Assembly: GCA_048213135.1 (NCBI GenBank)
Contig: PS015223.1
Location: 1 to 34,317, forward strand
From: Reclinomonas americana ATCC 50394
Lineage: Eukaryota
Reading direction: 5' to 3'
Length of the DNA stretch: 34,317 bases
The position numbers were made by a program, and so were the translations under genes. Below are positions 1 through 34,317 of this stretch, one piece after another. Below the pieces are notes generated by a model. It ran no database searches. It had not been told where the DNA came from and worked only from the letters and a program-made list of their open reading frames with translations. The stretch's first letter is position 1, and every line of letters starts with the position of its first letter.

Positions 1-13
1 ACTGTGCGTGCAG

Positions 14-1686
14 CCTCTCGAACTGTGTCTTCTGCTGTTCCGCAACCGAACTACGCCCACCGCCCCTGAAGTTGTGCGCATGGCCAGTGATCCGTACGCT
101 GAGCAGTACGGCGGCAGCGGTGGTGGTGCCGGCCAGCTGAACAACGCCTCCGGCAGCGGAGTGACGCCTGGCGGCCCGATTGCGCTGGCCGACAACAACA
201 ACAACAGCGGAAGTGCCGCCGCGGCAGTGGCCATTGCAATGCAGCCAATGGCGGAGGGCGACCAGATGGCTCACCGTGTTCCGTCGGTCGTCCTCGGTCG
301 CGGTCCTCCGCAACTCCAGCCGGCGCTAAACATGCAGGCGGCCGGTGGCGTTGTGCTCCCGGGCTCCCCTGTGCAGAATCCGGTACGTTTTGCTCCAACA
401 CGTGGTCTTTGTAAGTTGATCGTGTGCTCACTCCGCTCTTGTCGTTGCATTCTCGCGTAGCCCGTGGCCGCCGATGGAAAGGTGTGTGTGTGTGTGTGTG
501 TGCAAAGAGAAACCCTCCTCCTTCCGATGCCCAGCGATCTCACATGCTGTCGCTGCACACAGGACATTGAGGCTAACGAGCAAGGCTACGTCAACGGAGC
601 TCGACGCATGTCGCCGTCGCAGTTGACGAGTCCATCCTCCGTGCAAGTTGCGTGAATGAGATGGCACTGGTGTTCTCGTCGACAGCAATTCACACTCATT
701 TATACACAGCCGGCGCTTGCCGACTCGGAATATGGTGCCGGTGACGCGGCATATGAAGAGAAAGTTGCGGCCACTGTCGTGTGTCGTCGCATGCTTTCCA
801 CGTACTAAATCTCTTGGTACAGATGCAACACCATGGCCGACAGCCGATTCCGCCCGCCAGCCCTCCATTGGCCAACCGCGCTCCGCCAAGAGTACGTCAC
901 TTGCATGCATTTGTTCCTCATTTTGCTCGTTCCTCATGAGGTGCTGGTGGTGGGCAGTTACAAGCTGCGCTCTCGGCGGCACCAATGGGCGAGGCGCGAG
1001 TGCACATGGAAAGCGTCACGGTGCGTCCTCCATGACCACTGTGTGTCGTTCGCCCATTATCTAACTTTGTGTGTTGTGTGCAGCATGACAATCCACACAT
1101 GGCGAGTTCCGCCGCTGCCCCGCCGCCACCCATTGAAGTGGGCGCCCTGCAGGGACCGTCGTTTGAGTACGACGACGATGTTTCGTGTGCAGCAGCCTCG
1201 CTAGTGCAATTCCCAGTCACTGGTTCTCATGATGATGGTGTGTATGCAGGGCGGTGACGAGCACGATGGCGACGGCGACGACGGTGATCTGTTTGCCAAT
1301 ATGCAAGGCGGCTTCCGTCCCCCCGTACCTCTTGGTCCCGCAACACCTGTCAACGCTGTCGCACCACCACCACCACCACCACAAAGACCGTCACCAGTTG
1401 CAGCGCCAGTGGAACAAGCGACACAAGACTTTGAGAGCAGTCCGGTGGCAGTGGTGCAGGCGCCTCCACCACGCGCACCACAGCTGGAATTCCTGGGCAC
1501 TGTTGCGTGCTGACTTGAACCCAATGCTGCTTCTCTCTCTCCCTCTGTCTGTCTATCCCGTCCTTATCATCAACGAACCAGGATTTTGAGGAGGGTGAGA
1601 ACGACAGCGACGATCTGTTCGCCGGCATCGAGGGTGGCTTCCGTGCACCGTCGGGTTTCAACACACCGCAAAATGTCGTCAGATGA
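14..1686 (+). CDS. 3' part of a multi-exon, low-complexity Pro/Ala/Gly/acidic protein of unknown function (9 visible exons; start probably upstream of the window)
   Basis: Acceptor gtgcag ends at 13. Donors at about 383, 482, 647, 764, 891, 1021, 1180 and 1502 join exons into one frame (PLELCLLLFRN...DDLFAGIEGGFRAPSGFNTPQNVVR) ending TGA 1684-1686. No recognisable domain. An ATG at 80 is an alternative start. Confidence 0.6.
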
Positions 1687-1994
1687 TGACGGTGCGTTGC
1701 TGTTTTTCCCTTTGCAAGTCACATTGCTCTCCTCCATTGGTAGCCTCATCTGCTCCTGTGCATTACAGAACTCCCCTGTATCNNNNNNNNNNNNNNNNNN
1801 NNNNNNNNNNNNNNNNNNNNNNNNNNNNNNNNNNNNNNNNNNNNNNNNNNNNNNNNNNNNNNNNNNNNNNNNNNNNNNNNNNNNNNNNNNNNNNNNNNNN
1901 NNNNNNNNNNNNNNNNNNNNNNNNNNNNNNNNNNNNNNNNNNNNNNNNNNNNNNNNNNNNNNNNNNNNNNNNNNNNNNNNNNNNNNNNNNNNNN

Positions 1995-4524
1995 GAATGT
2001 GCTCGGCAGCTTGGTGGCCGACGACGATGTCGACACGAGCAGCATGTCGACGGCAGAGATGGCGGCAGCCGCACTGCTGGCAATCGACTCCGAATCCAGA
2101 ATCGGCATGATAACTGGGTGGTTGCTGTCGGCGACCTTGATGGCCGTCGCAATCGTGTTGATCGACTGGTAAATGCGCAGTCGGTCGCCAGCGGCAAATG
2201 TCGAAGCGAAATTGTCTCCAATGCTCCACGCCAGCAGCGCGGGATGGTCCTTGTAGAGATTCACCACGCTGACCAAGAAGGCAACTTGCGCCGCCTCAGC
2301 ATCGCTGGACGCGCCATCTACGAAAAAAACGATCATCAACACAATGTCAGCATAACCGAAACGGGGTGCAAAAAGTTTGAAACGGACGCAACAAGTGAAG
2401 GGGTCGAAACGACCAGTGGCCTTTTCCGCCTGGAGCTTGAAGCCAACAATGGCGTTCATGCCGAGCTGGTACAAGTTGTCGAGGAACGGTGAGTTCAACT
2501 GGTCCAATCCATAGAGGTAGACCGTGTTGCCGCCAATCGAGCGCAGGAACTGCATGTCGGACTGCGTGACCACACTGGTGCCGCCGCGGATACGCATCTG
2601 GCGTGAACAGCGCGACAGAGTCCATCGCCGCCGCCCGTTGCCATCTTGCGCCACCTGCTGGGTGACTGTGGCCTTGGTGGTGCAGCCACCAGTCTGCGAA
2701 AAGAAAAAGAAGAAAAGGCGGCATGTCAGCAAGCAGTCCACACGAGCAAAGAAGAAGGAGAATGAAAGAGGATCTTTACGCAACGCAAGTGTCGGTAGCC
2801 ACGCAGCGCACGGTGCAGTCGCCCTTGAAACCAGCCGAGCAGGTGGACGAGTAGTAGGCATCAGCTGGACTTGGCTGCGCGACACCACCGGCCGAGGTGA
2901 TGGTGAAGGCCTTGTCGAGGAACACGCCGTTCTTGGTGTCAGCAGCGCGCAGGGTCACCAGCAGATTACCACTATATCGCGTGCCAATCATCAACTGGTT
3001 GCCGGACAAGAAGAAGGCATCGATCGGCTGTTGTGAGCGGATGGAGAAGGTGTGCGTGTCGCCGACATCGTCAATGGCAGAGATGTTGGCAGCCACCGCA
3101 CCCGACAGCGCGGCCGAGGCAATGGAAGTCGTCGACAACACAATGTCGCTCGGCGGGTTGTTAATGGGCAGCTGCAGAACCGTGTCCAGTGACTGACCAG
3201 TGCGGTCAGTGGCGCGGACGCGAATGCGCAGCGGCGTGCTGCGTCCACCAGCCACCGAGACGCCGGCTTTGGTTGACAGCACGCCAGTGGCGGAGGCCAG
3301 CGCAAAGTTGGCATTGTCGGTGTCGCCGGTGCCGGCAACCAGCGTGTAGTTGAATGTGTCGCCCACATTGAGGTCCAGCGCCTGCAGAGTGGCCACCACG
3401 GTGCTGCCAGAGAGCGGCAGAGCCAGTGGCAGCGGGGCCGAGGAGAGCGTCGGCACCACTCGGTACGGCGGCACCGGCACGCCGGGGTCGACCTTGACGG
3501 TGGTTGGCAGATCCGGCTGCACAACAAAACTCTTGTCGATGAACCGACTGGTCACCGAGTCGGTGGCGCGCAGCGAGAGGGTGATGGTCGGGTAAACACC
3601 GGCGGTTGGCGTCGGCACCGTGGCCATCACCAGCTGCGAGCCGCTGAGCGTGAAAATGCCAGCCGGCGACTGCGAGTTGATGAACAGCAGCGCCGTGTCG
3701 CCAACGTCGTCGGCCACCACCACGTTGCCGACAATCATGGTGGCAACCGGCGGCACGGTGTAGTACGGGTAATCGACGGCGATGTTGCTCGGGGCGTTGT
3801 TCACCGGCACTTCGAGGCGCACGTCAACGAACAGACCACTCGAATCTGTGGCGCGCACCATTGCAATCATGGGCGTGCGCTGCTGATTCGGGATGCCGGC
3901 CGGCACGACACGCAGTGTCGCAGTGCCAGAGATGTAAAAGTAGGCGTTGTCGCTGTCGGTGGCGTTGGCGCCGGTAGTCATCGAAAATGTCACCGTGTCC
4001 GCCGTGTTGGGGTCCGTGGCCGTCAGCGCACCAATCACGGTGTTACCAACAACCGGCAGGGCCAGCTTGCCGAGATAGTCGAAACGCAGCGTAATGTTGG
4101 TGGGCGGCATGGACGCTATGAAGGGGGTAAAGTGTGGTAAGCGATAATGGTGCAAAGACGCTCAAGAGGGTTGCAGGCAAACACACACACACACGCACCT
4201 TCCGCAATCGTCATGGTCTTCTCCACAAAGCGACCATTGATCTTATCGGTGGCTCGCACAGTGACGTTGAGGTTGTTGCCAGAGATGGTGGCCGAGTTCA
4301 CCAGCAGCTTGTCCACGTTCAGTGAAAAGGCTCCCGACGGCTGCATGGCCAGCAGCTCAAACTTGTGTGTGTCGCCAGCCGCGTCGACTGCCGACAGCGT
4401 GCCAATAGTGGCGCCGACTGTTGGTGGCAGTGCGTAGCGGTTGGACGTGATCACAATGTCTTGCGGCGCCATGTTGGCTGGTGGATGCACAAGCAGGAAT
4501 GAGTGAGCAGAGAGTGGGAGCAGC

Positions 4525-4575
<51 letters not shown>

Positions 4576-6718
4576 TGGTAGGAACGTAAACGTTGGACGA
4601 AGGAAGNNNNNNNNNNNNNNNNNNNNNNNNNNNNNNNNNNNNNNNNNNNNNNNNNNNNNNNNNNNNNNNNNNNNNNNNNNNNNNNNNNNNNNNNNNNNNN
4701 NNNNNNNNNNNNNNNNNNNNNNNNNNNNNNNNNNNNNNNNNNNNNNNNNNNNNNNNNNNNNNNNNNNNNNNNNNNNNNNNNNNNNNNNNNNNNNNNNNNN
4801 NNNNNNNNNNNNNNNNNCTTGTAGCGAGCGCGAGAAATTCGACGGAATGGTCGACGTGTTCTTCGTGTACAGGCCGTTGCCGGTGATGTTGAAGAAGGCG
4901 TTGTCGGTGTCGCCGGTGCCTGCCACCAGCGAGTATGTGAACTTGTCGACCATGTTCGGATCCGTGGTCGCCAGCGTGCCAATCAGTGTGCCATTCGCCA
5001 CCGGCAGCGGCAGCGGGTACGGGTCGGAGAGAATGGCCAGTGACATGCCAGTGGGCGCCACGTTGGTCTCCAGCAGCGCCAGATCCATGTCGAGCCACAG
5101 CTGACTGAACGTGTTGAGGGTGCGTACGCGCACCGTAACCGTTCCGGAAATGGGTGCGGCTCCAACGCGCAGCTGGTCGTTCTGTGTGCCGGCAAGTACA
5201 ACGGCATTGGCCGGCGTGCACGCCAAGATCGAGTACGTGTGGTTGCCGGGGCGGGTGTCGACCGTGGTCAGTGAGCCAATGAGGTCGCCAGCCGTGGAAG
5301 GGTAAGGGTACCGACTGTTGCTGAGAGTGATGTTGCTGGGTGGCACGGCCTCGAAGAAGGTGAACACGCGCTCCAGGTACATGCTGTTGCCGGGGTCCGT
5401 CACACGAAGGCGGATGGTCACGTCACCCGTGGGTGGCGTGTCAATCACCAGCGTGGAGTTGGAGACCTTGAACGCCCGCAGAGGCGTCTGTGAGGTGATG
5501 GTATACACACTCACATCTCCGGCATCGTCCGTGGAGGCAATGTTGGCCACCCACGCCCCGCTCACCGCCGGACTGCGGTAGAACGTGGTGTCGGCCTGAT
5601 CCACATGAAAGAGAGCAAGGGGGATGAGGGAGAGAGCCGTGAGTGAACAAGAACTGGAGGAGGAGGAAGAAGGAGGGCGGCCATACACACCTTGAGGTCG
5701 GAGGGCGAGTTGTTGACGGGAATCGTCACTGCCTTTTCCAGGAACAAGCCTGTCTGATCGGTGACGCGCAAGCGGATCTGCAGCGGTGGATTCTTAACAC
5801 TGAGATTCGGCAAGCCAGTGCCCGTGGCGGGCAAGTCCAGATTGCGCGTGTTGATCTTGAACAACCCATTGTCACGATCACCGTCACCGGCGACCAATGA
5901 GAAGGTAAAGGTGTCGGTAGGGTTCGGGTCACGAGCGTCAAGCGAGGCCACCGTGGAGCCGGCCGCGACCGGCAACGGCAGCGGCAGCGTGCTATTTGGT
6001 CGCGTGAAGATGAGCTGTGAAGGAGGTTGCGGAGCTGCGCCACGTGACAAATGAAGAGATACTTTTGCTTGAGCAAACAGGTAGAGGTAGGCGCACACTC
6101 TGCAAGTAGACGCAACGAGGCTGCTGATCACACTTGGGTCCCACCATGCCGTTGGTGCACTGGCAATTGTCGCCGGTGCGACCGGTGTGGCAGATGCACT
6201 TGCCGGTGTCGTCGCACTCGCCGAAACCACTGTGTGGAGGGAGCAGGCGTGAGAACAAAAGAAGGGGGATCGAAAACACGAGACAACTGCTGGCAGTGCC
6301 AACGAAACTTGCATGTCTCGACTGGGCGGCACTCGCAGCGTGTGCCGCCGAGGCCGGGAAAGCATGAGCACAGACCACCAACACACGTGCCGCCATTGTT
6401 GCAATCGGCGGCCGTCGTGCAAATGGGTGTGGCAGCATTGGTCTTGACGGCGGTCACTAGCGTACCATCTGCTCCCATCATGGCGGTGTCACCAGATAAG
6501 GGAGCGCTAGCGTTGAAGGCTCGCGCCATGGCGACTGCACAGCTGTGTGTCGTGAAGAAGAAAGAGTGNNNNNNNNNNNNNNNNNNNNNNNNNNNNNNNN
6601 NNNNNNNNNNNNNNNNNNNNNNNNNTTATCCAGCAACGCGCGCGCACACACAAACACACAGACACGCGATGAGGAGTGCGTGAGGTGAGCGAAATTTTGC
6701 AACGGTCACTTTTTTCAT
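1995..6718 (-). CDS. Large secreted or surface protein: putative signal peptide, EGF-like repeats, about 9 cadherin-like repeats, Cys-rich linker and GH2-like TIM-barrel domain (3' end lost in gap)
   Basis: Candidate ATG 6718 gives MKKVTVAKFRSPHALLIACLCAVAMARA. EGF-like segments CNNGGTCVGGLCSCFPGLGGTRC and CNGFGECDDTGKCICHTGRTGDNC lie at about 6120-6425. Repeats such as GTLATTDPNMVDKFTYSLVAGTGDTDNAFFNITG and VRATD..G span about 2890-6035. YKDHPALLAWSIG and IKVADSNHPV (about 2100-2260) match GH2/clan GH-A barrels. Confidence 0.8.
4529..4572 (+). repeat. (AG)n microsatellite in an intron of the cadherin-repeat gene
   Basis: About 22 perfect AG units next to an assembly gap. Confidence 0.95.
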
Positions 6719-7253
6719 TCCGCAAACTTTGCGGACACATGCACGCGCACGCGCGCACCGGCACGAATGTGATTGCGAGTGAGGTGTTGAGCTGATATGA
6801 GAGAGTGGGGGTGTGGGTGCGGCAGTCAAGGTGAGGCGAGTGGGGGAGAGAAAAATGACGAAAACAGCAGTCCTGTTTTGGCAATGCGATGTGAACATTT
6901 CGCAGAATCGTCACTTGCCAAACTCGAGCGTGCACGTCTGATCGCGATCGTGGCGAGGTGAGGTGGACAAAGAAGGGGAGGAGACTTCACTGGGCGACAG
7001 CAGAGTTGGTTTGCAGAGGATGAACTGCGGGACAAAACGGTGCATTGGATGGTGTACATCTCGAACGAAGTGCTGGTCGAGCAACTACAAGCGCACCGGG
7101 TCGCGCTGGCAGTGAGTGAGGAGGTTACGACAGTGACTCATCTTGCGGTGCAACACGACGCCTTGCTGTTCGTTTACTGAGAGCTGTTGTCCTCAATTGC
7201 TGGAGCGGGAAAAATCTCAAAGTGGATCGCAAGAAACGAGCCCAAGGAGTTCG

Positions 7254-8693
7254 TCATTGACATGCTGCACTGTGCTGCACGCGTGTGCCAGCATGTACGC
7301 ACTCGTCGTCTTCGCTGTCGCCACAGTGCGCGTGATAGTCGTCGACTGGTGCTGGATCCGGAAACGAACTGCATTCGAGGTCGTCGCAATCACTGTCGAC
7401 ATCTCCGGCGACCCATTCGCGATCGTCGAAATCGGCAAGCGTGGCGTACAACTGGTCAAGCTTGGCCTCACATTGGTGAAGCTCCTGCGTCACGCGTGTC
7501 AGCTCGATCGCCGACTCCTCGTCGTTGCGCGACTGCAGCACTTCCGCCTGCAAGCGGCGCTCGGCCACTCGCTGGAGGGTTTCCTCGATCCGCTCGCAGA
7601 GTGAATTGCGCTACGCAGGAGAGGGAGGGAGGGAGGAGGAGAGGGAGAGGGTAGGATTCGGACCATGTGCGGTCAGCCAACAGCAGTGGGCTGAAGGAGG
7701 TACCGATGCTGCCCAGCACAAACCTGCTGCGTCCTCATGCACTGCTGCAACTCGTACAGTTCGGCCTGCAGTTGATGCTCACGGGCGTCGGCCTCCAGCT
7801 GGTGCAGCAGCAGCTGTTCTTGCAAGTTGGTAACCATACGTCGCTCCCGTTCCTCTGCCTCGCGCAGCTGCTGCTTGCGTGCTTTGGCCTTTTGTCGCCA
7901 GACAAGCAGTCGGCGCTCTCGCTCGTGTTCACGCGCTTCGGTCTCCCGCAGCTGCGCCTCCAGCATGCGTATGCGCTGCAGTGCGGGTCAGTAGCACGAA
8001 TGGGCGCACAGTTGGGCGAATACAGTAGCACGTCCACTGTACCTCCTGCAAGCACGAAAAAACAAAAGTGAGATCGCTTGCGAAGAATCGCTTCGAATTC
8101 ATTTTGCTTCTCTGTACCTTCATATCCTCTGTGGCGGCGTCCATGATCAACTGCACACAAGCTTTCATGAGGCTTCATCATAGCGCACGTCACGACGCAG
8201 CGATCGCGACAACAAGCGCAAGTATTTCTGCTCTCTTTTTCCAGATCTCTCTCTGCGATCACTCACCGACTCCAGGAGGTCCTCCTGCATGCACACAGAG
8301 TAGGCCGTGTTAGAAGCAAACCAGTCGACACCGAGGATGGCGTAAGGAGGAGGCAAAGGAGGGGGAAGGAGAAACTCACACAAACGGGGGTCTACAGTAA
8401 AAACGCTGCGCACTTTCACCACCCACACTCACCGACACGGACGACTACACACACCGCGATCGGCAAAAAAAGTGTGTGTAAGTGCATGCGCACCAATGAG
8501 CAAGTAAATCGTCGTTTACACAAGAACGGCGGCTCGCCGTCGACATCGATTGCGGGCGATCGCGAAACGCATTTGTTGCGGTACAAACTGCTGCACTCAC
8601 ACGCACAAACAACAGTCAACGCACCATCCCGACTTCCGTGACGTCCATTTCACTGCCGTTCACTGCCTGCTCCCTGCAATTCTCGCTCCACAT
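7254..8693 (-). CDS. Hypothetical multi-exon coiled-coil protein with acidic C-terminal region
   Basis: Charged helical exons RIRMLEAQLRETEAREHERERR... (about 7722-7975) and RNSLCERIEETLQRVAERRLQAE... (about 7300-7610) are bounded by GT/AG sites. The start (ATG 8693) and last exon are uncertain. Confidence 0.5.
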
Positions 8694-9299
8694 TGTCTGC
8701 AAAAACAAATTTGATCGGAAAATTCTGTCGATCCGACAGTAAGGACGTCGTCGCACACTCTCGCTCCTTCTCCCATGCGCAGCTTGTAGCCGACGGCACG
8801 TACACACAAGCGCACCAGCGCACCACACTCGTTCTGGCACACATCGCCGACGTCGCGACAAAAAGGACGACGCATGGGACACAGCGATTGTCACGCAAAT
8901 CACACACACTTGCAGAATGGCCNNNNNNNNNNNNNNNNNNNNNNNNNNNNNNNNNNNNNNNNNNNNNNNNNNNNNNNNNNNNNNNNNNNNNNNNNNNNNN
9001 NNNNNNNNNNNNNNNNNNNNNNNNNNNNNNNNNNNNNNNNNNNNNNNNNNNNNNNNNNNNNNNNNNNNNNNNNNNNNNNNNNNNNNNNNNNNNNNNNNNN
9101 NNNNNNNNNNNNNNNNNNNNNNNNNNNNNNNNNNNNNNNNNNNNNNNNNNNNNNNNNNNNNNNNNNNNNNNNNNNNNNNNNNNNNNNNNNNNNNNNNNNN
9201 NNNNNNNNNNNNNNNNNNNNNNNNNNNNNNNNNNNNNNNNNNNNNNNNNNNNNNNNNNNNNNNNNNNNNNNNNNNNNNNNNNNNNNNNNNNNNNNNNNN

Positions 9300-9575
9300 G
9301 GAGGGAAGGAGGAGAGGAGAAGGAGAGACGAAGGAGAGGAGAAGGAGAGGAGAAGGAGAGGCGAAGGAGAGGAGAAGGAGAGGAGAAGGAGAGGAGAAGG
9401 AGAGGAGAAGGCGAGGAGAAGGCGAGGAGAACGAGAGGAGAACGAGAGGAGAACGAGAGGAGAAGGCGAGGAGAAGGAGAGGAGAAGGCGAGGAGAAGGA
9501 GAGGAGAAGGCGAGGAGAAGGAGAGGAGAAGGCGAGGAGAAGGAGAGGAGAGGGAGAGGAGAAGGAGAGAGGAAA
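9300..9575 (+). repeat. Tandem 11-bp purine repeat (GGAGAGGAGAA)n with variants; belongs to SF1 intron 1 once the contig is flipped
   Basis: Directly visible; it is the reverse complement of the repeat at 10529-10700. Confidence 0.95.
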
Positions 9576-9766
9576 GGCAGGGAGGGGAGGGTATGTCCAA
9601 CTTGTCGGTGAGCGATGTCGTTGTAAGGAAAAGGCTGAGCAGCGATGCTGAGTACGAGGCGATCCCAGCATTACATGCTGGTGCAGACGTGTGCATGCGT
9701 CTCTCTCCCCTCTTTTCTCTTCCCTCACTACCTCTCTCTCTCTCCCACCCCCTCGTTCCACGCAAC

Positions 9767-9878
9767 TCATAAACGCCTGCTGCGCCTCCTCCGTCATCCC
9801 ATACGGAATGTGCGGCGGCACTCCCGGAATCACAGTCTTCTGCTCCGGTCCCCAACGACGACGCCGCGCCTGTGACAT
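9767..9878 (-). CDS. SF1: Splicing factor 1 / branchpoint-binding protein, exon 1 (on an apparently inverted contig)
   Basis: MSQARRRRWGPEQKTVIPGVPPHIPYGMTEEAQQAFM matches the SF1 N-terminus (ULM 'RW' followed by KTVIPG.P..IP.G.T.EQ..A). The phase-1 donor at 9766 fits the phase-1 acceptor at 10771 (A+TC = Ile). Confidence 0.9.
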
Positions 9879-10528
9879 GTGCTCGCGACGAATGCGCTCC
9901 TTTTCTGCACACACACACATGCAAACACAAAGTAAGAGACAAAGAGAAGAAGAAGAGAAGACAGAGAATGCAGACACGAAACCTTCATCAATCGGCTTCT
10001 TCGNNNNNNNNNNNNNNNNNNNNNNNNNNNNNNNNNNNNNNNNNNNNNNNNNNNNNNNNNNNNNNNNNNNNNNNNNNNNNNNNNNNNNNNNNNNNNNNNN
10101 NNNNNNNNNNNNNNNNNNNNNNNNNNNNNNNNNNNNNNNNNNNNNNNNNNNNNNNNNNNNNNNNNNNNNNNNNNNNNNNNNNNNNNNNNNNNNNNNNNNN
10201 NNNNNNNNNNNNNNNNNNNNNNNNNNNNNNNNNNNNNNNNNNNNNNNNNNNNNNNNNNNNNNNNNNNNNNNNNNNNNNNNNNNNNNNNNNNNNNNNNNNN
10301 NNNNNNNNNNNNNNNNNNNNNNNNNNNNNNNNNNNNNNNNNNNNNNNNNNNNNNNNNNNNNNNNNNNNNNNNNNNNNNNNNNNNNNNNNNNNNNNNNNNN
10401 NNNNNNNNNNNNNNNNNNNNNNNNNNNNNNNNNNNNNNNNNNNNNNNNNNNNNNNNNNNNNNNNNNNNNNNNNNNNNNNNNNNNNNNNNNNNNNNNNNNN
10501 NNNNNNNNNNNNNNNNNNNNNNNNNNNN

Positions 10529-10700
10529 CCTTCCCTCCTTCTCCTCTCCTTCTCCTCTCCTTCTCCTCTCCTTCTCCTCTCCTTCTCCTCTCCTTCGTCT
10601 CTCCTTCTCCTCTCCTTCTCCTCTCCTTCTCCTCTCCTCTCCCTCCCTCCTCCCCTCTCCTTCTCCTCTCCTTCTCCTCTCCTTCTCCTCTCCTCCTCCC
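10529..10700 (+). repeat. Tandem 11-bp pyrimidine repeat (TTCTCCTCTCC)n in SF1 intron 1
   Basis: Directly visible. Confidence 0.95.
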
Positions 10701-10771
10701 GTCCCTTCCATCCTTCTCTCCCTTCCCTCTTCTGCGTCCCTCATCCCTTCGTCTCACCATTCTCGCTGCAG

Positions 10772-12349
10772 TCCGCGCTCGCCTGGAGGAAATCGGCCGC
10801 AAGGTCAACCTGGGCGCGTATGAGGAGGAAGAGATGCAGCGGTGAGTCTTGTGTCTCCTGCATGTTTTCGCTTATTTGTCAGCATGTCCTCTCATCTCTG
10901 TCGACGCGCAGTGAGCCATCGCCAGACTACGTTTACGATCGGTACGGCAAGCGCCAGAACACGCGTGATCAGGTCGTCAAGGATCGCCTCAACATTGAAC
11001 GACGTGATCTGGTCAAGAAAGCCATGCAAGTGTGGCCGCAGTTCAGAGTTGCGTGATGTTTTTGTTGATCGCGTGTGTGGTTGTTTGATGTTTGAAAATG
11101 GATGCTCGTTCCTTGCAGCCGCCGGTTGACATGAAGCCGGAGAACCTGCGCATCACGAAGAAGATCCCCATTCCGTACAAGAAGTACCCGGACTACAATT
11201 TTATTGGTGCGTGATGGCACTGTCGTTTTCTCACCCGCGGCCTCTCACTGACACACTTTCTGCCTCAACAGGTTTGATTATCGGTCCGCGTGGCAACACT
11301 CAGAAGCGCCTGACGCGTGAAACCGGTTGCAACATTGCCATTCGTGGCAAGGGTTCCACAAAGGAGGGCAGAGTTGCGTCGATCTCTATTGCTCACTGCC
11401 CACTCTCTGTCTCACTCCCTCTCTCTATCCACAGTCCAATCGCCCGCAGCCAGGCGATGATGAAGATTTGCACGTGGCTGTGACCGGTGACACCATGGAG
11501 CAAGTCGATAAGGTTTTGTGATTATTTTCCTCTCCTCCTTCCATCCCCGTTCACTCACTCACTCCTTCCTCCTTCCTCCTCCTCACCCCAGGCCGTCAAG
11601 ATGATTGAAAAGCTCTTGGTGCCCATCGACGACGACCTGAACGACTGGAAGCGCAAGCAGCTGGAGGAGCTGGCCAAGATCAATGGTAGGCACACACAAA
11701 TTAGCTCTCCTCCCTTGCTTCTTTTCTTTCTCACACTGCTCCTCCCCCAGGCACATTGCGCGACGATCGACAGGAGGGCGGCTCCGGCAGGCATACCGAC
11801 CAGTACTTTGCTGGTGGCGCTGGCATGGCCGGTGGCGCCGGTGCTGCCGGTGGCCGTGGCAACTCGCGCATGGATGAAGAGTATCAGGATTTCATGGCGG
11901 AAATCGAAGGCAAGGATCGCTCCGCGCGCGCAGCACCACCGCCACCTCCACCACCGCCATCAGCCGGCGGTTACGGTGGCGGCATGCTACCGGCACCTGC
12001 CATGGCGCCCGGTATGGCTCCTGGCCTGGCACCGGGCATGGCTCCCAGCTACTATCCGCCACCCGCGGCAGCCTACCCCGGCTACCCACCACCGCCGCCG
12101 CCGGCCGCGTACGGTGGATATCCGGGCTATGGTGTGCCGGTACCTCCAGCTCCTGGTGCTCCGTGGGGCGCGGTAAGTCTCTCTTTCTGTTTGTGTTGAA
12201 TCCTTTTTGTGGCTGTCGTTTGTTCACCAGTGATTCTTGATTCATTCGTGCAGCCGGCACCGTGGGGTGATCCGTCACAGCAGCAGCAGCAGCAGCAACA
12301 ACAACCGTGGGCCACGCAATCATACGACCAACGGCCTCCGGGATTGTAA
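10772..12349 (+). CDS. SF1: Splicing factor 1 / BBP, exons 2-9 (helix-hairpin, KH-QUA2, Pro-rich tail)
   Basis: Spliced frame gives [40 protein letters not shown]...[36 protein letters not shown] and [12 protein letters not shown]. Stop TAA 12347-12349. Confidence 0.95.
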
Positions 12350-12486
12350 TAGCAACACCGTGTCGCGTGCTCCCCCTTCTGTGTGCATGTGTGCCGGGTT
12401 TCCGTAAAGAGAGGTGCAGCTGGTCTTTGTGCATTCACTCGCTTGCTTCTTTTATTTGCCAGACACGGTTTACAGACAAGTTGGGA

Positions 12487-14623
12487 TTAGAGTACCACAC
12501 CCTCGGGCATGTGTGATTGCAGAATGGATATCTCCCCTGCCGCCAGACCAACGCCCGACTCGCGGATTCCATCTGCATAGCACACGTGTGCGTAAGAGTG
12601 GGAGTGTCTTGTGTGATTCCTTGCGACGACGTGAAATACCGTAGAACTCGCGAATTCGACTCTTGCACTCCACACGCTTCATGGCCAGCGCGTATCGCGG
12701 ATGACCGAGGACGCGAATCACGTCCGACACAAAGGCCGGCTCGAACGGTGGCTCGATCATGCCCAGCAACTGCATCGCCAGCGTAAGCACCTTACGCGCA
12801 CACACGACGGCGCAATGCGACATTCTCACCTCCATCATGCACTCGCGAATGAACGACAGATCGACGCTGTCGGAGGCGGCAAACTCGGCAAGTGCCGCCA
12901 GTGTCGCGTCGACGTGACCCAACTGAGCCAGCTGCACGAATATGGGGACAAACTGATTGCGATAGCCGACCTGTGCGTTCGCCATGGTGGCAGTGAGCAC
13001 TGAGCGACTCAATCTCTCTCTCCTCAGCACACACACACACCAACGGAGCCGGCTCGATCTTCTCCACAGTGGACGACACAATCTCCTTGGCCACGCGATA
13101 CACATGCAGTCGCTGTCGCGCTTGCCGTTCGTTGATCTGCGGGGAGGCTGGGTGAGATACAGAAGGGGGGGCACTTGGGAGATGCACAAACACGCGAACG
13201 GACCAGCAGCAGAATGTTGACAAAGGTGTTCACCGTGGCCGTGTCCTTGTACGCATCGCCGTGGAACTCGGCATCGGCAAACAGTGCACGCACCCACAGC
13301 AGCACACCGGCGCACACCAACGGAACACTATCCGTCCAAGTGAGTGGGGGGAATGGCAAAGAACATTTCGCGCAGAATCACACACTCCNNNNNNNNNNNN
13401 NNNNNNNNNNNNNNNNNNNNNNNNNNNNNNNNNNNNNNNNNNNNNNNNNNNNNNNNNNNNNNNNNNNNNNNNNNNNNNNNNNNNNNNNNNNNNNNNNNNN
13501 NNNNNNNNNNNNNNNNNNNNNNNNNNNNNNNNNNNNNNNNNNNNNNNNNNNNNNNNNNNNNNNNNNNNNNNNNNNNNNNNNNNNNNNNNNNNNNNNNNNN
13601 NNNNNNNNNNNNNNNNNNNNNNNNNNNNNNNNNNNNNNNNNNNNNNNNNNNNNNNNNNNNNNNNNNNNNNNNNNNNNNNNNNNNNNNNNNNNNNNNNNNN
13701 NNNNNNNNNNNNNNNNNNNNNNNNNNNNNNNNNNNNNNNNNNNNNNNNNNNNNNNNNNNNNNNNNNNNNNNNNNNNNNNNNNNNNNNNNNNNNNNNNNNN
13801 NNNNNNNNNNNNNNNNNNNNNNNNNNNNNNNNNNNNNNNNNNNNNNNNNNNNNNNNNNNNNNNNNNNNNNNNNNNNNNNNNNNNNNNNNNNNNNNNNNNN
13901 NNNNNNNNNNNNNNNNNNNNNNNNNNNNNNNNNNNNNNNNNNNNNNNNNNNNNNNNNNNNNNNNNNNNNNNNNNNNNNNNNNNNNNNNNNNNNNNNNNNN
14001 NNNNNNNNNNNNNNNNNNNNNNNNNNNNNNNNNNNNNNNNNNNNNNNNNNNNNNNNNNNNNNNNNNNNNNNNNNNNNNNNNNNNNNNNNNNNNNNNNNNN
14101 NNNNNNNNNNNNNNNNNNNNNNNNNNNNNNNNNNNNNNNNNNNNNAGTCTCTCTCACACACATCCACCTCACCTGCGGCTTTCCCTCTGCCTTGATGTAG
14201 CGCAACAGCAGTGTGAATGTGTCGCGCGACAGAATTGCATCGTCGGCCTTGAGTCGCTCTTCGCACTCTCGCCGTGTGCCCTCATTGGAGGCCGCCACTG
14301 CCGCCGCAGCCGCAGCAGCACCTGTTCCCGCTGAGGATGACGAAGATGAAGAGGAAGAAGAAGCGGGAAACGATGGTGGTGTCAATGTTGCAGGTGGCGA
14401 TGGAGATGTGCCCGTCGCAGTACGCTGCACACAGGCACACATGCACACACGCACATGCACAGGGAGGGAGGGAGAGGTGAGTGGCATGCATTGATCACAC
14501 ACACATCTCTGCAACATGCACACTCAGTCTCGCCTTGTCTCTCTCTGTCTGTCTGTTGTCTGCGTGTGTGTGAGTCTTCCACTCTACTCTGCATCTCACC
14601 TGCCGCGGCGGTGGTGGCTCCAT
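12487..14623 (-). CDS. NELFCD: Negative elongation factor C/D (TH1-like); central part hidden in gap 13389-14145
   Basis: N-terminal ECEERLKADDAILSRDTFTLLLRYIKAEGKPQ and C-terminal PLVCAGVLLWV...VDLSFIRECMMELLGMIEPPFEPAFVSDVIRVL align by eye with TH1L segments (EC...D.I....F..L.RY..AGG.P; PVVAMGVLKWV; DISLIRYFVTEVLDVIAPPY). Stop TAA 12487-12489. ATG 14623 is tentative. Confidence 0.8.
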
Positions 14624-14693
14624 GATATACACACGCGTATGCTTTGCAAAGGGCGGGGTCGTCCTTCGTTCCTCTTGTCCTCCGGGAAAACCA
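14624..14693. promoter_or_regulatory. Candidate 70-bp bidirectional promoter between NELF-C/D and GH30, with a GC box
   Basis: Divergent ATGs at 14623 (-) and 14694 (+); GGGCGGGG at 14651-14658. Confidence 0.4.
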
Positions 14694-17199
14694 ATGCATC
14701 GACGCGCGTGGGGTCTCCTGCTCTTGTTGCTGCTTCTTCTGGCACTGTCTGTCAGCAGCGCACTTGCCACATGGACAGCGCCTCCACAAGCTGTGCAAGT
14801 TGCGTGGCAGAGAACGAGCGGAACATACTCTCGGTGTGACTCTGACGCTGACTGTGTCTCTCTCACACGCATGCAGGTGGTGCAGAGTGCGCGCGACACT
14901 GGTGATCGATGGGCCACCAAACGTTACACCCTCCCGCGCACTGTTCTCTGCTCGGCCTTCCTCTCTCATTGTCTCTGCATCAGCTTCTATCCCATTTGTT
15001 CCGGCGCATCAGTTCCTGCTGGAGGATGTGGCAGCTTCGGAGGCGCCGCTGCAGCAACAGCAACTGTTGACAGTGAACATCACTGATCGGTATCAGCCGC
15101 TGAAGGGCTTTGGTGGAGCCATCACGGACGCGGTGGCGCACATTTTTGATGAGATGTCGGCGGAGCTGCAGGCGGAGGTGAGAGAGTGCAGAGGGAGTGA
15201 GGGGGGCTGTGAAGGACAAACTGATGTGATGTCGCGTCTTCGTGCAGGCGCTCGACCACATCTGGGGCGACAGGTGTGTCATTCTCTTGTCATGAACGTG
15301 TACATGGTATTAACATTGTTTGCGCGTTCGTATTATGCTCTCAGTGGACTCAAGTATGTCTTCACGCGGCTGACGATCGGGAGCTGCGACTTTTCCGTCG
15401 GCAGCTATTCGTACGACGACAGCGAGGGCGACTACAACATGGAGCACTTCTCGGTGGCTCACGACGAAGAGGTGTGTGCGACAGATCAAGTCGCGAGTTT
15501 CTTTTCCCTCACGGTTGTCGCAGAAAATCATCCCGCTCATTCACCGCGCCATGGACACGGCGGCCAAGTACAACCGCACCATCACCTTCTTGTCCACACC
15601 GTGGTCGCCGCCGGGTACGAGCCATTCGCTTCGTGGGTTTATTAACTGCGCTGACTCGTGTGTTTGCCTGTCTTGCAGCGTGGATGAAGCGCAATGTGAG
15701 CAATTATCCCTCTCGCTGCTACTCTTTTCCTTCGCGAACCTGACAATGTTCCGCAGCACGACATGCGCAACTCTGACAAGCCTGGACTGATTCAAGACCC
15801 AAAGATCTTCTCCGCCTGGGCCTTGTACCTGTCCAAGTTGAGTGCGCGTATCCTCTTGTTCGTCTCGCCGCAGCAGCAAATAAAACTCATCGCATGGTCA
15901 CTCGCAGGTACGTCACCGAGTACGGGAAGCGAGGTGTGCAAATCTCGGCCATCACTGTGGAGGTTGGTCTCATTTTGCACAATGCTGATATCGGTTCACT
16001 CACCAAATTACCGCCGACGCAGAACGAGCCGCACGTGTGTGAGCAGGCGAGTCTCCTTGATCTCTTTGACGATCTCTTCTCCGTTGCTAATATCCACCCA
16101 GTTCCTCGTCACCTACGAGTGCTGCTGTTTCAATGCCACGGAAGAAGCAAGCTTCCTGGCTGGCTATCTTGGTCCGCGACTCCGCGCCGACCACCCCTCT
16201 CTCCAGATCTACATCTACGATGATCAGAAGCCTCAGATGCCCGACTGTTGCGTCCCCTCCCTTCTTCAGTTTCGTCGCCATCTGCTGTGCCAACGACAAC
16301 ACGGCTGTGCAGACATCGCCTCTGTGATGAGCGATGCGATCGCGCGTCAGTATGGTTTGTTCAGCACACGTCGCTGTTGTTCGTCCAACGCTCTGTTGCT
16401 GACATTGCTGTTGTTGTAGTGGACGGAGGTACGAAGAGTGTGGTACGAGGTAACATTTCCTTCCTCGTTATCTCATTGCTGCGTTTCTCGCAGTGGCGTT
16501 TCACTGGTATGGCGGCAATCTGAAAAACGTTGCGTGCCTCCTCTCCTTGACCACGTGCGCGTCCATCTCCAACCTCCCTCTTGTGCAGTACCAGTACCTG
16601 GAGCAGGTGTACAAGAGCTTCCCGCAGCTGCCGCTCTACGCCTCGGAGGCCACACTGGAGGCACACTGGAAGCAGACGGATCACTGGGCGCAAGGCAGCA
16701 TGTGCGCACTACTGTGACAGATGTGCTCCACTCACTCAGTTGCACTCACTCCGCCCTCGATTATGGCAGGTATGCCGTGGATATTATCGGCGACATGAAT
16801 GCGCACACACGAATCTGGGTCGAGTGGAATGTGCTGCTTGACTCGGAAGGCGGACCGCAACATGCCCTCGGACCGTGCGACTCGCCGCTCCGCTACGATC
16901 GCGTCACCAAGAAACTGGAGTATGGCGAGCAGTACTGGCACATGGGTCACTTTTCGCGACACATACCGCCGGGCTCGGTACGCCTCGGCCTCAACCCCGT
17001 GCAAGATCCGCTGGGATCATTCATGGCGCTGGCGGCTGCCACGCCTGCTGGCGACGTTGTCGTCGTCGTGCTCAACCGCGGCAACGACCAGGTGCAGTTC
17101 GGGCTGCAGCTCGGCAACTACGTCGCTCCCATCACCATCCCGGCGCATGCCATTCAGACACTCACCATTCCGGCAGCTGCCGTCTCTCGGCAAATGTAA
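14694..17199 (+). CDS. Glycoside hydrolase family 30 (glucosylceramidase-like), secreted or lysosomal; about 16 exons
   Basis: Signal peptide [25 protein letters not shown]. Motifs YQPLKGFGGAITDA, RLTIGSCDFS, STPWSPPAWMK, acid/base TVENEP, YVDGVAFHWY, nucleophile YASEA, WVEWNVLLDSEGGP and MGHFSRHIPPGS. Stop TAA at 17199. Confidence 0.95.
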
Positions 17200-17312
17200 G
17201 CATGCGGATGCCATCGGATGAGCAAAGCCAAAAGGAGGGTAAGGGAGAGATTTCACTGACGTATTCATGCGCTTGTTGCCAGTGATGTCGTCATCGTCGT
17301 CGTCGTCGCGAC

Positions 17313-20300
17313 TTATGGCTCGTACACCGGGAAGTTTGGCGTAGTCTGTGCTCTGGCGGATAAGCAGAAAGGAGACAAACACGCAGCACACGCTCAGACA
17401 GCACATGGCAACAGCGCACCGCAATGCCGCAGTTGTTCTGGCGGTTGCGTGCCATCTTCACGTAGCCACTGCAGGAGAAACGCATGTGAGCGAAACGACT
17501 GCTCAAAAGCTGGATCGCACAGGCAATGTGCCACGCAACTCATCACCCCAGTGGGTCGACCACGAGCTGCAGCACGGAACCCTAACACATCAGTGCCTAC
17601 CCTCTTGCACCGTATAATTTTCATCGCGAGTTCACGCAACTTCTGCACAATCCAGTAGTCCTGTCCGGCGCCGTCAGAGCCGTAGCCGACCACCAGAACG
17701 GCTGCGCAGCGAGCACAGCAATGTAAGTCAGGAAGAGTGTGTTGGAGACACATGCATCGACACGCACCGTGATCGAGGGAAGCCGGGTCGCTCTTGCACG
17801 TCGGCTCGTAGTACACACCTGCATGCATGCAAGTGAGTTAAATCATGCATACGCATTCCTTTGTCGCAAACCGGAGTCACGAACCAGATCCGTCTGTGTT
17901 CAACGATGTGAGTGTCACGAAGGCACACAACAGGAAACGAGGCACTCAGACACCACCACGCAACAGTAGATGAACGAGTCGGCCACCATGATGGCGACAG
18001 ACACCGGGCCGTGGGTGGCCACAGCATTCATCTGCGTGCACACACACGAGTGTTGCGAGTGAGAGTCTGCTGGGAGAAAGTGCGCCAGCTGACAACGAAC
18101 CAGGTCGTTCTCGTCGCCCGCCGTGGTGTTGAAGTACTTGGTGACCTTGGCCACAGGGAAGGTGGGGTGGCAGAAGCCTGGGCGAGCAGAGAAAGAGAGC
18201 AAGAGCGTATTAGTATGCGCGGTATGAAAGAGGGTGAAGAACTCGTGCATACGCACCGTCAGCCATCAGGTACGGGTACTCCATCATGGCGCCAATGCCA
18301 CCGTTGTCGATGGCGTACTGGAAGACGTCCCACTCGTTGCCACCGTTGCAAGCTGTACGACAAAAAAACACAGTCATCGGTAAGAGGCGCTTGGGCACAT
18401 TGATTGTTGCCGCGGCACATACCCTGGTTGTCTGCAGAGAGAAAATCAATGAGTTCAGGAATTCATGAACGCATATGTGGAAAAGCAAACTCAACTCGGG
18501 TAGTCCCACATGCAGTCCATGGCCTGCTGGGGCGACAGGTTGGCCTGCACAGGGAAACATGAGGTGTCAGTCGTCATGCAGGTGTCCGTATAATGGCAGC
18601 CGCCGGAGAGCACACACCAGAATGCCTGCGAGAGTGAGGCAAGCACGCAGCAGTGAGCGTTGAGTGCTGTGACAATTTCAACAAGCTGCATGCACGCACC
18701 AGTCTTGATGGCCCACATGGAGGCAATGGAGCCGGTGCCGGAGAACGCCCAGCAGCTGCCGCACACTGCGGGGAAAAGAATGAGGGGATGAGATGTGAAA
18801 AGTCGGCGAACAGGCCTCGCCGCATACGTACCACCCTACGCACACAGAAACACAGAAGAGAAAGACATGTGAGACAACATGGATGACCAGAGCGTGACCC
18901 GCTTCATAAGGCTAACCTGGTCGCGCACTGGCAGCACAACATTCTTGCTGCGCCAGTCGAACGCCGGGGGGACCGGGGCGCCCTGCGTCACGAGTGCGTG
19001 AGGACGAGATCATTCATACAACGAGTGCGTGACAGCACTACTCACAGTGTGCTTGAACGTGGCGTGAGCATTGCTCGTCTCGGGGCGCCTGCAAGATCCA
19101 CCGCTGTGAGTACACTCACATTTCACAACGCGGCGGCGACACCGTGTACTCACGATCCGCGCTTCAGCAGCATGGTGGCGCGGAACTCCTCGGGGTGCCA
19201 GTCGGCCCACTTGTTGGCGCGCACTGCATTGTGATTATCATCAGCCACCAGCAACACACACATACAGCGCCACGAAAAGCGGTTCACGCAACGCTTGTGA
19301 GTCACATCGGTGCGCGCGTTGTGCTCGTTGATCAGACGCATGTTGCGCTCAAAGTTGGCGCGGCGTTGAGTGTACTCGTCGACGGTGGCGTACGACTGTG
19401 CGATTGGACGTATACAAATAATGAGCGGGGCACAGCAGGCGTCATCGACAGTGCATGATTGCGTGTTACCTTGCCAAACTCCTGCACAAACTCGTTGAAC
19501 TTGAGCGATGAGGCGTCGACGGCGTCGCTCATGTGCTGCGGGGACGGCATGATGCTGCGGAAGAACGAGCCCATGCGGTCGTGGCGGTGCATCGGTCCAT
19601 CCACGTCGCCGCGGGTGGCCGACGAGCTCTGGCAAATGTGCGGAACGATCAACATGTCCTCGCGCACCTCCTGCGGCCGGAAGAACAGGTAGTTGAAGAC
19701 GTACTCGTCGTAGTGCGAACCTGTGTGCACGGGAGTGAGAATCGAGGGTGGTGAGCACAGCGCGTGGTCTCTCGACTCACCACCAATGACATTGTAGCCG
19801 TACTGGATGTGGAAGCGCACGGGGCGGTTGTTGTCGTCGGCCGACACGTACATGGTGTAGTTGTTTTGCTGCAGTTGTGCTGCGGTTACAGAACGAAAGA
19901 GAGAAGACACAGACTCCCCAAACCAGAAGCTACCTTGGCACCATGCATCACCGTGTACTGCCACGCATTGCAACGGACACCTGCACGGGCGCACGCATCA
20001 GAAGGATACACATCGTCAGTCACACGAAACGGGAGCGCAACCAACCATCAATGTCGACGGGTGCCGAGGCCAGCGTGTAGCCGGTGAGGTCGGGCAGCAG
20101 GGAGGTGAGCGGCGGCGGCGAGTGGTGGAACACACCGATCTGCAGGCCACACACACGCACAGAGTGAGCATGTCATCATGACACACATGCTGGTGTCGGA
20201 ACTCAACGTAGCACGTCTCCACATCCTTGCGCGGGTAGAGCTCAAACGTGGTGTTGAGGTCGTTGCGGTACAGCGTGGTGTCCATGCCTAGGCACAAGAG

Positions 20301-20788
20301 TGAGCAATGCAGAGACTCAAAAGAGAGACAAAGAGAGAGAGCAAAAAGCACACCATCATAGTAGCGAATGGCCTCGCGACCCGAATCACGGTCGAGAGTC
20401 ACTTCAATGGGCTGCATCACAGAGTGTGTATCTGTGTGTGTTAGTGCACGCGCGCATACACACGAGGAGAGAGAAGACCAAGAAGAAAAAAGTCACCTCG
20501 CGAATGTGCGCATAAGGCCTGCATGCAATCAGTGTGTGTGAGGAATACCAATCATGATGCACACACACGCGGAAAAAACGACGCAACAGCTCAAGCACGA
20601 GGGCCATGGTGTACTGCGCACACACATCATGTGAGAGACTTGTGTGTTTACGTGCTCTCTCTGTGAATGCACACCTTGCTGGGCCACATAGGCGGTGCCA
20701 CTGCAGCAGCATCGGCCTCGGGGGCAAGCACGGCCGCTGCAACAAGCAGCAACAGAGCGGCGACAAGGAGAGCACTCACTCGGCGCAT
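17313..20788 (-). CDS. Papain-family (C1A) cysteine protease of the 26/29-kDa / CfaD type (N-terminal extension, I29 propeptide, catalytic domain); 27 exons
   Basis: Signal peptide from ATG 20788. GYNVIGGSHYDEY marks the 26/29-kDa family. ERFNIN-like EYTQRRANFERNMRLINEHN. Catalytic-domain motifs FDWR, PVRDQGVCGSCWAFS, LDHAVLVVGYG, YWIVQNSWSTHWGDDGY and NNCGIATTPNFP. Stop TAA 17313-17315. Confidence 0.95.
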
Positions 20789-20878
20789 GACAGCGGAGGA
20801 AAAATAAAAGTGAGAAAAGAGTCAGTCAAGTGGATTGAATTCATTGGATGCTTTCTTCCTTCTCCTCTCTCCTCTCGC

Positions 20879-23471
20879 TCAGTCCTGCTCGCCCATTTCA
20901 CTCATTGGTCGCTCCTCCAGTGCGGCCTCGGCGGCAGCGGCCTCAGCAGCGGCAATTGCGGCTTGTTCCTCTTCCCAGAGAGATACGGCACGCTCGCGGG
21001 CGACCTCGATTTCCGATTCTTCGACCTCGCTGGCGTTCTGTCGAAGATAGAGGTTAGCAGCCCGTCACAGTAGAAGAGAGAGATATATAGATGGCGCGGT
21101 GGTTGTCGCTTCTCACCAGCATCCTTATGTTGGGACCGGGCGTCGTGACGACGATGCCTTGCGGGTCAAAGAGCATGGCGTGAATGTCGCCAGGTGGGAA
21201 CTCCTCCAGATTCTCTGTGCTCACCGAGTGGCGGGTTAGGGATGCTGGCGCGCATCTGTTGTCCGCTCACTACTTGTGCTCACCTCTGGCGTCCAGCTCG
21301 GTCAGGCTCGGCAGGTGTCTCAGATGCGCAAACTCCTTGATGCTGGCCAGGTGGTTGTCGCACAGATTCAGCGAGGTGAGGTGCACGAGGCCGGCGGTGG
21401 CAAACTCGGCAAGCGACGAAATTCTGTTGGTGTTGAGGGTGAGGCTGCGCACGGACTGGAAGCGAGAGAGGCCGTCCAGCTTGAAAATGGCGTTGCTGGC
21501 CAGGCTCATGGTCTCCAGCACCGGCGAGTCCAGTTTCGGTAGTTGTGACAGGGCGTTGGTGCTGAGATCGAGGTGTCGTACAGACAGCAGGCCCGTCATG
21601 TCAAAGATCATGATGGAATTCTCTGTCGCCAGCGATGGTGAGGCGGGGAAGAGAGCGAAAGTGGAAGAGACAGGTGACTGACCAGAGAGGATTAGGGTTT
21701 GCAGATTGGCGCAGGCGGCTTGACCGCGCATGTAACGCAGACTATTGTCATGCATGTCCAGGTGTTCAAGTGATTCTGTGGGGAGGGGGGGGGGAGGTGT
21801 TCAGTGAGCACAACACTCGTATCTCTTTCACACACACACTCGCTTCTGTCTCTCTCTCTCTCTCACACACACTTGTTGTTGATAGCGCACCTCTTTGCAT
21901 CAGCGGCGTAATGTCGTGCACAATGTTGTGTTGCGCGGTGCAGCTGAGCAGGTGTGGCAGCTCGCCGAGGGGAGACACATCGCGAATGGCATTCTTCGAA
22001 ATGTTCACGTGCAACAGCGTCGACATGCGCGCCGTGCCACCCAAGTCGAGGATGCCAGCGTCGGCCAGGTCCAGTTGAGAGAAGCCGTAGTTTTCGCCGT
22101 CGGGTAGCAGCCGGATCTGCCATGCAACAACAACATTTTCAGAGAGCGAACACTTCCACCCTATTCTTGTGAGGGGTCGACGCAACGACGCTCAGTGCAT
22201 TGCACAGCTTCTCCTCGCTGCAGGGCTCGCCAGAAGGAAAGTCGGCCTCCACCACTTGTTGCATGACACGCATCAGGTCGTCAATGGTCCGACCCGGCGC
22301 CGGTTCCGACACACTGTGCAGCACCCAATCGATGCCCTCGCGGTACACCTTGCACAGCAGCAGGCCTGTGTCGTGGTGAGTCGGGTGAACACGAATGCGC
22401 GTGCACAGAGCATGTCAGCGCGAACCTGTGTGCGGACCCGCCGCATCCACCGACATCCACCACACGGGCTTGTCGTTCTTCGAGTCCAGCACACGACAGT
22501 GCGCCGACCGAACGTGCTCGAATGACACGCCCGAGAAGCTGTTCAGCACAATAAAGACCGCCTGTGTGCATGCAGACCCGAGTGTGAACGAACGCGGTGG
22601 TAGGGGGCATCACACCGCGCATACTGCAACGCGCAACGCAACATGCACACCGGCCGGCACCAAATCAAAATCGACCATCACCGTCTCATCGTCGCCATCG
22701 CCCTCGCCCGTGCGGTTATCGCCCGAGTGCACAATCGATCCATTGTCGTTGCGCAATTTGCGGAACCACACCGACTCTTGCGGCTCACCATTACGCGAAA
22801 ACGTGCCTGGGCGGTCACAAACGAAATTGAGTAAACGCATCGTCGTCGTCGCGGAGGCGGACATGCAAACTGCGCAACAGCACGACACGTCGAGATCGAC
22901 CGCTCCCAGTCCCACATGCTCGTCCATGTCCCATCCTACACAACACAGCTACATAAACAACAGACGCTCGGTCGCTGCGGGAAGGCGCAGCAGCAGCATA
23001 CCACATCCAAATTTCTGAACAACCGAACATGCCAAGAGGGATCAGTGAGTCCCACGGTGGCCACACGCACACACGCACACAAAGACAAACAGGGAGAGAG
23101 GAGGCTCACCAGTTTGCGTCGCGCTCCCAGTCGAACTCTATCCCAGCACAAAAACGCACAAGTTACATATGCAATAAAAACAACCCACTCGTCATCATCA
23201 ATCATCAAATCAAACGCAACGATGCTCCTCGATGCAACGACACCGCCTGCTGCCGCAACGCCCACCGTTCATCCGATGGATTGCCCGACATGGGCGACGG
23301 CGCCGATGAAGGCGCAGACGACTCCCCGCCCTCCTCCGCCACATGAATGCCCAGTCGACCGCCGCTGCCTCCCACACTGCTCCCACCCTCCTCTGCGTCA
23401 GCACCACCACCACCACCACGCGCAGAGGCAATGGCAATGTCAATGTCCATTCCACGCGCACTCAGATCCAT
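20879..23471 (-). CDS. Fusion protein: TerD (Ca2+-binding stress) domain + LRRC23/LRGUK-like leucine-rich repeats + acidic tail; 12 exons
   Basis: TerD motifs KLKFGCGWD, VDLDVSC, SIVHSGDNRTGEGDGDDETVMVDF, VLNSFSG and LLCKVYREG..W. These are followed in the same exon by PCSEEKLCNALSV, then YGFSQLDLADAGILDL...HVNISKNAIRDVSPLGELPHLL and SDS22-like LRRs. Stop TGA 20879-20881. Confidence 0.85.
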
Positions 23472-23734
23472 CTTGCGTGAGTTTCTTCGATTTTGTAATG
23501 AGTGGCCGTTTTTGTGCGCGAGCCGGTGCGGACAGTTGCGCACTGTCCCACACTGGCTCTCATTGCACACACACTTTTTCCACATCGCCTCCACTGCGCG
23601 TGCCTCGTCTCTTTATTTTTTGTGTGTCTGTGTGATCTCTCTCTCTCGTGTGTGCGCGCGTATAGTGTGTCGCAGTGAGTGTTAGTGTTTGTGTGTGTTT
23701 TTTTTCAGCAGTGTCTTGTGTGCGATTCGGAGGA

Positions 23735-26055
23735 ATGGCCGAGTTTGACAACCCACTTGCGCGTCGAGTGTTGCGTCATCACACGCACACACGCGCACAC
23801 ATGAGGCACACACGCAGAGAGAGAGAAAGATAGACACGTCGAAGTGACACAATACCAACACACACACACACACTTCACACAAACCGTTCCTTTTCGTGCC
23901 GACAGACACATGCACTCACACACACTCACTCTCTTGCTCACTCTCTTGCTCACTCTCTTGTTCTTCTCTCCAGGCATGAGCAGTTGAGTCGACAGAATGA
24001 GCAACTGAGGGCCCAACAGAGCGAGCTGGACGACCACACCGAGTGGGTGCGTCAGCAGCAGGTGCCACAGGCGCCACTGAGTGCGCGCAGTGGTGGATCA
24101 TTAAAGCAACAACAACAGCAACAACACGGTTGCGTGGATTCTCTCTCTCTCAGCACACAGCACATGTGTCATCTTACTGGATCTCGATCGATGCAGATGG
24201 AGAGAGCGATGGCAGTGGATCGCCACTGGCAGCAGCAGCAGGTGGTGCTGCGGCGAGCAGTGTGTCGCCGGCGCCACGTCGCAGCCATAGCACGGGCGGG
24301 ACGCGTCCTCCAGTTGCGTTTCTCCACAGAGCGGGCCCGCCTAATGCGATGCTCACTCACACGCGCGCGCGCGCGTCACAGATTGAGGAGATCCTGCTGA
24401 ACAAGGGCAAGGAGTACAAGGAGAAGCTGGAGCGTCTGCGCGCTGAGGAGCTGGCGCGACAGCAGGCGGAGGTCACGGGCACGCCGTCGATTGCGCGCTT
24501 GCACACCGTGTCGTATGATCACTCCAAGCCGGTGGAGGAGCGGCTGCTGGAGATGGCGGCCAAGCGGCGTGAGATGCGGGAGCAAAAGGAGAAGGAGAAG
24601 GTGGAGGAGCCGGATCCAGAGCTCACGTTTAAGCCGCGCATCTCGGAGGCCTCCAAGAAGCGCCACTATGAGGGCGTGGAGCAGCACTTGTACTATCATT
24701 GGGTGCGTCTTTTTTTTCCCCTCCTCGTACTCCCCCTTTCTCCTTCTCGCTCACCTCTGCGCGCACGCATTCNNNNNNNNNNNNNNNNNNNNNNNNNNNN
24801 NNNNNNNNNNNNNNNNNNNNNNNNNNNNNNNNNNNNNNNNNNNNNNNNNNNNNNNNNNNNNNNNNNNNNNNNNNNNNNNNNNNNNNNNNNNNNNNNNNNN
24901 NNNNNNNNNNNNNNNNNNNNNNNNNNNNNNNNNNNNNNNNNNNNNNNNNNNNNNNNNNNNNNNNNNNNNNNNNNNNNNNNNNNNNNNNNNNNNNNNNNNN
25001 NNNNNNNNNNNNNNNNNNNNNNNNNNNNNNNNNNNNNNNNNNNNNNNNNNNNNNNNNNNNNNNNNNNNNNCCACACGTGGTGTGTGTGGAAGTTGGAAGT
25101 TGGAAGTTGACGAATCCTTATTGTTGTGCAGCCGACCACTGCGCAGGAGCGCCTGTTGCGCCACACGGCGTCGTCAGAGGCCGCTCGGTCACCCACCGCT
25201 GCCGCTGCACCGGGTGGCAGTCCGCAAAAGGGCGACGATGCCATGTTCCGGCCGCAGATCAACTCCAACAGCCGCGAGATGGAGAGGCGCACGGGCCCGC
25301 GCACTGATCGCAATCTGGCGCTGTTTGAGCTGGTTTGTACCTGTGTTTTCTTTCTCTCTTTCTCATTGGCACTCAAGTTTCTCTTTCGCAGAGCAAGCGC
25401 AAGCGCGAAGCTCAGGAGCAGCAGAACCGCCAGCAGGCGATCGAGGAGAAGGAGCTGGAGGAGTGCACGTTCTCGCCCAAGATTCGCAAGCCGCGTGGCG
25501 GGTTCGTCTTCAGCCACCCCCTGTTCCTCCTCCCTCGTGCAGCTTTCTTAGGCCCTCTCTTGTGTTCCTCGCGCAGTGGTAACCTGGCCGGCAGCGTTGT
25601 CGACCGTGCGCATCAGTGGGCCAAGAATCGCCAGAGCCGCATACAGAGTGAGCAGGATTCGCGCGCACAGGAGGAGCTCAAGGAGTGCACGTTTACGCCC
25701 AAGATTTCGGTGGGGAACGCTGTCGCTCATGAACGAATGCGTATGTCTACAGCGTTCTCACCCTCTCTCCCTTCACCTACAGGGACCTCCGAGGACACCG
25801 GTCAGTGGCAGTCTGACGCCGCGCAGCCCATTGGCCAGCGCCGTGAGCGAGGTGGCGCCGTCGCCATCGGCGGGCTCGGTGGCACCGGGCGTGGATGAGT
25901 ACGTGGAGCGCGTGCGCAGCGCGCGCAAGAAGAAGGAGGAGCTGGAAAAGTCGACATTTGTGTCGGGCGCCAACTGGCAGCCGCGCCTCACCAAGGGCAA
26001 GGCACCGAAGCTCGGCCGCGAGGCACACGATGTGAGCATCAAGTCGCTGAAGAGG
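23735..26055 (+). CDS. Charged coiled-coil protein with repeated (E)xTFxPxI motifs, probably cytoskeletal; incomplete (internal and 3' gaps)
   Basis: Motifs ELTFKPRIS, MFRPQINSNS, ECTFSPKI and ECTFTPKIS sit among E/K/R-rich helices, with exons bounded by GT/AG. Start ATG 23735 is tentative. Confidence 0.7.
23925..23960 (+). repeat. 3 x 12-bp tandem repeat CTCACTCTCTTG in an intron pyrimidine tract
   Basis: Directly visible. Confidence 0.85.
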
Positions 26056-26346
26056 GTACGTTGATATGCGGAAAGGGGGGGACAGGGGGGGGGGAAGGAA
26101 ATCTGTGATCTCATATTTGNNNNNNNNNNNNNNNNNNNNNNNNNNNNNNNNNNNNNNNNNNNNNNNNNNNNNNNNNNNNNNNNNNNNNNNNNNNNNNNNN
26201 NNNNNNNNNNNNNNNNNNNNNNNNNNNNNNNNNNNNNNNNNNNNNNNNNNNNNNNNNNNNNNNNNNNNNNNNNNNNNNNNNNNNNNNNNNNNNNNNNNNN
26301 NNNNNNNNNNNNNNNNNNNNNNNNNNNNNNNNNNNNNNNNNNNNNN

Positions 26347-26952
26347 TTAACCTGTCGCTTTCACCCGCCGCGCTGCCGCCCCGGCTTTTGGGCGAGATCT
26401 GGTCGGCCATCGACGCCGCCATCTCTGTCAAGGACGCCGAGATCTTCTCCTTCTCCGACGCCGACTCGGGCCTCGACGAGGGCAAGATCTGGTCCTTCTA
26501 CCTGTTCTTTGTCAACCGGCGCATGCACCGCATCCTCTTCTTCACATGTTCGGCCGAAAAGTTGCGCTCACACGACCTCTTGTCATGGTTGTGTACTGAT
26601 TGCCGTACTCATCATCATCATCCCCTGTTGGAGCAGCAAGCACGTCGACATGGAAATGTCGACACAAGAAGAGGACGAGGACGACGAGTATTCGACCGCG
26701 AGTAGCAGCAAGAACGCCGGCGTACATTACAGTCGAATCGAGCGTGGCAAGAACTTTGGTTTCCACTTCCGAGTACCTAGTGATGAGGTTGGTTTCGACA
26801 CAGACACATACGTCTCTCCTGCTCTCTCCTCTCTGCCTCCTTCTCCTTCTTCCCTTTCCTTTGCGCTGCTTGCTGACGAGTGAGTGTGTGTGCAGGTCGA
26901 GTGGGAAACGTCATTCGACTTTGACCCCGAGGATGAGTTCGACGAGCTGTGA
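26347..26952 (+). CDS. MAF1: Maf1, repressor of RNA polymerase III transcription (C-terminal 3 exons; N-terminus in gap)
   Basis: IWSAIDAAISVKDAEIFSFS...EGKIWSFYLFFVNRRMHRILFFTC matches the Maf1 C-box (LW..ID..I.L..C.IYSY...G.LWSFNYFFYNKK.KRI.FF.C), followed by an acidic tail. Stop TGA 26950-26952. Confidence 0.9.
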
Positions 26953-27610
26953 GCGCGTTAGTGCCCACATGTGTCGCCCTCGGGAGCACGGATCCGCGGC
27001 CCCGTCCTGCCTCCCCCCACCCCCCGTGCTCCAACCCCAATCAAATCCCAATTGTGTTTTTTTCATTCCCATCTTGCGTCTTTCTCCCTTTTTTATCAAA
27101 GCCTCTTGTTTGCCTGTTGTTGTTTCTTATTTTGTGCGTGTTTGCGCGTGTCCAAATGTGTGTGTTTCTCTCTCTTCTCTTTGCCATCGCCCTAGTCCAT
27201 GTCTTCTCCGTCAATGGTTTGTGTGCATCTGCCACCTTTTTTTCTGTGATCGCCACGGATGTCCCCCTGTGATTGCCGCTCCTCTCGCGATCGTGCTTTT
27301 TTTGTCTGTGCGCCCCCACCCATGTTCTGCTGTCTGCCAAGTCGCGTGTCGTTTAATGGCTTTGGCAGTAGCAGCAGCAGGCAGTGGTTGGTGCAGGACA
27401 AGGGGAGAAGTTTCCGCATCCAAGTGTCTTTTTTTGTCGTGCGCACGCACTCCCAACCTCACTGTACGTTGTCTTTCTCCAATTGTTCTCTCTCCACACC
27501 GCCCACGCACTTCAGCTGCTGAATATAATGACCCTTTTTCCCCCCGTACGCCCATTGGTTGCCATCCCGTTCGTCCTGCCACCACTCGTCTTCGTTGTTG
27601 TCATCGTGCC

Positions 27611-28762
27611 ATGGCATCGTCCTCTGCATCATCATCGAGTCGCGCACAGGCACGCCAGCGAGCTCGCGATCGACAAAAGGCCATGCTGATCGAGGAGGAT
27701 GTGATCCTGGAGTCGACCTCCGACCCTTCCGCGCCCAACCTCTCCGGCATGCTCAGCTACGTCGACACGCACTCACTCCAGCGACCCAGTTGCGCCCCTC
27801 CCACAGACACACACACACTGTCTCTCTCTCTCTCTCACGCATGAATGATCAGTTGGTGTGATCATTACACATCCGCATCCCAAGTTTGGCGGCGACATGA
27901 AGAACAACGTCGTGCGTGCATTGGCTGTCAGTCTCGCCGCTCGAGGCTACCTCACTCTGCGCTTTGACTTTCGCGGAGTCGGTCGCTCCAGTTGCGCAAG
28001 AGAAAGAGGAAAGGGGAAAGAGCTTCACCGCAGTGCCTTAGCAATTGCTCTGCGACTGCAGTGGGATCGTCGTCGTGGCGAGGCACGAGTGAGCGACAGG
28101 ACGTGGTGACTGCGTACGAGTGGATGGTGTCGACGTTCATGCAGGAACGCGAGAGTGGGAAGCCGCAGGAGGAGGGAGCTGTGTCGCCGCAGGAGGCGGC
28201 ACTGATGGCCAAGCGACCACCGCGAATCGACTCGTTGTGGATTGTCGGCTACTCGTTTGGTGCCAGTGTTGGTGCGTCTCCACTGCCTGAGTGGGGGGCG
28301 ATGTGAGGCTGAGTGTGTGTGTGTGTGCTCGCAGCGTGCAGTGTGGCGCCGCGATTGGAGCGCGTGTCAGGCTACGCTGGTATCTCGATGCCGGCGGGGT
28401 TCTTTAGCGGTTTCCTGCTCGGGCATCACCTGAAGGTTTCTTTTTGCGCTCGTGCCTGTGCGTGTGTGTCGTGGAGGTGGTCGGTGCTTGACGAGCGAGT
28501 TCCTGCGTGCAGTTGGTCGACAGCCCAAAGCCCAAGTTGTTCACCAATGGTATGTGTTTTTCTTCCCAGCGTTGAATGTGCTGCTGTGTGTGATCTCATT
28601 CGTGTGCTGCAGGATCTCGCGGTGTGTGTGCCACCGCCCCTCTACGTTCCACTCGCCCTCTCCTCATTTTTCGTGGTCCCACAGACTCGTTCACCGGCAT
28701 GTCTCGCTTCCGCTCGTTCTACGAAAAGCTCTCCCAGCCCAAGTGGCAGGCCGAGTTCGATG
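27611..28762 (+). CDS. Alpha/beta-fold hydrolase (HPHP..GG type); last exon with the catalytic His is in the gap
   Basis: VIITHPHPKFGGDMKNNVV, LRFDFRGVGRS, nucleophile elbow GYSFG and acid motif NGSRDSFT. Confidence 0.9.
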
Positions 28763-29547
28763 GTAGCAGCTTCACGCGCGCCATCTGTGCATGAGAGTAT
28801 GNNNNNNNNNNNNNNNNNNNNNNNNNNNNNNNNNNNNNNNNNNNNNNNNNNNNNNNNNNNNNNNNNNNNNNNNNNNNNNNNNNNNNNNNNNNNNNNNNNN
28901 NNNNNNNNNNNNNNNNNNNNNNNNNNNNNNNNNNNNNNNNNNNNNNNNNNNNNNNNNNNNNNNNNNNNNNNNNNNNNNNNNNNNNNNNNNNNNNNNNNNN
29001 NNNNNNNNNNNNNNNNNNNNNNNNNNNNNNNNNNNNNNNNNNNNNNNNNNNNNNNNNNNNNNNNNNNNNNNNNNNNNNNNNNNNNNNNNNNNNNNNNNNN
29101 NNNNNNNNNNNNNNNNNNNNNNNNNNNNNNNNNNNNNNNNNNNNNNNNNNNNNNNNNNNNNNNNNNNNNNNNNNNNNNNNNNNNNNNNNNNNNNNNNNNN
29201 NNNNNNNNNNNNNNNNNNNNNNNNNNNNNNNNNNNNNNNNNNNNNNNNNNNNNNNNNNNNNNNNNNNNNNNNNNNNNNNNNNNNNNNNNNNNNNNNNNNN
29301 NNNNNNNNNNNNNNNNNNNNNNNNNNNNNNNNNNNNNNNNNNNNNNNNNNNNNNNNNNNNNNNNNNNNNNNNNNNNNNNNNNNNNNNNNNNNNNNNNNNN
29401 NNNNNNNNNNNNNNNNNNNNNNNNNNNNNNNNNNNNNNNNNNNNNNNNNNNNNNNNNNNNNNNNNNNNNNNNNNNNNNNNNNNNNNNNNNNNNNNNNNNC
29501 TTCTTGTTTCCTTTGCTGTCATTGTGCATGGCTCACGGCTGGTGCAG

Positions 29548-32500
29548 CGTGTTCCGCATCTCGCCGAGTGCGCCCGAGGCAGCGGGGTGGCCGTCGCTGC
29601 TCTCCGAGTACATTTATGAGCGTGTGGCGGCGTCGTTGTCGCAGCGGTGCGACCGTATTGCGGCCAGCATTGCCACGGTGTTGCAGGACTCGCGGTTGGA
29701 GTCGGGACGCATGTGGTCGCGCTACTATGCGCTCAATGTTCCGTTTCTCTCTCGCTCTTTCTCCTCCTCCTCTTTCTCTCGCACTCATTCACGGAATTGC
29801 AGGAATGCATGGCCAATGCGTACTGGATGGTGGGTGCGTTTGACACGGCGCTGCGGCTGTACATGGAGACGGTGGCGGCGGCGGAATCGGCGGGTGCGAC
29901 AATTATTGCGATTGTCATTTCCTCTCCGACACACTCTCCTCACGTGCAGAGTGCAGGTTTCCCTACGTTCGGTGGCGACTCGGCGTGCATTCAATCGCCG
30001 ATGATCCTCTTCTCGGATCCGCGCACACACGACATTGATTACCACGCACGTATTTATGCGCGTGTGATTGCCGAGGCCGAGTTCTTTCAATACATTCGGG
30101 CGTGCATCTTTGAGGTTTGTGTGTGTGCCTGCCACTTGCTTTCTCTTTTCATGCACGCCGCTCAATTGCATACACACAGCTGCAACTGCACATGGGCCTG
30201 GTGAACGATGCAGCCGTCATGGGCATGGAGTTTATTCATTCGTTCCGGCAGCGAATCATGAACAAAGTGGTGCGTTGCAGTATCCAGTGCGGTTGTGACC
30301 GTGCGTGTGCTCTGAACGGGGGTGCTGCTTGCAGGGCGACCAGACAGCTACGCTGTGGACGTACCGTGCGTGTATCAGTCTGGTGCAGCGACTGAAGCCG
30401 TACACCAGGATGCAGCGTGTGGCCGCCGTGTGTGGACACGCATACTTACTCGCACGCAACAAGGTGCAGTGGGTGTGATGCACCATGCGTTGTCAACCTC
30501 CTCATTCGCACTGCGTAGCTGTACGAATTGGCCGACGAAATGTCCGCAGCCGGTGCCACGGTCGACAGCACCTCACGAGCGTCGAGTGGCGCGCGCACGA
30601 GTCCCACCGAGAGCGAGAGTGCCGCCAGCGACGCGGCGCAGTCGTTCAGTCCGAGTCGTGGCCTTCCACCGAGGTTGGCGCAGCTGCGACAGGATAGTCT
30701 CACCGACTTGCTCTCGTCCACCAGTGCGAGTCCGCGATGTGCGTCGCCTCACTTCACTAGTAGCGATACGTTATGCCTTTTCTTCTCACTGTCTGTCGTA
30801 CAGCTCTGGCTGCCTCTGCAGCTGCGCCGCCAGCGGAGATTGTGTTGGACGTGACTCCACACCTTACCGATCTTGCATTTGTTGACGAGCAGGCAATGGT
30901 GCGTGTGTTCTACGTGCAAAGAGAGGCCATCTGTCCTCCTCACTCACGCGGATGCACTGCGCAGCTGCTTACCAAGGCGGCAGAGGTGGAGTTCACACAA
31001 GCTGGCAGACACCGCTTCAGTGCAATGCTCAGTGTCGACATTGCCGACATGCATGTGTACGTACTGCACTTCGCAAAGACGTCGTGTGGTGTGTATTCAT
31101 CTCTCTTCTCTTTTGTGTGTGCAGCAAACAACGGCGATACGAGGACGCCGAGCATCTGTACAAGTCCACGTGCGCCATTTATGCGCACAATGGCTGGACC
31201 GAACTGGTGCACTCGACGCAAATCAAGTTGGCCCTGTGCGAGTACCGACTCGATCACCATGCCGAGTTGCGTGCCATCACGTGCACACTATCTCATGAAC
31301 GCAGTTTTGTCACTTATTCCGACGTGTGTCAATCAGGTACGTGCTGACGTGCATCAGTCTGCTGCACTCGCTGGCGGCCGAGGATCGGCAGCGACAAGAG
31401 TACTTTAGCGAGATGTCGCGTGTGGCACACGACGTGCTCACTCGTCGTTGCGTCTATTTCTATATTGTGTCTTTACATGCATACCTTTCTTGCATTGCTC
31501 ACGCCTCTCCACCACTGCAGCTGTGGTGCGCGACTTGCAGCCGAACTTGGCACTGCACGCCATCACCGGTGAGGACGGCAAGTCGTTTTTCCACACGCAG
31601 GCCAAGGAGGAGTTTGAGATGCACCTGCACATTTATTCCAGCTTCCCCTGCGTTGCGTCACCAACCCCCCAGTGCATCGCCTGCATGAGCGCGCCAGGAT
31701 ATACTCACGCTTCTCCTCATTTTCCAGCCCGTTCCAATCGATAACGTGCGCGTCAGCGTGGTGCGACTGACGGAAAACATGCTGGACGAGCGCGAACTGC
31801 GTGCCTTGCCGGTCGATTTCTCGCCGCAACACACCTCCTCGACCGTTCCGTACGATCAGGAGCTGGTGGCGCAGAATGTGGTGCTGCAGCCACACGCCAT
31901 CACTGTGGTATGCATCAAGGGTGGTGGCACGCTGGTGGGCTCGTACGCCGCCAAGCGTGTGGCTCTCGAGTTCGGCATGCTGCACTTTGTGCAGATTCTG
32001 AGCCAGCCGCAAACCGTGCACTTTGTCATTGCACCGGCCACGCCACCCTACGTGCTCGAGCTGCCGTGCGACAAGCGTGCGTACTGCGCACTATCTCATT
32101 TCTGTTTCTCTCGCTCACTCTTATGTTTCTTACCCTTTTTTGGCGTCTTCACCACAGACACGTTCTTTGCCGGCCACTCGGGGTTCGTGCAGTTTGTGCT
32201 GCACTTGCAGGAGGATCTGGAGGCTGGTTCGCGCCTGCTGGTCTCCGCGTCGGAAGGCTCCGAAATGGGTGACTTGACGATTCTCGAGGGCGGCGGTCCG
32301 AGCACCATTCTGTCGAGTGTGCGCTCCACCATTCGCAGTCCGCCCAGCACACTGCTCTCTGTGCACCTCGGTGCCCTGGAACGGGGTGCTTGCTTGCGCT
32401 TCTCGCTCAAGGTCGACGCCTCGGATGAGTCCCTGTCGTCGGCCGCGGCCGTTGCCGGTGGTTCTGTTGCAGGCGGTGGCGCAGCGCGAAAGGTCACCGC

Positions 32501-34266
32501 GGGTCGCAGCAGCAGTGGGTCCGGCGGTCCGAACAGCAGCGGCATGAGTGGCAGTAGCGCTGCTGCTGGCGGTGGTGGTGGTGGTGGTGGTGCTGGCGGC
32601 AGTGGTGCCAGCGGTAGCGGTGCAGGCGGTGGTGCTGGGGGCTCGCTGACGCACCGTTGAGTGTTTATCATCATCGCCACACGTACCATTTGTGATGATC
32701 ACTTACCCGGTATCTCTGTTTTCACGTGTGTGCAGCACCGGCCGTGATGCGTGCCCTGTCCGGCCAGTTGTTTGCGTCGGCGAACCCGGTTGGCAGTTCA
32801 GCGCATTCCTCGACAGAGGCACCCGCGGGGGCAGCCGGCGCAGATGAGGGCATGCTGCCGAGCTCGACGGCGCTTCACAGGGTGCGCTACGAAATGTTTA
32901 ATGGGCGAGACGAGCATCTTTTGACTCACCCTTGTGTGTAAACACACGCACAGTCGAGCGACGCTGTGGTTGGCGGCGCAAGTCGTGCATCACAAAAGCC
33001 TGCGCTGCCCTCGATTGCCATCACCACACCGACGTCGGCTGCCGCAACTGCTGCCGCCCCAGTGAGCAAGCGACGACGACCAAAGGCTCCTGTCAATACT
33101 GTTGCGCCCCGATCGTGCCTGTTTGTGCATGCTAGGAAGAGAAAATGCCTCACCCTCCACATCTCCTCCACCAGTTAATCATTCGAGTGTGTCGCTACTC
33201 GTCCGTCGGCCACGTGATTGACACGACGCAGACCAGTGTGCGATTCACCTTTGTGGAGCCCTTTGATTTCGCCGTGCGCGGCTACTACGCCCACCAAGCG
33301 TGAGTCTTTTTCTTTCTTTCTATCCTTCTTCCTTCCCCTCCCAGCCACCAACACTGACTCTCTCTTCTTTGCGCACAGTGGTACCATGCTGCAGTCGAAA
33401 CTCACTTTCGACAGCCGCCTGCCGATGCAAGTGGCGTCGATGCACCTGGAGGTGGACTCGCCGCATGTGCGAGCCGAGTCCTCTCAGGCGGCCGAGGCCG
33501 CTGTTGGACAGGTATTGGGTGTGGTGGTCGATGCGGTGCGTGTGCTGGGTGCCGACCATCGTGTTTGCGCACAGCTTTTGAGACGGCACGATGTGATCTC
33601 GGCGTGTCACCATCTGCAATTCGTGTCGCCGAATGACGAACCCATACTACATTCGCCTTCTCGTGCGGTTTTGCATGTGGCTCTCAGGCGGCCGGACGAC
33701 ACTCGGCTCTATCACTTTGATTATCCCATCGATCTGGCGACTGTGCTGCCAGTTGCGCTGATCCTGTTCTTTCTGCTGTAGTGCGTTTGCAGCCTCTCAC
33801 CACCACCATCTGCATGACACGCACAGGCCCTGTGCACGGCCGAGCTCAGTTTCCCGGTGCGCGGACGAGTAAGCTCACCGCTGTTGATGCGCATCCGAGT
33901 GGCTCTCCCCCCAGGAGTCGTTCTCGGCGAGGGCGATGGACCCGATCGACAGCCACCATCCGGGCGAGGACGAGGCAATTCGGGCGACTTGTTGTCGACT
34001 GTCAGCAAGAACGCAGTGGCTGGTGCGGAGAATTGGGGGTAGTGGAAGAGAGCCCTTACGTCACTCACTCTGCCTGTGCAGCGGCTCGCGAGCAAACCCT
34101 GCGACGCATGCGTCACGGTGCGGTCCGAGCCCGTGTGGTATTTGACACCTCGTGCTGGGTGGTGTGCGGTGTGACCACCAGAGTGCTGCGTGAGCAGGAG
34201 ACGTCGTGGGAGTGCACGCTGCTGCCGACGATTGATGGATACATTAGCGCACCCACTGTGCACTTG
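29548..34266 (+). CDS. TRAPPC10: Trafficking protein particle complex subunit 10 (Trs130), partial at both ends, about 20 visible exons
   Basis: EFFQYIRAC, YLLARNKLYEL, AGRHRFSAML..DIAD, YAHNGWTEL and C-terminal WVVCG...LLPTIDGYISAPTVHL resemble TRAPPC10 segments. Two Ser/Gly-rich insertions are present. Confidence 0.8.
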
Positions 34267-34317
34267 GTGAGTCTGACGGAGCCAGAGAAACGTTTGTTGT
34301 CATCAGACTGATGCGTG

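Follow-up and report, generated by a model that had tools for sequence, protein, structure and literature searches.

The 5' arm of U1 snRNA has the universal sequence ACUUACC, and its C9 (universal numbering) normally pairs with exon position -1. A shifted pairing register has been demonstrated at rare human donors of the /GUUAAGU type (Roca & Krainer 2009, as described by Tan et al. 2016, PMC4856993), and the validated human non-canonical registers are given there as together making up about 1.5% of 201,541 sites. In Mastigamoeba GUGCGC is the preferred donor, and the G of the U1 arm, described as ACGUAC, pairs with +4C (10.1101/2022.06.08.495308). What is known so far of how the cleavage site is chosen with U1 out of register comes only from a few rare human sites and reporter constructs. 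A literature search limited to main texts outside subscription journals returned, for any lineage, no description of GTTGCGT or +1-shifted donors as a major class; its matches to GTTGCGT were primers and unrelated uses only.

The data consisted of a single 34-kb window with nine N gaps (the whole stretch of DNA analyzed, 34,317 nt; Reclinomonas americana ATCC 50394, GCA_048213135.1 PS015223.1:1-34317), in which donors were predicted from sequence. Introns were called using a self-written GT-AG gene finder based on codon log-odds, reading-frame continuity, a CTNAY branch, a YAG 3' end and a length prior. Exonic donor positions were never scored, while the donor motif itself was scored in later iterations. 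Early runs with flat signals under-called introns (28, then 106), and strand masks and a learned donor mixture were then added; comparison of flat and class-aware runs indicated that many shift-class boundaries were misplaced when the finder had no class-aware donor model. Donors matching GTT[GTC][CA]G were placed in the shift class and donors with +5G in the normal class.

The automated model contained 111 frame-consistent introns, with 32 shift donors (29%), 65 normal donors and 14 'other' donors, some of which are probably wrong. An unsupervised two-component mixture on positions +3 to +8 gave a shift share of 30-36%; its components, G[C/T]GT (0.64-0.70) and TGCGT (0.30-0.36), were already seen on introns predicted without donor scoring. 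In an earlier note on this DNA about 39 of some 125 hand-inferred donors had been read as shifted. Shift-class introns were present in 11 of the 14 predicted genes. As is characteristic of U2-type introns, the 111 introns have GT...AG ends and leave an open frame on removal, and junctions agreed with GH30 homologues and with the Peptidase_C1, SF1-HH and KH profiles. Homologues of the last GH30 exon were found only at ≤49% identity, and a cadherin-like exon matched generic cadherin clusters only in the ESM Atlas. A metagenome scan with P0002 returned four short contigs in which the matches were uninterrupted, and thus yielded no introns for comparison. Rfam at gathering thresholds gave 0 matches, and hence no snRNA, within the window.

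Every one of the 39 sites listed in the earlier note carried its motif on the strand given for it (32 GTTGCG, 4 GTTGAGT, 3 GTTTCG/GTTCCG). The claim that all but one follow A, C or T was also borne out, with -1 G at 1 of the 39 (24129 only). The gene finder called 31 of the 39 as donors, the other 8 being absent from the model. The features are given below, with the exonic -1 base in lower case and a slash at the cleavage position; "model" denotes the automated model and "flat" an intron also called with flat donor scoring.

647..709, + strand: shift-class intron, a/GTTGCGT (model and motif)
764..770, + strand: earlier-listed donor, a/GTTGCGG (motif confirmed; model picks the GT at 779)
1180..1249, + strand: shift-class intron, t/GTTTCGT (model)
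1502..1581, + strand: shift-class intron, t/GTTGCGT (model)
2318..2392, - strand: shift-class intron, t/GTTGCGT (model, flat)
2694..2784, - strand: shift-class intron, c/GTTGCGT (model, flat)
6110..6116, - strand: earlier-listed donor, c/GTTGCGT (motif; within a modelled 142-nt intron)
6230..6308, - strand: shift-class intron, a/GTTTCGT (model, flat)
9760..9766, - strand: earlier-listed donor, a/GTTGCGT (motif; stretch unannotated by model)
11048..11118, + strand: shift-class intron, SF1 gene, a/GTTGCGT, FR/PP (model; exon end at SF1-HH profile position 108/114)
11373..11434, + strand: shift-class intron, SF1 KH domain, a/GTTGCGT (model, flat; KH coordinates contiguous within about 2 positions)
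14799..14805, + strand: earlier-listed donor, a/GTTGCGT, likely the first GH30 intron after the signal-peptide exon (motif; outside model)
15837..15907, + strand: shift-class intron, GH30, a/GTTGAGT, LSK/YV (model; junction gap-free against P0005)
16247..16312, + strand: shift-class intron, GH30, t/GTTGCGT (model)
16529..16588, + strand: shift-class intron, GH30, c/GTTGCGT, LKN/YQ, 60 nt, in frame, no stop codon (model; equals exactly the 20-residue gap against P0005)
17469..17539, - strand: shift-class intron, papain-family protease, a/GTTGCGT (model; Peptidase_C1 spacing)
17567..17640, - strand: shift-class intron, papain-family protease, a/GTTGCGT, VQN/SW (model; Peptidase_C1 spacing, 10 residues/10 positions)
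17894..17964, - strand: shift-class intron, t/GTTGCGT (model, flat)
18432..18495, - strand: shift-class intron, a/GTTGAGT (model, flat)
19224..19292, - strand: shift-class intron, c/GTTGCGT (model, flat)
19981..20030, - strand: shift-class intron, c/GTTTCGT, absent from the earlier list (model)
20140..20207, - strand: shift-class intron, c/GTTGAGT (model, flat)
20519..20587, - strand: shift-class intron, t/GTTGCGT (model, flat)
22117..22186, - strand: shift-class intron, TerD-LRR gene, c/GTTGCGT (model, flat)
22562..22642, - strand: shift-class intron, t/GTTGCGT (model)
22872..22878, - strand: earlier-listed donor, t/GTTGCGC (motif; upstream of predicted start codon)
23214..23220, - strand: earlier-listed donor, c/GTTGCGT (motif; upstream of predicted start codon)
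23770..23973, + strand: shift-class intron, t/GTTGCGT, 204 nt, long for the window (model)
24129..24196, + strand: shift-class intron, g/GTTGCGT, the sole one with -1 G (model and motif)
24313..24381, + strand: shift-class intron, a/GTTGCGT (model)
26561..26636, + strand: shift-class intron, Maf1 gene, a/GTTGCGC (model, flat)
27789..27852, + strand: shift-class intron, a/GTTGCGC (model, flat)
27991..28061, + strand: shift-class intron, a/GTTGCGC (model, flat)
29738..29802, + strand: shift-class intron, t/GTTCCGT (model, flat)
31266..31336, + strand: shift-class intron, a/GTTGCGT (model)
31447..31520, + strand: shift-class intron, c/GTTGCGT (model)
31652..31727, + strand: shift-class intron, c/GTTGCGT (model, flat)
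32656..32735, + strand: shift-class intron, c/GTTGAGT (model, flat)
33101..33107, + strand: earlier-listed donor, t/GTTGCGC (motif; within a modelled 113-nt intron)
33752..33758, + strand: earlier-listed donor, a/GTTGCGC (motif; within a suspicious modelled 291-nt intron)

GTTGCG was present in 55 copies against 32.17±5.30 in 100 shuffles, none of which reached 55, and GTTGCGT in 27 copies against 7.65±2.85; the canonical twin GGTGCGT was less frequent in the window, with 18 copies. GGTTGCG, at 5 copies against 7.08±2.90, was at the chance level, so the GTTGCG excess lies entirely in H-GTTGCG. The 27 GTTGCGT copies comprised 21 automated donors, 4 further earlier-listed donors in stretches left unannotated or modelled differently by the gene finder, and 2 copies antisense to genes; 25 thus lay in sense orientation where a donor had been called or listed. 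The extra base was always T, there being 0 donors among the 15 copies of GT[ACG]GCGT, which is easier to reconcile with pairing of +3U than with a bulge of any base.

Dependence between position -1 and +3T/+6G, proposed earlier as a check, was tested on the window donors and was strong: -1 G was found in 1/32 shift and 45/65 normal donors (Fisher p=1.1e-10), and in 0/19 and 39/61 when no donor model of any kind was used (p=2.7e-7). The single G at -1 of the shift class compares with 9-10 expected from exonic sequence matched for phase (P=5e-5 to 2e-4), and -1 A was found in 13/32 against 6.05 expected (P=0.003). The shift form was used at 31/58 exons not ending in G and at 1/53 G-ending exons, the latter being about chance. 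The claim that the class excludes -1 G therefore held as to rarity (1/32) but not as an active ban, since 1/53 compares with about 2% under a neutral pairing-threshold model; the anomaly is better stated as a strong preference for the shift form at non-G exon ends. The -1 base of the shift class behaves as if facing U10 rather than C9.

The view that the shift class is best described by displacing the normal consensus one base was supported by the class profiles, whose Jensen-Shannon divergence (JSD) was 0.132 at offset +1 as against 0.333 at 0, 0.362 at -1 and 0.541 at +2. The match extended to the exon side, where T-depletion at -2 of the shift class (0.10) corresponded to that at -3 of the normal class (0.07), and variants were mirrored between normal and shift donors (GTGCGT/GTTGCGT, GTGAGT/GTTGAGT, GTTCGT/GTTTCGT). 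Per-position consensus was 84-96% in the shift class versus 41-68% in the normal class (+5G being fixed by definition), a tightness expected where a mismatch must be compensated. Within the normal class GT[GA]NGT occurred in 70% of donors without -1G versus 47% of those with it. As judged from these predicted donors, the class is real, large, offset by one base from the normal class and dependent on -1.

Alignment to the GH30 homologue P0005 fixed the cleavage position of two shift junctions, 15837 and 16529; for two more, 17640 and 17539, it was fixed by the spacing of the Peptidase_C1 profile, with 10 residues for 10 profile positions. Per-exon Pfam profile coordinates were used for the protease because homologue queries with its 83-aa exon, and with its 43-aa exon with read-through, gave no matches. 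At these four shift junctions, including GH30 LKN/YQ and protease VQN/SW, cleavage falls before the GT as had been proposed, and hence one base upstream of the junction that U1 would define. No plausible in-phase alternative GT was present within 18 nt of 28/32 shift donors.

Pairing was evaluated against the universal U1 arm, taken as the commonly known motif. Shift donors had a mean of 6.25 possible pairs in the shifted and 4.19 in the canonical register, the shifted register being better in 26/32, which is in keeping with the second U1 register suggested earlier; normal donors had 7.42 canonical versus 4.14 shifted pairs. The predicted duplex with the universal arm was very weak for the shift class (mean -1.35 kcal/mol) versus -5.79 for the normal class. 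Tentatively, and somewhat short of an even call, the arm in this organism may be ACGCACC or ACGUACC rather than ACUUACC. With either arm, a single-U1 free-energy threshold model gave 1-3% shift-type among donors without -1G versus 31/58 observed. Simple thermodynamic compensation was rejected as a full explanation, since this model misses both the size of the class and its use at non-G exon ends; an extra rule (a near-obligatory G:C9 pair) or another component is needed. In the canonical register of the U6 ACAGAGA box GUUGCGU offers no pairs, so a shifted or bulged U6 register would also be needed in a third of introns, for which we know of no citable precedent.

The preferred reading, held at about even confidence, takes these to be ordinary U2-type GT-AG introns whose 5' splice site is regularly presented to U1 in a second way, one base downstream. 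Both classes fit one template, G-Y-U-G-C-G-U, the first G of which would pair with U1 C9. For the normal class Y would be G, the template would start at exon -1 and the cut would follow its first G (G/GUGCGU); for the shift class Y would be U, the template would start at intron +1, and the cut would precede it (N/GUUGCGU), with +1G replacing -1G. Because the same template would be cut after its first G in one class and before it in the other, the U1 register would not set cleavage; this would be set by the position of the GU, presumably at a later U6/U5/Prp8 step. Exons ending in G would be read in the canonical register and could make do with a loose intronic signal, while exons unable to end in G would mostly regain the lost G:C pair by a one-base register slide, at the cost of an internal U mismatch paid for by a nearly perfect UGCGU. 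We infer that U1 is the reader, with one U1 for both classes and U6 accepting a one-base bulge. A broader version is a possibility that we regard with doubt: a dual-register major spliceosome with a third of GT-AG introns one base off, served either by a second U1 paralogue (A at arm position 8) or by a single U1 and a U6 ACAGAGA box accepting a fixed offset, the G:C9 pair being near-obligatory through exon -1 or intron +1.

Two U1 snRNAs, with a paralogue having A for C at arm position 8 pairing perfectly with GUUGCGU (+1 to +7) and the standard U1 serving G/GUGCGU, are unlikely but would suit a class that is discrete and very large (29-36%) and for which the single-U1 threshold model is off 20-40 fold at donors without -1G. 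The hypothetical A8 arm gave -14.4 kcal/mol on A/GUUGCGU versus -10.1 with the C8 arm, and U1 arms do evolve, those described including AACAAAC in Entamoeba and ACGUAC in Mastigamoeba (Roy & Bowser preprint, 10.1101/2022.06.08.495308). A dedicated, matching U1 should, however, tolerate mismatches as the normal class does, whereas the shift consensus is far more rigid, and a paralogue alone does not explain the near-absence of the form at G-ending exons.

A bulged register, in which U1 (and U6) would pair canonically with +1/+2 and then with +4 to +7 with one U (+2 or +3) looped out, as in the human 'bulge +2/+3', is considered improbable. Such registers have been validated in human, where curation has reduced the 68 +2/+3 sites first predicted to 54 (Tan et al. 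2016, Table 3, PMC4856993), RNAduplex chose the bulge register for G/GUUGCGU (-9.9 kcal/mol, inferred arm), and the U6 step would seem to require a bulge of some kind. Under this register, though, a G at -1 would contribute a further G:C pair and would be expected in excess, as it is in the normal class, and it was found in 1/32; the looped base need not be U, yet GT[ACG]GCGT gave no donors; and the -1 A enrichment fits U10 pairing in the shifted frame.

A comparably low probability is assigned to a reader other than U1, such as a lineage-specific protein (e.g. LUC7-like or U1C-like) or direct U6/U5 recognition, which would make the slid appearance secondary. It would accommodate the near-lack of U1 affinity predicted with the universal arm (-1.35 kcal/mol) and the C at +4 (normal) or +5 (shift), which a standard U1 does not explain; a C preference with standard U1 kept is described in Thecamonas and Mamiellales (Roy & Bowser, 10.1101/2022.06.08.495308), and in animals and plants LUC7 paralogues are reported to distinguish donors that depend on the exon side from those that depend on the intron side (Kenny et al. 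2025, PMC11842720). Against it, the profile as a whole, on the exon side too, is displaced by exactly one base, as predicted for a slid RNA helix but not obviously for a protein site, and no candidate factor was identified.

The 3' halves of the two classes were alike, with a CTCAC/CTCAT branch and a CAG 3' end. CTNAY was present in 26/32 shift and 58/65 normal introns and C at -3 of the 3' end in 31/32 and 55/65, and intron length was 71 versus 70 nt; branch motif, YAG and length were all priors of the gene finder, and the major-type branch site and pyrimidine-AG end of the shift class are to be read in that light. The branch A lay a median of 20.5 nt from the 3' splice site in both classes, and the GC content of shift introns equaled that of other introns. 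U12-type introns have the donor /RTATCCTT and the branch site TCCTTAAC. They were rejected as a candidate, the donor here being GTTGCGT and the branch CTCAC/CTCAT as in the main class. In an all-vs-all blastn-short search of the 111 introns the best matches were 12-18 nt of low-complexity or simple sequence that formed no family, and shift-shift pairs were not enriched among them. The intron bodies are thus unrelated and these are not introners, which require body similarity between copies. A recent common insertion origin, with the motif as the end of an introner-like element, had also been suggested earlier and is very improbable: conservation of the 7-mer at the 5' end is strong and a target site could account for the -1 bias, but the bodies are unrelated, lengths, branch sites and GC content are as in other introns, and the class is spread over 11/14 predicted genes. 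Just as improbable is an artefact of sites that are not donors or of boundaries mis-inferred by hand and gene finder alike: the model is home-made and sequence-only, 8/39 listed sites are uncalled and later iterations score the motif itself, yet without any donor scoring the class made up 19/117 introns versus 3.5% of all GT sites, with -1G in 0/19, homology or profile spacing pins down four of the junctions, and 25/27 GTTGCGT copies coincide, in sense orientation, with called or listed donors.

If the dual-register reading is true, this would be the first organism with a non-canonical 5' splice-site register as a main splicing mode, and would provide a naturally occurring system in which to study the U1-independent choice of cleavage site. 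A share of about 30% extra-U donors would make testable the flexibility of the U1 (and necessarily U6) register as a normal genome-wide mode, the C9:G pair as the real anchor of 5' splice-site recognition, and the co-evolution of U1 arms or paralogues with donor classes. In a genome of this kind, gene predictors trained on one donor matrix alone would get about a third of the introns wrong.

In comparison with known systems, the window shares with U12-type introns a second, discrete class of donors whose consensus is rigid. As in the Archamoebae with co-evolved U1 arms described in the preprint (10.1101/2022.06.08.495308), the donor consensus is atypical (lineage-wide there), and +4C is preferred as in Mastigamoeba; those lineages are described with one donor class and one register, whereas this window has two classes offset by one base. 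The left- and right-handed 5' splice sites associated with LUC7 (Kenny et al. 2025, PMC11842720) show a trade-off between exon side (-1G) and intron side that is hinted at in the normal class, but as described there they share one register, while in this window the intron-side class is offset from the other by one base. With the human bulge +2/+3 and asymmetric-loop registers (PMC4856993) the shift class shares one extra nucleotide between the GU and the downstream paired block, although those registers, as reported, keep -1G:C9 and here -1G is found in 1/32 and the extra base is always U. The human shifted-register sites are the closest, with an extra U after the GU, U1 predicted to pair one base downstream, and cleavage at the GU; the core is AAGU there and GCGU here, and as against about 1.5% for all human non-canonical registers in that source, a single shifted form accounts for 29-36% of the donors in the window.

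Introns were predicted from the DNA sequence with a purpose-written dynamic-programming gene finder. Exons were scored by codon log-odds, with an open frame kept across GT...AG introns of 40-300 nt, and bonuses were given for a CTNAY branch, a YAG end and lengths close to 70 nt. No score was attached to the exon positions of a donor, so that the -1 base could be read off independently of the donor model. The final set held 111 introns in 14 gene models. The window is 34.3 kb of gene-dense eukaryotic nuclear DNA with nine N gaps, in which genes are split by very many short introns; no RNA genes were found in it using Rfam. Gene names were taken from Pfam matches to individual exons:

10771-12233, + strand, splicing factor 1 (SF1, branch-point binding protein), with Pfam SF1-HH and KH domains
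exons around 15837-16588, + strand, GH30 glucosylceramidase (Pfam single-exon match)
around 17313-20689, - strand, papain-family protease with I29 propeptide (Pfam single-exon match)
TerD-LRR protein (Pfam single-exon match)
Maf1 (Pfam single-exon match)
TRAPPC10 C-terminus (weak Pfam single-exon match)

The open frame of the SF1 gene runs on upstream of the predicted start toward an N gap, so its 5' end is probably missing or mis-modelled. A large repeated-domain gene at 1995-6568 (-), with two N gaps inside, matched no Pfam family on any exon at E<=0.01; in the ESM Atlas it grouped with clusters of cadherin domains at a score of 0.93, although the recognition value was under the usual cut. 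Introns were extremely dense: the finder placed 111 across 16.6 kb of coding sequence, or 6.7 per kb, and median lengths were 70 nt for introns and 92 nt for internal exons. Seven of 97 internal exons in the predicted models were 15 nt or shorter, and the protease gene alone had 26 predicted introns. Introns and spacers often carried (CA)n/(GT)n or (GA)n repeats. Thirteen predicted donors were GTGTGT (482, 4192, 13040, 25080 and others), several within (GT)n microsatellites; these may be in part real and in part mis-placed boundaries.

Motif counts in the window were compared with dinucleotide-preserving shuffles. GTTGCG occurred 55 times (32.17±5.30 expected) and GTTGCGT 27 times (7.65±2.85 expected), while GGTTGCG, at 5 copies, was at chance (7.08±2.90 expected); the surplus is therefore restricted to copies without a preceding G. 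The canonical twin GGTGCGT was present 18 times (7.48±2.73 expected), and the extra-T 7-mer GTTGCGT outnumbers every other donor-like word there. Motif and strand proved right for all 39 shifted donors that the earlier note had listed, and only the one at 24129 is preceded by G. A sub-variant with a final C, GTTGCGC, was seen at 26561, 27789, 27991, 33101, 33752 and 22878; three of its copies were automated donors, in two adjacent genes. It is reminiscent of the +6C donors of Mastigamoeba reported in the Roy & Bowser preprint (10.1101/2022.06.08.495308).

Without any donor scoring, the finder predicted 117 introns in the window, 19 of which began with GTT[GTC][CA]G (3.5% of all GT sites do so). 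The -1 base was G in 0/19 of these shift donors and in 39/61 of the +5G donors (Fisher p=2.7e-7). When positions +3 to +8 of these unbiased introns were modelled as a two-component mixture, G[C/T]GT received a weight of 0.70 and TGCGT 0.30; three rounds of retraining brought these to 0.64 and 0.36. By fixed motif rules the final set comprised 32 shift, 65 normal (+5G) and 14 other donors, the earlier hand estimate having been about 39 shifted in roughly 125; shift donors were present in 11 of the 14 predicted genes. The -1 base was A13, T9, C9, G1 in the shift class and G45, C8, T7, A5 in the normal class. The dependence between -1 and +3T/+6G, which the earlier note had proposed examining genome-wide, was strong in this set (Fisher p=1.1e-10), and the contrast in -1G held within phases (0/13 vs 24/32 in phase 0, 1/11 vs 18/23 in phase 1). 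The finder called 31 of the 39 listed sites as donors; the remaining 8 lay in 5' exons that it omitted or inside introns drawn too long.

Class profiles were computed from -6 to +12. The shift profile (+3T 0.96, +4G 0.84, +5C 0.84, +6G 0.96, +7T 0.87) was far tighter than the normal one (-1G 0.68; +3G 0.68; +4C 0.41, T 0.34, A 0.23; +6T 0.68; +5G by definition). Column-wise Jensen-Shannon divergence between them reached its minimum, 0.132, when each shift column was paired with the normal column immediately upstream; in register it was 0.333, and offsets of -1 and +2 gave 0.362 and 0.541. This bears out the resemblance of N|GTTGCGT to G|GTGCGT slid by one base. The exon side was also offset, T being scarce at shift -2 (0.10) and normal -3 (0.07), unlike normal -2 (0.31). 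Minor variants ran in parallel (GTGAGT/GTTGAGT, GTTCGT/GTTTCGT). The inserted base was T in every case: none of the 15 copies of GT[A/C/G]GCGT in the window was a donor, and GTTACGT had no copy there. Both classes shared the branch motif (CTCAC, then CTCAT), a median branch-to-3' distance of 20.5 nt, the CAG end and length (71 nt shift, 70 nt normal), all of which are finder priors, and the same body GC content.

Four shift junctions were fixed independently of splice signals, and they support cleavage before the GT, as had been proposed. At 15837 (+) the GH30 homologue P0005 aligned gap-free across LSK|YV, and the 60-nt in-frame intron at 16529-16588 (+) corresponded exactly to a 20-residue alignment gap that separates LKN from YQY. 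For the protease (-), the Peptidase_C1 profile was matched up to position 187 by the exon that ends at 17641 and from position 198 by the next exon but one; the ten modelled residues between (N, SWSTHWGD, D) match the ten missing profile positions, so that the junctions at 17640 and 17539 are both fixed. The SF1 exon preceding 11048 (+) followed the SF1-HH profile as far as position 108 of 114. For 28 of the 32 shift donors, the surrounding 18 nt offered no in-phase GT with a plausible signal, and 19 of the 32 had no in-phase GT of any kind in that range. The intron at 16529-16588 (+) has no stop codon, and its retention would add 20 residues to the GH30 enzyme. In a second GH30-exon homologue, the metagenome-derived P0003, the conserved AFHWYG motif is interrupted by extra residues resembling an in-frame intron that was translated without being spliced; P0003 probably comes from some other eukaryote with introns, one of which lies elsewhere in the gene than here.

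Pairing with U1 was modelled in both registers using the universal arm ACUUACC, from which that of the host may differ. Placed canonically, shift donors could form 4.19 pairs on average, and slid by one 6.25; for normal donors the figures were 7.42 and 4.14. A shifted U1 register is the best-supported explanation, to which we give about an even chance on the basis of one window, purpose-made gene models and four homology-fixed junctions. A single template, G-Y-UGCGU, accommodates both classes (Y being G in normal and U in shift donors), with cleavage 5' of whichever GU it contains. In the slid register +1G would face the U1 C that usually meets -1G, and exon -1 would face the next U; this fits the enrichment of A at shift -1 (13 vs 6.05 expected, P=0.003) and the lack of G enrichment there. 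The tight consensus is expected if an internal mismatch needs compensation. As the U6 ACAGAGA box would have no canonical-register pairs with GUUGCGU, U6 would also require a one-base bulge.

With the universal arm the mean shift-class energy was only -1.35 kcal/mol, a very weak predicted binding. The position facing U1 nucleotide 5 was C at 0.84 and A at 0.13 in the shift class; in normal donors it was +4C at 0.41. G was favoured over A at the next position. These preferences suggest a host arm that may read ACGCACC or ACGUACC. Alternatively, the C preference may not be U1-driven. Precedents run both ways in the same preprint (10.1101/2022.06.08.495308): Mastigamoeba has a U1 arm ACGUAC alongside GUGCGC donors, and Thecamonas and Mamiellales prefer +4C with standard U1 retained.

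The near-exclusion of -1G claimed in the earlier note stood as a count (1/32) and not as an anomaly. Every possible combination of two exon and six intron bases, 65,536 donors in total, was paired with one U1 arm in RNAduplex, and those whose energy passed a threshold were accepted. For G-ending exons this model gave about 2% shift-type donors, close to the observed 1/53, so an active ban on -1G is unnecessary. For exons not ending in G it gave 1-3%, against 31/58 observed, and single-U1 pairing energy was rejected as a full explanation. A|GUGCGU and A|GUUGCGU had equal predicted energies with either arm, so the size of sequence space should favour the canonical form, which the counts do not. 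What is truly anomalous is how strongly the slid form is preferred where the exon cannot end in G. Either a G:C pair at that U1 position would be close to obligatory, or a further component would be involved.

Such a component might be a U1 paralogue or a protein. A paralogue whose arm carries A at position 8, hypothetical but predicted at -14.4 kcal/mol, is a minority possibility; a non-U1 reader such as a protein factor is more doubtful. Equally doubtful is a bulged register with one U looped out, which would keep the -1G pair and so predicts G enrichment, and which predicts any looped base; G enrichment was not seen, and the base was always T. The common insertion origin (introners) raised earlier is rejected as very unlikely, intron bodies sharing only 12-18-nt simple-sequence matches, and an artefact is just as unlikely.

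The second donor class is real and large within the window. In the main texts of openly accessible papers, no description of such a major class was found for any lineage. That human donors can use the shifted register and single-base bulge registers is established (Tan et al. 2016, PMC4856993): about 1.5% of the 201,541 donors in human fall under any validated non-canonical register, and the +2/+3 bulge set, as first predicted, numbers 68 sites. In animals and plants, LUC7 paralogues separate donors that depend on the exon side from those that depend on the intron side (Kenny et al. 2025, PMC11842720); a similar trade-off is hinted at in the normal class here, GT[GA]NGT being 70% of donors without -1G and 47% of those with it. 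What is new is the scale and discreteness, one slid form making up about 30% of donors and over half of those without -1G.

Follow-up and report, generated by a model that had tools for sequence, protein, structure and literature searches.

The tetranucleotide GGTG at the active site of a protease gene, encoded on the minus strand of the window (the whole stretch of DNA that was analysed, 34,317 nucleotides), is very probably a genuine coding exon, 4 nt long, in a functional gene for a secreted papain-family protease of the EPDR+cathepsin type; its flanking introns would be removed sequentially by intron definition. The gene product is predicted from its sequence to be a papain-family cysteine protease (MEROPS C1A, Pfam PF00112) with a cathepsin L-like I29 propeptide, and to be secreted. 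The coding region and the exons and introns around GGTG are as follows:

17313..20788, minus strand: protease gene, whole coding region, its exons assembled by coordinates into a single open frame

18917..18982, minus strand: exon 13, 66 nt, start of the mature domain, ending with the oxyanion-hole Gln (VRDQ); PF00112 positions 1-20

18836..18916, minus strand: intron 13, 81 nt, phase 0, GTTAGC...GCGTAG; donor 4.8 bits, acceptor 4.2 bits

18832..18835, minus strand: exon 14, 4 nt, GGTG, coding for the Gly of DQGVCGSCW and contributing the first base of the Val codon; supported by splice scores, spacing and alignment

18766..18831, minus strand: intron 14, 66 nt, phase 1, GTACGT...CCGCAG; donor 6.5 bits, acceptor 9.1 bits

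18700..18765, minus strand: exon 15, 66 nt, CGSCW with the catalytic Cys; PF00112 positions 23-43, 22.0 bits, cutoff 20.7

The letters, coordinates, intron lengths and phases of this locus on the minus strand are all as given in the preliminary description, and inclusion of GGTG leads to the translation DQGVCGSCW, as had been claimed. Exon 13 ends with GAC CAG at 18917, and exon 15 starts with TG TGC GGC AGC TGC TGG at 18765. Exon 14 is flanked directly by canonical AG and GT, and each of its flanking introns is workable in size and has signals of its own. A YTNAY branch-like motif is present in both, as CTCAC located 34 nt before the 3' end of intron 13 and as CTCAT and TTCAC in intron 14, and the last 30 nt of the two introns are 77 and 83% pyrimidine, respectively, as compared to a mean of 62%.

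The complete model comprises 27 exons and 26 introns, every intron being GT-AG, with a coding length of 562 amino acids in one frame. The encoded protein begins with a signal-peptide-like stretch, followed by an N-terminal domain of ~190 aa, the I29 propeptide and the papain-family (C1A) mature domain. The intron density is ~15 per kb (26 introns within 1.69 kb of coding sequence), all introns fall in a narrow band of 47-85 nt, and the exons include four of 4-9 nt and seven of at most 30 nt. Besides the exons around GGTG, the domains are located by the following exons:

19293..19395, minus strand: exon 10, core of the I29 cathepsin propeptide inhibitor domain; PF08246, 32.6 bits, cutoff 24.4

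17540..17818, minus strand: exons 23-25, holding two catalytic residues, His (in LDHAVLVVGYG) and Asn (in VQNSWSTHWG), in columns aligned in 12/12 relatives

Collinear PF00112 matches of the exon pieces cover profile positions 1-20, 23-43, 66-93, 128-148, 169-187 (exon 24) and 197-214. Exon 15 is the only single exon to pass the curated PF00112 cutoff on its own, and it matches pro-cathepsin H (6czk_A) with an E value of 1.1e-5 in the PDB search; four mature-domain exon pieces gave no PF00112 match in the Pfam profile search made piece by piece. On a profile built from 52 relatives, each of them containing PF00112, the spliced model reaches 379.7 bits, and the alignment with 12 relatives places the catalytic Gln, Cys, His and Asn all in conserved columns (DQGVCGSCW, LDHAV, VQNSWS).

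The relatives align with the model end to end at 31-37% identity. The best of them, P0008, shares 36.5% identity over 559 aa (blastp, E 2e-114), with model residues 9-559 aligned; no close relative was found among the proteins recovered, the best having 37% identity. In blastp, the alignments with P0008, P0003, P0009, P0012, P0006 and P0015 begin at residues 6-13 of the model and at residues 2-7 of the relatives, and in the N-terminal domain the alignment shows blocks conserved with clade members, e.g. LPDLT and RPVRFH...GSHYD.Y. On these alignments, the domain preceding I29 and C1A is taken to be homologous to that of members of the EPDR+cathepsin (CfaD-like) clade. The N-terminal exons have no Pfam family of their own, and the same holds for five relatives at E<=1, in which only PF00112, PF08246 and weak side matches appeared. 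In the EPDR+cathepsin clade, of which Dictyostelium CfaD is an example, the N-terminal domain is described as having an Ependymin / LolA-like fold, and the architecture is the same as here, with a signal-peptide-like start, a ~190-aa domain, I29 and C1A (PMC6363788). An ependymin-like fold of the N-terminal domain of the present protease is putative and is taken over from that source. Names borne by the relatives include 'digestive cysteine proteinase' and counting factor associated protein. Two repetitive proteins, P0001 and P0002, with many short matched stretches, were regarded as spurious and left out of the alignments.

Searches with single pieces of the gene did not extend this set. Protein word searches gave 21 candidates with exon 9 (83 aa) and 86 with the open frame 18494-18835, none of them scoring, and of 134 pattern matches to exon 9 in metagenomes, none was confirmed by tblastn. 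A scan of metagenomes with the pattern AG-GGNN-GT/short intron/AG-NN-CGSCW, which admits too many codons at Ser, yielded at least 120 stretches; screening gave no case of Gln-Gly directly upstream among the 121 matches listed, and none of the matches listed for the same CGSCW DNA pattern has a papain-like continuation, as judged by eye from the translations; these matches are due to chance.

The distance between the oxyanion-hole Gln and the catalytic Cys shows what must lie between exons 13 and 15. On the Pfam Peptidase_C1 profile, exon 13 stops at position 20 and exon 15 begins at position 23, so that exactly two residues are missing. In all nine PDB chains common to the searches with exon 13 and exon 15 (6p4e_A, 8jcq_A, 1m6d_A, 2p7u_A, 6ex8_A, 3f75_A, 2fo5_A, 6czs_A and 6czk_A), the first Cys is at n+3 when the Gln is at n. 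Among the 52 relatives, a regular expression matched 45, of which 43 have a two-residue gap between Gln and Cys (41 by direct count, plus P0012 and P0017 on inspection of the matched string) and two have a longer insert, while seven gave no match. To give the Gln-to-Cys spacing, two residues have to be added where exons 13 and 15 meet. The region of exon 14 aligns without gaps with 12 full-length relatives, in which the two spacer residues are IF, VI, VA, AV (three times), GA, AI (twice), GS, AS and GV. As these residues are variable, homology fixes the spacing and not the letters; the Q-G-x-C-G-S-C-W motif of the preliminary description is thus borne out in its spacing, and its Gly is not conserved in the subfamily.

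Scoring of the splice variants on a profile of the 12 relatives gave 552.2 bits for GGTG, 551.6 for the tetranucleotide GCCT, 544.5 for a 1-nt exon, 524.0 for intron-14 retention and 253.1 for skipping. Skipping of exon 14 costs 299 bits and introduces five stops, indicating that an exon at this place is needed for the frame and for the conserved residues. GGTG and GCCT, being 0.6 bits apart, are inseparable by homology, and Ala is frequent at the first spacer position in the relatives. The earlier statement that only GGTG restores the frame does not hold, as three further GT-AG-compatible, frame-keeping solutions exist. A separate 4-nt exon is not the sole frame-keeper, and it is the best solution when spacing, splice scores, intron lengths, codons and alignment are considered.

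When scored with matrices built from the other 24 introns of this one hand-built model, which are not independent of the exon calls, the donor after GGTG has 6.5 bits, at the 98th percentile of 256 decoy GTs and above the leave-one-out mean of the true donors (5.0), and the TAG acceptor before it has 4.2 bits, at the 93rd percentile of 111 decoy AGs. The other 24 introns measure 68.3 +/- 7.3 nt (47-85), a range into which the flanking introns of 81 and 66 nt fit; a single intron of 151 nt in place of the two would be 11.3 sd out. AG-N4-GT sites having the acceptor and donor scores of exon 14 number two out of 206 on both strands of the window, exon 14 included, and of 100,000 simulated intron-like sequences of 151 nt, 80 contained a 4-nt exon that equalled or exceeded exon 14 in both scores. 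The other high-scoring AG-N4-GT site, at 2693-2690, was rejected as a 4-nt exon, because the frame runs on past the site, which is the acceptor of an ordinary exon. Speaking against GGTG, the acceptor before it is only moderate, with 3 of the 24 true acceptors lower, and the donor of intron 13 is also lower-ranked, at the 90th percentile.

If only intron 13 were removed, as the main product or in a frequent isoform, 18835-18700 would form a 136-nt exon with a 22-residue insert (Gln-Gly/Val-Cys), a reading considered very improbable. Intron 14 is a multiple of three in length and stop-free in frame, so that its retention does not destroy the message by a stop codon; this form is the probable choice of an automatic gene finder, and genes with short introns usually vary by intron retention, which is described as their usual alternative form (PMC2397502, PMC8831610). 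The open frame of intron 14, however, means little, since 7 of the 26 introns of the gene are multiples of three and stop-free. The retained form lies 28 bits below GGTG on the family profile, and no insert of such size is seen in the 45 relatives whose motif could be read. When read as coding sequence, intron 14 has a codon score of -11.6 and a GC3 of 0.46, which is intron-like and outside all 539 CDS windows (minimum -2.6, GC3 0.83), the maximum of the 46 intron windows being -5.6. Its strong donor and acceptor (6.5 and 9.1 bits) also argue against retention.

Just as poorly favoured is the view that this is a silent or degenerating gene copy, in which the apparent 4-nt exon would be a remnant or have arisen by chance. 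The 562-aa frame is open across 27 exons, 26/26 introns are GT-AG, all four catalytic residues are kept and the homology runs from end to end. The GC3 of the CDS (0.83), as compared to an overall GC of 0.52 in the introns, indicates a maintained codon bias, and chance produced such a site only at the simulated frequency given above.

The use of another tiny exon is the least probable of the alternatives: a single G at 18835 (donor GTGGTA, giving DQVCGSCW) and GCCT at 18815-18812 (giving DQALCGSCW) both keep the frame with GT-AG borders, 1-nt exons are known in plants (PMC8831610) and, on the family profile, GCCT falls only 0.6 bits short of GGTG, but the donor of the 1-nt exon has -1.3 bits (42nd percentile of decoys) and the loss of one residue of the fixed spacing lowers its score by 7.7 bits, and GCCT has an acceptor of -6.6 bits after a purine-rich stretch, a donor of 2.5 bits and flanking introns of 101 and 46 nt, the one longer and the other shorter than any of the remaining 24 (47-85 nt). 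A fourth frame-keeping candidate, a 13-nt exon, was rejected as it would require a 5-nt intron.

With GGTG as a separate exon, two ordinary short introns would flank it, each with its own GT, branch-like motif, pyrimidine tract and AG. GGTG together with the TG of exon 15 would supply Gly-Val, setting the fixed gap between the oxyanion-hole Gln and the catalytic Cys of CGSCW. As no more than 4 nt separate the 3' splice site of intron 13 from the 5' splice site of intron 14, simultaneous engagement of both introns is most likely impossible. They would instead be excised in succession, with recognition across each intron; the first removal would place GGTG into a 70-nt exon, and the remaining intron would then be an ordinary one. 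GGTG would be spliced in constitutively and in this sequential manner. Intron definition would fit both the uniform short introns and the tiny-exon literature (PMC8831610), and is not a new idea.

Three more tiny exons are present in the gene:

18618..18625, minus strand: exon 16, 8 nt, part of G-I-L in KTGILANLS; ungapped against 12 relatives

18423..18431, minus strand: exon 18, 9 nt, part of N-N-Q-A just before CNGG; ungapped against 12 relatives

17885..17893, minus strand: exon 22, 9 nt, part of Y-G-S-G in FIYYGSGVYY; ungapped against 12 relatives

All three fill conserved columns without gaps. The splice signals beside tiny exons show a weak trend towards greater strength than those at the other introns: the donors after the four tiny exons agree with GTAAGT at 4-5 of 6 positions, as compared to a mean of 3.56 (one-sided Mann-Whitney p 0.03, in a small sample), and the pyrimidine content of the 8 introns flanking tiny exons differs from that of the other 18 with p 0.05, again in a small sample. 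For this gene, an introner origin, with the introns as copies of one mobile element, was rejected, as no two of its 26 introns matched each other at E<=1e-3 when compared all against all with blastn-short. It is conceivable, albeit rather doubtful, that the source lineage routinely builds genes from exons shorter than 10 nt. If this were true genome-wide, ordered and purely intron-defined splicing of adjacent introns would be the rule and not a rarity in the lineage, and its public gene models would be systematically wrong at tiny-exon sites.

A gene finder that misses GGTG either keeps the 66-nt intron, giving a 22-residue insert in the active site, or breaks the frame, and by either error a secreted protease that is apparently active, as predicted, would be called aberrant. 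With two short introns 4 nt apart and three more tiny exons, the locus is a compact natural test case, and it could reveal which of two adjacent introns leaves first when the exon between them is too small for splicing factors on both sides.

At ratchet points, the recursive splice sites found in long animal introns, a 3' site adjoins a 5' site; the RNA on either side leaves in two successive steps, and nothing is retained in the message. The exon 14 locus, unlike these, keeps four bases, and its total interval of 151 nt leaves no length problem to solve. Exon 14 is a further instance of already described tiny coding exons, and the adjacent-intron principle is known in plants and animals. Coding microexons of 1-15 nt are described in plants, including validated 1-nt exons of APC11 and VPS55, and the spliceosome is argued to be unable to occupy both flanking introns, which compete so that one leaves later (PMC8831610). 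Exon 14 resembles these in being a tiny coding exon between canonical introns that maintains the frame and conserved residues, and such exons are often missed by annotation (PMC8831610). It differs in its lineage, in the very short and uniform flanking introns (66 and 81 nt) and in being predicted here from the DNA sequence; the plant exons were established by RNA-seq and RT-PCR (PMC8831610). Human MPC1 has a 4-bp microexon, the inclusion of which is reported to be constitutive and dependent on strong exon-defining regions (PMC9929638). Exon 14 shares with it the length of 4 nt, which is not a multiple of three; in contrast to this vertebrate gene with its exon-defining regions, recognition across the short introns is likelier for exon 14.

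The reading of GGTG as a 4-nt exon of the papain-type protease gene, judged from the genomic sequence, is very probably correct. The preliminary description had placed this exon inside the motif QGVCGSCW, and the minus-strand letters that it gave around GGTG match the sequence exactly. The anatomy of the region is as follows.

18917, minus strand: 3' end of exon 13 (...GAC CAG)
18916-18836, minus strand: intron 13, 81 nt (GTTAGC...GCGTAG), phase 0
18835-18832, minus strand: GGTG, candidate exon 14
18831-18766, minus strand: intron 14, 66 nt (GTACGT...CCGCAG), phase 1
18765, minus strand: 5' end of exon 15 (TG TGC GGC AGC TGC TGG)

The gene, modelled on the minus strand, begins with an ATG at 20788, ends with the stop codon 17315-17313 and comprises 27 exons and 26 introns, all GT-AG; spliced, it is one continuous frame of 562 aa. 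The model was hand-built, the borders being taken from the sequence and followed by a coordinate check, and it also served as the training set for the splice matrices. Exons 1-27 measure 114, 26, 22, 58, 101, 94, 47, 88, 251, 103, 70, 43, 66, 4, 66, 8, 49, 9, 96, 77, 67, 9, 51, 61, 27, 49 and 33 nt, respectively. Intron length is 68.3 ± 7.3 nt (range 47-85; 24 introns, GGTG flanks left out), a YTNAY motif lies 8-45 nt before the 3' end in 25 of 26 introns, and blastn-short (E≤1e-3) revealed no similarity among the 26 introns. Seven of them (2, 4, 8, 10, 14, 20 and 23) are a multiple of 3 in length and stop-free on read-through; an open intron is therefore unremarkable in this gene, and retained introns would escape stop codons unusually often. 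The same eight 5' bases, GTTGCGTG or GTTGCGTC, are found in five of the 26 introns (2, 10, 21, 24 and 25), and an intron of another gene near 2786, minus strand, begins GTTGCGTA. This shared donor type matches GTAAGT at only 2/6 positions and may be a lineage-specific 5' splice-site consensus.

Pfam matches of single-exon translations are collinear along the gene.

Exon 10, minus strand: I29 (32.6 bits, cutoff 24.4)
Exon 13, minus strand: Peptidase_C1 profile positions 1-20
Exon 15, minus strand: Peptidase_C1 profile positions 23-43
Exon 19, minus strand: Peptidase_C1 profile positions 66-93
Exon 21, minus strand: Peptidase_C1 profile positions 128-148
Exon 24, minus strand: Peptidase_C1 profile positions 169-187
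Exon 26, minus strand: Peptidase_C1 profile positions 197-214

Among the Peptidase_C1-matching exons taken singly, exon 15 alone reaches the curated cutoff; 5 of 10 exon pieces in one search and 5 of 8 in another gave no Pfam match. In an exhaustive HMMER search, the open frame containing exons 8 and 9 hit three proteins at E≤0.001, one of which is a true relative (P0003, 543 aa). Used as seed in turn, P0003 retrieved 52 proteins at E≤1e-10, with names such as 'digestive cysteine proteinase' (Anaeramoeba ignava, Patiria miniata) and, from UniRef, 'Counting factor associated protei...'. The spliced model is 36.5% identical to the relative P0008 over 559 aa (E 2e-114) and aligns end to end with 12 full-length relatives at 31-37% identity, the nearest being ∼37% identical; all four catalytic residues (Gln, Cys, His and Asn) fall in conserved columns of this alignment. 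By sequence, the protease belongs to the 'EPDR + cathepsin' clade, of which, according to PMC6363788, the Dictyostelium member is the secreted CfaD and the N-terminal domain has an ependymin-like fold. Pfam did not detect the N-terminal domain; judged by eye, the N-terminus resembles a signal peptide.

Exon 13 reaches profile position 20, the Gln, and exon 15 resumes in frame at position 23. Gln at n is followed by the first Cys at n+3 in all nine solved chains common to both PDB searches. The motif is readable in 45 of the 52 relatives (no regex match in seven), and in 43 of these 45 the nearest Gln and the Cys enclose two residues, the remaining two relatives reading NQHIPQYCG.CW. This spacing requires six bases between exon 13 and the Cys; as exon 15 gives two (TG), the other four, read from phase 0, must lie within the 151-nt interval.

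The claim that only GGTG restores the frame was too strong, since a 1-nt exon (a single G, 18835), GCCT (18815-18812) and retention of intron 14 are also in frame. The interval holds 14 internal AG|x|GT candidates, 4 of them frame-keeping; a frame-keeping candidate of 13 nt is impossible, as it implies a 5-nt intron. The splice options were ranked for homology with a profile of the 12 relatives.

Table. Profile score, splice signals and introns of the splice options between exons 13 and 15.
GGTG: 552.2 bits; donor 6.5 bits (98th percentile of 256 decoys), acceptor 4.2 bits (93rd of 111); introns 81 + 66 nt
GCCT: 551.6 bits; donor 2.5 bits, acceptor -6.6 bits; introns 101 + 46 nt
1-nt exon: 544.5 bits; donor -1.3 bits
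Intron 14 retained: 524.0 bits; splice signals not applicable
Exon skipped: 253.1 bits; splice signals not applicable

Homology is unable to part GGTG from GCCT because Ala or Val is frequent in the subfamily at the position that Gly holds in classic papains; it is the splice signals that tell the two apart, and both GCCT introns lie beyond the range of the other 24. Removal of intron 13 alone keeps the frame with a 22-residue insert, because intron 14 is 66 nt long and stop-free; as coding sequence, intron 14 shows a codon-usage log-odds of -11.6 and a GC3 of 0.46, while all 539 CDS windows score at least -2.6 and the CDS GC3 is 0.83. Taken as one intron, the 151-nt interval would exceed the other introns in length by 11.3 sd. 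AG-N4-GT sites number 206 on both strands of the window, and both scores observed for GGTG are reached by two; at the other high scorer (2693) the frame continues, as at a normal acceptor. Among 100,000 simulated 151-nt intron-like sequences, 18,660 contained AG-N4-GT with both introns ≥47 nt, and only 80 matched both observed scores.

Each intron flanking GGTG carries a full signal set. Intron 13 carries CTCAC 34 nt before its 3' end, and the corresponding motifs of intron 14 are CTCAT or TTCAC; pyrimidines make up 77% and 83%, respectively, of their last 30 nt, the mean of the other introns being 62%. The donor after GGTG, GTACGT, agrees with GTAAGT at 5/6 positions. Only four bases separate the AG of intron 13 from the GT of intron 14, and factors of the 3' and 5' splice sites could hardly be present together at GGTG; one intron would therefore be likely to leave first. 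GGTG would then be part of a 70-nt exon, and removal of the second intron would come next. The sequence thus suggests that introns 13 and 14 are likely removed one after the other; the same argument has been made for plant micro-exons (PMC8831610).

GGTG is not the only tiny exon of the protease gene: four of its exons measure 4-9 nt, and the other three are listed below.

18625-18618, minus strand: 8-nt exon (KTGILANLS)
18431-18423, minus strand: 9-nt exon (PNNQACNGG)
17893-17885, minus strand: 9-nt exon (YYGSGVYY)

Each is required for the frame and for conserved residues, which occupy ungapped conserved columns in the 12-relative alignment, and these exons are the best internal sign that splicing in this organism copes with such exons. 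The donors that follow the four tiny exons agree with GTAAGT at 4-5 positions vs a mean of 3.56, a weak trend (p 0.03, n=4).

The window is eukaryotic and is interrupted by nine stretches of N (3,362 bases: 1783-1994, 4607-4817, 6569-6625, 8923-9299, 10004-10528, 13389-14145, 24773-25070, 26120-26346 and 28802-29499), because of which the very long six-frame 'open frames' and the apparent low GC at 8-14 kb and 28-30 kb are artefacts. A purine-rich 11-nt tandem repeat, AGGAGAGGAGA (∼24 copies), and its complement (∼15 copies) occupy 9310-9569 and 10535-10699, with an N run between them. On the plus strand, at about 14600-17199, a gene of glycosyl hydrolase family 30 (glucosylceramidase-like) likewise has many exons over all three frames, the last one long, and is convergent with the protease gene, the stops (17199, 17313) being ∼113 nt apart. 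Just 5' of the protease gene, likewise on the minus strand, lies a leucine-rich-repeat open frame (21273-21800; LRR_4 8.8e-16, LRR_8 1.1e-13). Another intron-containing gene at 2690-2790, minus strand, shows an exon ...GAC ACT TGC, a ∼90-nt intron with a long pyrimidine tract and an exon ACT GGT GGC TGC; no Pfam families were found on the long open frames around it.

Narrow word searches of the open-access literature, on micro-exons with cysteine proteases or cathepsins and with intron definition in protists, yielded nothing on the gene family of the protease. Tiny coding exons as such are already well documented: published studies describe 2,398 exons of ≤15 nt in ten plants, RT-PCR-validated 1-nt exons among them (PMC8831610), and a constitutive 4-bp exon in human MPC1 (PMC9929638). 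Four exons of <10 nt in one 27-exon gene form a denser pattern, which might merit follow-up.

What the first reader, a model, noticed from the sequence alone, without database searches (positions are those of the whole stretch)
20879..23471. TerD Ca2+-binding domain fused to an LRRC23/LRGUK-like axonemal LRR protein
Seen: exon 22187-22365 encodes both the TerD C-terminus (LLCKVYREGIDWVLHSVSEPAPGRTIDDL) and the start of the LRR module (PCSEEKLCNALSV), so the fusion does not depend on a guessed long-range splice. The acidic loop HSGDNRTGEGDGDDE is intact. Known: TerD domains bind Ca2+ in bacterial stress systems and occur in Dictyostelium CABP1; LRRC23 is a radial spoke 3 component and LRGUK is its flagellar relative. 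Inference: a possible Ca2+ sensor attached to a flagellar radial-spoke protein, an architecture I do not recognise.
Basis: partly seen in the sequence, partly recalled or inferred. Interest (0 to 1): 0.72.

Follow-up and report, generated by a model that had tools for sequence, protein, structure and literature searches.

The report
TerD calcium domain fused to LRRC23-like protein
An intron-rich gene of an unidentified protist joins a bacterial-type calcium-binding TerD domain to a complete leucine-rich-repeat module that most resembles the cilium radial-spoke protein LRRC23, a combination not found elsewhere, though its place in a flagellum is still only a guess.

Summary
A 12-exon, 580-aa minus-strand gene (23471 to 20879, all introns GT-AG, 60-115 nt) encodes a low-complexity N-terminus, one full TerD domain with the GDNRTGEGDGDDE loop intact, and a 320-aa LRR module. 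Homology to TerD relatives or to LRRC23 runs across eight of the eleven exon junctions; a ninth rests on one pairwise match. Exon 7 carries both the TerD C-terminus and the start of the LRRC23-like block: its last 21 residues add 6.4 bits to an LRRC23 profile alignment (0 of 500 shuffles reach this).

LRRC23 is the best whole-module match (100 bits, one nearly gap-free block). The pre-repeat cap adds 11 bits (0 of 300 shuffles), and the repeat order is collinear (p about 6e-4). Against this, generic LRR proteins score up to 95 bits, the tail shows no specific signal, the tree is unresolved (AU p 0.26), and the gene is not LRGUK (no guanylate kinase domain).

No TerD+LRR protein appeared among 150 TerD relatives, 47 LRR relatives or 120 LRRC23 proteins. 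There is no transcript evidence, no orthologue and no genome, so a flagellar role remains inference.

The parts
23221..23471 (-). Exon 1: ATG at 23471, a Gly/Ser/Ala/Glu-rich N-terminus (aa 1-78) and the first TerD strand (from aa 79)
   Evidence: donor GTTGCG, phase 2. TerD homology crosses into this exon: the best relative, P0049, aligns from model aa 79, and 79 of 245 domain alignments start at aa 83 or earlier. No Pfam family at E<=1.
23110..23137 (-). Exon 2 (28 nt), TerD N-terminal strand
   Evidence: continuous TerD alignment across the junction.
23002..23014 (-). Exon 3 (13-nt micro-exon), encodes KFGC before GWD
   Evidence: It is needed to keep the frame, and it completes the conserved 'l.fG.gWD' stretch aligned to P0049.
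22879..22935 (-). Exon 4, TerD (GWDMD...DLDVSC)
22643..22806 (-). Exon 5, TerD core with the acidic Ca2+-binding loop GDNRTGEGDGDDE at 22723-22685
   Evidence: Pfam TerD E 1.8e-12. PDB 2kxt E 1.6e-10 with an identical loop. Coordinates.
22426..22561 (-). Exon 6, TerD
   Evidence: alignment continuous through it.
22187..22365 (-). Exon 7, the junction exon: TerD C-terminus (to about aa 260) plus the first 16 residues of the LRRC23-like cap (aa 261-276)
   Evidence: Its last 21 residues add 6.4 bits to the LRRC23 profile alignment, and 0 of 500 shuffles reach that score.
22117..22186 (-). Intron 7 (70 nt, GTTGCG...CAG), the splice on which the fusion depends
   Evidence: The same donor hexamer is used by introns 1, 4 and 5, and all three of those junctions are crossed by TerD alignments. 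If unspliced, the TerD frame stops after 15 more codons. The exon-8 frame read upstream lowers the LRRC23 score to 94.8, against 96.3 without it.
21891..22116 (-). Exon 8: rest of the cap and LRR 1-3
   Evidence: PDB: internalin and Roco 22-residue LRRs; LRRC23 9d2f_B E 1.2e-6. LRRC23 profile.
21683..21775 (-). Exon 9: LRR 4 and part of LRR 5
   Evidence: alignment continuous across both junctions.
21284..21622 (-). Exon 10: LRR 5-9 and the start of the last repeat
   Evidence: Pfam LRR_4 8.8e-16, LRR_8 1.1e-13, LRR_9 3.4e-9.
21117..21214 (-). Exon 11: LRRcap-like segment (aa 496-528)
   Evidence: Aligned only in pairwise comparisons with P0014 and P0025, at low confidence. This is the least supported exon.
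20879..21037 (-). Exon 12: Glu/Ala-rich acidic tail (15 E and 14 A of 52 residues, net charge -13) and the TGA stop at 20881-20879
   Evidence: P0025 aligns across the exon 11/12 junction.

Best explanation
This is one protein-coding gene of an intron-rich, GC-rich eukaryote. Its product has four parts: (i) a disordered Gly/Ser/Ala/Glu-rich N-terminus; (ii) a single TerD beta-sandwich whose two-Ca2+-binding acidic loop is intact; (iii) directly after it, a complete LRRC23-type module with a pre-repeat cap, nine to ten 21-25-residue SDS22-class repeats and an LRRcap-like segment; (iv) a strongly acidic Glu/Ala tail.

Shown here: the exon structure, both domains, their continuity in one frame, and the fact that LRRC23 is the best whole-module match.

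Inferred: the TerD domain binds Ca2+, and the LRR module is a protein-docking scaffold. If the module keeps the role of LRRC23, it sits in the head of radial spoke 3, facing the central pair. The TerD domain then occupies the place of the poly-Glu N-terminal extension of animal LRRC23. Ca2+ binding to its acidic loop would change the charge or conformation at the spoke head, giving a built-in Ca2+ input to spoke-central pair signalling.
For: Gene model: 12 exons, 1743 nt, and 11 GT-AG introns of 60-115 nt.

TerD: Pfam E 1.8e-12. The loop is identical to 2kxt. The spliced TerD region matches 149 of 150 closest TerD representatives; the best match has iE 1.3e-33 over model aa 79-255 with no break at the junctions between exons 1 and 7.

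Fusion: the LRRC23-profile alignment starts at aa 262, inside exon 7. The exon-7 residues add 6.4 bits, reached by 0 of 500 shuffles. The exon-8 frame has no ATG before the Met (aa 307) at the end of repeat 1, so a separate LRR gene would lack the cap and nearly all of that repeat.

LRRC23 likeness: best single-domain phmmer hit among 47 LRR relatives (79.4 bits against 58.7 or less). The profile gives 100.2 bits in one block with two small indels. Only the model and two ~330-aa protist proteins, of 47 rows, reach profile positions 39 or earlier. The cap adds 11.2 bits, 0 of 300 shuffles. Collinear repeat sum is 119.0 against a permutation mean of 78.6, sd 11.9; 209 of 362,880 permutations reach it. 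The module is 320 aa, against 290-370 aa for the family proteins used.

Literature: an acidic tail is also described for Tetrahymena Lrrc23A/B (PMC12399478, passages). LRRC23 is an RS3-head protein (PMC10721216, abstract and passages). TerD domains occur on flagellum-attachment-zone proteins FAZ28 and FAZ30 (PMC10953051, one passage).
Against: There is no transcript evidence and no orthologue of the fusion. The organism is unknown, so it is not even known to be flagellated.

Generic multi-LRR proteins score up to 95.5 bits on the LRRC23 profile. A stand-alone 39-column cap profile does not find the model's cap. The native register is the best one for only 3 of 9 repeats. The tail adds no LRRC23-specific score (74 of 300 shuffles reach it).

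In the ML tree the module is a 3.3-long branch in a 48/83 polytomy, outside the metazoan LRRC23 clade, which has 90/89 support. For exons 9-10 alone, PDB chains of LGR4, LRRC32 and PPP1R7 score as well as or better than LRRC23. The protein atlas returns only generic LRR clusters. The competitor families LRGUK, SDS22, DRC3, LRRC34 and CEP97 could not be put in the tree.
Confidence: 0.55

Rival explanations
1. The gene is a real TerD-LRR fusion, but the LRR module is just a divergent SDS22-class protein-binding scaffold with no radial-spoke role. The protein would be a cytosolic or membrane-proximal Ca2+-responsive adaptor, like the C2-TerD-TerD and tandem-TerD proteins of other protists.
For: The closest TerD relatives are tandem-TerD proteins, and 23 of 59 scanned carry a C2 domain, which suggests Ca2+/membrane biology and nothing axonemal. 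Generic LRR proteins reach 95.5 bits on the LRRC23 profile. The tree is unresolved. There is no LRRC23-specific tail signal. The atlas is generic.
Against: The cap and the collinearity are specific to LRRC23-type proteins in my sample. The module has the size and layout of a whole LRRC23 protein. The AU test does not reject a clade with LRRC23 (p 0.257).
Confidence: 0.28
2. These are two separate genes or transcripts: a TerD-only protein ending at the stop at 22141-22139 (intron 7 retained) and an LRR protein starting downstream. The fusion would then be an artefact of my splice model and the reader's.
For: If unspliced, the TerD frame closes 15 codons after exon 7. Spacers in this genome can be tiny: the next gene's ATG at 20788 lies 90 nt after this gene's stop. 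No cDNA is available. Retention of intron 7 as a minor isoform cannot be excluded.
Against: The first ATG in the exon-8 frame (aa 307) lies at the end of repeat 1, so a stand-alone LRR protein would lack the cap and nearly all of that repeat. LRRC23 homology continues upstream of the splice into exon 7, adding 6.4 bits that 0 of 500 shuffles reach. The donor GTTGCG is the hexamer used at three junctions that TerD alignments cross. The frame is preserved across a 70-nt intron, a length typical of this gene.
Confidence: 0.12
3. The locus is a pseudogene, an assembly chimera or contaminating bacterial DNA.
For: The window is a gapped draft with 9 runs of N. TerD is mainly a bacterial family.
Against: There is no N in 20700-23600. 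All 12 exons are open with consistent phases. Six spliceosomal-type introns interrupt the TerD domain, and its closest relatives are eukaryotic: Thecamonas, Flabellula and Heterosigma.
Confidence: 0.03

Closest known systems
LRRC23 (Ciona LRR37; radial spoke 3 head protein of animals and Tetrahymena)
   Same: A pre-repeat cap, nine SDS22-class repeats in the same order, and a similar module length (320 aa against about 310-345). The C-terminal end is acidic. It is the best whole-module match. Acidic C-termini are noted for Tetrahymena Lrrc23A/B (PMC12399478).
   Different: A TerD domain and a low-complexity region replace the poly-Glu N-terminus seen in the family consensus. Identity is only about 29-33% by blastp. 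The C-terminal 60 profile positions are not matched. Tree placement is unresolved. Localisation is unknown.
Eukaryotic tandem-TerD 'stress proteins' and C2-TerD-TerD proteins (for example the Thecamonas trahens stress protein, P0048)
   Same: The TerD domain is closest to these: up to 60% identity over the core, with the full domain aligned. They share the same Ca2+-loop motif.
   Different: Those proteins carry 2-6 TerD domains, and 23 of 59 scanned also have C2. None of the 59 scanned by Pfam has LRRs, and none of the 150 compared locally matches the LRR half. This gene has a single TerD.
Bacterial TerD (K. pneumoniae TerD, PDB 2kxt) and Dictyostelium CABP1
   Same: Same fold family, with an identical 13-residue acidic loop. 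Ca2+ binding by TerD, and TerD's similarity to the Dictyostelium cAMP-binding protein, are as cited in PMC8123226 (passages).
   Different: Those are stand-alone ~190-aa proteins of ter operons, or TerD-only proteins. Here the domain is one module of a 580-aa spliced eukaryotic protein.
Trypanosomatid FAZ28/FAZ30 and Toxoplasma apex proteins with TerD domains
   Same: They are TerD domains on cytoskeletal proteins associated with the flagellum or apical complex (PMC10953051, one passage; PMC7951837, table passage).
   Different: No LRR is reported with them in the passages I saw. I did not compare their sequences.
LRGUK and SDS22/PPP1R7
   Same: The same 22-residue LRR class. PPP1R7 scores E 3.3e-10 on exons 9-10 and LRGUK E 0.0019 on exon 8.
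   Different: The gene has no guanylate kinase domain. PPP1R7 gives no match to exon 8 at E<=1. Neither covers the whole module as LRRC23 does.

Membership tests
TerD (Pfam PF02342) | Match to the family profile above the curated cut-off | tested here: met
   E 1.8e-12 and 47.5 bits against a cut-off of 25.3, on frame 22610-22948.
TerD (Pfam PF02342) | Full-length domain, not a fragment | tested here: met
   Spliced aa 79-255 align to TerD domain 1 of P0049 (residues 30-215) with iE 1.3e-33. 149 of 150 representatives are matched.
TerD (Pfam PF02342) | Acidic Ca2+-binding loop GDN(R/L)TGEGDGDDE | tested here: met
   Identical over 13 residues to the solved K. pneumoniae TerD 2kxt; located at 22723-22685. 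That this loop is the Ca2+ site is partly recalled: PMC8123226 only says TerD binds Ca2+.
TerD (Pfam PF02342) | Ca2+ binding | not testable with these tools
   Needs recombinant protein.
LRRC23 | Collinear match of the repeat array to a family profile | tested here: met
   100.2 bits, with profile 38-270 aligned to aa 262-494 in one block. Collinear sum is 119.0 bits, reached by 209 of 362,880 permutations. However, the native register is best for only 3 of 9 repeats, and generic LRR proteins reach 95.5 bits.
LRRC23 | Family-specific pre-repeat cap (profile positions 38-66) | tested here: met
   It adds 11.2 bits in the anchored alignment, and 0 of 300 shuffles reach this. Only the model, P0025 and P0028, of 47 rows, start at profile position 39 or earlier. 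Caveat: a stand-alone cap profile finds nothing.
LRRC23 | C-terminal region after the repeats (profile 271-333). A C-terminal truncation of LRRC23 abolishes RSPH9 binding and flagellar localisation (PMC10721216). | tested here: not met
   The profile alignment stops at position 270. The tail adds 0.7 bits, and 74 of 300 shuffles reach the native score. Only the general layout is shared: an LRRcap-like segment and an acidic tail.
LRRC23 | Groups with LRRC23 in a phylogeny | tested here: inconclusive
   Long branch (3.33) in a 48/83 polytomy, outside the metazoan clade with 90/89 support. The constrained clade costs 1.70 lnL, p-AU 0.257. LRGUK, PPP1R7, DRC3, LRRC34 and the Tetrahymena Lrrc23 proteins were not in the tree.
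LRRC23 | Location in the radial spoke 3 head | not testable with these tools
   The organism is unknown, no genome is held and no RNA run is listed.
LRGUK | Guanylate kinase domain C-terminal to the LRRs | tested here: not met
   None of the 8 exon-bearing frames matches any kinase family at E<=1. The protein ends 92 residues after the last repeat.
SDS22 / PPP1R7 | Whole-array similarity to PPP1R7 | tested here: not met
   PPP1R7 matches exons 9-10 (E 3.3e-10) but not exon 8 at E<=1. The LRR class is shared, but membership is not shown.

The most novel reading that the evidence does not exclude
The fusion is a 'Rosetta stone'. On this reading, TerD is a Ca2+ sensor of the motile-cilium machinery, here built directly into the radial spoke 3 head through an LRRC23 orthologue. 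In other protists the free tandem-TerD and C2-TerD proteins would act with LRRC23/RS3 or neighbouring flagellar cytoskeleton. That would give a Ca2+ input to spoke-central pair signalling that does not rely on EF-hand or calmodulin proteins.
Probability: 0.15. Interest if true: 0.75.

Novelty: new variant of a known kind. Interest (0 to 1): 0.45.

Why it matters
How Ca2+ changes ciliary waveform through the radial spokes and central pair is still poorly understood, and the composition of radial spoke 3 has only recently been worked out. A natural fusion of a Ca2+-binding TerD domain to an LRRC23-type spoke-head scaffold would point to a concrete, testable link between the little-studied eukaryotic TerD proteins and flagellar regulation. 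Passages in two papers already place TerD proteins at the trypanosomatid flagellum attachment zone and the Toxoplasma apex. If the LRR module turns out to be a generic adaptor, the gene is simply a lineage-specific domain shuffle of modest interest.

Tried and rejected
- **Whole genome:** none is held, so I could not look for a second LRRC23, other TerD genes or axonemal genes.
- **Earlier scan notes:** nothing on this genome or sequence. The word search gave only unrelated bacterial and archaeal items.
- **Junction exon against the 5.8-billion-protein index, longer proteins:** 6 candidates, none scored.
- **Metagenome scans:** exon 10 matched 432 pattern stretches with no relative. Exon 7 gave one locus, L001, which is a 17-21-residue match with no TerD or LRR nearby, so it is spurious.
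- **Protein atlas on exons 10 and 8:** only generic LRR clusters, none named LRRC23.
- **Stand-alone cap profile:** it did not detect the model's cap.
- **ML tree and AU test:** uninformative.
- **Neighbouring coiled-coil gene against PDB, as a clue to whether the organism is ciliated:** no match.
- **Literature:** 'TerD' with 'leucine-rich' as whole words gave 5 papers, none describing such a fusion judging from titles and the one I opened. 'TerD domain'/'eukaryotes'/'leucine-rich repeat' and 'TerD'/'tellurite'/'eukaryotic'/'domain architectures' gave nothing relevant. 'TerD'/'C2 domain'/'eukaryotes' gave one unrelated paper. The mixed cilia search listed no paper containing TerD among its 12 rows.
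- **Not used:** structure and complex prediction, because the spliced protein cannot be handed to those tools and single exon frames would add nothing.
Full report
**What is there.** The region lies in a GC-rich (0.54-0.59) stretch of a gapped eukaryotic draft. Reading the minus strand, I built a 12-exon model by hand and checked it by script. The exons are 23471-23221, 23137-23110, 23014-23002, 22935-22879, 22806-22643, 22561-22426, 22365-22187, 22116-21891, 21775-21683, 21622-21284, 21214-21117 and 21037-20879. The CDS is 1743 nt and encodes 580 aa plus a stop. All 11 introns are GT-AG and 60-115 nt long, and the donor GTTGCG is used four times (introns 1, 4, 5, 7).

**The TerD half.**
- Pfam gives TerD at E 1.8e-12 (47.5 bits, cut-off 25.3) on frame 22610-22948.
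- Two solved TerD structures match. The 13-residue acidic loop is identical to that of K. pneumoniae TerD 2kxt.
- The exhaustive HMMER search with that frame found 968 representatives at E<=0.001, 58 at E<=1e-10 and none at E<=1e-30. The top ones are long proteins.
- Of the 10 I looked up, the named ones are a Thecamonas trahens 'stress protein', a Flabellula baltica transcript, a Heterosigma akashiwo protein and a JGI 'stress response protein SCP2'.
- I gave Pfam 59 of the 150 listed: the best 39 plus 20 longer ones from lower in the list. TerD was found in 58, C2 in 23, a RanBP zinc finger in 2 and LRRs in none.
- Locally, the spliced TerD region (aa 85-262) matched 149 of 150. The LRR half and the N-terminus matched 0 of 150.
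- With 30 more upstream residues added, the best relative (P0049) aligns from model aa 79 to aa 255 at iE 1.3e-33, without a break at any junction. Of 245 strong domain alignments, 79 begin in exon-1-encoded residues.

Exons 1-7 are therefore supported by homology. The domain is full-length, carries six introns, and is closest to eukaryotic TerD proteins, not bacterial ones.

**The LRR half.**
- Pfam LRR_4, LRR_8 and LRR_9 are above cut-off on frame 21270-21800. No other family, in particular no kinase, appears in any of the 8 exon-bearing frames.
- As single exons the repeats look generic. Exon 10 against longer proteins gave 47 hits, none with TerD. The best are giant multi-LRR proteins, a protein named LRRC23 (Geodia, P0014) ranks 14th at E 5.7e-9, and a CEP97-named fragment scores 2e-9.
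- In the PDB, exons 9-10 hit LGR4 (4.9e-18), LRRC32, PPP1R7 (3.3e-10) and LRRC23 (2.7e-9). Exon 8 hits internalin A and a Roco protein through several repeats, then LRRC23 (1.2e-6) and LRGUK (0.0019). PPP1R7 does not appear at E<=1.
- The protein atlas returned only generic LRR clusters.

**Whole-module comparison.** Using the spliced LRR half in local scripts changes the picture.
- Among the 47 relatives, P0014 gives the best single alignment: 79.4 bits with model aa 272-559 against 33-307 of its 310 residues. The next best is 58.7 bits.
- I collected the family with P0014. This gave 193 hits, of which 120 were listed; the named ones are almost all LRRC23, and none has TerD.
- I built a profile from 109 of them. 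It aligns to the model in one block with two small indels: profile 38-270 against aa 262-494, 100.2 bits.
- The control matters here. Two ~330-aa protist proteins score 126-132 bits, but generic multi-LRR proteins reach 95.5 bits, so the repeats alone do not discriminate.
- What does discriminate is the pre-repeat cap. Only the model and those two protist proteins, of 47 rows, reach profile positions 39 or earlier; the other 44 start at 67 or later.
- The native cap adds 11.2 bits, against 0.25 +/- 1.3 for shuffled caps, and 0 of 300 shuffles reach it.
- A stand-alone 39-column cap profile, however, finds nothing.
- The tail after aa 494 adds nothing specific: 74 of 300 shuffles reach the native score.
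- Repeat by repeat, the native register is the best placement for 3 of 9 repeats. The collinear sum of 119.0 bits is reached by only 209 of 362,880 permutations, whose mean is 78.6 with sd 11.9.
- Pairwise, the model aligns to chimpanzee LRRC23 (aa 263-494 against 46-277) and to the Ciona LRRC23 entry (261-497 against 29-265) almost without gaps.

**Tree.** I built an ML tree from 18 LRRC23 proteins, the two protist proteins, 14 best-matching segments of other LRR proteins and the model. It puts the model on a 3.33-long branch in a 48/83 polytomy, outside the metazoan LRRC23 clade (90/89). Forcing model+LRRC23 into one clade costs 1.70 lnL, with p-AU 0.257. The tree neither supports nor rejects the grouping. 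It also lacks the key competitor families, which I could no longer fetch.

**Is it one gene?**
- The LRRC23-like block begins inside exon 7, the exon that also encodes the last TerD strands.
- The 21 exon-7 residues before the splice add 6.4 bits, and 0 of 500 shuffles reach that. Reading the unspliced sequence upstream of exon 8 in its own frame gives 94.8 bits, less than leaving it out (96.3).
- The exon-8 frame has no ATG before the Met (aa 307) at the end of repeat 1, so a separate LRR gene would lack the cap and nearly all of that repeat.
- Intron 7 uses the same donor hexamer as three junctions that TerD alignments cross.

Against this:
- If unspliced, the TerD frame closes after 15 codons, so a TerD-only isoform is possible.
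- Spacers here can be tiny: the next gene's ATG is 90 nt beyond this stop.
- There is no transcript evidence. No RNA run was listed and no genome is held.
- No relative of the fusion turned up in the junction-exon search or in two metagenome scans.

**Mechanism.**
- Shown: the architecture is a disordered N-terminus, a TerD domain with an intact loop, an LRRC23-type cap and repeats, an LRRcap-like segment, and a tail of net charge -13.
- From the literature:
  - LRRC23 is an RS3-head component. A C-terminal truncation abolishes RSPH9 binding and flagellar localisation. Orthologues are reported in organisms with an RS3 head and not in Chlamydomonas (PMC10721216, abstract and passages).
  - Tetrahymena Lrrc23A/B have Glu-rich C-termini (PMC12399478, passages).
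  - TerD binds Ca2+, and Dictyostelium CABP1 is TerD-like (as cited in PMC8123226, passages).
  - TerD domains occur in FAZ28/FAZ30 (PMC10953051, one passage) and in two Toxoplasma apex proteins (PMC7951837, table passage).
- Inferred: this is a Ca2+-responsive LRR scaffold, most plausibly at the spoke head, with TerD in the place of the poly-Glu N-terminus of the family consensus. That calmodulin and EF-hand proteins are the known spoke Ca2+ sensors is recalled, not checked.

**Verdict.** The fusion is probably real (about 0.85). The module is LRRC23-like, but orthology is not established. It is not LRGUK. A flagellar role is a hypothesis. I found no other instance of this architecture, but only one copy in one unidentified organism, so I rate it a new variant of known kinds and of moderate interest.

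Noticed in passing
window 2776-6488 (-): Long open frames made of repeated ~100-aa modules, each with a 'LVAG(T/D)GD(T/R)DN..F' motif. They are followed by Cys-rich, EGF-like stretches (6128-6625) and interrupted by N gaps. There was no Pfam family at E<=0.001 for the two frames scanned (2776-4161 and 5562-6488). This is possibly a large extracellular adhesion-type protein of an undescribed repeat family.
   Followed up: partly
window 20788 downstream to about 17394 (-): The next gene on the same strand starts only 90 nt after the TerD-LRR stop, with a signal-peptide-like N-terminus. It carries a cathepsin propeptide inhibitor I29 domain (E 8.8e-11) and papain-like sequence. The genome is very compact here.
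   Followed up: partly
window 14626-17199 (+): A glycosyl hydrolase family 30 (glucosylceramidase-like) gene, split by introns (Pfam Glyco_hydro_30 and Glyco_hydro_30C).
   Followed up: no
window 11130-12200 (+): A KH domain of the BBP/SF1 type (PF22675, E 2.3e-10) followed by a Pro/Gly/Ala-rich region. This is probably the branch-point-binding splicing factor.
   Followed up: no
window 24000-26100 (+): A divergently oriented coiled-coil gene with a recurring 'ECTF(S/T)PKI' motif. The two frames tried had no PDB match at E<=0.1, and 25329-25898 had no Pfam family at E<=0.001.
   Followed up: partly
window 8900-10800: Glu/Arg/Gly-rich 'EEKERRRRGEGE'-type tandem repeats on both sides of two N gaps (8923-9299 and 10004-10528). 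This is a low-complexity repeat region that the assembly could not close.
   Followed up: no
proteins P0053-P0184 (relatives, not the window): C2-TerD-TerD is a common architecture among the closest eukaryotic and metagenomic TerD relatives (23 of 59 scanned). Two carry RanBP-type zinc fingers. One literature search for TerD with C2 domain and eukaryotes found one unrelated paper.
   Followed up: partly
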